Of a stretch of DNA of 64,000 bases, positions 1 to 64,000 are shown piece by piece; positions within the stretch are counted from its first letter, which is position 1, and each line of letters starts with the position of its first letter. The DNA comes from Camelus ferus. Its lineage: Eukaryota. Made by a program: the position numbers and the translations under genes. Under the pieces are notes generated by a model. That model was given only the letters and a program-made list of their open reading frames with translations. It was not told the origin of the DNA and ran no database searches. The stretch spans positions 1,364,001 through 1,428,000 of the forward strand of contig NC_045720.1 of the NCBI RefSeq assembly GCF_009834535.1, written 5' to 3'.

Positions 1-300
1 CGCCCCGGCAGCCGGTCCGTCCGGTCCCCCGCGGCGCAGACGTCGCGGGACAGCCCGTCGAGGCTGAGCAGGGGTGCGGGAAGCGCTCCTCGGGGCCCGG
101 AGGCCCACAGGTGGCCAGACACGTTAGGGGCAGAGCATAGGGGCGGGGATGCGTCCGTGGGGGCCGAGGGGGCAGTACCAGGAACCCCGTCAGCAGCGTG
201 CGGTAGGGCAGCGAGGAGGCGGAGAAGGTGCCCTGACCCGGCCGCGCCTAGGGTCGGGCTGCTAGCCTTCCCGTGGGTGGGGGAGGGGTGGTGACGGGTC
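1..300. promoter_or_regulatory. CpG-rich segment at window edge, possibly the promoter/first intron of a gene lying left of the window (LY6E expected by synteny)
   Basis: Dense CpG and GC boxes; no coding exon recognised; neighbour identity is only inferred from human gene order. Confidence 0.3.
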
Positions 301-3300
301 GAGTGTCCGGAGGTTGGAGGAGGGGGCTTCTGGGCGGTGGAGCACAGTACCGTCCAGCAGCAGATCTGGGCCGCAGGAGCGGCGGCCTTGGCGGGCTCGG
401 GACCCTGCCTCCTCTGGGAGCAGGAAGGCCTTCAGTGTGGCTCCCCCGACCTGGGCCAAGATCCTCTGCCCAGGAGGACTCAAGAACTTCCTGGGTGCTC
501 CCCGGCCCTCCAGCCCAGTCTGCAGGCAGCGAGGTGGTCTCACAAAACCAGCCTGGCCTGACCGTTCCAGTGCGGGACCTAGAGGCTTCTGTTGGAGTGA
601 AGCTGGCCATCCTTAGGCAGTGAGTTTCCTGTGCTCCGTCTCCAGGTGCCCGTTAGTTGCCTTTCCTTCAACCAGTGTTCACAGAGCACCCACTGTGCAG
701 CCCTGGTCCTGCATCCTCCACCCCGGCTGTGAGCCAGACTCCAGCCGGTCAGGGTGGCCTGCAGCACCCTAGGCCCTGCTCCTGCTTCTGCTTCAGCCCT
801 CCCGCGCAGCCTGCGGGAGCTGGAGGTGCTAAGGCCTGCGGGTGGGCGCGGGCTGCCAGGCAGAGGGCTCTCCCTGTCCCTGTCACCTCCTCTTCCTGCA
901 GAGCCTTCTTGGCCCCTGATTGCTCTCTGGAGAGTCACACTTTTTTTCACAAATATTTCATGACACATTTCCTGTTGGAACTGTTTGTTGCACCTGATCT
1001 TTTCTTGAAGACTTTCTGGGTGACATTTGCGGTGGCAGTGGGGGAGGGCCCCTGAAGTGGTTTCTTAACCATACACGGGGGGGGGGGGGCGGCGACAGGG
1101 AGGGGCCGAGGCAGGATGGCAGGGTGGGAAGAGGGACCCCTATAAGAGGGTAGGGGTACACTAGGCACCCTGTGAGTGTGGGTGATTGTGTGATTGTCTG
1201 GTGAGCGCGTGTGTGGGTTCAGAGCTCTAGGGTCAGGGTCAGCTTCTCGTATGGTCCTCTGTTAACATCTAGATGACAGGAGAGAGGAATTGATCAACTT
1301 GGGGAGGCTTCGCAGGCTTTTTCCTTGGAGGATGAAGGTGGGGCTCTGTGTCATGAGATGTCCCAGCTCAGGTATGATGACATCCTCTGGTTTCATGGCT
1401 CTGGAGTGATGGCTGTCCCTCCACTGTCCCCAGGGACATGCAATAGACTGTGGCCTTTCTGGGTGTCACCTCTAGGGGTCAGGGACTGCGGCTGGTAGGG
1501 CTGCCTCACCTCCACACCTCCCCCTAAAACATAATATGCAAACCATGCTGGGAGGCTGGCTGGCTCCCTTGAGCTGGAAGCCTGCTCTCAACGTTCAGTC
1601 CAGCTGAACTTGTCTGAGAGGTGGGGCTTGTGGCCAGGTTAGCCTGCTGCACTCAGAAGGCCGCACCCTTGAACCCACGGCAGTCCCGGGAGGTGTGACG
1701 TCAGGGTCTATATCCAGGCGCCCTATCCAGGGGCTTGGCATAGCTGGGGTTACCAGCCAGAGGCGTTCCTGGGGACCAAAGTGATGCCAGGGGGCTTCCC
1801 TAATAGGCCCACCCACCCGTGGCAGGCCCACTCAGACTCCCTCCTTCAACTGCGGGCTCTGGGAACTGGCTTCTCATCCACCGGACGCCCACTCGAATGG
1901 CTAGGTGTGTGTCTGCCTGCTCTCAGGCCTAGTCATTCTGCGGATACCTCTGTTCCAGGCAGTTGAAAGAGATTCCTGTAACTAAGCCTCCCTAAGCTGG
2001 AAAGGCAGATCTGAACTCGCCAGGTATCATCTCGGGCCACCTGGGGCTTGCACACAATCCTTCCAGGGCAAACATGACGTAGGAACGCCAGTAGGGGAAA
2101 TCCGGTTACCTGGATCTCCCTGGCTGGATGCCATGTGGTGACAGTAGCCATTCAGAGTGTGCCTGGGGCAGGAGCCAGTCGTCACCACCCAGAGTTCTGT
2201 GGCCACTGTGAGTTGTCTTCTCTCTGAGGCATCTCAGACACCAGAAGGTGGGTAGGGGTTTCTGGGTGAAGTTGGCTCAGAACTGGAACTTTCCATCTCC
2301 TCTGAGCACAGAACCGCCCACCTCACAGGATCTCAGGGGACTGGGCAGGCAATGACCTGGAGCACAGGTACTCTGGCTTCATCCCAGGGGGGAACGGGAG
2401 GACCCACTGGATGCTCTGACCAAGATGGGCATCTCAGCCAACCACCCTGCTCCCTGCTCTTTTACTGATCTTCCCTGCCTTGAGGTTGGGTTTGGTTTGG
2501 CATGGCCCCTCAGTGTCCAGTGCTTTTAGTCTTTTCTCATCTGGGCCAGGTCCTGTCTTGAGCAAATGCCATCTAAGGACTTCTTGTCCCCAAGAATGAT
2601 CTTTCCCAGGCAGAATGCCATCTCCCTAGGCCATCCAGAAGGCGGCCAGCCCCTGGTGATCTGTCTGGACTTCTGGGTTCTGACATTTCAGGGTTCTGAC
2701 CAGGAGGAATTTTACATAAATCTGCTAGCATCCATGCACCTGGCTTTCTGGTGTGGTCACACCAGCACTGACCAGGCCCCTGCCCAAGCACACCCCTGGC
2801 GGGGCTGGGCAGGTTGGGAAGGCCACAGGCTCCATCCCCACTGTCAGAGGGCCCAGCTGGAGTGAGGCCCCTGCGGCAGGGGCACGTGGGGGCTCATGGG
2901 GAGCCCCTCCAAGTTCTGGTGCCTCTCCCAGCATTTCCCTGGTCTTCGGGGTCCATCTGTGCACCCCACCCCCCCCATGTTGCCTTCCACCCTCTTCATT
3001 AGCCGCTTGAAAAGCTCTAGGCTTCCCAAGTTTTTGGGGCTTTGCAAACTAACTGATTTCCAGGGCTGCTGCTTTCCCCTTGCCCCACCCTGTCCCAGCA
3101 CAGAATGCTTTTTGCTTTTCAGCACCAGTTGGCCTTGGGCAGCCCCTGTCCTGAGGATGGCCCAGTGGGTAGAGGTGGGTGCAGCGTGGCCCCTCACTGG
3201 TCTGCTTGCTCCCGGGTCCCCACGCTATCCTGGCTGGTCCAGGAAACCCTGGAATGATCCCGCTCTGGCCCCTGAATCCCTATCCTCCCTTTAGAAGTCA

Positions 3301-3889
3301 GGAGCCTCCCTCCTGCTTGCCCCTCCCCTCTCCTGGCTGCCCGGAAGGAGGTCAAGGCACCCACTGGGCCTGTAGCGCCCTCTGGTGCCAGATGCTGGTG
3401 CCCACAACCCTGCAAGGATGACTTAGTGAGCCAGGGAGTGAAGTGGTGGCCGAGGACAGAGGACAGAGACCCAGATCCTCCAGCATGGAGATCGAGTGGT
3501 GTCTGTGCTGGTGACCCAGCCCTCCCACCCTCAGTCACATACTTACTCCTCAAGGGTTTGTTCTGGCAGCCCCTCTCTGGACCCAGAATGATGGAAGACC
3601 TGTACAGGCATCAGGTGAAGGAAGCTTTCCATCTTCATAGGTGCCATGGGAGTGGGAAAGCCCGGTGGGAGAGTAGGGGGAGGGAAGCTCCCTGGGCAGA
3701 GGTGGAGGGTGGCAGGTCCCCTCGCCTCCCCCAGGGTGTGTGTAAATCTCTATCCCAGCTGAACCCCTACTCATGCTTCCTGGGGAACTTTCTCCTGGCA
3801 GAGACTTCTGAGGTTTGGGTGACGCGCACTTTGAATTCTGGCCATTCACGTTGGCTGCTGGCTGGCCCCTGCTGCTGTCCCAGGTCTGG

Positions 3890-4375
3890 ACAAGGAGCCG
3901 GCGTGGCCCCGCCCGGGCGAGGCAGCATTGTTCGAGCTCGGAGGCTGGAGCCGCCGCCCTCTCATCTGCAGAGGGTCGGGGCTGAATGGCGCCGAGTGGA
4001 AATAGCGGCTGGGGGTACAGATGGGGTGGGCCATTGTCGCTCTCTGGCATCCTGGTTTCAGCCTACGAGGGAGGGGCATCCATCCGCGCCGGGTGTCAGC
4101 GTTATCTGCCTGTGCACAGTGCTCAGGCTCGGCCGGCGATTGCAGCCCGGCCCGCGGCGGCGCCTCTGGAGGCGGAACGCGTCCCTGTCCCCGGTGCTCG
4201 CTGGGGCCGGGCTGGCACGCGGCCGAGCGCACAGGTCTGGGCGCCACCCGCCGCCCCCGCCGCCTTCACCGGGTCCGGCTCCTTCAGTTTCCGTCCCCGC
4301 CCCTCCGCCTCCTCGCTCGCCCTCCCGTGGCTGGAGTCTGGAGTGCATCCTGCGCTGGCTCCGAGGCCGCGGTGA
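3890..4375 (+). promoter_or_regulatory. CpG island ending in a strong splice donor (candidate non-coding first exon)
   Basis: High CpG density; GCCGCG/GTGAGT donor with GT at 4372-4373; no downstream coding exon found. Confidence 0.4.
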
Positions 4376-5499
4376 GTCCAACTGCACTCCATTCTCTTTT
4401 CTCCTGGACATTCGGTGGATTCACTTCCGTGGTCCCAGGGACAGGCCGGCTTCATCCCTTCCCTGCCGCTGCTTTTATCTCAGAGGCCTCCAGGCCATCC
4501 CTGCCCTGCGCACTGGTCAGGCCCCCTGTGGGTCCCCCCAGCTTGAGTCTTGCGGCTCCACTCTCACAAGCATATCTACTTTAAGCTCCATGAGGGGCCC
4601 TGGCGGCGGGAAGAGCCCCCCCTCCACCACCACCACCACGGGGAAGCACTGCTGTCCTGCTGAGGAGCGGCCCTGAATGTCCAGGGTGGGGCTGGCGCCA
4701 GGACCTGGGGGCTTTCCCTGCAACTCTGCTGGCGGGCACCATGGTCCGGGCTCTGAGCTCCTCCAATAGAGCAGCCGACCTGGCCCTGTGCCACCCGAGA
4801 GGCAGCTGTCAGCCACCTGTGGCCACTGGAGGCTGGACGTGCTTCTCACACAGACGACTGCTTCACCAGCCTGGCTCCAGACCCAGACATCAGCACAGTT
4901 CCCAAAAGTCTCAACCTGGCCAGTGGGTCGCTCATCAGAGGAGGCTCCCTTTGGGCTGAGGTGGCCCTGCTCAAGCCCCTGTCCGCGCCCTGTCACTGTC
5001 CCAGCTGGCTCTTTAGGGGAGATCCAAACATGAGCCTCTGCGGCTGCCACACTGAGCCAGCGAAAGGGACGGGCAGCGGGATTCAGAGACTCTTCTCTTG
5101 TCTCTTGCTGCCATGCCGAGACCTTTTGCAGGCCAGCTTATTGTAAAACTTCTACTGGAAAATGCAGAAATGCCACCCCTCAGCATCCCACCTGGGAAAG
5201 GAGAAAGTCTCCTCCTCATTCGAACTGCCCCTCTGCAACAGTGGCCAGGGAGGCGGCGGAGGTCGGAGGGCTCTGCCGCAGATCCTCTTGTTCTGGGTGG
5301 GCGGGGGGTTCTCCTCCCCTACCAGTTCCCCGGCCCCCTGACCTGCTTCACTGGGGCCAAAGGAGCAACCATCTTGGCGTCCTCACCTTTCCTCTGCTGT
5401 CCTGGCTAGGCCAGGGCCAAGGTGGGGCTGCACTCTGGGGAGAGGGAAACCGGAGGGCCCCCCAACCGTGCTCTGGAGGGATGCCCAACCATGCAACTC

Positions 5500-5670
5500 C
5501 CCTGAGCACACAGCCGCACACGTGCCACCACCAGCACTGTGCACGTGACAGCAACAGCAAACAGAACGCACGTGCACACACACCACCAGGCCACATACGC
5601 ACAAGCGCATGCCCACAGGACACGTACACACATCGCATCAGGCGCGCGCGCACACGCACACGTGCCCAGA
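5500..5670. repeat. Degenerate alternating purine-pyrimidine (CA/CG) low-complexity tract
   Basis: gcacgtgcacacacac...gcgcgcgcgcacacgcacacg. Confidence 0.6.
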
Positions 5671-6399
5671 CAGGTGGGGCAAAGCCAAATGAGTGGCACC
5701 TGCTGAGAACGGGGCTAGTTACGATGAACTGGGGTCTTAGAAGGAGGTGGAGTGAAAGCCTAGAAGGCACGTCATGAGTAGCCAGGGCCTCTGGAGGGGG
5801 ATGTCCCAGGGTGAGGAGACAAGGGGACAGGACGGAGGTGCAGTGACGTCCGGTGCTGAACTGGGCTCTGGACTCAAGACAGGACCATGTGTGGATCCCC
5901 GAGGGCCTGGCGCTGGGTCTGGGCTCCTAGTTTTGGCTGCAGGGCTACGGTTATGTAAGAAGTCAACACTTGGGGAAACTGAAGGACGGGTCTCTAGAAA
6001 ACTCTGGATTATTTTTGAAACTTCTTTGTCAGTGTGAACTGATTTAAAAATCAAAAGCTAAAAATGTTTTGAGAGCAGCAGGGAGTGGGCTTGTCGGGAG
6101 CTGTGTGACTTGGGGATTTTCCTTGGAGGCCCGGCGGGGGAGCCAAGGCCTGCTGGTCGGAGGATGAAGGATGAAGGCTGTCGGGACGGGGCTGGGGCAT
6201 CCCGGAGAGAACATTTCAGGGGGGTCAGAACTCAGGCCGAGAATGGAAAACTTAGAGGTTTTAAGAAGACATGGAAGAATGTCTATTCATGTGTTAACAG
6301 AAGACGTTTTTAAATAATGTATTTAAGAAAATGAACGGTGAAAAAGATTTACCTGATACCATGCTGCGACAGCCAAAAAGAAAAGACAGACTGAAAGAA

Positions 6400-8450
6400 G
6401 ATACTTTCAAATAATTAGTATCCACTCGTCCGTATGTATTACAGACTACAGATTCACAAGGTAAAGAAAGTTCTTTTACAACTTATTATTAAGAGCAGAC
6501 CAATAGTCCAAAAAAGTAATTTTCTCAACAGAGAGAAAACTAAACTCTAGTTTGGCATTAGTGTACTATTGCCACTAAAGTTCATTTTTAAGATGTTATA
6601 AATAAACTCATCCAGCCTTAGCTACTTTTGACCATGTAGCAGAAGATCCCTTTTGTTCTATACCGAAAATTTTGTCTAGTATTGTCTCGTAACAGTCTGT
6701 TCAAATTCACTTCTAGTTAAAAGAAACCTTAAATCTCTTTCTGATTCCTTTCCTACAGACCTCCAGTGTCCGACCCTCACCCAGGTTTTGTCCCGCACTT
6801 CCCTCCGCAGTCTGCAGCCACCAGGCGTTTCGCTGCAGGACGGGTCATTTGCCTTCTCTCACTTTCCTGTGTGCTTTTCCTTAGCACAGTGCATCCTGCT
6901 GGCTGTGTGCATGTTGTACACAGAATTGTTTCCTTTAGCTTTATTGTTTCTGGTCATTTCATTTATATATACTGATCATAATTTTTAACCTGGTAATTTT
7001 TATTTTACAGAAAAAGCCAGGGAGTAGTCAGCTGTGAGTGGTCTGTCTTCACCGCCATTCTGTAGCAGGCTCACACGTTTTATGGATATACCATCTCACA
7101 GTTTTTATCAGTCTATGCTTCCTCATAGCACAATTTTTCAGTGAAGCAAAAAAATGCTTATTAACAGAATAAAATATATTTAGATCTCCTGTAATATTTA
7201 AAAATAAGGAGCCAAAGTATAGAAAGTAAACTTATGCTTAGTCATTCATGTTTGAGTAGTTTCTTACCTAGAAATGATCTGGATATTTAATGATTATCTA
7301 TCACTTAATTTAGCATAAATCTTAAATTACAAAGTGCCAAAACGATTTTGGAAACTTTTAAAGACATACTATCAAACATAACTGTTGAAAAGTCCATTCA
7401 TAAAACTTTTATTTCATTTACATCAACTTAATACAAATATGATTGGATTAGTCAAGAAAATTTCATAAGATGTTGAACTAAGCTAGCTGTCATCTCAAGT
7501 TATCTTTCTGTTAGCTGTTTTTATAGCATGTTAGGCAAGTACAAAAAATCACAAAAGCAGAAAAAATTTAATGTAAAATGCATGGATATTTTGTTTGTTT
7601 TTCATGCAGTCCAATTTTAGTGCATTGTCACCTGTACATTTGTCCTTAGGCTAAATTTATATTTTTATAATCTTAAACATCTAGTAGCTATAACATTAGC
7701 TTATTTCACTAGTAAATCCAAATAGAATAAAAATGTATACTCATGTTATACTTAATGCTGATAATTCAGAAGACAGAGCTGTTTTTATTAAACCAACAAT
7801 ATTAAACTGGTTGTTATTTACCAAAGATTTACCCGTATCACATGAACTTGAACAGTATTTGGGTTAGTTTCTGTATTTGTGAGAGATTTAGGAATATTTC
7901 ATTTATGGAAGTACTTATTTATGTCTAAGTCCATTAGAATAGAATGAGCTTTATGGGACTGATAAATTAGTTTGATAATATCACCTCGAGGTGGGAAAAT
8001 ATCGAATGTAGATCGCATAGTACATACACATACAGAAGCGTGCAGGAAGACACAAGTGGAGACTTAGCCGCGAGTCAGGCATCAACAGTGATGCAGACTG
8101 CACTCGCTTATAAAAAGACTTGGTTCTTGACTTTGCCCCACTTTCTATTTTTATCTGAATTGTGCTTCTGGTGGGTGAGGCAATTTGAGGCCACCTGCTC
8201 CATGTGAAGGTTAGAGCTTCCCCCCATTGCCGGGGAAGGGACTTTCACAATTTCCTTTTGCTGTGATGTGCAGTTCCTGTGGGGACTGTGGACTAAATTT
8301 TGATTGAGGTGCTGAGGGGATGCCATCTGTGTGTCCCCAAAGCGCATCTGAGGGAGAAAGCACTCAGTCTGTTTCCATTTAGCCTCCTCAACCTCAAGGG
8401 GCTGCTTTTAGGGTCCCTGGTCCCTGGAGAGCCCCCAGTGGAGGCAGGCA
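6400..8450. mobile_element. Probable ERV1 (MER4-group-like) internal relic
   Basis: AT-rich island in a GC-rich locus, resembling non-autonomous ERV1 internal sequence by eye; family not verified. Confidence 0.35.
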
Positions 8451-8701
8451 GCCTAAAATCTGAGTGAATATAGGGAGCTGAGGGCCAGAGTGGGAAGGGA
8501 AGGAGCCAACAGATGACCAGAGAGATGGAGGAGTTGGGGGCTTGAAGAGTCAAGGAGCCTGGAGGGAAGATTGGAAGTGGTAAAAAGGAAGGTGGAATGG
8601 AGGTGATGGCCAGAGCAAAGGCTTAGATCAGCCAGTTTGGGAGATCTCAAGTTTCCCAAAGAAGCCATTGAAGTTCCAAACTATCCTTAGTGAAATCAGA
8701 G

Positions 8702-8704
<3 letters not shown>

Positions 8705-8743
<39 letters not shown>

Positions 8744-8785
8744 AAGAAAGAAAGAAAAAGAAAGAAAAAGAAAGAAAAGAAAAAT
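8705..8785 (+). repeat. Poly(A) run followed by (GAAA/GAAAA)n
   Basis: Direct reading. Confidence 0.95.
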
Positions 8786-8850
8786 GGGGGGAAGGGTGTA
8801 GCTCAATGGTAGAGCATGATTAGCAAGCACAAAGTTCTGGGTTTGATCCC
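8786..8850 (+). mobile_element. tRNA-derived SINE head (vic-1-like), cut by assembly gap
   Basis: GGGTGTAGCTCAATGGTAGAGCATG...GGGTTTGATCCC A/B boxes; homologous to SINEs at 48.7 and 59.6 kb. Confidence 0.8.
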
Positions 8851-9080
8851 NNNNNNNNNNNNNNNNNNNNNNNNNNNNNNNNNNNNNNNNNNNNNNNNNN
8901 NNNNNNNNNNNNNNNNNNNNNNNNNNNNNNNNNNNNNNNNNNNNNNNNNNNNNNNNNNNNNNNNNNNNNNNNNNNNNNNNNNNNNNNNNNNNNNNNNNNN
9001 NNNNNNNNNNNNNNNNNNNNNNNNNNNNNNNNNNNNNNNNNNNNNNNNNNNNNNNNNNNNNNNNNNNNNNNNNNNNNNNN
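8851..9080. other. Assembly gap (230 N)
   Basis: N run. Confidence 1.
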
Positions 9081-9330
9081 AATGAAGGATTTCCCAACCA
9101 GGAGGGAAGTGGGCAGAACTGGCACCACAGTGGCTAAGCACACAGCCTGTGGAAGTCCTCAGAGGAAGCTGAGAATTTCCCATGAGAAGAGATGTGTGAA
9201 AGTCACAGCAGCAAGAAGGAGGGCACCCGACAGGGGGTCTGCGGAGGAAGTGTGCCCTAAACAGCAAAAAGCCGAATCCCGCCCCAGTTAGACCCGGTGA
9301 GGGCTCCCCACGTTCTGGACCCGTGGTGCC

Positions 9331-9732
9331 TGCTATGGACTAAATTGTGTCCCTGATTCATATGTTGAAACTCTCACCTTCAGTACCTCATACAGTGACT
9401 TTTTGGAGAGAGGATATTTAAAGATGTAACTAAGGTGAATGAGGCCACATGGATGGGTCCTAGTCTAATGGGACTGATGCTTTCCTAAGAAGAGGGAATT
9501 AGGACTGAAAGAGAGACTCTGGGTTGCTTGTGCCCAGAGGGAGGGCCGTGTGAAGGGGTAACAGGACTGTGGCGTCGACCAGTCAAGAAGGAGCCTCAGG
9601 GGAAAATGCCCCTGCCAACCCTTTGATCCTGGACTTCCAGCCTCCAGGACTGTGGGAAAAATAAGTTTTTGTTATTTAAGCCACTCAGCCTGCGTGTGGT
9701 GTTTTGTCACAGTGGCTCTAGAAAACTAATAG
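9331..9732 (+). mobile_element. MaLR solo LTR (MLT1 family)
   Basis: TGCTATGGACTAAATTGTGTCCC start, ggacttccagcctccaggactgtg and tttaagccactcag...aactaata end motifs. Confidence 0.85.
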
Positions 9733-12059
9733 AGGACCTTTCCAAAAAACTTGGGGCTCTAAGCCCGCTTGGAGGGAAAACGCGGAGGCCCCAGAACGCG
9801 TCCCCACGTGCTTCCGCAGAGCGCCGTCGGGGGGCCGGCTGTCCGCGCATGTGGGCGCACTGCTGGGGCCGCCGCCAGCCACGCCAGGAGCGAGGTGCAC
9901 GCGGGGGTCAGGCTCCAACGATGAGTCAGAGCCTTTCGAGTCACGGCCCCAGACCGGTAAAACAGCAGCATCTGACAGTTGTTTCGCTGGTAGGGAGGAC
10001 TTCATTCAAGACTATGGCAACAGGGACCAAGACGACTGCCAGTGTGGGGAGAGACCGACCTCAGCTCCTGACACAGGGCAGACAGCTGGACATTTATATC
10101 CAACAAGCAGAGCGAGGGCTTAGTGGATGGACGATTACAGAGCAGAGACATCAAGGCTGGGGGTTCTTGCTGATGGCAGGCCAAAGGCTTGGACATTGAG
10201 GGTTGGGGGAGGGGAGCTTGATCAGGTATCAAGGGTGGGCAGAGTCTCACTAGACTGCCGTGCCAGGGTCCTCTGCTAAAATGAGGTGATGCAAGCTGAC
10301 GGCAGCAGTGGGGCCGACGTGGAGGCCCAGCTGAGAAGGGAGCTCAGAGGAGTCTGCTTGGGTTTGGTCGAAGGGGACACCTTTCTCAGGTGTAACCTGA
10401 AAATATGCGGAAAGAAGCTGGCATATTACCAGAGTCCAGCTCAGTGACCAACAGTCAGTCCAGCCCGTCACGATACTGTGTGAAAACGCCTCCCGTGGCT
10501 CGGTCGCCCGGGTTCGCAGGCTCCCACTCGACCTGGCCAGGCTTCTAGGGCACAGGTGGTCTGAGCAAGGCGCACCGCACTGCCCGGGCATCTGGTCCCC
10601 TGGAGCTGACAGACGGCATTACAGGGCAGACCCCTCTCAGGCATGAGTGTCTCACTGCATTTCCTTCACTGCATTAATTCCTTTCCCCTCAGCTGTTATT
10701 TCTCCATTTATATCCAAAGTTTTCCAGCGTTGGAAGGGACAATAGGTTTGGCCCTTGTGCTGGTCTAACCTGCAGGCAGCCGTTCCAGTCCGTGGGCCCG
10801 CCCCTCTGTCCACTGCGCTCCACGTCGGGCAGGGGGTCGCGGGTGCAGGGCGAGTGGGCTGCCACTGCCGCTGGGCAGCTCAGCTGCGCTCACCGTGAGT
10901 CCCAGTTCTGCCAGGTGCAGGGCAGGCATAGCCTGCCCCATCATGCCCATAGGAACTCTGACAGCAAGGGTTAAAAATGGAGTTCGTTTCTTGCTTAGGA
11001 ACTGCTTCGGGAAAAGACAGGTGAGGTGATGTGGGGAAAGAAGCTGAGTTGTCACACCAGCCTCCCCTCTCCTTGGCCAGACTGAGGCTCAAAATGCACA
11101 AAGGAAGGCCAAGGAAACCTGGTCATGGTGCCAGGAAACTGGGACTTGAGACCAATCCTTTGCCCCCCAAATTTGGGGCCCCTCAAGACAGAGAAGCGGG
11201 TCCCCGTTCAAGCTGGGTCATTTTCCTGATTACTGTGGGATTCAAAGTCGCAGCTTCACAAACCAGGCAAGAACGACTGAGTCACTGGGGTCCCTCCCTC
11301 CCAGCACTCTCTGGCTGACTGCCCAGGCCAATGGAAAATTGAGAAACCCTATAATGAGAGGGCCACTCAGGACTCTGAAACTGCAGGAATGAGGCTGAGG
11401 TGCTGGCTGGCAGTGAGGGGAACATGGAAAGAGAAGAGGGACTCTGGTTATCAACCATGTCCTGGATCAGCTACAGAGATGGGGGCTGGGGAAGCCCCCC
11501 CGCCAAGTTCACGTTGCTTCTTTCCCTTCTATCTTGTGTGCAGCACTAGCGTGGCAGGATGTCTGTGGCAGATGATGAGACCTGGGTCCCCAGTGCCTAC
11601 TGGTGCTCCAGACTCACGATCTCCTCCCTCCATGCTGCTGCCAGCCCCGGAGTTGGCATCTGGACACCTTGATAAGCATTCTTGTCTTCTGGCCTCCCTC
11701 TGGGCTCAGCTCAAGGGAAACAGCTGACAGCAGGTTGGAGCGGGGAGGTTCTCACTGCCACCCTACTGCTGCACTTTTGCTGAGCCAGTGCCCCTCCTGA
11801 AGGTTATGGGTCGACCTGGTTGGGGATCTCCCTGTATTTGACCCTTAGTGCTTGGGGCTCCGGTGCATGTTGGCTGCTGGAGCTTCAGCGACCTGTGTAA
11901 GTTTCTTTTAAGCCTCCTGCATCGGCTCAGGGTGCCCAACTGTTTTCCGGCTGAAGCCACTTCCTCTACGAGCCTGGAAAGATGCCCCTTCTGCATCCTC
12001 ACAAACCCCTCAGAGCTCTTGCAATACCTGACATTCAGCTACAAGCGTATTCACTTACA

Positions 12060-12840
12060 AATAATTTCCAAAATATACAAATAGCTCATACACCTTAACG
12101 TCAAAAAAACAAACCCAATAAAAAAATGGGCAAAAGACCTAACAGACATCTCTCCAAAGAAGACAGACAGATGGCCAACAAACACCTGAAAAGATGCTCA
12201 ACATCCATAATTGTTAAGAGAAATGCAAATCAAAACCACAATGAGATCTCACCTCACACCAGTCAGAAAGGCCATCATTAAAAAGTCTACAAACTATAAA
12301 TGCTGGGGAGGGTGTGGAGAAGACAGAACCCTCCTATACTGCTGGTGGGAATGTAAACTGGTGCAGCCACTATGGAGGACACTATGAAGTTTCCTTAAAA
12401 AACTAAAAATAGACTTACTGTATGATCCATCAATCCCACTCCTGGGCATATACCCAGAGAAAAATATAATTAAAAAAGATACATNNNNNNNNNNNNNNNN
12501 NNNNNNNNNNNNNNNNNNNNNNNNNNNNNNNNNNNNNNNNNNNNNNNNNNNNNNNNNNNNNNNNNNNNNNNNNNNNNNNNNNNNNNNNNNNNNNNNNNNN
12601 NNNNNNNNNNNNNNNNNNNNNNNNNNNNNNNNNNNNNNNNNNNNNNNNNNNNNNNNNNNNNNNNNNNNNNNNNNNNNNNNNNNNNNNNNNNNNNAAGAAA
12701 AATACCATATGATATCACTTATATGTGGAATCTAAAAAAGGACACAAATGAACTTATCTACAAAACAGAAACAGACTCACAGGCATAGAGAACAAACTTA
12801 TAGTTAATGGGGGGTAAAGGGTGTGGGAAGGGATAAATTG
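12060..12840 (+). mobile_element. L1 ORF2 3' end/3'UTR fragment containing a gap
   Basis: aaaagatgctcaacatc...gaaatgcaaatcaaaaccacaatgag...caatcccactcctgggcatatacccagagaaaa. Confidence 0.9.
12485..12694. other. Assembly gap (210 N)
   Basis: N run. Confidence 1.
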
Positions 12841-12849
12841 GAAATTCAA

Positions 12850-14025
12850 AAACTGCACCTCTAAGGGAGTGATGGAAATGTCAGCTGTCCTGATTGTGGT
12901 AGTGGTCTCATTGGTGTGTACGTCTATCAAAATTCATCAAATTGTACATTTAAAATATGTGTAGTTTACTGTACACGAACCATACCACAATAAAGATGTT
13001 TTTTAAAAGAGTACAAAGCAGAAAACATTAATTGCAATGAAGAACCTTACTTCAAAGTCATAAAATTATAATTACTAGTTGTAGGAAGACTTAAAATTCT
13101 AAATTTGTATGAATCTGTTAAATGAACAGACAATAAATAAAGCAGAGGTCGAGACTAAAAAGGACAGCATGCCTCCTCTCCCTGTGAATAATCAGTAGAA
13201 CCAGCAGGTGGAAAATCAGACGGCGGGGGTTGGGACATGATTAACAAAAGAGTCTATGGCATTTTGTCACAGCAGCCTGAACCAACTGAGACAGTGTCAC
13301 TAGAGGTTTGAAACTTAGAGGATTTTACTAACAACTTTAATGCAAAAAAATCTGAAAAACTGAATGAGATAAATTACTCATCAAAAGCTAATAAAAACTA
13401 TTAGAAGAAAAAAACACAAATAACTCTGACTTTAAAAAAAAAAGTGTTTTACTTTGGAGTAATTACAGAATCACAGGAAGTTGCAAAGACAATGCGGAGA
13501 GGCCCCAGCCACCCTCGCCACCCTGTCCCCAGTGGTTACGTCTCCCACAACTATAGTCGGCGTCAGAGCCGGATGTGGGCACTGGCAGGAGCCGTTATGT
13601 AGTCCTGCACCACACGCGGGGGTTCCCGTTACCAGCACCCTAGTCAACACACAGATCGGTCTGTCGCCACGAAGGTCTCCCTCCCTCAGGCTGCCCCTCA
13701 ACAGCACCCGCACTCTCCTCCGCCACACCATCACCAAATCCTGCAGCTACTAAACCGCTCAGCATTTCCACAGTTGTGTTGTTTTGAGAACGTTTTTTCT
13801 GAGTGCTTTCTTGTCTCCTCACCTCTGGCTTTATTGAGCTAGACTTGATATACATCACTATGTTTGTTTAAGATGTACCGCATGACCTGACTTACACAGT
13901 GACATGATCACCACCGTAAGTTTAGTCAACATCCATCGTCTCATACAGATTTTTAAAAAAAGAAACACTGTCTTTTCTTGAAATGAGAACTCTTAGGACT
14001 CACTCTCTTAATAACTTTCAAATAC
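12850..14025. mobile_element. Nested old L1M fragments in both orientations
   Basis: L1 3' end motifs (aaaattcatcaaattgtacatttaaaatatgtg...aataaag; antisense gaactcttaggactcactctcttaataactttcaaatac). Confidence 0.7.
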
Positions 14026-14029
14026 CCAT

Positions 14030-14454
14030 CCCATTTGACCTTGGCCCAAGGGACGGCTGACCCTAGCCCCTCCCCACCTGACTGCAGACTTTGGTGAAGG
14101 TGCTACTCTACTCCCTGGGTCTAAGTGCCGCCGTGTTCGCCAGGCCCGAGCGCTACCATCCCCAGCGCTGGCTGGACCACCAGGACTCTGGCATCAGGTT
14201 CCCGCACCTGGCCTTTGGCTCTGGCGTGTGCCAGTGCCTGGGGCGGCGCCTGGCAGAGGTGGAGATGCACCACATGAGTGGGCCTCGGTGGGCCCTGGCG
14301 GGCAGCCCGCTTGCAGATCCCAGGCTTCTGCCCCTAGGACGCCCAGCCCCAGGGCCCTGGACAGAACCCTGCCTCTGTCCTAGGTGCTGGAAAACTTCCT
14401 GGTGGAGTCACTGGTGCAAGAGGACATCAAGATGGTCTACTGCTTCATACTGAT
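14030..14454 (+). pseudogene. CYP11B1: CYP11B pseudogene fragment: intron 7 tail, exon 8 (14088-14273), intron 8, 5' part of exon 9 (14384-14454)
   Basis: Aligns to 34322-34781; heme motif FGFGVRQC changed to FGSGVCQC, 12-nt deletion, donor GT>AT at 14274, exon 9 truncated, no exons 1-7 in window. Confidence 0.95.
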
Positions 14455-14860
14455 TTATAAGTACTGTGTCTAATGGAGTCGTCCAGCAATATCTCAAGAT
14501 ACAAGTACATGATCCAAAATCAGTCGTATTTCTCTTCATTTGTAATGCCAAATCTGAAAATTAAGAAATCCATTCCATTTGCAAGAGCATGAAAAAGAGT
14601 GTAACACCTAGGAATTAAAAGATGTTCTAAATTTATACTCAGAAAATGACAAAGCACCGTGGAAAGAAATTAAAGAAGAGCTACAGAGTTGGAAAGCATC
14701 CTGCACCCACGAATCAGAAGATGCTGTCTTGCTCCCGTGGCGACACTCCTCATACAGGTCTCCAGACTCGCTGCAACCCCTATGAAGACTCCAGCGGACT
14801 CCTTCGTAGAAAGTGCCAGGCTGATTCTAAAATTCACAGGGAACGCAAGGAAACTAGAAA
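14455..14860 (+). mobile_element. L1 ORF2 fragment, paralogue of ~39470-39875
   Basis: Direct sequence match (aatggagtcgtccagcaatatctcaagatacaagtacatgatcc...). Confidence 0.9.
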
Positions 14861-15062
14861 AGTGGTCCTGGACCAGTCTTCCCGCGGGCATGTAGACTAT
14901 GCCCTGGGGCTGTTTCGTTTTTGACTAAAATACTCAATCTCTGTTCCCTCAAGTGGCAATATACTTTTGTCCGTGTGTGAGTGGTGCCTAACAAGGAAAA
15001 CAATGGATCAGAGCTAACACCACAAAGAAATCCGAGTACACAATACCCAAACCATCATGCTC

Positions 15063-15068
15063 TTTATT
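15063..15068 (-). terminator. GML: GML polyadenylation signal AATAAA
   Basis: tttatt on + strand about 140 nt past the stop codon. Confidence 0.65.
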
Positions 15069-15209
15069 TCTCCCTCCAAACAAGCCCTAAATGGGTGACT
15101 TGCCAACTGGGGACCCCGTGGGTCACTGTCTCTGGCTCACAAAAGAGCAAAGGACAGCCAACTGGCTCTGGGGAATGGGGAGGTGGTAAGACCCTCCAAA
15201 GGCAGCTTC

Positions 15210-15505
15210 TCATGTCAGTGTATTGCTGACCGCAATGGAGGCAAAGCTCAGGAAAAATGTTGACTGCCCTAATCGCACAGTTCCTTCCAATTCTTCCTCA
15301 ACTGTCATTTCGGGGAGGATGTCCCTCTCAAGATTACTAATACCCCCCTCGTTGCAGGTCATACTATTACAGCAATGAACAAAATAGAAAGAGTTAGAAC
15401 GAAAGTATTTTCTCCTGGGGGCTTCAGGAGGCTGCTGAGAGGGGTGCACAAATGTGCAGTTGTTTGTGCAGTTCTTGTAAACGAATAATTCACGTTCATC
15501 GTAAC
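15210..15505 (-). CDS. GML: GML last coding exon (C-terminal LU domain, CCNSMTCN, GPI signal)
   Basis: YDERELFVYKNCTNNCTFVHPSQQPPEAP...CCNSMTCNEGG..NLERDIL..FLSFASIAVSNTLT*; ttttttag acceptor, phase 1. Confidence 0.96.
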
Positions 15506-16209
15506 CTAAAAAAGTAAAGATGACAATCATTGATTTCTCGTTTTCTGCTTGCAAATATCAAAGCACGTTTATCTTAACTAGCTCCATCCCTCACGTGTTG
15601 TTACACTGCCTGAAATTCTTGATTGAGAAGACAATCCAAGTCCACTAAGGGTTCGGTGACTCCATGACACCTTCTCCTGGAGATGTTGTCTCGCTACACT
15701 GCCACCTCATCTCTGTATCTGGCCTCCCTATGAAGCTTCCTGGTGCCTGGTCACGGAGCTGTACAAACGCATCGTCCTGTTCACCATTTGCTCTAAGAAT
15801 TCTAGGGATCCGGAAGCAGAACGGAGCCCAGGAAACATGTTTTGCTGATGTCCCAAGGGCACACAGGCCCTCCAAGCAGAGGGCCCTTGCCATCTGGCCT
15901 CCAGCTGACTTTCTGCAGCTGGCCTCACCCTGCTAGAACAGGCTCCCGCCGCACCCCTCTGCCTGCCGTTCCCCGCCCCCGGCCCAGCACGGAGGCTGAC
16001 GCACAATCACATCCACCTGCTCCCCAGTGCAGCCCTGGTGCCCCGTCCCAAGTACAGTCCCACTGGGACGCCTGTGAGCGCCTTCGCTGGAGGACTGGCC
16101 AGTGACCTCGACCAGCCAAAGCCCTGTTCAGGCTCCACCTGAGGCCTGGCTCGAGAGTCCCTGAGTTAAGCTGCCGCGGCCTCACTCACCAGTTCTGTGC
16201 CCCTGGCCT

Positions 16210-17200
16210 CACACAGACACCTCCTCCCGGAGCTCACCAGGGGCACCTACCCACTCGCGCGGCCTCGCCTGCCTCAGAAAGTGCTGACGGCTGCGCCCCA
16301 GGCACCTGCTTTCCTTGATTTTCCGTTTGTGCCAAAGAGCTTGCTAAAGACCCACATTCTACAGAAAAGCGCACAATCGCAGGGCGACAGCTTCACGGAC
16401 CCTCCCGAAGCGCACGTAACCGCAGAGCAGCATCCTGCTCGAGAAGCAGGCCTGGGTGGAAAGCCCCGCATTCCTCCCTCCGTTCCTCGACTCAGGCACG
16501 AGACGCGCCACGGCCAGAGGCGAGGAGGAAGCGCCCGGCTTTCCGAGCCTCCACGTGACTCGGCCTGCTTTTGAATCAACGGAAAGGAAATCCACCTGCG
16601 CTGCTCGTTTTTGCGTCTGCCGCCTCTTCTCTGCGGGGCTCTGTGCGGTCCGGCCCTGCCCCTGGCGAGGCCGCGCGGCGCTCCCTCTCGCGGTTGCGTA
16701 CTTTCCACCGATGGACACACCTCACTTCACTGCGGATGGACACGGGGCTGCTTCTGGGTTTTATCGAGCCCAGGGGGGTGCTGCAGCGAGTACTCTTGTC
16801 CTTGTCTTGGGGGTGGGGTGGGGGACGTGCGAGTCTCACGAAGTGTGTGTCAGGGCTGGCGACGCTGGGCCTCTGCTGCGCTCACGGGCGGACGCTGTTC
16901 ATGAGCCTTCCGACCGCTTGTGCCTGTTCACGCTCCAAAGGAGCGCGCACAGGTCAGCGTCTCGCCACGTGCTGGGCTTTGAATAGTCAGTCATTCCTTC
17001 TGCAGTCATCGTATCACGCGTTTATATTGCATTTTCACCAAAAAGAATCACGTCCAAAGATCTCTGTTTTATTTGTTACCGGTTCAGAACTCATTTTCTG
17101 GCAAACTGCCTTCATGCCTTTTGCTCAAATTTCTACTGGGTGATCAGCTATTTTAGTTACTGATTGGACGGAAGAGGTTCTTTCTGCATTAAATACAGTC
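16210..17200 (-). mobile_element. CpG-rich antisense L1 3'-end relic in GML intron
   Basis: gatggacacggggctgcttctgggtttt resembles the antisense L1 motif gatggacatttgggttgtttccagtttt and runs into tgccttttgctcaaatttctactggg. Confidence 0.55.
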
Positions 17201-19292
17201 TATATTTCATTTCCACTCTTCCGCTGTAAAATCACTAATGAAGTGTGAGCCCATGAAACCCTAGGCCCCAACCTTGACTCCCTAAAAACAGAGCCCCAGC
17301 CCAGCCCTCGTTCTGTCTCCTGCAGACCTCGCACTGTGCCTCTAGGTGTCCCCTGCAGGCCAACAAGCCTCCTCCCCACTCCAGGGCAGGGTCAGCTTCG
17401 TCACAAAGCCTCTACGTGGACACTCTGCTTCCTGCGTTCGCCCTCCTCCTCTACTGGTCTGTCTTCGATCCCGAGCCCAGCACCACTCCGTCCTAGTGAA
17501 CGGAGCGGCGTAAGTGCTCTCGGTACTTGACAGCGCTGGGTCCCCAGCGCTTTTCTTCTCCCACTAGGCTGCTTTGGTTATTCCTAACCCTTTCCACTTC
17601 CACAGATGTTTGAACATCTGGAATCAGCTTTTAGCGCGCGCGGGCACACACCCTGCTGAGATTCTGGTTACAACTTTATTGAGTTTGTAGATTAATCTTG
17701 GCTCTGTAGGGGGTCTTGATCCACAAGCTCGGTTTGTCCTTCTGTCAGTTTAAGGGTTTCACTTCAATAGTGATTCTGCAGTTTCAGTGTGGAAATTCTG
17801 CACAAATCTAGTTGGATTTCTTCCCAGGTAGTGAGTGATATCTTGGTGCTTGTAAACAAGCTATGCTTTTTAGTAAATTTCATTTTCAATTTGTCAGTAG
17901 GGGCCTGTAAAAACAAAACTGACTTTTAAAATTGATTCTTGAATATTGACCTTCTATCCAGGGCCCTTTGTAAATTCACTTGTTTTTTCCAAAGCTTGTG
18001 GTTTTCAGTGACTAGTAGCAGTGTAATTCCTGTCTTTCCAATCACCATGTATGTTATTTCTTGCTCTGGCCTACGTGAACCAACAATGAACTTGGTTCCA
18101 TGGGGAGCAGAGGTGGTGACAGCAGGCATCATACCCCTCTGTGACTCAGGAAAAAAACTTTTCACATTCTCGTTGAACTACCACTATTCTATGAGAGAAA
18201 ATTTCCCTTCTGCTTCCATTTCCTCACAGGTTTCTTCCTAACTGGGAAATGCTGTTGGGTTTTATCACAAAGTTTTCAGCCTGTTGGTCATCACTCCACG
18301 ATGTTTCATTTTCCCTTTATTCATGCGATGAACTAAACTAGTGGGTTTCAAACTGTAAGGCACCATGCAGTTCTGTGATTGCTCCCCTCCTGTGTGCCAT
18401 TGCCATGGCTTACGTGGCGAGGGCGCCTTCATCCCAGATGATGAATGAATATTGACAAATTCTTCTCAGCTCAAGTCCACGCTTCATTCAGAGGTTGCTC
18501 ATCTTCCCTAGTGTTCCTGTCCTGACTCAGGATCCCATCCCCGAAAGGCACGTGTCAGAGCTCCTGCAGCTCATGCAGACCCGGGTTCTACTGGCTGGAG
18601 TCTGGCAGGTGTCTCTGCGTCTCTAGGCACAAGAGACGACCGTCAGCGATTCCCCACTCTCCCGGTGTCTTTGTTGGGTGTGTGTCGGGTGTACGCTGTG
18701 ACCGTGAGCATGCTGGTGAGAGGCTCCTCCCTGCTTTTGCGGAAGGGGTTGTGTAAGCTTGGGGTGACTCCTCCCATGATACTAGCGAGGTATTGCCAGG
18801 GAAGCAATCTCTGGCTCACAGAGTTTTTAGAAAGGACTCAGGGCACTTCAGTCTTACATTCTCATTGCCAGAAAGAGGTGGTTAACAGCGTTTTTCAAGT
18901 TTTTGTTCGTTTCATCAGGAATGTCGCATTTATCACAGGGAGTATATTCATAACAGCCACGTTTTCTTTATAAGGCCTGTGAGGGCACCAACTGACGCCT
19001 CCCCTCCCATTTCTGATGTTGGCTATGCAAATTTCATTTTATTTAATTTTTGTTCATTTCTTACTCTGTTTTACAAATAACATGAATCTTTCCAAAAAAC
19101 CAACTCTGGCTTTGTGGATTTACCTCTTGTTCATTTCTGAGCCAACTCCTGGGAACATGGTCTCGGGATGGAGACACAGCAGGCCAAGGCCATGGGCTGG
19201 GTGCAGAGAAAGAACACACTGGCCCTGCCCCTGAAACTTCCCAGGTGGAGTGACTAGTTCACCAGGTGGAGGAAAGACAAATTGGTACTTAC

Positions 19293-19400
19293 GAGATGAG
19301 ATGGTCAAACAGCGCCTAATTTCATAAGGACAGACTCTAATATTTGAACAATAGAAGGTGTTCGTGACCCAACAATCATAGCATTTCAAATTATAGGTCC
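19293..19400 (-). CDS. GML: GML second coding exon (N-terminal LU domain)
   Basis: (W)TYNLKCYDCWVTNTFYCSNIRVCPYEIRRCLTISS(R); 108 nt, ctctag acceptor, GTAAGT donor, phase 1/1. Confidence 0.96.
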
Positions 19401-20017
19401 CTAGAGAAAAAGAGAGCGGTGTCAGTCAGGCTCCTGTCCAACGTGCCTTTTTCCTCTACCTTTCCACCCACCACACCCCTCCAGCAGCTGGCCCCTTCCC
19501 TCAGCATCAGAGGACATCCTGAGGCCTGCCCTGCTCAGCCCTCGCTGGGCTGTGTGTCAGGGCAGGGCTACCTCCCTGCACAGAAGCCTGGTATACCCAG
19601 GACATTTTCTTGTTCTCAGACACAGGTTCTCAGGAACGCCTGCAGGTGGCCAGGTGTGTGAACCCTCCGCTCTATTGATTGGACCCACCTTTTCAAGGAA
19701 GGCCTGAGAATCTATGAGGCCACCCGCCCCGAATTCCCTGCACTCAGCCACCCCTGCTTGTTCCAGATGGGGAAGGGCCCCAGCTAGAGACACCACCCTC
19801 TCCGGTCCCTGGGTCCACAGGTCCTTGGAGAAAGCCTTCCTCCATCCTGACCCTCCCCTTGCTCACGGACACTCTCTAGTCCACCCTGTGGTCACCAGCT
19901 GCAATGGCAGTGGAGATCTCAGCTGGCTAAGATGATGAAAACTCCATTCAGACCCTTACCATGACCCCAATTCAGTGAAGCCTCCTCCCCTCTAAGGCAG
20001 AGAAGACTGATACTCAC

Positions 20018-20084
20018 AGGCTTCAGGATCAATGTCACCGTGTGGCCACCCCATGAAGAGGAGGAAGGCAAAGAGGAGCTTCAT
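20018..20084 (-). CDS. GML: GML first coding exon (signal peptide)
   Basis: MKLLFAFLLFMGWPHGDIDPEA+T; GTGAGT donor; acceptor 18 nt before ATG; 67+108+296=471 nt open frame (156 aa, 10 LU Cys). Confidence 0.92.
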
Positions 20085-22353
20085 CCCTGTGGGAGCTTGA
20101 ACCTGGAGGGAGGAGATCCAGGGTGCAAGTCAGCGAGGGCAGGGCTCCTTGTAGGGGCTTCTGGGCTCCCAGCTCCAACCAGCACGTGGGTCCCCACCTC
20201 CCGCTCTGGGCTGAGTGCTCCTCCGGGCAGGACCTGGCCAGCAGGCCTTTGCCACACACAAAGGCTTTGCCAAGCTCAAGCCTTCATCTCAGACCAAGAC
20301 ATCCTTCCTGCTCTCCATCTGGCAGAGCACAGCCAGGGCAGCGAGGTCCTGCGGCTGTTTCCACGCGGACCACACCCCAGGGCCGCACACCCTCAAGTGT
20401 TTCTCCTTATCTACTCGTTGACGCCCCACCTCAAGAGCAACCTGGGGAAAGTGCTGGAACATTGTCCTTTGAGGTATTTCCTGCCTGTACAAGGACCATG
20501 ACACACGTAGGGCTGGGGACCAGAGGAGGGGAACTAGTAATGAAGATGCCAGAAGCCTAACTTGCCCTGTGGCTAGGAAGTGTGGACCTCATGCAGTCCT
20601 GTCTCCCTGGGCCTGGGCATCACAGAGCCCTAAATGACTGCCGGGGGCAGGGGGGCCTGGGGCTCCTCACGCCTGAGCCAGGACACTAGCACTTGCTGGA
20701 GGGGCAGCCCCCAGGCACCAGGCAGTGCCTGCACCTGAAACATCACTTGTGGGGACCCACCTGCACCCTCACCGCTGCCAATGCCTATGGCCTCTGGGGA
20801 ACCTGCCTCCCCCAGCCCCAGGCAGCCTCGCTCCCTGGGGCGCCCCTTCTCCCTTGCCGGGAGCGTGACATGCTCTCGGCGCTCTGTGCGGCTCCTCTCT
20901 GAGGGGAGCTCCTCGTCTGCTGCCGCCTGTCAACCCGAGGAGACCCACCCGGGTGGTGGCAGCCCTTGGCATGCAACCCCCACGGATCCAGCTGAGGGGC
21001 CCCCGACGGGGTCTGACTGTGCAGCAGGCAGCCATGCCCCTGAGGTGGGCACCCAGAGGTCCTGCCCCCGGCCCCCTGCTTTCCTAAGTGCAGCTCTCAA
21101 CCCAGCTGCAGCCCAGGCCTTCCCACTTGGGAAGCTCCCGAGTACGGAGAATCGGGGTGAAGGTGGGTCAGCGCCAGGGCCCTGGAGGGGCTGCTCCTTT
21201 GACCAGCCAGCCCGCCCCCAGTGTGGACCCCCAACCTCTCCAGGCACAGATCCTCGTCCCCTGCAGCCCCTTCCCACTCGGTGCTGCCTGCCTTCCCTGC
21301 ATCTGTCCCTTCCCTCAGCCACACTTGCTCCCGGGCCGGTCTCGTGAGCAGCTAGTGACCCAGAGCCAACGTAGTGAGGCCCTCTTCTCCCACTCGCCAC
21401 ACCAGACACTCCGGACATTTCTGTGCTGCAAATACCCAGAGAAGATGCTGACCACAACCCGTCAGATGTCTTCACGGACGCCCCACTGAGGTCTTTAGAC
21501 AGATGGGAAATACCCAAGGGCTCAGATGTGGGACGCGGCAGAAATCAGACTGGAAAGTGTCCAGAAGCAACATGACTGCCGGCACCGTCTGTGAACGGCC
21601 TGTGCTCAGAGATTCAGGGTCTGACAGCTGAACAGGTCCTGGAAATAAAGCCAGGGCCCCTGAAAAGTGGAGAGTGGGAACTGAGATCCTCACACAGAAC
21701 AGGATTCATCCAAGAGTGAAAGTGTCACAGAGCAAAATGAACCACACTGTCTAAGATCGGCTTGGGCAGAGTCAACTCTTCCTGGCTTCCCATCGCCCAG
21801 AGACAGAATCCCGTGCCCTCAGCACAAACCATGCAACCTCCCAGAAAGCTGCCGATCTGAGAGCTGCATGGAGCTCAGGCTGAAGACAGAAACTCCCACG
21901 TGCACAGGCAACAGGAGCAGGAGTTACAGATGTGAGAGGCTCTCAGTCACAACGCAGCAGAGTCAGCCCAGACGTCGCCAGGGGCCGCTCAGCGCTGCCA
22001 CCCACCCCACCCACACCCCACCCGGCTTGGGTCCTGAGCCGACGGAGTGGCCGGGCCCTCCCACAGCCTCCCTGCCAGAGGAGAGAGCAGGCATCCTCTG
22101 TGGTAACAAAGCCACCAACGTGCTGGCCAGGGTCTATGCAAGTCCAGAGTCTCTGTGAAAAACCACAAGACGCAGAAGAGGCAGGACTGGAGGACTGCTA
22201 TGCAAGAAAGCAGCGGTAGAAGGCAACCCCAGTTCACCCAGAGGCTGATGTCAGCATCTAAGTGCTTGTAATTCATTATAATGAAAATATAAGGAGAAAG
22301 TGGTAACAAAAACGATTTTAAAAACATGAAAATCTTCAACAGTGAAACGACAT

Positions 22354-22843
22354 TGATGGGGCTCAGGGCAGACAGCCCCCAAATTTGTGAAGATAGTGTA
22401 TTGATTACTTGGAATTAAAGTTGCTTGAGAAACATCCAGTATAGGAGGAACACTCTGAGCCTCCTTGCTTCCCCTGCAAGCAGGAAAGAACGTCCCCCGG
22501 GGAATGCATCCTCCCTACGTGGGAAGGGTTGGAGGGCATCCTTATCATCAAAGACGGGGATTTTGCGCTGACCAAGGTGCAAAAAGGAACCTTGTCACTT
22601 CTTCATTAATTTGCTACCCCCAGCAAAAATTCATTTGTTTTTATCAAATCTTCACACATCATTGATTCTCTGTCTAAAATGTATATAAACTGTCTCACTC
22701 AGTCCCTTTTTTAGGTCCTATACCTATGGGGCCTCCTTACCTTCAAAATTAAATGTTTCCTTCTGTTAATCTGTCTCATATCAATTTGATTAGACCAGCC
22801 AAAGGAACCTAGAGAGGTACAGGAAAAGCTTTCCTCCCCTACG
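22354..22843 (+). mobile_element. ERV1-type solo LTR in GML intron 1, antisense to GML
   Basis: TG start, TATA (gtatataaa ~22682), ATTAAA, end tttcctcccctacg; imperfect 4-bp TSD acat/tcat. Confidence 0.75.
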
Positions 22844-22849
22844 TCATCA

Positions 22850-24010
22850 AGAGAATCAAACAGACATTCTGAAACAGAAAAAATATCTAACAGCAAAAAA
22901 CTCACTGGAAGGGATGCACAGCCAAGCAGACGCAGTGAAATACAACAGTGCAAAATGTGAAGACAGGCCCACAGGAAACACCCAAACTGACTCCCAGAGA
23001 GAGAGAAACAAGGGAGTGAACAGCACTGGGGAAACGAGACCCACAAACGAGAGTCCGACAGCCGCCATCCGCCGAGCCAGAGTCCTAGGAGGAGAGGACG
23101 GAGAAACAGACGCACATCTCTGAAGAGACGCTGGAGGACACAGCCCGCTCCCAGGATGAGCGCGGGGCATCAGCCCACAGCCCACAGAGCTCAGGGCGGC
23201 AGGGCCCAAGCAGAAGAGACATGAGGAAGACCAAACTCAGACGCACCGCAGCTGAACCGTGGGAAACGACGTTTAACCAGTGAGAGCTGGAACGCCTCCC
23301 AGTGGAAAGCCAGGCACAACTTAAGGCAGCAACAGTCCCACCGACTGCTGGTCCTTCAACACAAACCACGAGAAACAGAAAGCCTCAAGGACAATCACGC
23401 CTAAATGCTGTAGAAAGAAGACACCTGCCACCAAGACTTCTATTCTACTTAAGGGAAAATATACTTAAAAATGAAGACAAAATGAATATGGTTTGATGCA
23501 AAAAAGGTTCGGAAGCCTTCTTACCAGCAGATCTCACTACGAGAAACACTGACCGTGCAACAGGTTTAGACATAAGAGATACGACATCCAGAGCCCAAAG
23601 CCGAGGTAATGGGACTGAGATGCGGAAACAGCTCCGTTAGTCTCAGCCAGAGAAGACTTCAACATAAAGAGTCTCTCAAGAGATAAAGGGGTGTGGAGAA
23701 TTCATGTCCATCAGGCATTTTTGGAAACACAAGTCAGGGCACTGTTTCTACTACAGCCATCTTATGCAAGAGAATCAGTCACTTCACCTGCTCGGAAATT
23801 AAGAACACAATTTCAAATAATCAACACCCCCACGCACCCTCCCGATTATTCCCAGTAGAAAACACAAAACAGTTCGGGCAGCATGATAATAGACATATTA
23901 CAAGTCAAAACCAGAGCAAAATAGCCTCAAGCCCTGGCAGGAAAAGGAGGGCTGACAAGCATAATTAGAAGTGCACCAAGACTGAAGACTTAAGAATCGC
24001 CCTTCTCACG
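22850..24010 (+). mobile_element. Degraded L1 ORF1-region fragments
   Basis: A-rich + strand with L1-like motifs. Confidence 0.5.
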
Positions 24011-24240
24011 TTAAAAAACCAGGAAAGCGACACCAAACTCAACCAAAACACAGGGGCCCCGGAGAACAGAAAGCAGAAGCTGGAAGGTGGGGAGTCTGCC
24101 GCGTGGCAGGTGGGGGCTTGGGGACCCCGGAGTGGTACCGCAGATGGAGGCGCTTTGGGCTTTGGATGTCTGGCACCAGCGGGATCCCGGATCCGTGCTC
24201 CAGGGCATCACGGCTGAACCCCAGGACCAAAAGCACTGAC

Positions 24241-24290
24241 CTGAGGGCTAGCAGGAGCCTGCAGGACTGCCCCCCCCCCGCCTGCGCCCC
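24241..24290 (-). other. GML: Candidate non-coding exon 1 of GML
   Basis: CCTCAG/GTCAGT donor (GT at 24240-24239) immediately after the HSE minisatellite; same donor context at 47050; 5' boundary unknown. Confidence 0.45.
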
Positions 24291-24299
24291 GCCCAGACA

Positions 24300-24620
24300 G
24301 CTGGACGCTTCCCCCGCCCCCCTCCGGCCCCGGCCCCGGCCCCACTGCCCCACGGCCCCCACCCCCACCGGCCCCCACCCCCGCACGCCCGAGTCCCGCC
24401 CAGGCTTTCTGGAACCTTCCCCGTCCCCCAACCCCTATCCTGCCCAATCCTCTGGACGCTTCCCCTGCACCCCTCCGTCCCCATCCCCCACCGGCCCCCA
24501 CCCCCGCACGCCCGAGTCCCGCCCAGGCTTTCTGGAACCTTCCCCCACCCCCTCTGTCCCCTCCCGCCATCCCCGCCCCCACCCTGTTTCCCGCCCAGGC
24601 TTTCTGGAACCTTCCTCCGT
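24300..24620. repeat. GC-rich minisatellite with perfect HSE cores TTCtgGAAccTTC at 24407, 24530, 24602
   Basis: Repeated ccgcccaggctTTCtgGAAccTTCc with variable C-rich linkers; two degenerate units (ctggacgcttcc). Confidence 0.95.
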
Positions 24621-24793
24621 CCCCCTGCCCGACCCAGTTCCCCGCCCCGAGCTTTGTGACCTTCCGCGGACACGACCTCGAGGGCCCGCACAGCCGGTGT
24701 GGCGCGGGGAGCCGCAGGTGGGCGAGGGGAGGCCGGGCGGGCTCCAGGCCCCGTTCTCTCAGCGGCAGGTCGGACGGGCGTCTCCCGACAGGC

Positions 24794-24862
24794 TTCGCGC
24801 GGCTTCCGGAAGGTTCGGCCTGGTCTCGGGGCGGCCCCGTTCCCCAGAGGCGCTTCCCTGAA
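24794..24862. promoter_or_regulatory. Promoter core: perfect HSE TTCcgGAAggTTC (24804-24816) with an in-register upstream TTC (24794), and GAS-type TTCcctGAA (24854-24862)
   Basis: Exact motif matches inside a CpG island; function inferred. Confidence 0.6.
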
Positions 24863-24877
24863 GGGCCCTGCTGCAGG

Positions 24878-25090
24878 GGAGGTTCCAGAAGGTCTGGGCG
24901 GGAAACGGGGTTGGGGGGGACGGTGGGAGGGGACAGAGGGGGTGGGGGAAGAGTCTAGAGGTCTGGGCGGGACAGGGGTGGGGGAGGGGGAAGACAGTCC
25001 CAGAAGGTCTGGGCAGAACATGGGGAGAAGGGGAACTCCAGAGAGAACCTCTGGGGGAGGTTCCAGAAAGCCTGGGCAGGACTGGGGCAG
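24878..25090. repeat. Opposite-orientation, more degenerate arm of the same minisatellite
   Basis: ggttccagaaggtctgggcgggaaacggggttgggggg...gaggggacagagggg resembles the reverse complement of 24545-24610. Confidence 0.85.
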
Positions 25091-28000
25091 TGGAGAGGAC
25101 TTCAGAGTGACCACGCCAAATGCTGGACAGGATACAAAGAAACCAGGTTGTTCCCGCATTGCTGGTTACATGAAAAAATGGCGCAGCAGGTGTGTAGAAC
25201 AGAGTGCAAGTTCCTTTAAAAACTGCTTATGCAATTACCATGAGATTCCCAAATCCACTTCTGGGTGATTTCCCCAGAGACACTGAAACTGTGTCCACAC
25301 AGAACACATCCATGGATGTTTACGGCAGCTTTATCTGAAATGCTCGGGAGAAAAACCCAGATGTCCTACAGTAGTGTGCAAACCACAGCACTCTCTCACG
25401 GAGGTGAGCTGCTCAGCAGGAAAAGCAAAAGTATTGCTGGACGTCCTGAGTTGACTGAATGCCTAGGGACTCATTCTTAATGACAAATGACACTCCACCA
25501 AGGTTACATAACACACTGTTCGTTTTGTATACCATTATAGGGATGACAAAGTTGCAGAAACGGACACCAAATCCATATCGCAGGGTCGCACTGTCTGGGG
25601 ATCTGGGCGGGAAAGAGATTGATGCGTCCTTAGGAGGGATGATTGTGGGGCCAACACCATTCTCTCCCCTCGCTTGGGGAGTGACACTAACCTAGTTAGT
25701 TGTGATACTATAGTTTTGCAAGATAGTGTCAGTGGGAATGACTGAGGAAAGCACACACAGGATCTTTCTGTGTTTTGTGCCCATATATTTGAATATACAA
25801 ACATCTCAAAGTAAAACGTTTAATGGAAAAGAAATTTTTAAACAACCAGATCATTACTTGCATTACTATTTAAATGGCTACAGTTAGGAACCCAAGATTT
25901 TTGGGATAGACAAAAGATAGTACGTTCTCTTTACTAGAGGCGTGCTTTAAAATAAGGACATGACAAGATTGAAAAAAATATATAGAAAAGGGTCTACAAT
26001 TTGAATGCTGCCCAAGGGACTCTTACACACACACTGAGGCTAAGTAAACATTAACACAAGAGCGTTACTTATGTGAAGAACCACATTTTGTAGAGGTGAA
26101 GGAATAAAATAGATACCACAGTCATCACAATCTAAATCCACACGTACCTGATAGCACAGGATGAAAATACCTTGGTAGAACTTAGGTTCTAGGTACTGTG
26201 GGCAAAACAAAAACAAAAACTAAAACAGTCGCATAGTTGTCATAAACTCATCTGTCTCCATGGATTCTGGACCCTGAAGCAAGGAGACAGAATTTATTGT
26301 AGCCCTGGACTACGGTCACCATCGTTCCTCTGAAAAGACCAGACAGTAAATGTCTTCAGCTTCAGAGGCTGTCCAGTCTCTGTCACTCCTACAAAACGTT
26401 CTCTTTGTGGGGCTGGAACCAGACACAGAGGATGAGTAACCGTACGATCGTCCCTATGATCCAGCAAAGCTTCCGTCACCGACACGTTGGTGGCCTGGGC
26501 TGATCCCACAGGCTCTTGTCTGCCAGCCCCTGCTACAGACGGTCTGAGCAACACTTGCCCAGCGTCGCCAGCCCTGGCACACACCTCGTGAGACTCGCAC
26601 GTCCCCCACCCCACCCCCAAGACAAGGACAAGAGTACTCGCTGCAGCGCCCCCCTGGGCTCGATAAAACCCAGAAGCAGCCCCGTGTCCATCCGCAGTGA
26701 AGTGAGGTGTGTCCATCGGTGGAAAGTACGCAACCGCGAGAGGGAGCGCCGCGCGGCCTCGCCAGGGGCAGGGCCGGACCGCACAGAGCCCCGCAGAGAA
26801 GAGGCGGCAGACGCAAAAACGAGCAGCGCAGGTGGATTTCCTTTCCGTTGATTCAAAAGCAGGCCGAGTCACGTGGAGGCTCGGAAAGCCGGGCGCTTCC
26901 TCCTCACCTCTGGCCGTGGCGCGTCTCGTGCCTGAGTCGAGGAACGGAGGGAGGAATGCGGGGCTTTCCACCCAGGCCTGCTTCTCGAGCAGGATGCTGC
27001 TCTGCGGTTACGTGCGCTTCGGGAGGGTCCGTGAAGCTGTCGCCCTGCGATTGTGCGCTTTTCTGTAGAATGTGGGTCTTTAGCAAGCTCTTTGGCACAA
27101 ACGGAAAATCAAGGAAAGCAGGTGCCTGGGGCGCAGCCGTCAGCACTTTCTGAGGCAGGCGAGGCCGCGCGAGTGGGTAGGTGCCCCCGGTGAGCTCCGG
27201 GAGGAGGTGTCTGTGTGAGACTGTGAGGCCCCAGGTTCCCCAACATGACTCCTGCATGAAAGTAGCAAATTTCTCACATGAAGTCTCAAACGGAAATTTC
27301 TGATGCGCCAGTAGCTCTTCCTCCTCCAGTGGTTGGAGATGTCATGTCCACGGTCTCCAGGCCAAGTAGCAAAGGGGAAGGAACACAGAGGGTCAGGACC
27401 ATCAAAGACACACGTGGCCTCTGCCCTGGTTCTGCCGGATAAACTGGGCTGCAGGAGCCCGCACACTGCAGTCTGTGGGTATAGGAAGTGCCTGGCATGA
27501 GTTGATACACAGCCAAACTTGTCTGCCATATTTAGCATCTTCAAAAGACTAGAAGTACTGTCTTTTAGTGAAAAAAACTCACTCCAGACCATGACCTTTG
27601 AAGTCAGAGGCTAAAGTAAATACATTGAGACCACTGATCTGACAACGTCTCTTCCCACAGAAACTTCTTCACCGAAAGTTTAAGTAATGACCACTAGAAA
27701 AAGTGGAATTTATCTCTAGGAGAGTTTTCAATGTAGAAAAGAATAGTGAGCCCAGGAAACATACACGTGTGAGTGAATGAAAACAACAAAATTCAAATCT
27801 ACGAATGGAGTGTAAGAAACAAGAACGTTAATTAAAATGGCTGTAAAGGTTCTGCAGTTTTTGTGTGTTCGCTGAGACCTGGGCAGCGTGGCCCACACTG
27901 ACGCACCAGCACACCAAGGGCAGGCTGTGACTCCCGGCTGCATCCTGGTCCAAGGGCAGCTCGTACACCACTTGGGGCTGAGGCCCACTGTACATCTCAG

Positions 28001-28109
28001 CCTTCCGAGGGGCCTTGGCAGTTCTGACTCACTGGCCCAACTGAATGAGGAGGGTGAGGAGCAGGGAATGAGTTAAATCAAAGTAATATTAGAAATGACA
28101 GTCATATTC

Positions 28110-28662
28110 TTCACAATAGCCAAGTCATGGAAGCCACCTGAATGTCCACTGACAGATGACTGGTTAAAGAAGCTGTGGTGTATTTATATACAATGGAACA
28201 TATACTCAGCCACGAAAAGGAATGAAATAATGCCATTTTTAGCAACATGGATCTACAGACGATCATACTAAGTGAAGTAAGTCAGAAAAAATAAAGTGTC
28301 ATGTGATATCACTTACAGGAGGAATCTAAAAAAGTGACAGAAACGAACTTATTTACAAAACAGAAAGAGATGCACACACATAAAAAACAAACTTGTGGTC
28401 ACCAGGGGGGAATGGAGGGAGGAAGTGATAAACTGGGAGTTTGGGATTGGCAGATACTAACTACTGTGTACAGAATAGATAAACAAGGTTCTCCTGTGCA
28501 GCACAGGGAACTATATTCAGTGGCTTGTAACCTGTAAGGAAAAGAATATGGGAAGAAATACATATATGTATAAGTGAATCATTATGCTGTACACCAGAAA
28601 TTAACATGTTGTAAGTCAACTAAACTTCAATTCTTAAAAAAATCAGAAAAAAAAAAAAAAAA
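28110..28662 (+). mobile_element. 5'-truncated L1 3' end with poly(A) tail
   Basis: gaatgaaataatgccatttttagcaacatggat...cacagggaactatattcag...ctgtacaccagaaattaac + A tail. Confidence 0.92.
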
Positions 28663-29201
28663 CCGCTCTGGGGACCCCCCCGCCCGAGGGCTGGCTCCAG
28701 CTATGTGCCTGCTGGAAAGGGTCCCTGGGAGAATGGGGAGCCCATGCCCACCCCCATCACAGCCTTGATGGGTTCCTCTGGGAGGACAAGTTCTGGGGAG
28801 AGAGGAAGACGGGGCCCTGAACAGAGGCCCCAAGTCGGGCAGGCAGAGACCTGTCATTGTCTACCTGAGGAGCAGCTCACAGGCCACCCCACCAATGACC
28901 CCATCTCCTGGGTGTTCACTGCCCCTTAGCTGGACCAGCAAGGCCAGATACACAGGGCCTCAGCCACATCGGTGCCCTGGCTGCCCCAGTGCCACCCAAG
29001 TGGTGTCTGGATTCCCCTGACTGGCCCCAAGGCACCGAAACCCCCCCACCAGGAGGGGTGCTTGCTAGCTCCTGACCTCCCCGCCCTGCACCCAGCACAA
29101 GGCCTGGGAAGAGCAGACAAGACACACAGGGTGTCAGGAAATTGGGGCAAAGCCCTCCCCACTGCTTCCTCCTCTGGTCCTTGTAGAAAAGATGAAAATA
29201 T

Positions 29202-29209
29202 CCAAGGTC
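29202..29209 (+). promoter_or_regulatory. CYP11B1: Ad4/SF-1 (NR5A1) site CCAAGGTC
   Basis: Consensus match 343 bp upstream of ATG, the position of the known CYP11B Ad4 element. Confidence 0.8.
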
Positions 29210-29412
29210 CCCATTCATCCCTTGATAAGATAAGGCACCTCTCCATCTTGCTGCTTTCCCTCACGGGAGAGAGGAGGGAGGCCTCCTTCCCCCACCCCGA
29301 CCCTATTTGGCCCCATCCCGACCCACCCCTGCTCTCAGCAGCCACCCACCGGCGGGCTGCGTCACTGCCAGACGAGGCAGCCGGCCATCTCTTTCATCCT
29401 CCCGCTGGACGC

Positions 29413-29428
29413 CTCCAGCCCTGACCGC
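29413..29428 (+). promoter_or_regulatory. CYP11B1: Ad5-like element ctccagccctgaccgc
   Basis: Resembles human Ad5 (CTCCAGCCTTGACCTT) at the equivalent position. Confidence 0.6.
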
Positions 29429-29466
29429 TGCCCTGGGTTTCCTGGTCTGGCCAGGGACAGCTTCTC

Positions 29467-29474
29467 TGACGTGA
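29467..29474 (+). promoter_or_regulatory. CYP11B1: Ad1/CRE TGACGTGA
   Basis: Matches the CYP11B Ad1 CRE, about 30 bp upstream of the TATA-like box. Confidence 0.85.
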
Positions 29475-29504
29475 TCAAGGCGGCCGGTCCAGCAAACTAG
29501 GCGA

Positions 29505-29511
29505 GATAAAA
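29505..29511 (+). promoter_or_regulatory. CYP11B1: TATA-like GATAAAA box
   Basis: GATAAAAG variant typical of CYP11B promoters. Confidence 0.75.
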
Positions 29512-29544
29512 GGACCGGGCCGAAAGGGGTGAGGGCGCACCAGC

Positions 29545-29783
29545 ATGGCGTTCCGGGCAAAGACCGCAGTGTGGAGGGCAGGGCCTTGGCTGTCCCTGCA
29601 CAGGGCACGCACACTGGGCACCAGAGCTGCTCAGGCCCCCAAGAAGGTGCTGCCCTTCGAAGCCATACCCCAGTGTCCTGGCAACAAGTGGATGCGGGCG
29701 CTGCAGATCTGGAGGGAGCACGGCTCCGAGAACATGCACCTGGACATGCATCAGACCTTCCAGGAGCTGGGACCCATTTTCAG
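29545..29783 (+). CDS. CYP11B1: Cytochrome P450 11B, mitochondrial: exon 1 (targeting peptide)
   Basis: [49 protein letters not shown]...FQELGPIFR; 239 nt, GTAAAG donor. Confidence 0.98.
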
Positions 29784-30156
29784 GTAAAGCTCTCCCTGAA
29801 CACCTCAGCGAGAACACCCTGACTGGTGGTGGTCCCGCTGGCCGCGGAGTCCTGGCTGGGCTCAGGGTTCTGCCACATCCAGTCCTGGCGGGGAGTCTGG
29901 GGAATGGGGGAAGGGGCAGGTAGGGGGCTCCGCAGGGCTGGTCTGTGCCTTCAACCCTGGAGACCGTGGCTCTCCGTGGAAACAGAGCACTGTGCAGCTT
30001 GCTGCTGGGAGGACAGAACGCAGACACCAGAGGAGGAGAGGCTTCAGTGAGACTGCAGGAGGGACTGCCTGGTCTGAGCCAGCTGCAGGCCGTCTCTGCA
30101 GTGGGGCCCAAGGGAGGCCACATCCCCAGAGCAGGGCCTCGAGCTTTGTCCCACAG

Positions 30157-30312
30157 GTATGACGTGGGAGGGAGGCGCATGGTATTCGTGATGCTGCCCG
30201 AAGACGTGGCGAGGCTGCAGCAGGCGGAGAGCTTTCACCCTCAGCGGATGCTCGTGGAGCCCTGGCTGGCCTACCGACAGCACCGTGGCCTCAAACGTGG
30301 CGTGTTCTTGCT
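30157..30312 (+). CDS. CYP11B1: CYP11B exon 2
   Basis: [22 protein letters not shown]...[19 protein letters not shown]; 156 nt, AG/GT. Confidence 0.98.
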
Positions 30313-31148
30313 GTGAGGGCGGGTTGGGGTGCAGGGGGTGGGCGGTGGGAAGCGTGGGTGCAGAGAGGAGGTGAGACAGGAGAGGCTCCAGCGCACACCC
30401 GCCTGGGGCCTCTCTAGGCAGGTGGAGAGAGGGTGACCGCCAGCTCCCGATGAGTGCCAGTCCCGAGGGGCTCAGGGGTGCCCCGGGCCGGGGAGGGGAG
30501 CAGGGGGCCTGGTGGGGACTCGAGCCAGGCCCTGTCCTCCAGGGAGAGGAAGAAGGCTAGGACTGCCATTCGGGAGCCCTCTCCAGCCTCCACAGGCCCC
30601 GAGGGGCTCGTGCACAGGTGGGACTTCTCGCCTTCTGCAGGTCAGACCCCCTGTAGGCCTGCAGGGAGCCCCCCCACCGTGGGCTCCGGGCTCTGTCCGG
30701 AGCCTGCTAGGAGAGCCCTGCTCTGATTCTCGCCCCGGAGGAGCGGAGGCTCTGTAGGGAGAGCAGCAGGTGGAACGGGCACGGGGCAGCGCACCCGAGC
30801 TGGGGATGAAGGTCTCCAGGGGCCGCTCCCACTCCGGGCTGTGGGTGAGCGTCGGAAAAGCCTCCACCCCGAGAGAGGGAGACGTGGGTGCCAGGGGCGG
30901 GGCCTGCCAGTTTGCACAAACAGTGGGGCCCGGCAGCAGCCTGGGCCGGGGCTCCCGTCTCAGCCTGGGCGAAGTGCACGAGGCCCCCCTGAGGAAAGAG
31001 GTGCTGCCAAGGCCCACGCGTGGGCAGCCGGCCCCCCGAGAACCAGCAGGCGGCTTGCCGCCCCGCCCGCCTCCCGTCGTGGGGGGGCACAGGGCTGGGG
31101 CCAGCTGCTGGCTCCGGATGCCCTGACGCTCTGCGCTCTGCTCTGCAG

Positions 31149-31348
31149 AAACGGGCCCAAGTGGCGCTCCGACCGGCTGCAGCTGAATCCGGACGTGCTG
31201 TCACTGCAGGCCGTGCAGAAGTTCGCGCCCCTGGTGGACGAGGTGGCCAGGGACTTCTCCCAAACCCTGAGGGCGAGGGTGGTGCAGAACGCCCGGGGGA
31301 GCCTGACCCTGGACATCAAGCCCAGCATCTTCTGCTACACCATCGAAG
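31149..31348 (+). CDS. CYP11B1: CYP11B exon 3
   Basis: [18 protein letters not shown]...[20 protein letters not shown]; 200 nt. Confidence 0.98.
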
Positions 31349-31476
31349 GTGTGGGCGTGCAGCGGGGGTGCCGCTCAGAGGCTCGGAGTGGGCCGGGGCT
31401 GGGGCAGGGAGGGCTAGGGGAGGCGGCCAGGAGGCCCTGGGCTGCCTCAGGCTCAGGAACTGCCTCCTCCCTGCAG

Positions 31477-31680
31477 CCAGCAACTTAGTCCTTTATGGAG
31501 AGCGGCTGGGCCTCCTCGGCCACAACCCGAATGCTGACAGCCTGAACTTCATCAGCGCGCTGGAGGCCATGTTCAAGTCCACAGTGCAGCTCATGTTCCT
31601 GCCCAGGAGCCTGTCACGCTGGACAAGCACCAGCATATGGAAGGAGCACTTCGAGGCCTGGGACTGTATCTTCCAGTATG
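31477..31680 (+). CDS. CYP11B1: CYP11B exon 4
   Basis: [14 protein letters not shown]...[14 protein letters not shown]; 204 nt. Confidence 0.98.
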
Positions 31681-31951
31681 GTGAGGGCCGAGGATCCAGC
31701 AGCATTGGGACCAGGGACCCCAGGGCCCCCTCCACTCACCACAGTCCAGGAGAGCAGAGGCCACGTGCCAGGGCTGGTGGCTTCTTTCTGGTCCCTGAGA
31801 GAGTGGGCAGGGAGGCTGGACTAGGCTGACCCTAAGAACTGGGGGTGGCACACGGAGACCTGGGGCTTCTGAGGGCTGAAGGGCAGGAGGGTGACAAAGA
31901 GAAGTGCCCCCAGCCCCAGGCCCAGGGCCTCTGTCTCTCTGGGCCCCACAG

Positions 31952-32106
31952 CCAACAAAGCCATCCAGAGACTCTATCAGGAGCTGACCCTTGGCCGCCC
32001 GTGGCGCTACAGTGGCGTCGTGGCAGAGCTGCTCATGCATGCAGACATGACCCTGGATGCCATCAAGGCCAACTCCATCGACCTCACTGCCGGGAGCGTG
32101 GACACG
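31952..32106 (+). CDS. CYP11B1: CYP11B exon 5 (I helix)
   Basis: [12 protein letters not shown]...YSGVVAELL...[13 protein letters not shown]; 155 nt. Confidence 0.98.
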
Positions 32107-33608
32107 GTCAGCCCAGCAGTCAGCCCTTCCCGTAGAACCGGGAGCCCTCCCCTTCCCATGCCAGACGGCTCGACCATGCCCCCTCCCCAGTCTGTGCCTC
32201 CAAAATGGCTAGACTTAGGCCTCAGCTTCTGAACTGAGAGGCGGAACATGGGCGCCAAGCCTCAGAGGGAAGGAGTTTGCAGCTCCTCCCGTGGGAAACC
32301 GTGCTCCAGGCAGAGGGTGCAGAGTGGATGAGGCCCAGGGGCATGCAGCTCCACAGACCCTGTGTGGATAATCTGGGTCCTGAGCCAATGGGGAAGAGCC
32401 AAGGTGCAGCAGAGAGCTGCACGGGGAGACCCCCCAGTGACAGATGACACTTAGCTCTCACCAAAGATCCTTTGGAGGGGACAGGCTGACGGGCAGGGCA
32501 GCACGGGGCTCCGGCTGGGGCGGGGGAGCAGGCGGCGGTACAGTGCGGCGGGCGGGGCGGGCTCCAGGGCGCAGGGCCGACGAACCTTCCTGCCTCTAGA
32601 CAGAGCCTTCATCTGCCAGCGTCTCTGAGGGCCTGCTCTGGGCCACGCACCCAGGATTCAGAGCAGAGGCACAGACCCATTGTGGAGAAACTCCCTGAGC
32701 AGGGGGTCTGTGACGCAGCCACCAGCTGAAAGAACCCAGGGGAGGGCATGTGCCTTCAGGGGGCAGCTCTGAGAGGAGGACTTCCTGGAGAAGGAGGGCT
32801 TTCCGTGGAATGCAGAAGAACCACACACAAGTCAGATGGGCCACGAAGAGGGGGCTGGGAGTGCAGCAGCCCGGGGCCAGCAACAGCAGACAGTGAAGAA
32901 AGGCCGTGAGGCTGAGTGGAGCCGACAGGGGCAGACAAGGGTCAGGACCCCTGGCAGTAGGGGCCTTGGGCACCAGGCCTGTATCCAAGGCTGGAGGAAG
33001 CCAGTGCAGGGAGTGCCTCGGTCAGATTTCTGCTCCCTCACGGGCCACAGGGCAGAGCACGGACTAAAGCTCAGGGCGCAGCCGAGAGGCTGTATCTGCC
33101 CATCAGAAGATGCCAGGGGCGTGCGTGTCGCCTTGGGGACGGCGTTCAGGAAAGACTTAGCTTCCCTCCCAGATTTTGGCCGGGGCTGGCAGACACCTCT
33201 CCCTGCACAGGGAAGTGATCCAGGAGGAGGAAAGGGGTAGGGTCTGGGACCTGCCTTTGGATGCCCAGGGGAGAAGCCCCACTGGGAGCAGTTAGACCTC
33301 GGGCTCCAGAACCCTCCCCCCTGAGTAGCTGGCAAGAGTGAGCCCCTCGTGGACACAGAGGAAGGTGAGAACCAGGCCCTGAAGTGGCTGGAGGAGGCCT
33401 GCATCTTCATTTGAGACTGGGGACACCTTCCCCGAGGGATTCAGGGGAAGTCGATGAGGTGGGTGGTTTTAGGCTTTTGAGGTCTCAGGTCTCTGGGCAC
33501 GCAGGTCCCCTGTCCCCAGGGGTGGCCATCTTTCTGGGGAGGGTGCCCTGGGGGTGGAGGGGTGTGGCCCGTGCCAAGGTCCGAGCCCTGCTCCCCTGGC
33601 TCCTGCAG

Positions 33609-33775
33609 ACAGCCTTTCCCTTGTTGATGACTCTCTTTGAGTTGGCTCGGAACCCGGATGTGCAGCAGGCCGTTCGCCAGGAGAGCCTGGTGGCTGAGGC
33701 CAGGATCTCTGAAAATCCCCAGAGGGCAACCACGGAGCTGCCACTGCTAAGGGCTGCCCTCAGGGAGACCTTGAG
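33609..33775 (+). CDS. CYP11B1: CYP11B exon 6
   Basis: [26 protein letters not shown]...[13 protein letters not shown] (ExxR); 167 nt. Confidence 0.98.
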
Positions 33776-34204
33776 GTAGGCGTGGTAGACCTTGGCTTCC
33801 CCAGATGCCCTGGCCCCAGTGTCTGGAGAGCCCACTCCCTAGGGCTTGAGGACAGATCCTGGGGCTGACAAGCAGCTTTGCCCGAGGACACATCCCCCTG
33901 TGCCTTCCCTTCCTCCCCTAAAAGGATGGGGTGCTTCTTCCTCTGGGATGCCACCTCAATGTCCTGGGCCGTCCTCCATCCCGTCCCCACTGGCCCGGGG
34001 CTGCTCAGGCTGGGGGAGCTTTGGCTGAGCTCCAGGCTGCCAGGAAGCAGCTGCTCAGGAGCGGGGCTTCCCAGTGCCAGAAGGGACCTGTGAGGGCAGT
34101 GGCCAGCTGCCCTTGGCCCATGAGTGCTGGGCCGGGAAGGCTGCAGAAGGGAAGTGAGGGGCCCTTTCACAGCGGAGGACCTTGTTGGACATCCCTATGC
34201 ACAG

Positions 34205-34283
34205 GCTGTACCCCGTGGGTATCACCGTGGAGCGACGGGTGAGCTCAGACTTGGTGCTGCAGAACTACCACATCCCGGCTGGG
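34205..34283 (+). CDS. CYP11B1: CYP11B exon 7
   Basis: [26 protein letters not shown]; 79 nt. Confidence 0.98.
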
Positions 34284-34379
34284 GTGAGTGAGGCCCCAGA
34301 ACCCTTCTGGCTGATACTCAGCCCGTTTGACCTTGGCCCACGGGGCGGCTGACCCTAGCCCCTCCCCACCTGACTGCAG

Positions 34380-34577
34380 ACTTTGGTGAAGGTGCTACTC
34401 TACTCCCTGGGTCGAAATGCAGCCGTGTTCGCCACGCCCGAGCGCTACCATCCCCAGCGCTGGCTGGACCACCAGGACTCTGGCGTCAGGTTCCCACACC
34501 TGGCCTTTGGCTTTGGTGTGCGCCAGTGCCTGGGGCGGCGCCTGGCAGAGGTAGAGATGCTGCTCCTGATGCACCAT
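34380..34577 (+). CDS. CYP11B1: CYP11B exon 8 (heme-binding [10 protein letters not shown])
   Basis: [13 protein letters not shown]...[10 protein letters not shown]...[18 protein letters not shown]; 198 nt. Confidence 0.98.
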
Positions 34578-34710
34578 GTGAGTGGGCCGGGCTGGGGCCT
34601 GGGCGGGCAGCCCACTTGCAGACCCCAGGCTTCTGCTCCTGGGACGCCCAGCCACAGGGTCCTGGAAGGCGGGAGAGGCTGGGCCAGGCAGAACCCTGCC
34701 TCTGTCCTAG

Positions 34711-34824
34711 GTGCTGAAAAACTTCCTGGTGGAGTCACTGGTGCAAGAGGACATCAAGATGGTCTACCGCTTCATATTGATGCCCTCCACCCTCCCACTC
34801 CTTACCTTCCGGGCCATCAACTAG
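34711..34824 (+). CDS. CYP11B1: CYP11B exon 9 to stop
   Basis: VLKNFLVE...[13 protein letters not shown]; nine exons total 1512 nt = 503 aa, no frameshift or stop. Confidence 0.98.
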
Positions 34825-36345
34825 TCATGTCGCTGCACTGTCGGGCTGGGTAGGCCACAAGCCCCCCTATGCCTGACTCAAGGTCCCCTCGGTTCTCTCC
34901 TGGGGGCCCTGCTATCTAAGCCACACCACTGTCCAGCCAGCACTTTGCACAGATGGAACAGCCAGGCCCTCTAAGGATCAGGGCTTGCCATCATGAGCAG
35001 TAAGGCCAGAGCAGAGCTGGGGATGAGTCTTGGTTGCAGGTCCTGGCCATGCGCCCAGTCTCACCAGGGTCTTCTCCAGCAAGGAGCACCATCTGGGGGC
35101 TTGTGCAGCCCTGATGCCCCAGCACTAGCTCCAGGCCCCTCGTGTGTCCATCCGAGTGAGAGGCCTCAGATCCCACCTTCTGCTCCCCTTCCAGTCTCTT
35201 ACGTCCTCTGTGCTCAACTCTGCCCCCATGCAAGAGCTGACGACTTGGGTGTCCCCTGTCCTGCTCGTTGCCATTTCAAGCATCATGCCTTTTGTTCGCA
35301 GTGCTCTGGCATGCCACTGCCCTTCAGGCTGGGTTGTTATCTGTCCATCTACCTCTTCTGCTCAGCCCACTTGGGCTCCTCCTGACAGTGCCTCCCTCCC
35401 AGATCTTGGACTGGGCTGGCAGACACCTCTCCCTGCACGTCCTCTGGGATTGGGCTGAAGAACCCAGCCAAGGGCCTGGAGAGGCAGGTTGAAAGTAGTG
35501 TTTACCAGAAGAGTAGCTACCAAAAAGCTGACTTGAACATGTGAAAGCAGGAGGGGTGGTGAACCCCTCTGGCAGGAGGCAGGGCGACCACAGAGAAGCC
35601 TCTACAAGGAGGGTGTGTAGCCATCTCATGCTCCCTTTAGTAAAGCCCTCCGTTTGAAGTGCCTGTCTGGCCTCTGACAGTGACCCACAGGTGAGAGGCC
35701 ACCTTGGCCATGTGGGTGGGAGAGGCTTGTGTTCAACAAGCCAGCCAGGGTCCCCCAGCTGGCAGGAGCGAGCAGTCTGTCTCGTGTCACCGGGGGCACA
35801 GTGATGCCCCCCCATGTACAAAGGGGGCCCAGAGGCAAGATGAGAGGTGAGGGAGTCTCTCCACTCTCCCTTCGTCCCGTGTCACCCCCGTCTCACCCGC
35901 TGAGATCCAGGTCCTCAGTCACAGCAAGGGAGCAAGGGAGGAGGCGTCACCTTTCTGGCTGCACCAACCCTGCCAGCTCCAGGCCACCCCAGTGGCATCA
36001 GTCCGGTCCCAAGACCCCTGGAGGGGATGACCAGAGTCTGCACTCTCCTCACCTCTCCACTCCATCCACAGCTCACAGCAGGCCTGCTGCCAGGACCGTG
36101 CACTACTCTCAACCCCATCCGGCACTGCTGAAGGGGACTTGGAGAATCCCGGAGCAGAGAGGAGGGAAGTTCCAAGCACAAGATGGAGCCCTGCCTTAGC
36201 ACGTGGGCTCAGCCCTCAATCCCGCTGAGACTCACCCTCTTCACGTGGGGATTCCTTAGAGTTACCAACTCGCCGGGCCCAGTGAGGACACAACTGACAG
36301 GACCGTATTTGGCAAATGCCCAGATTTCTGGCTCAGCTGGCACTC

Positions 36346-36351
36346 AATAAA
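36346..36351 (+). terminator. Candidate CYP11B poly(A) signal AATAAA in an L2-like tail
   Basis: gcactcAATAAAt about 1.5 kb after the stop; usage not shown. Confidence 0.35.
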
Positions 36352-36469
36352 TGGGGATTTCTTCTCCCACCACTAAAACGTTGCTCTTTACTTGTGGCCC
36401 TGCTCCATGGTGGGTGGGGGACGTGATGGCAGGAAGGGAATGAAAACATAGCTAGCCTGCAGTGAAGGT

Positions 36470-36645
36470 GTGTCACTCTGCCAGGCTTGGCACACACGTT
36501 CCCTTGGTCTCCACAGCAGCCCTAAAAGGCAAACACTGTGATCAGCCCCGATTTGCGGATAAGGAAACTGAGGCTTAGAGAATTTGTTTACCTGCCAAAG
36601 TCTCGCAGCCCGTCCAGGGCAGGGGTACCGCCTGAACCCAGGATG
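36470..36645 (+). mobile_element. MIR SINE relic
   Basis: gatttgcggataaggaaactgaggcttagaga...acctgccaaagtc core. Confidence 0.75.
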
Positions 36646-38939
36646 CCAATCCCCTCCCCCTGAAAAGGCCTGGGACTGGGAGTGGCCTTGCACACACCTG
36701 GGAAACAGCCTCCAATGTAAAGCATCTCTGGATGCTTTCAAGATTGTCTCCTGGTGTTCTGTGTGTCTTCAGTTTTACTGTTTCAAGTCTACACAGGGTC
36801 CTATTTGTTTATGCTGCTTGGAATTTCCTGTGCCTTTCCAGTGAGAGTGTCCATCTGGCTCTTTCTAAAAACCCTCTAGGTGATCTCGATAGCCTACTGT
36901 TTAACGGCCATAATTCTTACAGCTCTGCACTTCTTCCAGTGTGGAAGTAGTGTTGCCTTTAAGATACCTGATGCCAAGAACTGGAACATCTTCTCTGATC
37001 CATGTGCAGCTGGGGCCTGGTCTGAGGCTGTTGGCCCAAGGGCTATCATTTTCCCACAGCCACTTTTGTCTTACTTGCTCAGCCTGGGAGCTCCTCTTCG
37101 TCATGAGCACCAGACCTAGATCAGTGTCAGGGCACCTTGGTTCTCGGGAGGAAATGTGTGCCCTCCTCCGTCCCAGTGGTAGGAAGCTAAGCCCCTCATC
37201 CTCTCCCAGAGCTGCGGGACAGGAGGTGTCTGTGCTCCATTTTCAGCGTTGCTGTAGTGTTCTGAAAGCCTCGCGTCCCTGTGGGGTTCCAACTGCAGTT
37301 TCTAACCTCATGTCCTGAGCAGCGCATCCTTCCCCCGAAGGAACTGGAACGACCGGGCCATTAGGCTACTTGACCCCCCTCCCCTGGCGGCCGCTGTCCT
37401 GGCTCCTGTGCTCCTTCTTGCCTGGTCCAGGTCCCTCCTTGTCTCAGGACCCTGAAGAGGTCCTGCCCTTTCTGCCAGCCCAGAAATGCGTTTCTCGCAT
37501 GTTTTTGATTATGTATAGTTAGTTGCTAGAGTGGAAGGATTTTCAGAGAATCAGCCCATAACTTTGCTAGAACCTGTAGACATTCACTGGCGCCTTGAAG
37601 CAGAGTCAGTGTCTGGATGCTCTGTCTGTGGCTGCCCTGGGGGTGGACCGAACATCCTCTCGTTGTCGAGTCAAGTCTCCACAAAGTGGTTTTCAGCTCT
37701 CTTGCAGAAATGGTTGCCTACCGTGCAAGAGAGTTCCCAGAATTACTGGTTGGTGGCCTTATGCACTTGGGAGAATGCTGGACCATAGGAGGATTGCCTG
37801 CCAAAGTCGGAAGCAGCTAAGCACCCCACTTTCCTTCATCACTCAGTGCTGTTTACCGGGACTGCCTACATGTCCGGCCTCACGCTGTGCGGCAGTGAGC
37901 AAGACAAGCCCTCGCCCTCAGAGGGAGTGCACCCCGTGAGTCTAAACTATAGGAGTGGGGATTTATTGCAAAAATCTTGGTAACGGCAAGAGTGGGCACA
38001 ATATAATTTTCTTTCAACAAAGGGACTGTTCACCTGAAGTGTGTCCGTTCAGTAGAACACTTAAGCATCTGAAAGAGAAATAAATGAGGCACCTCGCTAA
38101 GTGTCTGTACAGAACGATGTTCACCACGTAGTCACTAGAAAGGCAGGACACAGAGGTGCACCAGTTGTATGTATGGGCGCACACGGTCTGGCAAAGTAGA
38201 CGTGGCGAGCCACCGACCTGGTTTCTGCCGGGGCGGGGGAGGTGACGCTCCTGGGGCTTGCCTGGTCACCACAGAAAAGTCCCAAAGGAGCAAGGCTAAC
38301 CCCTTGCGGCCGGAAGGAAAGGCACTCAGGAGTCAGCAGCCATCCGCCTGGGGAGCAGTGAGCCCCAATAACGGGAAGCCAGGAGCGCACAGGGGGCCCG
38401 GGGGCTGCAGTGGAGCCCAGCCCAGGCCCTGGCCTTGGTCTGGGAGGAGAACAGGGCGTCCTCACAGTCCCACAGGGATGGGCCGGCACCCAGAGAGGCA
38501 GGAAGGGTGTGTCCGCACTAAGGCAATGGTCAGGGTGTGGCAGCAGAGGCCACACAGACACCCTCTAGGGACTTCAGCCCTGTGGCCACCACTCTGTCCA
38601 CATCAGCGTAGGTTTCAGCGAGGGTGACCAACACTCTCTTCTAGAGGCCTGGGAGGCCACGTGGAGGGGCTGAGGTCAGGCCAAGGTGGGACTGGGCCAG
38701 CAAAGTGGAAGGGGTGACGGGGTGCCAGGCAAGGTGAGGAGAGGGCAGACATGGAGTGGAGAACAGGGTGCGGAAGGTGAATGCAAATGCCACCCTCGCA
38801 GGGGAGCACCACCGCAAGGATGTCCCCCCAGCTGGCTGACACGTTGGGGGTGGGGAGGGACTGAGAGCCCCTCACCAGGCATTTGGCATGGCCCCTGCAT
38901 GCTCCAGGGCCAACTCGGGCCACCCCCTCCCCTATTTCC

Positions 38940-41420
38940 TCCAAGAATCCTCATCAAGTGACTAGCAAACCACATCCAGCAGCATGTAAAATGAATTCTA
39001 CATTCCGGACCAGTGGAATTCATCCCAGGAGTAAAGGTTGGCTTAATACCCCCAAGTCAAGGACTTGCCATCGGACAATAACCCCGTCCGTAGCATACAG
39101 AGGAAAATCACACTCCCACCTTCACAGACGCAGAAAGAGCATTTAACAAAAGTCAGCGCTGCTGCCGTGGTAAGAAATACTCCACAAACCGGGAGTAGAA
39201 GGGACTTTCTTCAACTGATAAAGGACATCCATTGAAAGCCCACAGCTAACACCATTCTGAAGAGGGAAGGACTGGCTGCTGTCCTAAGATTAGGAACAAG
39301 CATGCCTGCTCTGACTGCTCCCATTCACCATAGTCCTGGAGGTTCTAGCCAGAGCAGTTAGGCTCTCAGAATGAGCGGAAGTCATCCAAGTTGGAACGGA
39401 AGGAGGAAAACTCTCTCTATTCACAGATCATATGATCTTGTCTAGAAAACGTCCTAAGGAAATCATTTTAAAAGTACTATGCCTAATGGAGTCGTCCAGC
39501 AATATCTCAAGATACAAGTACATGATCCAAAATCAGTCGTATTTCTCTTCATTTGTAATGCCAAATCCGAAAATACAATTAAGAAACCCATTCCATTTTG
39601 CAAGAGCATCAAAAAGAGTGTAACACCTAGGAATTAAAAGATGTCCAAAATTTATACTCAGAAAACCACAAAGCACCGTGGATAGAAATTAAAGAAGAGC
39701 TACAGAGTTGGAAAGCATCCTGCACCCACGAATCAGAAGATGCTGTCTTGCTCCCGTGGCGACACTCCTCATACTGGTCTCCAGACTCGATGCAACCCCT
39801 ATGAAGACTCCAGCGGACTTCTTCGTAGAAAGTGCCAGGCTGATTCTAAAATTCACAGGGAACGCAAAGAACCTAGAATAGGAACATACTCTTAAAAAAG
39901 GACAAAGTAGGAGGACTCACACCTCCTGATTTCAAAACTTACTACAAAGCCACATTAATCAAGACAGTGTGGTCCTGGCACCAGGACAGACGGATAGACC
40001 AGTGGAGGAGGACTGAGAGCCCAGGGATGACACGGCCCCTCTGTGGTCAACTGAGCTCTCATCAGGGTGCCAGGAGCAACCAGTGGGAAGAATCTATTTT
40101 CAAGCAATGATGTGGGGACAACTTTATAGCCATGTGGAGAAAACAAAACTGGACTTTACTTCAGACCAGATACGAAAACTAACTCCAGTGGACCAACGTC
40201 CTAATCATGAGAGCTAACACTGTAAAACCTTAGAAGGAATCATAAAGGTAACTCTTCAGGATCCTGGATCTTGCAAAGGATTCTTACATATGACAGGCAG
40301 GGAATGAGCACCAAATGAAAAACCAGAGACTCTGGACTTCATCAATGCTAAAAACGTTTGTTCTCGAAAGGACACTCCCAAGAGAGTGAAAAGACAAGCC
40401 ACAGAAGGGGGGGGAAGTATTTGCAAATCATATGACTGATAAGATCCTTGTGTTCTGAGTATACACAGTGTGATTACAACTCAGTAGTCAACAGACAACC
40501 CAACTGTTAATTGGGAAAATTATTTGAAGGGACATTTCTCCAAGGAAGCTGCCCTAACAGATGACTAACACACATGTGAAAAGATGCTCAGACTCATGAG
40601 CCATCAGGGAAGTGCAAGTCAAATGACGGTGAGGTGCCCCACACACCCACTCAGAGGGCCAGAATCAAGAAACCAGGAAACATCAAGTGCTGGTGAGGAG
40701 TGGAGAGAGCAGAACCTCACCCATCGCTGGTGGAGATGTAAAATGGTGCAGCCACTTTGGGAACAGCCTGACAGCTCTTCAAATGCTTGCCGAGTGAATG
40801 CAGGACCCAACCACTCCACCACTAGGCATACACCCAAGAGAATTAAAGACCTATGTCCACATAAACATCTTTACACACGTGTTGACAGCAGCATTATCCA
40901 TAATGACCAAAGGTAGGAACAACCCAAATGCCTATCAACTGAAGGAGAGATAAACCAAATGAAGTGTAACCATACAGTGGAGTATTATTTAGCCAGGAAA
41001 AGGAAGTGCTGAAACACACCACAACATGGATGAACTGTGAAAGCGTTGTGGTAAGTTAAAGAAGCCAGTCACAGAAGACTCCACATTATCTGATTCTATT
41101 CACAGGAAATGTCCAGGACAGGGAAACTTACAGGGATAGGAAGTACATTACTGGTTGCCTAGTGATGGGAGGGTGTGCGGGGAGGGGTGAGCCTGGGCAG
41201 TACAAAGGGATAATCACTAAACGGGTATGAAGTTTCTTTTCGAGGTGATATAAATATTCTAAAATTGACTATGGTGATGGTTGACATATCTGTGAATAAA
41301 CTAAAAATTACTGAATTGCATACATTAAATGAGCGAACGGCACAGTATGTAAACTATCTCAATAAAGTTATTTAAACAAACAAAGGAACAAAGTGATGAC
41401 ACAGTTGCCCTGTGGGTGAA
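38940..41420 (+). mobile_element. Old L1 ORF2 3' half and 3'UTR, degraded
   Basis: Continuous L1 ORF2-like sequence (ggaggactcacacctcctgatttcaaaacttactacaaagc; gaaaagatgctca...). Confidence 0.9.
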
Positions 41421-41499
41421 CCCTGAAATAAGTGTGCCAAGTGAGAGAAGCCAGACACAAAAGGCCAAGGATCTCACAGTTCCTTCTGTGTGGAACATC

Positions 41500-42005
41500 G
41501 AGGGATGGATGATTCCAAGTGACAGTGCAGCTAAGCTCTGGTGTTCAGCTCATTGGTCAGGCACCAATCTACATGTTGCTCCGAAGGTATTTTTCAATGC
41601 AATTAAGTTCTTAATCAGAGGACTTTGAGTAAAGCAGATTATCCACCATAACGTGGGTGGGCCTCACCCAGTCAGATGAAGGCCTTAAGAGCAAAGACCG
41701 AGGATCTCCAAAGTAGAAGACAATCTCCCTGGAGGCTGACAACACAGACACCCTGCCTGGGTTTCCAGCCTACAGCCTTGTGGAATTCAGCTTCAAGGCT
41801 ACCACACAATCCTCAGCGGAATTTCTAACCTGCCACCCTGCCCTACAGATTTGAGGCCTGCCGGCACCTGCAAGCAGGTGGACCAGTTCCTGAAAACAAT
41901 TGCCTCCTTCCACTGTCTTCTCTTTCTCTCTCCCCTCTTCCCTCCACCCCTCCCTCTCTCACAACAGATACTCATGTCTCCCATTGGTTCTGTTTCTCTG
42001 CCAGA
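41500..42005 (+). mobile_element. ERVL solo LTR (MLT2-like) inserted in the L1 3' end
   Basis: gactttgagtaaagcagattatccaccataacgtgggtgggcctcacccagtcagatgaaggccttaaga...cccattggttctgtttctctg. Confidence 0.85.
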
Positions 42006-42671
42006 GATACCCAGCACAGGCAAATCCACTGTGACCAAAAGCAGCTTAGTGGTTGCCAAGGACTGTGGAGGGTGAATGGGGAGTGACTGCATGTTCGATG
42101 CAGGGCTTCCTTTGGGGCAGAAGATATTCTGGACTCAGACAGTGGTGATGGCTGCACAGCACTGTGAATGTACTAGAAGACACTGAATTACACCCTTGTG
42201 GAACACTGAGTGCGATGGAATGTGAATTTCAGCTCAGTCACTTCAACTCGGGTACTGATATAAAGAAGGAGAGCGAAGACAGTCTGACTCCTGTTCCGTC
42301 CACACCTTTTTCTGATACCGGCCATGTGTACGCCGAGAGTGACGACAGCAGCCTGGATCGACATATCCCCTGCCACTTCAAGGACGTCACCGGCTGGCTT
42401 CAGGGCCCCCACCCTTCTAGGATGTCAGCATCTGGGGACACATTCTGTCACATGTAGGAAGCCAGTGGCCACCTCGAGAGATGGCTCGAGTCCCATAGAA
42501 CCTGCCTGACCGACCCACGCAGGGCGCTGGACACAGTCTCCATGGCTGGCCCTAATCCACTCATGTACCACCACGTAGCTGGGCACCCTCTCTGCTTCTG
42601 TTGTTCCAACCTGGAAACTGGAAAGATGGAGGCTCAGGTGGTCTCAGGTACCCGTGGTCCAAGTCGAGCTG

Positions 42672-44672
42672 GGACCAGTCTTCCCGCGGGCATGTAGACT
42701 ATGCCCTGGGGCTGTTTCGTTTTTGACTAAAATACTCAATCTCTGTTCCCTCAAGTGGCAATATACTTTTGTCCGTGTGTGAGTGGTGCCTAACAAGGAA
42801 AACAACGGATCAGAGCTAACACCACAAAGAAATCCGAGTACACAATACCCAAACCATCATGCTCTTTATTTCTCCCTCCAAACAAGCCCTAAATGGGTGA
42901 CTTGCCAACTGGGGACCCCGTGGGTCACTGTCTCTGGCTCACAAAAGAGCAAAGGACAGCCAACTGGCTCTGGGGAATGGGGAGATGGTAAGACCCTCCA
43001 AAGGCAGCTTCTCATGTCAGTGTATTGCTGACCGCAATGGAGGCAAAGCTCAGGAAAAAGGTTGACTGCCCTAATCGCACAGTTCCTTCCAATTCCTCCT
43101 CAACTGTCATTTCGGGGAGGATGTCCCTCTCAAGATTACTAATACCCCCCTCGTTGCAGGTCATACTATTACAGCAATGAACAAAATAGAAAGAGTTAGA
43201 ACGAAAGTATTTTCTCCTGGGGGCTTCAGGAGGCTGCTGAGAGGGGTGCACAAATGTGCAGTTGTTTGTGCAGTTCTTGTAAACGAATAATTCACGTTCA
43301 TCGTAACCTAAAAAAGTAAAGATGACAATCATTGATTTCTCGTTTTCTGCTTGCAAATATCAAAGCACGTTTATCTTAACTAGCTCCATCCCTCACGTGT
43401 TGTTACACTGCCTGAAATTCTTGATTGAGAAGACAATCCAAGTCCACTAAGGGTTCGGTGACTCCATGACACCTTCTCCTGGAGATGTTGTCTCGCTACA
43501 CTGCCACCTCATCTCTGTATCTGGCCTCCCTATGAAGCTTCCTGGTGCCTGGTCACGGAGCTGTACAAACGCATCGTCCTGTTCACCATTTGCTCTAAGA
43601 ATTCTAGGGATCCGGAAGCAGAACGGAGCCCAGGAAACATGTTTTGCTGATGTCCCAAGGTCACACAGACCCTCCAAGCAGAGGGCCCTTGTCATCTGGC
43701 CTCCAGCTGACTTTCTGCAGCTGGCCTCACCCTGCTAGAACAGGCTCCCGCCGCACCCCTCTGCCTGCCGTTCCCCGCCCCCGGCCCAGCACGGAGGCTG
43801 ACGCACAATCACACCCACCTGCTCCCCAGTGCAGCCCTGGTGCCCCGTCCCAAGTACAGTCCCACTGGGACGCCTGTGAGCGCCTTCGCTGGAGGACTGG
43901 CCAGTGACCTCGACCAGCCAAAGCCCTGTTCAGGCTCCACCTGAGGCCTGGCTCGAGAGTCCCTGAGTTAAGCTGCCGCGGCCTCACTCACCAGTTCTGT
44001 GCCCCTGGCCTCACACAGACACCTCCTCCCGGAGCTCACCGGGGGCACCTACCCACTCGCGCGGCCTCGCCTGCCTCAGAAAGTGCTGACGGCTGCGCCC
44101 CAGGCACCTGCTTTCCTTGATTTTCCGTTTGTGCCAAAGAGCTTGCTAAAGACCCACATTCTACAGAAAAGCGCACAATCGCAGGGCGACAGCTTCACGG
44201 ACCCTCCCGAAGCGCACGTAACCGCAGAGCAGCATCCTGCTCGAGAAGCAGGCCTGGGTGGAAAGCCCCGCATTCCTCCCTCCGTTCCTCGACTCAGGCA
44301 CGAGACGCGCCACGGCCAGAGGTGAGGAGGAAGCGCCCGGCTTTCCGAGCCTCCACGTGACTCGGCCTGCTTTTGAATCAACGGAAAGGAAATCCACCTG
44401 CGCTGCTCGTTTTTGCGTCTGCCGCCTCTTCTCTGCGGGGCTCTGTGCGGTCCGGCCCTGCCCCTGGCGAGGCCGCGCGGCGCTCCCTCTCGCGGTTGCG
44501 TACTTTCCACCGATGGACACACCTCACTTCACTGCGGATGGACACGGGGCTGCTTCTGGGTTTTATCGAGCCCAGGGGGGCGCTGCAGCGAGTACTCTTG
44601 TCCTTGTCTTGGGGGTGGGGTGGGGGACGTGCGAGTCTCACGAGGTGTGTGCCAGGGCTGGCGACGCTGGGC
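42672..44672 (+). repeat. Segmental direct duplication copy 2 (pairs with 14870-16870)
   Basis: Offset 27802; diverges from copy 1 after 44672. Confidence 0.97.
43012..43307 (-). pseudogene. GML: Orphan GML last exon (upstream exons absent)
   Basis: Same translation as 15210-15505 (two synonymous changes), intact acceptor and poly(A) signal (42865-42870); no copies of the other GML coding exons to the right. Confidence 0.9.
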
Positions 44673-46970
44673 AAGTGTTGCTCAGACCGTCTGTAGCAGG
44701 GGCTGGCAGACAAGAGCCTGTGGGATCAGCCCAGGCCACCAACGTGTCGGTGACGGAAGCTTTGCTGGATCATAGGGACGATCGTACGGTTACTCATCCT
44801 CTGTGTCTGGTTCCAGCCCCACAAAGAGAACGTTTTGTAGGAGTGACAGAGACTGGACAGCCTCTGAAGCTGAAGACATTTACTGTCTGGTCTTTTCAGA
44901 GGAACGATGGTGACCGTAGTCCAGGGCTACAATAAATTCTGTCTCCTTGCTTCAGGGTCCAGAATCCATGGAGACAGATGAGTTTATGACAACTATGCGA
45001 CTGTTTTAGTTTTTGTTTTTGTTTTGCCCACAGTACCTAGAACCTAAGTTCTACCAAGGTATTTTCATCCTGTGCTATCAGGTACGTGTGGATTTAGATT
45101 GTGATGACTGTGGTATCTATTTTATTCCTTCACCTCTACAAAATGTGGTTCTTCACATAAGTAACGCTCTTGTGTTAATGTTTACTTAGCCTCAGTGTGT
45201 GTGTAAGAGTCCCTTGGGCAGCATTCAAATTGTAGACCCTTTTCTATATATTTTTTTCAATCTTGTCATGTCCTTATTTTAAAGCACGCCTCTAGTAAAG
45301 AGAACGTACTATCTTTTGTCTATCCCAAAAATCTTGGGTTCCTAACTGTAGCCATTTAAATAGTAATGCAAGTAATGATCTGGTTGTTTAAAAATTTCTT
45401 TTCCATTAAACGTTTTACTTTGAGATGTTTGTATATTCAAATATATGGGCACAAAACACAGAAAGATCCTGTGTGTGCTTTCCTCAGTCATTCCCACTGA
45501 CACTATCTTGCAAAACTATAGTATCACAACTAACTAGGTTAGTGTCACTCCCCAAGCGAGGGGAGAGAATGGTGTTGGCCCCACAATCATCCCTCCTAAG
45601 GACGCATCAATCTCTTTCCCGCCCAGATCCCCAGACAGTGCGACCCTGCGATATGGATTTGGTGTCCGTTTCTGCAACTTTGTCATCCCTATAATGGTAT
45701 ACAAAACGAACAGTGTGTTATGTAACCTTGGTGGAGTGTCATTTGTCATTAAGAATGAGTCCCTAGGCATTCAGTCAACTCAGGACGTCCAGCAATACTT
45801 TTGCTTTTCCTGCTGAGCAGCTCACCTCCGTGAGAGAGTGCTGTGGTTTGCACACTACTGTAGGACATCTGGGTTTTTCTCCCGAGCATTTCAGATAAAG
45901 CTGCCGTAAACATCCATGGATGTGTTCTGTGTGGACACAGTTTCAGTGTCTCTGGGGAAATCACCCAGAAGTGGATTTGGGAATCTCATGGTAATTGCAT
46001 AAGCAGTTTTTAAAGGAACTTGCACTCTGTTCTACACACCTGCTGCGCCATTTTTTCATGTAACCAGCAATGCGGGAACAACCTGGTTTCTTTGTATCCT
46101 GTCCAGCATTTGGCGTGGTCACTCTGAAGTCCTCTCCACTGCCCCAGTCCTGCCCAGGCTTTCTGGAACCTCCCCCAGAGGTTCTCTCTGGAGTTCCCCT
46201 TCTCCCCATGTTCTGCCCAGACCTTCTGGGACTGTCTTCCCCCTCCCCCACCCCTGTCCCGCCCAGACCTCTAGACTCTTCCCCCACCCCCTCTGTCCCC
46301 TCCCACCGTCCCCCCCAACCCCGTTTCCCGCCCAGACCTTCTGGAACCTCCCCTGCAGCAGGGCCCTTCAGGGAAGCGCCTCTGGGGAACGGGGCCGCCC
46401 CGAGACCAGGCCGAACCTTCCGGAAGCCGCGCGAAGCCTGTCGGGAGACGCCCGTCCGACCTGCCGCTGAGAGAACGGGGCCTGGAGCCCGCCCGGCCTC
46501 CCCTCGCCCACCTGCGGCTCCCCGCGCCACACCGGCTGTGCGGGCCCTCGAGGTCGTGTCCGCGGAAGGTCACAAAGCTCGGGGCGGGGAACTGGGTCGG
46601 GCAGGGGGACGGAGGAAGGTTCCAGAAAGCCTGGGCGGGAAACAGGGTGGGGGCGGGGATGGCGGGAGGGGACAGAGGGGGTGGGGGAAGGTTCCAGAAA
46701 GCCTGGGCGGGAACCGGGAATGCGGGGGTGGGGGCCGGTGGGGGATGGGGACGGAGGGGTGCAGGGGAAGCGTCCAGAGGATTGGGCAGGATAGGGGTTG
46801 GGGGACGGGGAAGGTTCCAGAAAGCCTGGGCGGGAAACAGGGTGGGGGCGGGGATGGCGGGAGGGGACAGAGGGGGTGGGGGAAGGTTCCAGAAAGTCTG
46901 GGCGGGACTCGGGCGTGCGGGGGTGGGGGCCGGTGGGGGTGGGGGCCGTGGGGCAGTGGGGCCGGGGCCG
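44010..46970 (+). repeat. Inverted repeat, right arm (pairs with 24325-27219)
   Basis: Coordinate sum 71229; differs only inside the minisatellite (extra 72-bp unit). Confidence 0.97.
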
Positions 46971-46992
46971 GGGACGGAGGAAGGTTCCAGAA
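46413..46992. promoter_or_regulatory. HSE array: perfect GAAnnTTCnnGAA at 46413, 46615, 46687, 46810, 46882, 46980
   Basis: Exact motif matches; 72-bp spacing 46615-46687 repeated at 46810-46882; function inferred. Confidence 0.7.
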
Positions 46993-46999
46993 GGTCTGG

Positions 47000-47050
47000 G
47001 CAGGACTCAGGGCGGTGAGGGCAGCGCTGAAGGCTCAGACTCGGCCTCAG
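47000..47050 (+). other. LY6K: Candidate non-coding exon 1 of LY6K
   Basis: CCTCAG/GTCAGT donor (GT 47051-47052) paralogous to the GML donor; acceptor at 52060, 18 nt before ATG; 5' boundary unknown. Confidence 0.4.
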
Positions 47051-48689
47051 GTCAGTGTGTGTGGGTCCCGGGGCTCGGCCCTGCTCCCCTGTAGGAGGGG
47101 TCACAGATCCCGGTAGCACCGCCCTTCTGTTCCGCCCGGCAGAATAGCATCCCTGCCCTGGGGTCCATGGCCTCCTCTGCCCACCTATCAATCCCTCCTG
47201 CGGGCGTCCCCGTCAACCCCCTGCCCGGTGCCATATACCGCCACCTTCCTTTGGGACGGATGGTCCCCTGCACCCACCTTACATCTTCAGCGCTGAGATT
47301 CCTGCCCCACCTGGACCCCACCTAGCATCCCCTCTCCTGAGTCTTGAGGCTCCCCAACTCCCAGCTCATACACTGATGCCTTGTAAATTCTACGTTTATT
47401 TAAATTAAGCCCCTAGGAGCATCGGGCATTTCAGGCTACAACAATTTGCAGACCTGACATTCCCTTATCTTTCAGTTAGTCAGCACCATCAGCGTGTGAG
47501 TCAGGAGGGCAGCGTGGAGGTCTGACCAGGCCGTCGCTTTCTTGCCCTCAGCAGAGAGGGAGAGCAGGCTACAGGCGGCCGCGGAACTTGGCCCTCTGCA
47601 CCCTTTCCTGACCTCCGCGCTGGAATGGGGTGGGGGTGGGGTGGGTCAGAGTAATCCGGGATCCAAAATAATCCCCAGGATCTTTTTCCCAGAGATCTCC
47701 TCACGTGGTTTCTTTCTGGTTCACACCAAATGAGGCTCCTTACCGCACGTGTTTGGAGCCGACTCACCCACGCGGTATTACTAGTGCAGCTACTCGCTAA
47801 TTCACGATGGTTATGGATCTGAGACCCGCCGCACTGGACTGTCACATATGCTGGCAAGTTCAAACACTTCTGTGGAAAAACTATAAATGTAAGATTAGTT
47901 TCATTTGCAAAGAATACACATTTTGCCTGAATTGGGAGTGAGAAGAAGGCGTCAGCGAAGTTGGTCCCGATGGCCCAGTTCTCCCGTCATCTGGTTTCCT
48001 TCCCGCGCCGTCTTTGCTCTATCGGGGCAGCGGAAGCAGTGGGAAGGGCCCCCTGTTTTAATGCTCATTGACTTAACCGTGTTCTTATCCGCACAGAAGT
48101 CTCTGTACCTCGTAATACTGTGCTTAGCAATCCAAAAATAGTCTAAATCCCATCCCCAGCCCGTTTCACCTGTTTCCTGCAGAAGCCTTAGATTCCCCCA
48201 CCCAGGGCTATGCAGTCAGATTCAGGACCTTCAGTCTCTAACTCTAGAATTCAGCCTCTTGTTCAAATATTTTCTGCTCTGTGCATGTTTCTCATAATGG
48301 GTTGAATCTGGGCTAGAATGTATACAGCACTTTTTTCATCCCTGGCATTTTATTTAAAATACTTGAAACAGTAAAGCTGAAAGAACTTACAGTGCATTCA
48401 AGGATACCTACCACTGGAGTCTACGCCCAGGGCCTCATGCATGCTGAGCGTGCACGCTACACTGACCCGTCTCCTGCTCCTTCTGCAGCCGTTCTTTAAC
48501 TCAGACCATCTTTTGAGTCATTTTAAGCTGAGCGGCAGATATCAGCATTCTTTCCCCTACAAACTGCAGCAGTTTGCCTCGTATGATTCCTGCTTTGTGT
48601 CCTATCTAAAAATTCTTTGGAGAACTCAAGATTGCAAAAATTGTTCCTGTTTCCTTCTAGAAGCTTTCTGGTTTTGTATTTAGATAAGT

Positions 48690-48848
48690 CTTTTTTCTTT
48701 TCTTTTTTTTTTTTGGAGGGGGAGGTAATTAGGTTTATCAATTAATTTATTATTGTTATTTATTTATTTGATGGAGGCTCTGGGGATTGAACCCAGGACC
48801 TCCTGCATGCTAAGTATGCACTCTACCACTGAGCTATACTCTCCCCTC
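48690..48848 (-). mobile_element. Full-length vic-1-type tRNA-derived SINE with 9-bp TSD
   Basis: Reverse strand GGGGAGAGTATAGCTCAGTGGTAGAGTGCATACTTAGCATGCAGGAGGTCCTGGGTTCAATCCCCAG...aattacctccccctcc-A tail; TSD tagataagt at 48681-48689 and 48849-48857. Confidence 0.92.
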
Positions 48849-50023
48849 TAGATAAGTTTTATAGCTTATGGTTAGATCTGTAATCTCCTTCAAATGGATC
48901 TTTGTAAATGGTGTGAGGTAAGGGGAAAGTCACGTTTATGTTTTCTCTTTTTTCCTGACTTGTTTTTTGCATATGGTCGCGCAGCTCCACTTGTTGCAGA
49001 AGCGGTCCTTTCTTCATTGTATTATCTTGGCACCATTGTCTAAAGGCCATTGATCGCACGTGCAGATCTGTTTCTCAGCTCTTTGTTTTGCTCTCTTCCG
49101 CGATGGCGCGTCTGAGCTTTTTGCAGCGTCGCCCTGCTTGGTCACTGTGGCTTTCTAGTAAGTCTCACAGTCAAGTAGCTTCAGCCTTCCAGCTTTGCTC
49201 TTCTTTTTCCAAATTATTTTGGCTGTTCTAGGGCCTTCACTTTTCCACCTAAATTTTAGAATCAGTTGTTAATTTCTATGTTAAAAAAATACACTTCCAG
49301 GGATTCTGACTGAGATCATGATGAATCTACAGACCCATTTAGGGAGAACTGACATCTTAGCACTAGAAAGTCTTACGGTCCAGGAACATGGTGTCTCTCT
49401 CCACTTTTTAGTGCTCACTGCTCTTTAAAATTCTGTTCATCTGGTGATGCTGCGACCTCAGCTTCCTGGTGGGCTGATAAATTAGACATTTGTGGTTTAT
49501 CTGGTTTTCTCGTCTTGCAGTTGTGTTTGTGGTTGTTCAAGCGGGAGACAGGTTCTCTTGAGGTTTTCTACTTCCTAACCAGACAAACTGAAAAAGACTC
49601 AAGCAACAATAAATCCTGAAAGGCATGATGAGAGCCACCCACACCTTCCAGGGCGCTCCGAGGGCCCAGTCACCGACATGCTGCCACGCAGACGTGTGGA
49701 CACACAAAGCAACTGGAAGGATACAACCCACAAAGAGAACCAGGCAGAATTAAGACAGCGTAAGGAGCATCTCAGGTCAATAGTGGACGGAACAGCCATT
49801 CTAAATGATGGAGTCAAGCTAACTGGGCCGCCATCTGAAAAAACACAACGTGGAAGGAGGAGTTCCAAATGGATCAAGGATTTAAATAGGAAAAGGAAAA
49901 GGAAAACAAGACTTCTGGTAAAGCTATCAGAAGAAAATATGGAAGAATTCATTTATCACCTGTTTGGAGGAAGGTTTTTTTTTAACTACCACTCAGAATC
50001 CAAAAGCGTAAAATAAAAGGCGG

Positions 50024-50569
50024 TGACAAAGATCTTCTCCTGACCAAACTCCAGCCAGGCTTCTCTAAGTCATTTCTCAGCTAGGCTTCAAGCTTGGCTG
50101 TAAAGACTTGAGCAGTCGCTGAGGTCACTTCTGACAGCCCCAGGCCACATCCCTGGGGTGATCCTCCCCAACCCTGCCCCTGCCGCTTGCCTCAGAGTAC
50201 AGCCTGAGAAAACTCACAGCTGCCCGAGCTGCGTGCCAGCTGGCGCCTGAAGATGGGCCCCCACTCCCAGCCCCCCTGGGAGGGGGCAGGGGCTTACCGT
50301 CAGTAAGTGCCAGTTAGCCGGCCCAGGTAGCAAACACAGGGACCAACCTTGTGTTCCTGCTGTGGGAATTTTCACTTCCCTGACTCTGCTGAGCCCCCCT
50401 CACCACCTCTCTGCTCCCTCACTCTTGCTTTGAAATGCCCAGTCACGCCTGTGTCAATCCAAGTGGAGGTCGCTTCACACCGGCTCTCTTCCCCACCGAA
50501 AAGGTATGTTCATGGTTAAAATCCATCCTTACTACTTTTAACTAGTGTCTGGCTTTGTTTATCTTCGAC
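50024..50569 (+). mobile_element. ERV1 solo LTR (MER31-like)
   Basis: TGACAAAGATCTTCTCCTGACCAAACTCCAGCCAGGCTTCTCT start; ...actagtgtctggctttgtttatcttcgac end. Confidence 0.75.
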
Positions 50570-50769
50570 CATGAAGAAGCAAGCACTTCTGCTCTGCAAA
50601 AATGCCAAGACCTGTATCGAATAGGAAAAAAGTTTTTCTGCCTTTTTATCACAGAGAACTGACTACTGTTATAGTCCATAAAGAAATCGACAGAAAAGTA
50701 TTTGGGCAACGGACTAGAATAGAGAACACAGAAAAGGGAATAGAAGTACCCACCTGAAATACAAAAGCT

Positions 50770-51350
50770 TGCTCACCGTCACTCGTAATTAGAGAAATGC
50801 AAATTCGTACTGCAGGGCACAGGTCTTGCCCACCATCCGGATAGATGAAAATCCAAAGCAAGGAGGACGCGCTCTTTTCGACGGTGCTGCGGGGACAGGC
50901 ACTCACACCTCAAAGGTGGGAGGACGAAACGGAGGTGGCTATGGGGCAAACGCATCCGGACTGCAAAAAAGTGGAGCCGGCGGCAGGCAGCCTCGTCGCC
51001 AGGAGCCTTCTTCCCGCGGACCCGCATGCGTGAGGCGTGACGTGCGGCTTTCCGTCTGGTGCGACGCGCTGGCCACAGCACAAGGCCCATCGGAGCAGGC
51101 TGTGCGAACGCACGGTGCTACATCCAGGCCGCAGCACGCTCTGCCGCCCACCCTCACAACCAGAACCCAAACCAGGAGCGCTCCCCTGCGGAGGCAGAGG
51201 CTCCGGCCAGGCCTGCCGGGAGGGCTGCGGGAGGAGAGCGGCTCGCCGCGCGCGCTCCTCTGGGGCCACGACCTGGGAGAAACCAGCACGCAGGCCCGCG
51301 GGGCCCAGGAGGGGACAGGCCGCAAGCACCTGTGGGCTCCCGGTGCCCTC
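50770..51350 (+). promoter_or_regulatory. CpG island built on an L1 ORF2 3' relic, about 0.7-1.3 kb upstream of LY6K ATG
   Basis: tcactcgtaattagagaaatgcaaatt L1 anchor runs into CpG-dense sequence. Confidence 0.55.
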
Positions 51351-52078
51351 TCCCCGTGTGCATCCCGCCCAGAGGGGGCCGACCCCTCTCCCCTTTGACC
51401 CCCACCTGCCAGACAGCAGGGGGAACTTGGGGAACATTCCTGAAGAAGGGGTAGCGGGGCAGCCTGGAAGGGGGCGGAGTGGGCATGCCTGGGGGCATGA
51501 GTTCTGGGGGCCTTGCGAGAGGAGGGCCGGCCTCAGCATCAGGGGCAGGTGCGCGGGCGGTGGGACTGCAGCCGGCCTGGGGTGGGCCAGGCACTGCAGG
51601 GGTACCCAAGCCTTCCTGTGCCCTGGGGTCAGGCTGCACCAGTGGTGACCTGGCCACAGATGGAGAGGAAGATGGCGCTGGGTGGGCAGGGACCCCATGG
51701 GGACTCTTGAGAGAGCAGGAGTTCACAGCAGCGGGCTGGGGACGAGAGGAGGGAAACCTGGTACAGCCTTCAGGGAACAGCAGCAGGAACACCCACTGAA
51801 CAGGTCTGCTGGGACATGGGTGAGGAAGGGCCCAGAGTTCCAGGGGGTGGGGGCTCCCTGGGGACAGAGGGGACTTGGTGGTAGTAACACGCCTAACACC
51901 CAGAGGCCACACCCGGCCCCGGGCCCAAGTGTGAGGAGGAGAGGGTCTGCCCCAGTGTCCAGCAGGGAAGGGCTTTAAGTGGTGGTGGACACACAGGGGC
52001 TGGGTCTAACCCTGGAGCCACAGGGCTGACCAAGTGGCCCTGCTCACTCCTCACGTCCAGGGCCAGGCATCACTGGAA

Positions 52079-52157
52079 ATGACCGTCCTCCTTGCTTTGC
52101 TCCTGGTCATGGGCATGCCGTGGGTGGAGACCAACATTACCGTGTCTGGAAGACAAA
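52079..52157 (+). CDS. LY6K: LY6K first coding exon (signal peptide)
   Basis: MTVLLALLLVMGMPWVETNITVSGRQ+A; GTAAGT donor, phase 1. Confidence 0.9.
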
Positions 52158-53023
52158 GTAAGTGCGCGGCCTTCGGCCTCCTGGGCTGGGAGGAGGAGGT
52201 GGGCTGGAATGCAGACACAGGGGTGGCCTCCATATCTGGATGCTGCCATGGCCCCACGTGGGTCTGGGCAATTGCAGAGCAGAGGACTCAGTGGGCATTA
52301 GGAGGGTGGCTGGCTGACTTGGACACCCAGTGTGGGGGGCCTCTGGATGTGGGCCCCCCAAGGGCGGGCAGGGATGGCTGGTTTATTCCCCAGCACCCAG
52401 CTTGCCCCACAATGGCCCTGCCTTCTTGGCAGAGGCCAAGCCTGACCCCACCCACGTGGGCCTTCTGGGGCTGTCTCTAAGAACAGGAAAGCTGCTGGAG
52501 TGTCACCTGCTTCTCCCCCGGGGAGCGAGTCCTGCCCCAGCGTAGACCCACCAGCGGGCTGCCGCTCTGGGGTCAGGGTGGACGCAAGGCCTCGGGGACG
52601 AGGAGTGGGGTGGGCCAGGAAGCGGGTGGAAAGGGCACCTTTGGGAGCAGACTGCACAGCCCTGGAGTCCCTTTTTCTAGAGTACCTGGAGGGGAGATAT
52701 GTCAGTGTTGTGTGTGGACGTGGGGCGCAGTGTTCCCGTGCCAGGCTGTGAGTGTGTGTGTCTGGTGTGAGAGTGCAGGAATGTGTTGGTGCAGGGTGTC
52801 TGGGCGTGGGGGTGTGACCGAGACATGGCCTGTGTGTGGACTGGGGGAGGCCAGGAGAGGAGAGGAGCAGAGGAACTCAGGGGATGGGGCAGGCTGTGGG
52901 GAGCGGGGAGCTGGAGGGACCCGCTGGCGGTGCTCGCTTGGAGGAAGAGAGGGCTGTTGTCCGTCTGAACGTACTAGAGGGCTGCAGGGTCCACTCTCCT
53001 TATGCTTCGATGCCTCGTTTCAG

Positions 53024-53125
53024 GACGGCTGAGGTGTCACGTGTGTGAGATAGAGAACAGTTTCGACTGCCAACAGCCAATGGACTGTGACCAGGGCGTT
53101 GAGTACTGCTCCACTGCTGCCGTGA
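53024..53125 (+). CDS. LY6K: LY6K second coding exon
   Basis: (R)RLRCHVCEIENSFDCQQPMDCDQGVEYCSTAAV; resembles human LY6K WCHVCERENTFEC...YCVIAAV; 102 nt. Confidence 0.92.
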
Positions 53126-54201
53126 GTGAGTATGAGCCCCGCCCCTGACGGGGCTCCCCAGGCAGCTCAGCAGAGCACTCAGGGCTTGGGGTCTGTCTGT
53201 GTCGTCAACAGAGAACAGCTGACATAAAAGTGAGCCTCTGTTTACACTGGAAGAACAGGGTCCTGTGAAGCCAGGCGTGCAGGCAGGGGCTGGAGGTGAC
53301 CCCGCTGACGCGAGTGCCAGCAGAGCCCGAGTCCGGCCACAGCCCCGACCCCTGGCCAGCGCGCAGCAGCGACGGGCAGGGAGAAGTTGGTGGAGATTCC
53401 TTTTCATTCACTTCTGAGGGAAAAATTAAGCTTTACTGACTTCAGATGGCCGGAGAATAGCTTTACGAGAGATGTACATAATAAGGGGCGTGGGCTCCAC
53501 ACGTTCTGAAAAGAGTGGGCGCGCTTTAAAATGTCTGGAGACCGCCACTCTGTCATCTGTCATTCACCTGAGGATTCTGGCCTCATGAAGAACTCTCTCC
53601 CAAGCGGGTGTCTGAAGGCTCCGCCTGACCCAGCCGCGGCCTTGCCGGGGCCCGAGAAGCAAGCTCCCTCTGGGGGCTCCATGTCCCGGGAAGCGTGCGG
53701 GGTGCTGGGCTGGCTGAGGCGCCAGTCTCCCTGCAGCCTCACGTCACGTAACTCAGTATGGAGCCGCGATGGCCTGGGGACTCGTGCAACAGGGTGAAGT
53801 CCTGGGCCTGGCCCGGCTCCCAGCGCTGGGCCGTGGCCAGGATGGCCAGGAGTCCCTTGCTCCTGTGCAACTGTCTGTGGTCCCAAAGGCCTGAGCCACC
53901 CTCGTTTGAGGACTTGAGGCTGAAAGAGCCAGAGACCCTCAGGCCCAGGTTCCCGAGCCCGGAGACTGGCCAGGGCTGGGGTATCTGGTGCCACACTGCA
54001 CGCCAGCCATCCCCCACTGCCCCCCAGAAGCAACTCTGAACGCAAAGGCTTGACTCTCCTCCCAACTCCTGGCCAGGTGCCCTCTTTGAGTGGGGCCTGA
54101 GAGTGCTCCCGGCAGGGGCAGGGCTGGACAGATTTCAGACGGAAACTGCTCATGTTGCCGCCTCCAACTCATGTGCTTCCTCTGTCTCTATTTCCCATCA
54201 G

Positions 54202-54491
54202 GAGTTTTTCCACGGTTCTTCTATGTTTCAAAGCAATGCATGAAGTACTGTGCGTTAAGCTTTCAGGGGATGCGGACAGCCAAGTCGTTTGTGCTCGTAA
54301 AGCCCACGCCCTTCCTGTTCATCTCGTGCTGCAGGGAGAACCTGTGCAACGTTGAGAAACCAGTCATCGAGGAAAACTCAGAAGATAAATACCGAGAGGT
54401 GGGAGGGGCCCCAGGCGGGCAGGGCAGCAGCGCCAGGCTGGTGACTCTCGTGGCACTGGCCTCGGTGCTCCTGGGCCTCAGGCTGCCGTGA
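54202..54491 (+). CDS. LY6K: LY6K last coding exon (LU C-terminus and GPI signal)
   Basis: VFPRFFYVSKQCMKYC...FISCCRENLCN...LVTLVALASVLLGLRLP*; 79+102+290=471 nt (156 aa, 10 Cys). Confidence 0.92.
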
Positions 54492-54525
54492 TGAAGCCGA
54501 CTTGCAGATGGTTGGCACCTGTTGC

Positions 54526-54531
54526 ATTAAA
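54526..54531 (+). terminator. LY6K: LY6K poly(A) signal ATTAAA
   Basis: 35 nt after the stop, followed by T-rich sequence. Confidence 0.6.
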
Positions 54532-56690
54532 CTTGTTTTCCATGGATTAGCTCACCGGTGGTCTGACTTCCCAGGGACTTGGAAATGGGGTGAGCGGGCA
54601 GGGGGCTCTAGCCAACAGCTGGAATTAGAGCAAGTCCAAACCTTCCCCACAGTGATTTTGTTTACAAGTTTCTCTTTGAAACCCAGCCTTGTGACTGCTC
54701 ATTGCTGACAGTCATTCTTGATTCTGCACGTTGGGGGGCCTCAGTATTGATGGAGGGGAGGGCCTGAGACCCTGCCTCCACTCCTGTGAAGAGCAGTGCT
54801 GACATTTCTACTCTTTGCCAGGAGTCAGAATAATATGGGCCTAAGACATCCCTGGAGTGAGATCCTCCTCGGTCTAGGGGATGGGACAGGACCTCGGGAC
54901 GGCCCTCTGCGGCCAGCCACGGGACCCATGGCTGCTCCCCCCTCAGCTCATGCCGCCAGATTCCAGGAGACAGAAAATGAGGAATTCTGCTGAATAAGCT
55001 TGGACTTCACCTGTCAACTGGCACAGGTACATAGACTCACAAACCCTTCTGTGGATATTTGTCCCACATCTGAGCCTGGTAGGCAGGTAGGCAGCAGCAG
55101 GCTCAGCCTTTATGCAGTCTCGTGGTGAGATGCAGCCCCCTAGACGGTGGAAAAGTCAGGCTGGAGGTTCTGCACAAGCCAGATGCTTTCTCCCTGCGGC
55201 GTGCGACCCAGCCCCATCTGCTGCTCACCTTCCCCCCCAGCTTCTGCCCGCATTCTGGCCACCCCTGACCCGGTCTGACTCAGAGACTGCTGCTGCCACC
55301 TGAGATCTTTGCAGACCAGGTCTCAGTGGCCCCAGGAGGAGGCACGGTGGGGCGGGCAGAGGGTGGTTTCTTTCTGTGCCATCCCTGAGGCAGGGAGGAG
55401 GTCCATCTTGGTCACATCCAGACACTCTAAACCAGAAACCTAAGTCTGTCCAGGGGGACGGCGGGCGGGAAGGGCCCCTGAGGGGTGACTGGCAGCTCCA
55501 GGCCTGGAGAAGTTTTCCAGCACCTACTAGGTTCCTACTGTGGGCCCACCCCTGTTCCAGGCACACGCTCTGTGCTCACACCCTGCTGCTCCTGCCTGTG
55601 CCCAGAACAGCGCCTGGGCCTGTCCTGACGCACATCCTGGGACTGGAGTTTGGGGAGCATCCCTTCTGTGAGGGCAGGCCAGAGAAGCAAAAGGTCAGCT
55701 ACCTGAGTTCCCATAGCAACCTGACACTGCAGTCTCTTCACAAGGAGGGTGGCTGTGTGGGGTGTGAAATAACTGGGAGGCTGAGACGTGTGAGTGTGGA
55801 GAATTCCTAACTTTGGATCTGGGGGGTCTCTGGTGATCTGCTGAGGAGCCCTTTCAGTGACTAGACAATGGGAAACATCAAATTATGGCAGGATGAGGAG
55901 ACCAAGTGAACTGGGGCACATGTTGTCACCAGTATGACAGATACTCTTTCTAGAAAACTCACTGTGGAAAGAAGGAGACGGTAAGAGAGCGGTATTTAGA
56001 AAAAACAGATCGAGGGTCAACGTCGGTGCCGCACTCTGAATGTAAAGACTTGGGAGCCTTTATCTGCTAAGAGTGGGAAGCACGAGTGAAGGATGGAAGC
56101 AGGAGGTGATGGCCCAGTGGGTGCAGTGAGGGCCCCGTGCAGGCAGGACAGCATAGGACCAGGGCAGCGGCCGCAGCCCCGACAGGGAGGATAGACACTT
56201 CCTCCTGCGACCCAGCACAGCTGTGGCCAGAAGCACACGGAAAGTTCATGTGTGGGAAGGAGCCAGGAAGCTGAAGGAAAAGACATGAATACTCAGGTCA
56301 CGGAATCACCACAGACCTGGACTGAGACACCTGGAGTAAAATGTCCAGATTTCAAGCCAGGAGAAAATCCTAAAAGCTGCCAGAGAGAAAAGACATGTCT
56401 TCAAGGGAACAGCAGTTACACCCTGTGCAGACCTCGGTTCAACAGGAGGCAGAGGACCAGACAGTGACAGCTCTGCAGCGTTAAACGACAGTAACTAGAA
56501 ATTAGCCTGGATTTGAACACTTAAATAAAGGCTTTTTCCGAATAAGCAAAAAACTGGAATGGTTTACCTTTGACTAGTCACTGCTAAAGGAACTCCCCAA
56601 AAGCCTTCTTTAAGGGGAATGAGAATAATCCCAGACACATGGAATGCAAGAAGGAATCACAAATTAAGAAAAAATGTCAGTATGTGGTGG

Positions 56691-57001
56691 TGTGGACTGC
56701 ACCATGTCCCCCCAAATTCGTATGTTGCAGTCCTATTCCCCAGTGTGGAGCGAGGAAGTAATTAAGGTTAAATGAGGTCAGTATGGTGGGGCCTTGATCC
56801 AAAAGAATGGCCTTTGAAGACCAGACTCCAGAGAGCTCTCTCTGCTGCGGGAGGACACGGCAAGAGGCCCTCGCCAGAAAGTGGATCGGCCGGCACCTGG
56901 CCTTGGACTTGCAGCCTACAGAGCTGTGAGAGGTGAGTGTCTGCTGTTTACGTCACCTGGTCTGCGATGCTTTGTTGTAGCGGCCCGGGCTGACTGAGGC
57001 A
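56691..57001 (+). mobile_element. MaLR solo LTR (MLT1A-like)
   Basis: tgtggactg...tcgtatgttgcagtccta...ggccttggacttgcagcctacagagctgtgaga...gactgaggca. Confidence 0.85.
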
Positions 57002-59550
57002 CGTGGGCAAATCAAAACAAACACTGACTAGACAGCACAACAATAATAAATTCTTATTTGGGAGGTTAAAGAAAGTAAGAATACTGGATACAAACGGCAT
57101 GAAAAGGCGGGAGGGACGTGACTAACCACGAAGTGTTCTCCGGTTTCTCAGTGGCTCAGGTTAGAGACAGCAGAGGCATAAAGGGTCAATGCCAAGTGTC
57201 ACAGAAATGGAGTTTTTACTGCCAGAGGTTCTGAAAAGAAGTGGATAGAAGAAAGTAAAAGTACTGAATAACTGATGACAGCAATACCTTAGCATGCCTT
57301 GGTGCCCACAATAAATAAAATCAGCGGCTCAAAGACAGTATCAGATTATTAGTGGATTATACTATTAATTTAAGGCAAAAGTCACTAACTGTGAAAGGCG
57401 TAAAAGACAAAATGACTCACCAGAAAAAAATTTAACAACTTATGTGTATCTAACAGAAGTGCTTCAAAGTGTATAAAGTAAAAAGTGTTAGAACTACAAG
57501 GAGAAAGGGACAAAACCAGCAACCTAGTGGAATATTTCAACACACCTCTCCCAACAGCTGACAGACCTGAAGGCAGAAGTTTAGTAAAAATACTGAACAC
57601 CACAACTAACAGACCTTGTACCCTGCACCCAACAGTGACAACATGGGCATTCTGCGCAAAAGCAAGACACCATAATGGAAATGTTCAAATCCTTTCAACT
57701 GAACAGTTAACAAAGTCTACACAGAAAACCAAACAGTATACAACAAAACATTGATACAAAGATGGAGCAGCCTCCAGGGGAAAACGGGGAAGCATTTTAA
57801 CACTTAGGTTCTGAAAAGAGAAGAACGTGAGACAATTAAGGAATTAAACATGCCATTTCAAGACATAGGAGCTAATATTTTTCCAAAGCTAATTAAGGAT
57901 ATCACCCCACAGGTTTAAGAAACGCTAAAGAAACTAAAGCAGGATCAAGGAAACTCACACCTACGCACATCACAGTAAAACTGGAGAAACGCAGGAGAAA
58001 GAAAATCTTCAGAGCAGCCAGAGAAAATAGCCCAACACTTCAGGGGCAACGTGGAGACAAATAACCGGGTTCGAAGAGAGACAATAAGCAATGAAAAGCC
58101 GGAGACAGTGGAAGGGCATCGTCAAACCTCTGGCAGACAGTAACTGTTAACCTAGAACTTTATACAAAGCAAAAATAGCCTTCAAAATTCAAAGCTAACA
58201 ACAAACTTAAAATCTCGAAGAACGTATCACCAGCGGACCACACCAAAAGAAATACAAGGGGCAGGAGAAAAATGATCTCAAGCATGAGCAAAGAAATGCA
58301 GAGGAAAAATAGGAAAGGAAAAAAAGAGCAAAGGCGAGTCAATAAACACAAGTATCACTGTGTGAAACAGTATCAGCGAGGCCCGGGCTGGGCCACGTAA
58401 AGCTCTGAGTAGCACAGGTAACGCGAGGGCACGGACAGCGAGGAGTCGCCGGCGGCAGCCGTGGCGCGGCCCGCGGCGATAAAGGAGCCTGCGCCCCGGG
58501 AGGCGAAACACGGGGGTGGACGAGCATCGCTAGTTCCGGAAAACCTTTACTTACGGACGAGGAAACCTGCATTTCGTGTAGCTGTCGCAGAAGACGCCCG
58601 CCCCGCGCCACGTGACTACAGAAGGCTGCTCTCGGCTCTCGGGCGCCAGGAGAACAGGCGCCGCGCGGGCCTCGGGCTGCCAGCCGGGGAGCGCAGACCC
58701 CCCCCCCCCCCGCGGAGGGGCGCCTGTGGGGGGCGCGCGACGAAGCAGGCGTCCCCGCCGGGAAGCCCGCAGCCTGCTTCGCCGTCCGGCGGCGGAACTG
58801 CGCCCCAGGCGCCGCGAAACGGCAGGAAGAATGCCCCACCTCCAGGCCTGTCCCAGTTCTGACTTTAGCCGAGGTTTCCTTAATTAATTCCGCATAACAC
58901 ATAGACTATTGCATCCAAAAACTGAAAAAATCAATCTTTTCAAGTGAACACAGAGTATTCACCAAATTTTTGTCCAATGCTGGATTATAAAGCAATTCTC
59001 AGCAATGTCAGTGGACTGAAATCATCCAGAGTGTGTTTTTGACCATAGTGACATTAAATAAGAAACTAATAACAAAAGTTAAAATATTCCCAAATATTTG
59101 GAAATTAAGCAATAAATTTCTGAATAGCCTGACTCAAAAGTCACAGTGGAAATTAGTATTTCTATTAAGTGACAGTGTGTTTATGACATATTATTACCTG
59201 TGGTACGGTGCTAAAGCCGTGCTTATAAAGAGAAGTTTGTCATCTGAAATCAAGTATTAGTGGGGGAAAGTCCGAAAGCCAGAGATCTGAGTATCTGTTT
59301 CAAAAAATCAGAAAAAGAATAACAAACCCAAAGGAAGTAGAAAGAAACAAAAATTAGTGAAACAGAAATGCACAGAAGAATCAACAAAATCAAGAGGTAT
59401 TTTTTTGGAAAAAAACGAACACAACCGATAAATCCCTGGACAGAATGACAGTGACTAAGAGAAGGCACACGCTCTCAGTATCAGGAACGAAAAGGGTGCC
59501 TGGTCTACAGGTCCCAGCAATGTGGAAAAATAAGGGCAAAGGGGGTGGAG

Positions 59551-59700
59551 GGGTGGGGGTGTAGCTCAAGTGGCAGAGCGTGTGCTTAGCACGCACGAGG
59601 TCCGGGGTTCAATCCCCAGCACCTCCATTAGAATAAACATACATAAATAGAAATCTTAATTACCTCCCCTCCAAAAGTAAAAATAAATAAACTTTAAATA
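59551..59700 (+). mobile_element. vic-1-type tRNA-derived SINE
   Basis: GTGTAGCTCAAGTGGCAGAGCGTGTGCTTAGCACGCACGAGGTCCGGGGTTCAATCCCCAGCACCTCC...aattacctcccctcc tail. Confidence 0.92.
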
Positions 59701-60599
59701 AATATGGAAAAAGATACCATCTCAGGCTAAGCAGAGTTCTTAGAGTTGATACCAGAAGCAAAATCTATAATAGGAACAGCTGATAAATTGGGCTTCATCA
59801 AAATTAAAACGTTATGTTCTGCTCAAGACTCTGTTCAGAGGTTGAAAAGACAAGCTACAGACGGGAAGGAAATACTTGCAAGCCACGTATCCAACAAGGA
59901 AGTATCATCTAAAATTCCAAGGAACTCTCAAAACTCAACAGTTAAAAAAAGAAAATCTGTAGAAAAGGGACCCCAACACATGAACAGACGTTACACCAAC
60001 AAGAAGATGGAGGGGTAAATAAGCCCATGAAAAGATGTCCAGCATCACTATCCTTTATGAAAATGCAAATGAAAGTCACAATGAGCCATCACTATACACC
60101 TACCAAAGTGGCTGAAATAAAAAAATAGTGACCACAGCAAAATGCTGACGAGGTCACCGGGAAACAGTCACCACACGCCACTAGTGAGAGTATAAGATGG
60201 CTTCACCATGATGGAAAACAGACAGTTTTTTATAAAACTCCACACAACTACCCTAGGACCTAGCAATTGCACTCTTGAGTGCTTTTCCCAGAGAAATGAA
60301 GACATTTGTTCATACAAAAACCCTGTGGATAAATGTTTATAGCAGCTTCGTTCAGAACAGCCAAAACCTGGAAACAACCCAGATGTTCTTCAGTGGGCAA
60401 GTGGTCAAGCCAGCTGCGGTCCACCCACCTCATGGAATACTTCTCAGCGACAAAGGGGAACAGGCTTGATATGGGCCACAACCTGGGTGCATCTGAAGGG
60501 GGCTGTATTGAGTGAAAAAAGCAGCCACCCCCCCACACACACACATACTATAGGAATCTATTTGCATATTAGTCCCCAAATGATACAGGCGTTCGTTCT

Positions 60600-61360
60600 C
60601 ACACCATCCAGAAAGCCAGGGCTCGGTGTGGGGAGGCCTGGCAGTAGAGTCCCCCGCGGATGAGGAGGCAGCCCAGTCTGGGCGGCGGGCGACGAGGGAG
60701 GAGCAGCGCGTGAGGAGCTGGCAGCCTAGGCCGGGCGCTCCCGGCCCGCCCTCCCCCAGGGAGAAGGGCGGTGAGCACACTGTCTGCGCCCAGCAGGTGA
60801 GGAAATGAGCGCGTACTTCGAGCTTGCCATGAGGGTGAAGCCCCCAGGCAAGCCAAATCAGATCCTGTCCTCCACTGTGGGACGCTGGACAGAAAAGAGA
60901 GACGGCTAGATCAGCGCCTCCGTGGGCTCGGGCGGCTGCCCCCCGGGAAGCGCCTTACCTCTCGGGTCTTCGGGAGGCGCGCTCAGGGCTTCAGAAGGAA
61001 GCTCGCGGCCGGCCCCGGCAAGCTCCCACTCCCCCACCCTCGGCGCCTCAGGCCAGCTCTCCGGTTCCTTGTGGCAAATGGAGGAAGATGGACTTCAGGC
61101 CACCCCCTCAGGGTCGCTGGGACAAGTGGAACTGCAAGCAAAAGAGCTGTTCTCCCAACAGCAGCACTGGCGGAGCTGGGGGCGTGGGAAGCGGGAGGGA
61201 GGGAAGCTCTTGCAATCAGGGAGGCAAGTTCCCCGACCGCTCAGCGCTGCCCTGGGCCCGGGCTGGTTCCACGCCAGCCACCGCCTGCCGCTGTGACAGA
61301 GGAACTGAATTTATGATATTTAACTTGAATTAATTTGAATTTAAATAATCCTGCTCAACC
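60600..61360. mobile_element. Possible GC-rich hAT-Charlie (MER3/MER33-type) DNA transposon relic
   Basis: Only the 3' part (gaggaactgaatttatgatatttaacttgaattaatttgaatttaaata) is recognisable; extent uncertain. Confidence 0.35.
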
Positions 61361-63159
61361 CCGGGTGATGTTAGAACACGGCTGCAGCAGACCTTAAATG
61401 TCCATGTCTTGCTCTTCCTTGTATTTTTAAAATTCAATCAAGAAATTGCATTCCTCGTGTCCTCCTGGTTGAAACAGCTGAGTTAACCACACAGTACTCC
61501 CTGCCCAGTGTGTGCATGGTCTCAGCAGCCTCAGTGTGATCTAGGGGGCACACTTGGCCCAGCGTCCCCTCGGGCAGGTCCCTGCGGACTCAGCAGCCCC
61601 TGGCCCATCCAGCCATGATCTCCTGGGTCCCAGGCCGCAGGCAGACAGCCGTCTGGCCCACTGTCTGGGTGTCTGCAGCCCCCTGGAGCCCTTGTGACTC
61701 ATGGGGTAATGATTCTCCTCACTGATGTGGCTGCTGGCTGTTGGCCAGCTCTGTGCTGGGCGCTGAAGGTGCCGAGTCCGAGTCCCCCAAGAAGCGGATG
61801 GAGATGAGGGCTGGGGAGCAGACGGTTTATGAGGAGGTGAAGGCACATCTCCAGGGAAGGTGCAGAAGGGAGGGCACCCGCGTCCGTGGGAATCTCTGAG
61901 CCCATATAGAACCCGCACCTCAGGCTCGTCCCACCTGGGTGAGGGAGTAGGGGTAGGGATGCCCCAACCCCAGTTGTCAGCGTGGGGCCCAGGGTCTGAG
62001 GGGGCACTAGCTCCCCGCTTTGCTGCGGGGGGTGGGATCCAGGCCCGGGGTGCGGCACCAGTGCCGGGAACCGGGCGCAGGCACAGGCAGCGTGGCAGGG
62101 TACAGGTGTGGGCAGTGTCTTGTTAGGTCTGTGTAAGTTCCTTCCAAGGTTGGCCACGCAGGGGCCCCGTGAAAAGGACGAGAGGGAAGCAGGCGGCTTG
62201 CCCAAGGCCTCACTGCTGGGAGGCCGCAGCCGAGGTCAGAGCCCAGGCCCCTGTCCCTGAGCCCAAGGACTTCCCAGAAAGGTCTTTGCTCCCTGGGTCT
62301 GTGGGAAGCGTCTTCAGAGGCTGTTCCCTGCACTTTTCTCACCCACGGGGCTCCCTTCCTGTGAAGCCATTGGCTGTTCCAACCCAAGCAAGGCCAGTGT
62401 GGGCCAGGGCCAGGGCCAGGCACAGTGCCCAGTGTGTAGGAGGTACATAAATATTTGTGCAGTGAGTAAATAAATGAATGACTTCAGTGCATGGGGCCCT
62501 CACTGTCTCCTGTTCAAGCAGCCCTCCCTTACCTGTCTCTTGTTTGCAGACTGAGCACATCTGCCAGGGTCCTGGTGGCAAAGGTGCCAAGGCCCAGCTG
62601 GCCCACTGGCCAGGCCTCTGCAGCAGAATCAGCAAGGTGGTGCTGCCCTTGGGCAAGCCCAGCTGGCTTCTCCAGGCCTGGGGCACAGTCCTGCAGGAGC
62701 CACCTGCCCCCCAGCGACACAGGCCCTCCAGGTGGCAGGCTCCAAGCTGGGCACTGCTGGCACAGGAGGCACAGGGGACCTGGTGGTGGTGTAAACAGGA
62801 CAGCGTAGGGGGGAGGTGAGGTGGGGAGCTAGCCCCCTGAGGCCTGGACCTGGCAGAGAAGCACCGCCTCTGCAAGCAAGCATGGCCTTAGTGGTCCCCT
62901 GCTTCCCTGTTCAGGTTGGGAGTGTGGCCCTGGAGCCACCCTGCTCCAGCCCCTACCGGTGGACCTCACTCTCTGGAGCCCTAGAAGGGTAACAAGAGGG
63001 AACAGGTGTGGCCAAACCTGTCCACGGTGCAGGCAGGCAGGTGAGAGGATGTGCTCAGTCAGGCCCATGCTGCCTGTAGAGGAGTCTTCCAGTGCTTGGC
63101 TGGAGCATCCCCAAGTTTGCAGGAGCCCCGAGGGGTGCATGGTCTTGGCCACAGGAGGG

Positions 63160-63625
63160 GGCTGCTAACCTGAAACAACAGAACAGCCAGTTAGTTTACC
63201 AGAAAAATGGGTTTATTCAGGAATAGCAAAGGATTGCAATTTGGGATACGCGGAGAATGCAACTATGGTAAATGACAAGCAAGTCTGGTAAAGCAAAGAA
63301 GAGGAAACCCTTTTGTAGAGGAGAAGGGGGAGTTGGGAGGGGCTGTTCTAAACGAACAGTCCATTGGAGGAAACTGGAGTTGGGAATCCCACGCATAGTG
63401 GCTTTTCACTGGCTGAGCTGTGACTGCCTCTCATTGGCTTGGCTGTTGCCGGGCTGGGGGAAAATCTTCCCTCCTACCCTGGTAGCAGTGTCAATTCCTG
63501 CCAGAGATGTAGAGAAGGTCTCTTCCTGCTGGGCTCCGTATTGACTGGAGGGGTATGTGCACGAGGGGTCCCCCTTCCGGCCTCCTGACTCCATCTTAGG
63601 AAGTCTCCCTTTAGTAACTTTCTCA
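63160..63625 (-). mobile_element. ERV solo LTR
   Basis: Reverse strand starts TGAGAAAG..taagatggagtcaggagg, with CCAAT boxes and AATAAA near its 3' end. Confidence 0.65.
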
Positions 63626-64000
63626 GGGTGCTGGTGGTGCCGCTATGGGCGCAGGTCCACACCCACCCTCTGTGCCCGGCTTCTGGCGGCAGCTCTACCC
63701 CCACACACCCACCTTGCCAGCGGCGGGCGCTGGAGGGAGCTGGAGTCTGGAGGGCAGAGCCGTGTAGGCTCTGCATTAAACAGGATAACGGAGAGGGAAA
63801 TTCCACAGCCAGCTCTGCCCAGGGTGCACCGAAATTACCATGGCGTGTTGCTGGAACAGAACCCAAGGGCACCATCTCAGAGGGAGCCGCTCCCACACAG
63901 ACGTTCCCTGACATGCTGTCCCTGTTCACCTTGGCCCTTGCTCTGGCTGGTGAGCTCTTATTCACCCATCCTGGCCCACCTCCAGTGCCCCTCACTGGGG

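What the first reader, a model, noticed from the sequence alone, without database searches (positions are those of the whole stretch)
24325..46970. Near-identical ~2.9-kb inverted repeats bracket the only intact CYP11B: an inversion-prone cassette
Seen: paired coordinates sum to 71229 from 24517/46712 to 27219/44010 with identical ORF translations, so there are no indels and I saw no substitutions in that stretch. The ~16.8-kb spacer holds CYP11B with its promoter and the orphan GML exon. Established: highly identical inverted repeats mediate recurrent NAHR inversions and gene conversion. Inference: CYP11B orientation may be polymorphic while both Ly6 promoters are preserved. Caveat: the assembly has gaps, so the identity could be a repeat-resolution artefact.
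Basis: partly seen in the sequence, partly recalled or inferred. Interest (0 to 1): 0.7.

Follow-up and report, generated by a model that had tools for sequence, protein, structure and literature searches.

The report
Self-correcting inverted repeats flank camel CYP11B
In camels, two inverted repeats of about 3 kb bracket the only intact steroid 11-beta-hydroxylase gene; they are real, are kept identical by copying between the two repeats, and the bracketed block lies the other way round in alpaca, so this is a new example of a well-known kind of invertible structure.

Summary
Observation confirmed. Window 24517-27219 is the exact reverse complement of 44010-46712 (2703 bp, no mismatch or indel). 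Imperfect homology runs out to 24180/47112 through a minisatellite. The 16,790-bp spacer holds an intact 9-exon CYP11B gene (503 aa) and a spare copy of the last GML exon.

The window is Camelus, most likely C. ferus. The identity is not an assembly artefact. Gap-free assemblies of C. bactrianus and C. dromedarius show the same structure, with 0 and 2 arm-to-arm substitutions. Eleven lineage-specific substitutions and one indel sit in both arms of the lineage that carries them, which indicates ongoing arm-to-arm gene conversion.

Each arm is a fusion of 663 bp of GML intron 2 ("c") and about 2.4 kb of LY6K upstream sequence ("e"). Pig and whale outgroups show that arm 2 is in the ancestral place and arm 1 is the derived copy.

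In alpaca the same cassette has the opposite orientation relative to LY6K, and the junctions at the edges of the repeat are conserved. That points to at least one repeat-mediated inversion in camelid history. All four Camelus assemblies share one orientation, so present-day polymorphism is untested.

Verdict: a real, new member of a known kind (inverted-repeat or palindrome inversion substrate). Interest is moderate.

The parts
24180..27219 (.). Arm 1, the derived copy. It has three parts: an outer imperfect minisatellite part (24180-24516), the e' part (inverted copy of LY6K upstream sequence, to 26556), and the c' part (inverted copy of 663 bp of GML intron 2, 26557-27219). The stretch 24517-27219 is perfectly identical to arm 2.
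   Evidence: it carries the derived c|e fusion in inverted orientation
44010..47112 (.). Arm 2. It consists of c (44010-44672) fused to e (44673-47112). The e part is collinear with the pig LY6K upstream region, so it lies in its ancestral place.
27220..44009 (.). The 16,790-bp spacer, which is the invertible cassette S1. It holds the CYP11B upstream region, the CYP11B gene, its downstream region 'x', and the spare last GML exon.
29545..34824 (+). Intact CYP11B gene. Exons: 29545-29783, 30157-30312, 31149-31348, 31477-31680, 31952-32106, 33609-33775, 34205-34283, 34380-34577, 34711-34824. The product is 503 aa.
   Evidence: canonical GT/AG sites, no stop; 100% to P0230; Pfam p450 on the exon 8 ORF
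43012..43307 (-). Spare ('orphan') copy of GML exon 3. It differs from the exon at 15210-15505 at 2 synonymous sites and encodes the same peptide. In alpaca, the exon at this position is the working last exon of GML.
16208..16870 (.). Third copy of c, in its ancestral place inside GML intron 2. It is in direct orientation to the c of arm 2 and inverted to the c' of arm 1, with 5 mismatches to both.
   Evidence: the whale sequence is collinear across 16870/16871
14870..16870 (.). Copy A of a 2001-bp direct repeat (b+c: GML exon 3 plus part of intron 2). It is 99.35% identical to 42672-44672, with 13 mismatches and no gaps.
42672..44672 (.). Copy C of the 2001-bp direct repeat. It overlaps the inner 663 bp of arm 2.
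15210..20084 (-). GML gene. Coding exons are 20018-20084, 19293-19400 and 15210-15505. It is intact and gives a 156-aa product.
14022..14862 (+). Remnant of a second CYP11B gene ('a'): exons 8-9 with a 4-codon deletion, plus some downstream sequence. It is 93-96% identical to the matching parts of the intact gene.
52079..54488 (+). LY6K coding region, from the ATG exon at 52079 to the last exon (54204-54488). The last exon is 98% identical to the C. dromedarius protein.

Best explanation
This is a small autosomal palindrome in a Camelus genome, most likely C. ferus. Two inverted arms of about 3 kb flank a 16.8-kb cassette that holds the sole intact CYP11B gene and a spare last GML exon.

Shown:
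- Each arm is a composite of 663 bp of GML intron 2 (c) fused to about 2.4 kb of LY6K upstream sequence (e, ending in a CpG-rich minisatellite).
- Arm 2 lies where pig has its LY6K upstream sequence.
- Arm 1 carries the same derived c|e fusion in reverse, so it is the copy.
- The structure is present in C. ferus, C. bactrianus and C. dromedarius.
- Within each species the arms are identical or nearly so, whereas between species they differ at 4-11 sites, and nearly all lineage-specific changes are present in both arms.
- In alpaca the LY6K-side repeat abuts the CYP11B 5' flank instead of the GML exon, while the sequences at the edges of the repeat are unchanged.

Inferred:
- Arm-to-arm gene conversion keeps erasing differences between the arms.
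- The same pairing occasionally resolves as a crossover and flips the cassette (intrachromatid non-allelic homologous recombination, NAHR). This has happened at least once since camels and alpaca diverged.
- In Camelus a flip should be nearly silent. CYP11B would carry its own 2.3-kb upstream flank, would meet an identical arm beyond it, and GML would keep its own exon 3.
- Arm 1 probably arose by copying that started in the old minisatellite homology shared by the GML and LY6K upstream regions and ran inward to 27219.
For: - Exact repeat.
- Species of origin: LY6K is 98% identical to dromedary and 95% to alpaca. CYP11B is 100% identical to the C. ferus / C. dromedarius XP sequence and differs by 2 aa from C. 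bactrianus.
- Same arrangement in other assemblies: gap-free loci L005 (C. bactrianus, GCA_048773025.1), L006 (C. dromedarius, GCA_036321535.1) and L004 (CamDro3).
- Arm against arm within each assembly: ferus 2703/2703; bactrianus 2218 matches, 0 mismatches and one 2-bp indel; dromedary 2698 matches, 2 mismatches and 1 indel, all within 60 bp of the inner edge.
- Concerted evolution: 11 substitutions and 1 indel are lineage-specific and present in both arms. They are ferus 24956, 26503, 26648, 26906; bactrianus 26821; dromedary 24725, 26435, 26830; ferus+bactrianus 24764, 25017, 26649, 27169.
- Expected divergence: at the ferus-dromedary flank divergence of 0.54%, independently evolving arms should differ at about 14.6 sites, giving P(0) = 5e-7.
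- Alpaca repeats: the two alpaca c copies are 99.3% alike but about 94.4% like the camel c copies. They form a clade with 100/100 support, although the c'|CYP11B-flank and e|c junctions are shared with camels.
- Polarity: pig LY6K upstream is collinear with 45266-52945. Whale GML intron 2 is collinear across 16870/16871. Gray whale is collinear with the window from 21240 through CYP11B to 42271 and lacks e'/c'.
- Alpaca orientation: L003 1-4900 matches window 51846-46970, 4850-25025 matches 24380-44612, and 25024-25294 matches 16887-17157. The junctions are conserved.
Against: - All four Camelus assemblies have the cassette in the same orientation, so nothing shows that it flips on a population timescale.
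- I could see only 25 kb of the alpaca locus. The full alpaca arrangement (GML upstream side) is unknown, so the number and order of events is a model, not a result.
- I do not know the sequencing technology behind the comparison assemblies. An inversion between short repeats is a classic misassembly, though a 0.66-kb repeat should be easy for long reads.
- The mechanism that made arm 1 is inferred only from a fuzzy outer edge in a minisatellite and a sharp inner edge. The repeated CTCACA-like motif at the inner junction is weak evidence.
Confidence: 0.75

Rival explanations
1. Assembly artefact. One collapsed repeat contig was placed twice, so the perfect identity, or the second arm itself, is not real.
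For: The window has two N gaps. Perfect identity over 2.7 kb is what a collapsed repeat placed twice would look like. CamDro3 (L004) has an error-ridden fill exactly in the e' part of arm 1, which shows that this repeat did trouble at least one assembler.
Against: The gaps are more than 11 kb away. Three other assemblies from two other species have both arms with the same four flanking junctions. Two of them tell the arms apart, by a 2-bp indel in C. bactrianus and by 2 substitutions plus 1 indel in C. dromedarius. The window's assembler resolved the third copy, which differs at 5 of 663 sites, and the 2-kb repeat at 99.35% identity. Species-specific substitutions occur in both arms of each species.
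Confidence: 0.03
2. A very recent duplication. The arms are identical only because one was copied from the other a short time ago, with no continuing exchange.
For: Zero differences over 2703 bp.
Against: The same arms, with the same junctions, exist in dromedary and in both Bactrian species, so the duplication predates their split. Changes that arose after the splits are in both arms. The inner c'/c pair is shared with alpaca and is also homogenised there.
Confidence: 0.03
3. The repeat is real and converts, but it is not inversion-prone. On this view the alpaca difference comes from another route (duplication followed by differential loss, a non-homologous rearrangement, or an alpaca misassembly), and the Camelus cassette is effectively fixed in one orientation.
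For: All four Camelus assemblies share one orientation. In the human Y palindrome P6, 146 conversion events were found against only 3 inversions (PMC3723533). Alpaca carries a 76-bp deletion at its c|d junction, and its far side was not seen. The CYP11B remnant 'a' predates the camel-alpaca split, so two CYP11B copies did once exist.
Against: The 20-kb alpaca cassette is contiguous with, and orthologous to, the Camelus cassette: 95.5% identity, including region x, which copy A lacks. Both of its ends sit at the same repeat edges, as expected for recombination inside the repeat. A deletion alone cannot join the LY6K-side arm to the CYP11B 5' flank.
Confidence: 0.17

Closest known systems
[quoted passage not shown] 2014, PMC3961182; Giner-Delgado et al. 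2019, PMC6748972)
   Same: Inverted repeats of kilobase size and high identity flank a segment of tens of kb. That study covered repeats of 1.6-24 kb and inversions of 5.1-226 kb, so 2.9-kb arms around 16.8 kb fall inside the range. Breakpoints lie within the repeats. Orientation differs between related species. Some of those inversions swap exons between paralogous genes, which resembles the spare GML exon here.
   Different: No second orientation has been shown within any Camelus species here. The evidence is a comparison between lineages (alpaca against Camelus) plus concerted evolution.
Sex-chromosome palindromes with arm-to-arm gene conversion (human Y P6, Hallast et al. 2013, PMC3723533; primate X palindromes, Jackson et al. 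2021, PMC8327919)
   Same: Arm identity is above 99.9% and is maintained by gene conversion. The arms evolve in concert. Spacer inversions arise by intrachromatid NAHR and are commonly seen between species (about 50% of the comparable X palindromes).
   Different: This structure is autosomal. Its arms are about 3 kb rather than more than 8-10 kb. The arms hold no genes or known RNA; the gene lies in the spacer. There is no testis gene family.
FLNA-EMD inversion at human X palindrome P24 (Small et al. 1997, as cited in PMC8327919)
   Same: Single-copy genes lie in a spacer between near-identical inverted repeats, and the inversion is neutral because no gene is cut.
   Different: That case has 11-kb arms and is an X-linked polymorphism proven in a population (from my own knowledge and from the citation). 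Here the polymorphism is untested.
Human CYP11B1/CYP11B2 tandem pair and its unequal crossover (chimeric gene of glucocorticoid-remediable aldosteronism; my own knowledge, not checked here)
   Same: It is the same gene family and the same chromosomal neighbourhood (GML, Ly6 genes). Repeat-driven recombination reshapes the locus.
   Different: In human the repeats are direct and include the genes themselves, so recombination gives chimeras or copy-number change. In camels the second CYP11B copy has decayed to a remnant, and the active repeats are inverted and non-coding.

Membership tests
Inverted-repeat (NAHR) inversion substrate / palindrome with arm-to-arm conversion | Two copies in inverted orientation on one chromosome around a unique spacer | tested here: met
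   also seen in L004, L005 and L006
Inverted-repeat (NAHR) inversion substrate / palindrome with arm-to-arm conversion | Arm identity far above that of flanking paralogous or orthologous sequence, over a length well beyond the few hundred bp needed for homologous recombination | tested here: met
   2703/2703 bp, compared with 99.35% for the neighbouring direct repeat and 0.54% ferus-dromedary divergence in the flanks
Inverted-repeat (NAHR) inversion substrate / palindrome with arm-to-arm conversion | Concerted evolution: the arms are more alike within a species than the same arm is between species | tested here: met
   12 lineage-specific changes shared by both arms, against 2 substitutions and 2 indels private to one arm; alpaca c copies form a clade, 100/100
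Inverted-repeat (NAHR) inversion substrate / palindrome with arm-to-arm conversion | Both spacer orientations observed, with breakpoints inside the repeats | tested here: met
   Met between lineages only. In alpaca the LY6K-side repeat abuts the CYP11B 5' flank; in Camelus it abuts GML exon 3. The sequences at the repeat edges are conserved. This rests on one alpaca assembly.
Polymorphic inversion (segregating within a species) | Both orientations present among individuals of one species | not testable with these tools
   Only one assembly was available for each of C. ferus, C. bactrianus and alpaca, and two for dromedary. All the Camelus assemblies are alike.
Large sex-chromosome palindromes | Arms longer than about 8 kb that carry multi-copy testis-expressed genes on X or Y | tested here: not met
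   The arms are about 3 kb. Their ORFs have no Pfam domain and they contain no Rfam family. The locus is the autosomal CYP11B/Ly6 cluster.
CYP11B (steroid 11-beta-hydroxylase / aldosterone synthase) gene | A full-length P450 reading frame with a heme-binding exon, orthologous to annotated CYP11B1 | tested here: met
   9 exons, 503 aa, no stop; 100% identical to XP_006173082.1; Pfam p450 E=2.5e-21 on the exon 8 ORF

The most novel reading that the evidence does not exclude
The locus may be a two-segment flip-flop. Three copies of the 663-bp element c alternate in orientation and delimit two invertible segments. S1 holds CYP11B and one GML exon 3. S2 holds GML exons 1-2 and their upstream region. 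On this reading Camelus and alpaca are the two states in which GML is complete, each using a different but peptide-identical last exon. The orientations might still segregate in living camelids, which would move the only 11-beta-hydroxylase gene between the GML-side and LY6K-side regulatory neighbourhoods. The model predicts that alpaca carries, upstream of GML, the minisatellite, then e', c', an inverted exon 3 and the CYP11B remnant.
Probability: 0.2. Interest if true: 0.65.

Novelty: new member of a known kind. Interest (0 to 1): 0.45.

Why it matters
CYP11B is the only enzyme for the last steps of cortisol and aldosterone synthesis, and in camels the single intact copy lies inside a recombination-active structure. 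[quoted passage not shown] One long read, or a long PCR, can span it, so it would be a convenient natural system for measuring conversion against crossover outside the sex chromosomes.

There is also a practical point. The 2-kb direct repeat at 14870-16870 and 42672-44672 brackets the GML 5' exons and CYP11B. Unequal recombination between those copies would delete the gene, and short-read genotyping in this region will be unreliable.

The result does not change what is known about mechanism. The kind of structure and its behaviour are well described in primates.

Tried and rejected
Look-ups that failed: camelid LY6K proteins P0070, P0053 and P0054, C. bactrianus CYP11B1 isoform X2 (P0135), and the second CamDro3 CYP11B model (P0234) are not on record as gene products. 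I therefore could not place that second dromedary model.

The GML exon-3 search returned no camelid protein, so I had no id with which to fetch the alpaca GML upstream side. The spliced 156-aa protein has no reference, and I did not type it in. All capped look-ups are now used.

I set aside arm 1 of CamDro3 (L004). Its e' part shows about 7% mismatches and many indels against every other sequence, while its c' part is clean, so it looks like uncorrected long-read fill.

Models rejected:
- A single inversion with staggered breaks (inverted duplications at the breakpoints) does not reproduce the segment order.
- One inversion between the arms does not turn the Camelus order into the alpaca order, because alpaca has d, not e, after the cassette's c.

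Model kept only as a less likely alternative: an alpaca-like ancestor, then tandem duplication by unequal crossover between the two minisatellites, then an inversion between c copies. Both whales share the Camelus order GML - minisatellite - CYP11B, and the predicted leftover to the left of the remnant is not in the window.

Negative searches: Pfam on six ORFs in the arms and Rfam on 24000-47300 found nothing. Pfam on ten ORFs in 1-12 kb found nothing. Literature searches found no description of this camel structure.

N gaps: BLAST tables listed whale matches on either side of the gap at 12485-12694. I did not read or use that sequence.


Full report
**1. What is in the window**

The repeat finder reports inverted arms 24348-27219 and 44010-46881 with 16,790 nt between them. 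Position by position, with coordinate sum 71229, the stretch 24517-27219 equals the reverse complement of 44010-46712 over 2703 bp, with no mismatch and no indel. A further 115 matching bases lie outside that (24394-24508), and beyond them similarity is lost in this register. Gapped blastn carries the homology to 24180-27219 against 47112-44010 (96.2%, 11 gaps). The imperfect outer part is a GC-rich minisatellite with different unit numbers in the two arms. The inner edge is abrupt. The only N runs are 8851-9080 and 12485-12694.

**2. Genes**

- CYP11B: I rebuilt it on the + strand as 9 exons (29545-34824). Every junction has a canonical GT/AG solution, and the product is 503 aa with no internal stop. 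It is 100% identical to the protein filed as C. ferus XP_006173082.1 and C. dromedarius XP_010998542.2, and differs by 2 residues from C. bactrianus and by 5 from alpaca.
- LY6K: it lies on the + strand (ATG exon at 52079, last exon 54204-54488). The last exon is 98% identical to dromedary and 95% to alpaca.
- GML: it lies on the - strand (exons 20018-20084, 19293-19400, 15210-15505) and is intact at 156 aa.
- Spare GML exon: a second copy of the last GML exon lies in the spacer (43012-43307). It has two synonymous differences and encodes the same peptide.
- CYP11B remnant: the only other CYP11B sequence is a remnant of exons 8-9 at 14088-14455.
- Species: an old C. ferus gene model (EPY89771) matches that remnant at 100%. 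The window is therefore Camelus, most likely C. ferus.

**3. Anatomy of the arms and a third copy**

The window's self-comparison shows a 2001-bp direct repeat, 14870-16870 against 42672-44672 (99.35%, 13 mismatches, no gaps). It overlaps the inner 663 bp of arm 2. That 663-bp element therefore exists three times:
- copy A, 16208-16870, inside GML intron 2;
- copy B, 26557-27219, inverted, at the inner end of arm 1;
- copy C, 44010-44672, at the inner end of arm 2.

B and C are identical, and A differs from both at 5 sites.

I use these letters for the segments:
- a: the CYP11B remnant;
- b: GML exon 3 and its flanks;
- c: the 663-bp element;
- d: the rest of GML and its upstream region, to about 24179;
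- e: 44673-47112;
- f: 27220-42671, which is CYP11B with its flanks. Its last part, x, is the sequence downstream of GML exon 3;
- g: LY6K and its upstream region;
- m: the minisatellite at the outer end of e; e1: the rest of e. These two letters are used in section 6.

The window then reads a b c d e' c' f b c e g, where a prime marks an inverted segment.

**4. Which parts are ancestral**

- The pig LY6K upstream region (L002) is collinear with window 45266-46505, the minisatellite, and 46979-52945. So e-g is an old adjacency, and arm 2 lies where e has always been.
- The sperm whale GML locus (L001) is collinear with window 21721-14873. One of its copies runs straight across 16870/16871. So c-d is the old adjacency, and the c|e junction at 44672/44673 is a derived fusion.
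- Arm 1 contains that same derived fusion in reverse. At least the part spanning the junction must therefore have been copied from the LY6K side.
- The gray whale CYP11B locus (L007) is collinear with the window from 21240 through 24295, a minisatellite, then 27879-28068 and 28692-42271. Whales therefore share the Camelus order of GML (pointing left), minisatellite, CYP11B (pointing right). They have about 2.9 kb of unrelated sequence where camels have e'c'.
- The whale GML upstream minisatellite and about 140 bp beside it also match the pig and camel LY6K upstream regions in the same gene-relative orientation. An old, short inverted homology therefore existed at the outer ends before the arms grew.
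- This fits a model, which I infer and have not shown, in which copying started in that homology and ran inward to 27219.

**5. Is the identity real? Comparison with other camelid assemblies**

Through a chain of protein searches I obtained camelid CYP11B1 ids and fetched the gene with 10 kb on each side from four assemblies, all gap-free in this region:
- C. bactrianus, GCA_048773025.1 (L005);
- C. dromedarius, GCA_036321535.1 (L006);
- C. dromedarius CamDro3 (L004);
- alpaca, GCA_048564905.1 (L003).

L005 is collinear with window 19615-46229 at 99.8%. L006 and L004 are collinear too, apart from lacking 39879-42671. The flank junctions d|arm 1, arm 1|f, b|arm 2 and arm 2|g are present and identical or nearly so.

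Over the tract that is perfect in the window, the two arms compare as follows within each assembly:
- C. bactrianus: 2218 matches, 0 mismatches and one 2-bp indel.
- C. dromedarius (L006): 2698 matches, 2 mismatches and 1 indel, all within 60 bp of the inner edge.

Between species the arms differ at 4-11 sites. Eleven substitutions and one indel are specific to a lineage and present in both arms of that lineage:
- ferus: 24956, 26503, 26648, 26906;
- bactrianus: 26821;
- dromedary: 24725, 26435, 26830;
- the ferus+bactrianus stem: 24764, 25017, 26649, 27169.

The structure predates the dromedary-Bactrian split. Arms evolving independently should therefore differ by at least the flank divergence of 0.54%, which is about 14.6 sites, and the chance of seeing none is about 5e-7. 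This pattern is concerted evolution, that is, repeated arm-to-arm gene conversion. It also disposes of the artefact explanation, because other assemblies resolve the arms as separate and slightly different copies yet show the same near-identity. I disregarded arm 1 of CamDro3 because its e' part is riddled with indels.

**6. Alpaca has the cassette the other way round**

L003 reads as follows:
- 1-4900 matches window 51846-46970 (LY6K upstream, inverted).
- 4850-25025 matches 24380-44612 (e' c' f b c, contiguous, 95.5%).
- 25024-25294 matches 16887-17157 (d).

Alpaca is therefore g' e' c' f b c d. The part seen holds a single e. An inverted pair c'/c of about 604 bp flanks the cassette. GML is complete, using the exon 3 that is the 'orphan' in camels; the alpaca annotation has a 156-aa product starting at that exon.

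Anchored on LY6K and its repeat, the inner end of the repeat abuts the CYP11B 5' flank in alpaca but abuts GML exon 3 in Camelus. The sequences across the repeat edges (c'|f, b|c, e|c) are the same in both. That is the signature of recombination inside the repeat. A deletion cannot produce it.

The strands in the chromosome records agree with this. CYP11B is on the + strand near the distal end in alpaca. It is on the - strand near the same end in C. bactrianus and CamDro3. This assumes that the chromosome records are oriented the same way.

The two alpaca c copies are 99.3% alike but only about 94.4% like the camel copies, and they form a clade with 100/100 support. The inner repeat has therefore been converting in the alpaca lineage as well.

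Because alpaca continues with d after the cassette's c, one flip is not enough. The simplest path I found is two inversions, each bounded by inverted c (or b+c) copies: one of S1 = [f b], the other of S2 = [d m e1']. With the whales as outgroup, the Camelus order looks ancestral and the alpaca order derived. This model predicts m e1' c' b' a' upstream of alpaca GML, which I could not fetch.

An alternative is tandem duplication by unequal crossover between the two minisatellites followed by one inversion between c copies. It also needs an inversion, and it fits the whale data less well. The remnant a is as far from alpaca f (93.4%) as from camel f (93.1%), whereas the two f copies are 97.5% alike. 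The second CYP11B copy is therefore older than the camel-alpaca split.

**7. What it does**

I found nothing functional in the arms. Their ORFs have no Pfam domain and they contain no Rfam family.

The arms lie at these distances from the genes:
- the outer edge of arm 1 is 4.1 kb from the GML ATG;
- the outer edge of arm 2 is 5.0 kb from the LY6K ATG;
- the inner edge of arm 1 is 2.3 kb upstream of the CYP11B ATG.

Two parts of the arms are CpG-rich. The outer ~0.9 kb has GC 0.72 and CpG observed/expected 0.54. The c element has GC 0.61 and observed/expected 0.78.

A flip of the Camelus cassette would leave CYP11B with its own 2.3-kb flank and an identical arm beyond it, and GML would keep its own exon 3. 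Such a flip should be close to neutral; this is an inference.

**8. Comparison with known systems**

The size class matches human inversions mediated by inverted repeats (repeats of 1.6-24 kb, inversions of 5.1-226 kb, often recurrent and differing among apes; PMC3961182). The behaviour matches sex-chromosome palindromes:
- arm identity above 99.9% through conversion;
- spacer inversion by intrachromatid NAHR;
- about half of the comparable X palindromes inverted between primate species (PMC8327919);
- many conversions but few inversions in Y palindrome P6 (PMC3723533).

That last point is why identity alone does not prove frequent inversion.

This structure differs in being autosomal and short-armed, with no genes in the arms and one essential single-copy gene in the spacer. 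Searches found no paper describing it.

**9. Verdict**

- Gene conversion is shown by comparative data.
- Inversion is shown between lineages, on the strength of one alpaca assembly.
- Polymorphism within a species is untested.
- The structure is a new member of a known kind, of moderate interest.

Noticed in passing
window 14870-16870 and 42672-44672: A 2001-bp direct repeat (99.35%, no gaps) brackets GML exons 1-2, arm 1 and the whole CYP11B gene. Unequal recombination between the two copies would delete or duplicate the only intact CYP11B. The 13 differences are spread evenly along the repeat, and the two that fall in GML exon 3 are synonymous.
   Followed up: partly
window 39879-42671; L004 and L006 near 20336/20347: Both dromedary assemblies lack this 2.8-kb stretch downstream of CYP11B. 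They join 39878 to 42672, which is the same junction as in the window's copy A (14862/14870). Gray whale has most of the stretch (matches reach window 42271). This suggests either conversion from copy A to copy C in dromedary or a parallel deletion.
   Followed up: partly
window 14022-14862: A CYP11B pseudogene remnant (exons 8-9, 4-codon deletion) lies tail to tail with GML, which is the human-like position. It is equally distant from camel and alpaca CYP11B, so the duplication predates the camel-alpaca split. An old C. ferus gene model (EPY89771) wrongly spliced these pseudo-exons, and a piece at 9849-9956, onto the real gene.
   Followed up: partly
L004 (CamDro3) about 4845-6990: The e' part of arm 1 in CamDro3 has about 7% mismatches and dense indels against every other camelid copy, and the noise stops exactly at the e|c junction. 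It looks like uncorrected long-read gap fill. That assembly should not be used for identity estimates at this locus.
   Followed up: yes
L001 (sperm whale) 16001-24733: The sperm whale has a tandem partial duplicate of GML intron 2, exon 3 and downstream sequence, followed by inverted pieces of intron 2. The GML 3' end is therefore a site of repeated duplication and inversion in whales too. This assembly has N gaps in the region.
   Followed up: no
L003 (alpaca) 25024/25025 and the whole locus: Alpaca lacks 76 bp across the c|d boundary (window 16811-16886), which shortens its inverted pair to about 604 bp. The alpaca annotation also carries a 375-aa Ly6-domain product on the - strand that runs over both ends of the 25-kb locus. 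It is probably a GML-to-LY6K read-through model, which is possible only in the alpaca orientation.
   Followed up: no
L005 (C. bactrianus) 1-5479, roughly window 19615-25021: A 277-aa minus-strand gene model on the GML side has its 5' end inside the CpG-rich outer part of arm 1. That part of the arm may act as an alternative transcription start. The dromedary annotation also calls the spare GML exon as a 106-aa single-exon gene (L006 20687-21007).
   Followed up: no
window 24180-24295 and 46969-47112; L001 2931-3441; L002 4241-4681; L007 5507-5740: The minisatellite and about 140 bp beside it occur upstream of GML in both whales and upstream of LY6K in pig and camel, in the same orientation relative to each gene. 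This is an old shared upstream module of two different Ly6 genes.
   Followed up: partly
window 1-12400: A GC-rich region (0.58-0.67 over 1-6 kb) to the left of the pseudogene remnant has ORFs up to 416 aa with no Pfam match. A weak signal-peptide-like match to GML proteins lies at 3836-3898 on the + strand (E about 0.4-0.9).
   Followed up: partly

Follow-up and report, generated by a model that had tools for sequence, protein, structure and literature searches.

Does the G-rich minisatellite near camelid LY6K, with its repeated perfect heat-shock elements (HSEs), serve as a docking array for heat-shock factors (HSFs), and is it shared with the neighboring gene GML? An earlier note on the 64,000 nucleotides analysed here (the whole stretch is called the window) had proposed such a role, with the array upstream of LY6K and a mirrored copy in front of GML. 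LY6K belongs to the cancer-testis antigens (PMC3031884), and sperm migration in mice depends on it, according to Fujihara et al. 2014 as listed in PMC4839075. Both genes are present in the window, as the note had named them, with matches to lymphocyte antigen 6K and GPI-anchored molecule-like protein.

The pattern GAANNTTCNNGAA matches 11 times across both strands of the whole window, against 0.39 matches expected, and none of 100 shuffles reached 11. All 11 are perfect, with three or more inverted nGAAn pentamers in direct succession (nGAAnnTTCnnGAAn). Six lie on the forward strand at the array and its CpG-rich core, four are mirrored at 24407-24816, and one stands at 51432 (Table 1). The six forward-strand positions given earlier were exact by pattern match. 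The accompanying statement that only two distinct site sequences exist was wrong, as GAACATTCCTGAA at 51432, about 650 bp before the LY6K ATG, is a third.

Table 1. Coordinates of the features of the GML/LY6K locus in the window. A slash marks an exon-intron junction.
Feature	Position	Strand	Details
GML coding exons	15210..20102	-	start-codon exon 20102-20018 (ATG 20084, acceptor AG 20104-20103), ~19400-19293, last ~15505-15210
GML-side candidate 5' splice site CAG/GTCAGTG	24233..24241	-	exon end 24241; 4.1 kb upstream of GML start-codon exon
GML-side array	24312..24665	-	one 72-bp unit fewer; HSE lost in last unit (24312)
GML-side unit HSEs GAAGGTTCCAGAA	24407, 24530, 24602	-	pattern matches; sequence same as LY6K-side units
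GML-side core HSE GAACCTTCCGGAA	24804-24816	-	pattern match
Second GML last exon region	42672..44672	-	direct 99.35% copy of 14870-16870; adjoins LY6K-side module
High-identity tract	44010..46835	+	inverted copy of 24394-27219; 99.86% over 2826 bp
Inverted degenerate units	46148..46352	-	four or five; no perfect HSE; two read GAGGTTCCAGAA
CpG-rich core	46366..46613	.	248 bp, GC 0.75, CpG observed/expected 0.90; between inverted and direct units
Core HSE GAACCTTCCGGAA	46413-46425	+	pattern match; inside CpG-rich core
Direct G-rich tandem array, LY6K side	46565..47005	+	seven units U0 to U6, 43-98 bp each
Unit HSEs GAAGGTTCCAGAA	46615, 46687, 46810, 46882, 46980	+	perfect pattern matches, LY6K side
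Candidate 5' splice site CAG/GTCAGT	47048..47056	+	exon end 47050, ~45 bp past last unit
Upstream LY6K exon	50435..50503	+	in RefSeq camelid isoform X1; codes the model's 23 N-terminal residues; donor AAG/GTATGT
Proximal HSE GAACATTCCTGAA	51432-51444	+	pattern match; 647 bp before LY6K start codon
LY6K start-codon exon	52061..52157	+	ATG 52079, signal peptide; acceptor AG 52059-52060
LY6K exons for Ly6/uPAR domain and GPI signal	53024..54491 (about 53024-53125, 54202-54491)	+	

The seven head-to-tail units of the LY6K-side array fall within the 10-100 bp unit range of minisatellites, although Tandem Repeats Finder reported only 46807-46953, with a period of 72. HSEs are spaced 72-123 bp apart in an array of about 0.4 kb; the units at 46565 and 46766 have no intact HSE. 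U1 equals U4 over all 72 bp, a recent higher-order duplication. The HSE had been described as the most conserved part of the unit, which does not hold in the window: the entire 27-bp unit core, GGAAGGTTCCAGAAAGCCTGGGCGGGA, is invariant in three units of the array, and older degenerate units (46565, 46766, four inverted ones at 46148-46352 and GML-side 24312) have a broken HSE but keep TGGGC. In most camelid units the GT of the donor-like AAG/GT is lost (AAAGCC) but the HSE is kept. The array contains eight GGGCGG boxes, and ten canonical G-quadruplex motifs fall in 46581-46953. An Rfam scan of the window gave no match at the array and only a tRNA-like SINE at 59555-59627; a bacterial promoter and terminator scan of 46000-47300 was uninformative, as expected in a mammal.

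Beside the array, the segment at 46366-46613 has the composition of a CpG island and is likely a bidirectional transcription-start region, and the inverted units on its other side are interpreted as a putative relic of the module's opposite-direction arm. By a crude consensus count, with no trained splice model behind it, the site at 47048 is the sole strong donor-like site within 46366-47100. The end of the array lies ~5.1 kb before the LY6K start codon and downstream of the CpG-rich core. It can thus be called upstream of LY6K only relative to the start-codon exon; it sits 3' of the core and is not a proximal LY6K promoter. The acceptor in front of the start-codon exon indicates that this exon is internal in at least one isoform. 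RefSeq camelid isoform X1 joins that acceptor, at 52060, and uses the exon at 50.4 kb rather than the array. Exon 1 of cat LY6K isoform X3, which maps to the jaguar core, has the end GGTTCCAGAAG/GT, and exon 1 of the bat LY6K model the end GAAGGTTCCAGAAG/GT; both ends fall inside the unit (CCAGAAG/GT). Homology with the cat and bat models places the camelid array in LY6K exon 1 or intron 1, and it would not lie 5' of the transcription start. Likewise, a perfect jaguar site at 7849 is read as a probable LY6K-directed unit because the cat exon ends there. The dog GML model also has an upstream exon. HSEs located 3' of a transcription start are atypical, which counts against an HSF role.

A module of this kind occurs at the divergent LY6K/GML junction of pig, minke whale, takin, sperm whale, bat, jaguar, colugo and aye-aye, with 1-7 perfect HSEs inside it in these eight species. 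Counted per locus, nine other mammalian loci have 2-8 perfect HSEs, at every locus above the composition-based expectation (0.03-0.38). The motif scan of orthologous LY6K/GML regions that the earlier note had suggested found perfect HSEs in all nine mammals with the module, and in mouse one beside Ly6k exon 1. Pig has six against 0.18 expected, minke whale seven in the module and one proximal, and the GML side of sperm whale five plus three. There are three in bat, three in the jaguar module, two each in takin and colugo, and one in the module plus one proximal in aye-aye. In Mus pahari a perfect HSE, GGAATGTTCCAGAAAG, precedes Ly6k exon 1 by ~95 bp, and the module itself was not found at that Ly6k locus. 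The pig locus aligns collinearly with window positions 45266-55947. Pig and whale arrays have a period of ~44-48 bp, and the six perfect HSEs of the syntenic pig array differ in their spacer positions; given this array, the view that the HSE is a mere by-product of tandem amplification in a recent duplication was revised. At the equivalent of the core site, bat (L006:9999), colugo (3745) and aye-aye (4293) have a perfect HSE, and pig, minke whale and takin an imperfect one. A donor of the 47048 type is kept in pig, minke whale, takin and on the camelid GML side, with variants in bat (CTG/GTCAGTG), sperm whale (CCG/GTCAGCG) and colugo (CAG/GTCGGT). We regard the module as real and ancient.

In bat and jaguar GML and LY6K form a head-to-head pair, and in bat 527 bp separate their annotated coding starts, within the ~1-2 kb expected between the 5' ends of a bidirectional promoter's genes. 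The claim that the two genes share a module is borne out in bat, jaguar, colugo and apparently aye-aye, where divergent neighbors have a common HSE-bearing module between them; in jaguar and colugo the spacing is compatible with a bidirectional promoter. In mouse Ly6k adjoins Gml, and in human LY6K no longer adjoins GML (PMC4839075). The assignment of module arms to genes is unreliable: the core may have flipped, because the colugo strand directed toward GML aligns with the one that in camelid, bat and jaguar is directed toward LY6K. The proximal HSE has a history of its own. Its block is conserved with minke whale (GAACATTCCAGAA, L004:9371; alignment score 83 against a null of 18), pig reads GAGCATTCCGGAA at the position, and in takin it is lost. 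The mouse Ly6k promoter (L009:9906) and aye-aye (L010:1289) have a similar proximal motif; these two align significantly with each other (35 versus 15), which besides camelid with minke whale is the only significant pairing. Alignment of the camelid proximal HSE with the mouse Ly6k promoter HSE did not show orthology (score 13, null 13).

In the camelid, GML and LY6K are 27 kb apart with the module duplicated, so that their 5' ends do not diverge within 1-2 kb. The mirrored array described earlier in front of GML does exist, with four HSEs at 24407-24816, but as a recent copy at 99.86% identity it offers no independent conservation. This identity stops inside the array, and past the tract 46901-47112 matches 24400-24180 at only 78% (223 bp). 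This is the pattern of a segmental duplication or gene conversion, in which a stretch of 1 kb or longer at no less than 90% identity gives way to older homology of lower identity. The second GML last exon (43015-43359) is identical to the first. Past the array, the flanks sort by side, the camelid GML side falling with the GML side of sperm whale, which dates the module duplication to before the split of camelids and cetaceans. The mirrored copy, and with it any "shared module" in this genome, could instead be an artefact in which inversion haplotypes or collapsed or expanded repeats were stitched together. Identities this high over 2-2.8 kb at both duplicated segments (99.86% and 99.35%) would suit an artefact, as would the P450 gene between the copies, unlike bat and jaguar, and the fact that 42672-46835 reads as the junction expected from inversion between the inverted repeats 16208-16870 and 26557-27219. 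We nevertheless consider an assembly error highly improbable, given the drop in identity just beyond the arrays, where each flank is orthologous to a different whale side, the whole unit by which the two arrays differ, and a sperm whale locus in which an array on the GML side and a doubled GML last exon occur independently. The copies are also not bordered by an assembly gap (N runs occur only at 8851-9080 and 12485-12694). An artefact would touch the mirror only and leave the LY6K-side array unaffected.

Whether constraint on the unit is specific to HSF is a separate question. The 27-bp unit core recurs across species with 13-19% of positions off consensus. Constraint of the HSF type would favor GAA/TTC triplets over spacer bases, and no such preference was seen: in the pooled unique units of seven species, mismatches were 72/558 (13%) in triplets and 29/248 (12%) in spacers (p=0.73), counts that are approximate as the gapped unit alignment shifted a few end columns. 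Compared with the core's right half (19%, p=0.026), the triplets were only marginally better kept, and cross-anchored conservation of the two halves was similar (~76% versus 73%). The third GAA partly overlaps the AAG/GT splice-site consensus, which could account for its conservation without HSF.

Triplets no better conserved than spacers are what would be seen if the HSE were a passenger, the unit having been kept as the 3' end of a first exon with its 5' splice site in a GC-rich promoter, and a founder multiplied by amplification and concerted evolution with no part for HSF. Within the right half the GGT of the splice junction is kept best, the cat and bat models have the donor inside the unit, and identical 72-bp units reflect very recent copying. 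Moreover, the HSE has decayed in takin, where only 2 of ~10 units keep it, and in every old camelid unit. Yet a single donor would suffice where many units are kept, and most camelid units are without GT yet have the HSE. The pig direct array alone, counted by eye, has far better kept triplets (5/81 mismatched) than spacers (9/36) or right half (25/117), and in bat, jaguar and colugo, where the units are single-copy, GAAGGTTCCAGAAGG is intact to the letter with the right half decayed. A separate perfect HSE stands at the Ly6k promoter in mouse and aye-aye, and human LY6K is bound by HSF1. On balance we find a pure passenger unlikely, while giving it real weight.

Spacers as conserved as triplets would also fit a longer, different recognition sequence read by other factors. 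By the consensus motifs that we take to be theirs, Rel/NF-kB- or NFAT-like dimers could sit on the palindrome GGAANNTTCC, ETS factors on the core site's TTCCGGAAG, Sp1 on the GGGCGG boxes, or proteins that bind G-quadruplexes on the G-rich linkers. Every unit has GGAANNTTCC, as does the proximal site (GGAACATTCC in camelid, GGAATGTTCC in mouse), and the array is rich in GGGCGG boxes and G-quadruplex motifs. The palindrome, however, needs no third GAA, which is kept in units, core site and proximal site alike. Between species, moreover, neither GGGCGG nor the G-rich linkers are conserved; pig and whale have GGGCAGG, and linkers vary in length and sequence. We hold such factors to be very improbable as the explanation. 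Among the HSFs, HSF5 was set aside as the obvious reader, as it recognizes a different, single-GAA motif (PMC11059408).

The explanation we lean toward, by a slight degree, is that 46148-47056 is one copy of an ancient promoter/first-exon module between divergent GML and LY6K, on which HSF acts. Its unit core has the consensus GGAAGGTTCCAGAAG/GTCTGGGCAGGA, a three-pentamer HSE joined to a 5' splice-site-like AAG/GT, and units in opposite orientation flank a short CpG-rich core. In cetartiodactyls the unit of one arm was probably amplified in tandem to ~7-12 units, and the module itself duplicated to give one copy each for GML and LY6K; in the camelid, recent gene conversion or re-duplication would then have made 2.8 kb of the two copies nearly identical. 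Transcription is predicted to start in the CpG core. The array would then make up either the 3' end of a non-coding, distal first exon of LY6K or the 5' part of intron 1, and 47050 or a donor within a unit would be spliced to the acceptor at 52060. Trimers of HSF1/HSF2 on the unit, core (46413) and proximal (51432) HSEs may drive or boost LY6K, and GML may be driven or boosted likewise from the sister copy. Taken by itself, the HSF reading of the array is plausible, its chances for and against about equal. That repeat number tunes a heat or testis response is pure inference. The fullest version strikes us as improbable: at the module shared by GML and LY6K, the array would be a platform of variable copy number on which HSF1/HSF2 dock, expanded specifically in cetartiodactyls, and it would set the amount of two Ly6 proteins of the sperm surface or their sensitivity to temperature.

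The placental mammals examined (Boreoeutheria) retain perfect HSEs in the control region of LY6K and GML, and LY6K is a flagship non-chaperone HSF1 target in human tumors. If these HSEs are HSF docking sites, the cancer-type HSF1 program at LY6K would be a re-used ancient germ-line circuit, and GML, which we take to be known so far as a p53 target, would be predicted as a second HSF target; for this docking the amplified, length-variable arrays of pigs, whales and camels form a natural dosage series. If the platform proposal is true, repeat number would be linked to testicular thermal biology, the testes of whales being internal and camels living under heat load. If HSF does not bind, the locus would still be a palindromic bidirectional promoter whose first-exon end has turned into a minisatellite.

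The earlier note knew of no description of this locus, but a link between HSF1 and LY6K is already published for the human gene: LY6K is an HSF1-bound, HSF1-dependent "cancer signature" gene in Mendillo et al. 2012, as cited in later papers (PMC3478452, PMC4214332, PMC4236052, PMC7226471, PMC5740759). In the citing papers' accounts it is a non-classical HSF1 target in cancer cells and no heat-shock gene. A literature search for an HSE-bearing minisatellite, for LY6K with HSF2 or HSF5, and for a bidirectional LY6K/GML promoter found no earlier description, and the array, the sharing with GML and the cross-species module are thus without a prior description among the literature found.

The closest known system is HSF1-bound human LY6K itself, with the same gene, a non-chaperone GPI-anchored cancer-testis antigen, and the same factor family proposed; the literature found there mentions no tandem array, GML sharing or cross-species conservation. 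Clustered HSEs of the hsp70 type likewise have several trimers of nGAAn inverted repeats in a few hundred bp, on which cooperative HSF binding would be expected. They sit no farther than ~300 bp 5' of the transcription start and do not form tandem repeats, whereas the camelid array is a G-rich minisatellite, probably 3' of the start and 5 kb from the coding exon. Satellite III of nuclear stress bodies (PMC8535310) is similar in that HSF, predicted here, sits on a tandem repeat of variable copy number, but it is a megabase pericentromeric GGAAT-type repeat yielding non-coding RNA (PMC8535310), and the camelid array is a 0.4-kb genic one with canonical trimeric HSEs. In Caenorhabditis, Helitron-borne HSEs (PMC6927752) were also multiplied by sequence copying, recruiting genes to HSF control, as is predicted here; they spread by genome-wide transposition (PMC6927752), whereas the HSEs here multiplied locally, at a single locus, by tandem amplification and segmental duplication. 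Finally, the GML/LY6K module resembles bidirectional CpG-island promoters in its divergent paralogous genes, short CpG-rich core and outward first exons. Unlike the usual ones, its arms are inverted copies of an HSE/splice-donor unit, and cetartiodactyls have duplicated the module and amplified one arm.

The G-rich minisatellite on the LY6K side of the window is a real and ancient feature, and it is almost certainly regulatory and transcript-structural. Two Ly6 genes are encoded in the window, and their database relatives bear the names expected for LY6K and GML. The GAANNTTCNNGAA pattern of the heat-shock element (HSE), the heat-shock factor (HSF) trimer site of three inverted nGAAn pentamers, has 11 matches in the 64-kb window versus 0.39 expected. 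On the + strand, GAAGGTTCCAGAA occurs five times and GAACCTTCCGGAA once, all exactly where the earlier note had placed them, and four mirrored copies lie on the - strand (24407-24816). That note counted only two distinct site sequences and overlooked a third, GAACATTCCTGAA, a perfect HSE at 51432-51444, ~650 bp 5' of the LY6K start codon. This proximal HSE falls within a block that is well conserved with minke whale, where GAACATTCCAGAA, 630 bp 5' of the ATG, is its counterpart, and it is similar to the HSE of the mouse and aye-aye Ly6k promoter. For LY6K, it may be more important than the distal array.

The tandem repeat that forms the LY6K-side array is short and irregular. Upstream of it (46148-46352) are 4 or 5 more units in inverted orientation, with no perfect HSEs. 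Between the two arms lies a CpG-rich core (46366-46613; 248 bp, GC 0.75, CpG observed/expected 0.90) that contains the GAACCTTCCGGAA HSE. Each array is followed by CAG/GTCAGT, a strong donor-like site, with exon ends at 47050 and 24241.

Repeat units of the LY6K-side array and structures of the two Ly6 genes (window coordinates)
Feature	Position	Strand	Description
U0	46565		degenerate
U1	46614		72 bp
U2	46686		80 bp
U3	46766		43 bp, HSE lost
U4	46809		72 bp, identical to U1
U5	46881		98 bp
U6	46979		final unit
LY6K	exons 52061-52157, ~53024-53125, ~54202-54491; ATG 52079	+	gene structure
GML	exons 20102-20018, ~19400-19293, ~15505-15210; ATG 20084	-	gene structure

The unit consensus across all species is GGAAGGTTCCAGAAGGTCTGGGCAGGA, in which the HSE, forming the left half, is combined with a splice-site-like AAG/GT. 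When mapped, exon 1 of cat LY6K isoform X3 falls within the CpG core of jaguar; it ends GGTTCCAGAAG/GT, and exon 1 of the bat LY6K model ends GAAGGTTCCAGAAG/GT. Because both ends fall within the unit, it represents a first-exon end plus donor, and on that basis the module (the core with its oppositely oriented units) has the appearance of a bidirectional promoter of palindromic layout, from which two first exons run outward. The start-codon exons of LY6K and GML, 5.1 kb beyond the array end and 4.2 kb beyond the end of the mirrored array, respectively, each have a good acceptor 18 nucleotides before the ATG; the acceptor at 52060 is used by RefSeq camelid LY6K isoform X1, spliced from exon 50435-50503. 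The array is thus upstream of LY6K, as had been claimed, with respect to the start-codon exon, but by homology its place would be 3' of the transcription start, within either exon 1 or intron 1. The bat LY6K model (L006 10001-10132, P0011) begins in the core HSE and omits the signal-peptide exon (~11250-11318); this protein model is probably wrong, although its first exon may reflect a real transcript.

Nine mammalian loci, retrieved via the LY6K and GML proteins, were scanned for the motif as the earlier note had proposed, and the HSE count exceeded the composition expectation (0.03-0.38) at every locus compared. The pig LY6K locus is collinear by alignment with window positions 45266-55947 and has a syntenic array of six perfect HSEs (0.18 expected) whose sequences differ at the spacer positions. 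Perfect HSEs number seven in the minke whale array, two in takin and five 5' of GML in sperm whale, which has three more next to a duplicated GML last exon. The module lies between head-to-head GML and LY6K in bat and jaguar, with units oriented both ways, and the annotated bat coding starts are 527 bp apart. The core HSE site (46413 in the window) is present in colugo and aye-aye; colugo additionally carries a perfect unit, after which comes CAG/GTCGGT. Mus pahari has a perfect HSE ~95 bp 5' of Ly6k exon 1 that aligns significantly (score 35 vs null 15) with an aye-aye site lying on the opposite strand, 8.7 kb 5' of GML. Mouse Ly6k adjoins Gml, and human LY6K has moved away (PMC4839075). For the colugo module (L011 3700-4080), the strand that aligns with the LY6K-directed strand in camelid, bat and jaguar is the GML-directed one, and the palindromic core may have flipped in evolution. 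In aye-aye (L010 4430-4700), a different C-rich tandem repeat with a ~55-60 bp period (by eye) occupies the usual place of the GML-directed unit.

The HSE had been taken for the most conserved part of the repeat; the invariant block in the window is instead the entire 27-bp unit core, extending beyond the 13-bp HSE, and in older units TGGGC survives longer than the HSE. Some results speak against constraint on the HSE. When mismatches to consensus were pooled over unique units from seven species, they reached 13% in HSE triplets, 12% in HSE spacers (p=0.73) and 19% in the right half, and a cross-anchored comparison found the two halves about equally conserved. The HSE has decayed in takin units and old camelid units. 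Other observations favour constraint. Most camelid units have lost the donor GT and retained the HSE; single-copy units of bat, jaguar and colugo have an exact HSE half and a decayed right half. A count by eye in the direct array of pig gave mismatches of 5/81 in triplets, 9/36 in spacers and 25/117 in the right half. The core and proximal HSEs, which are separate sites, are perfect in several distant lineages. These comparisons give mixed evidence for constraint on the HSE itself, and the substitution pattern does not single out HSF binding.

The mirrored array at GML is present as described, but it offers no independent support, since the copies are recent: 44010-46835 and 24394-27219 are inverted copies with 99.86% identity, and 42672-44672 and 14870-16870 (containing the GML last exon) are direct copies with 99.35% identity. 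Immediately beyond the arrays, identity of the two sides falls to 78%, and the camelid GML-side flank clusters with that of sperm whale while the LY6K-side flanks cluster together. This grouping by side points to an old duplication before the camelid-cetacean split, later overlaid by recent gene conversion or re-duplication. The recent layer might conceivably be an assembly problem. Between the module copies lies a P450 gene fragment (30841-31829, + strand) with two open frames matching Pfam p450, from a CYP11B-like gene; the P450 of bat and jaguar is instead found past GML, on its 3' side, which means that the camelid region has been either rearranged or mis-assembled. The GML last exon has two identical copies, 43015-43359 (-) and 15213-15557 (-). 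The former lies against the LY6K-side module, and GML exons 2-3 are missing there, which makes it a partial GML copy; homology declines with distance from it (94.7% at 39467-39878, 86.5% at 34314-34781). Inverted repeats within the GML locus (16208-16870 and 26557-27219) are 99.2% identical, and 42672-46835 resembles what an inversion between them would leave at its junction, which suggests a structural polymorphism or two haplotypes assembled together. In sperm whale (L007 15690-15995, 18463-18554, 22020-22325), a truncated three-HSE array lies between GML last-exon copies; the module has been rearranged repeatedly in cetartiodactyls.

Elsewhere in the window, a tRNA-like match at 59555-59627 (+; Rfam RF00005, 53 bits) and its 83% inverted partner at 48771-48830 are most likely tRNA-derived SINE copies rather than tRNA genes. 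An 80-bp poly-A stretch (8705-8784), probably retrotransposon tails, adjoins masked or gap sequence within an AT-rich region; N runs occupy 8851-9080 and 12485-12694.

HSF binding, as predicted from the motif, is its best single reading and has about an even chance of being correct; a repeat-number-tunable heat sensor is speculation. Our literature search turned up no earlier account of the repeat, nor of its conservation or the fact that GML shares it. Human LY6K is repeatedly cited as among the strongest of the non-chaperone genes that HSF1 binds in malignant cells (Mendillo et al. 2012, as cited in PMC3478452, PMC4214332, PMC4236052, PMC7226471 and PMC5740759), so that the HSF1-LY6K connection is already known.
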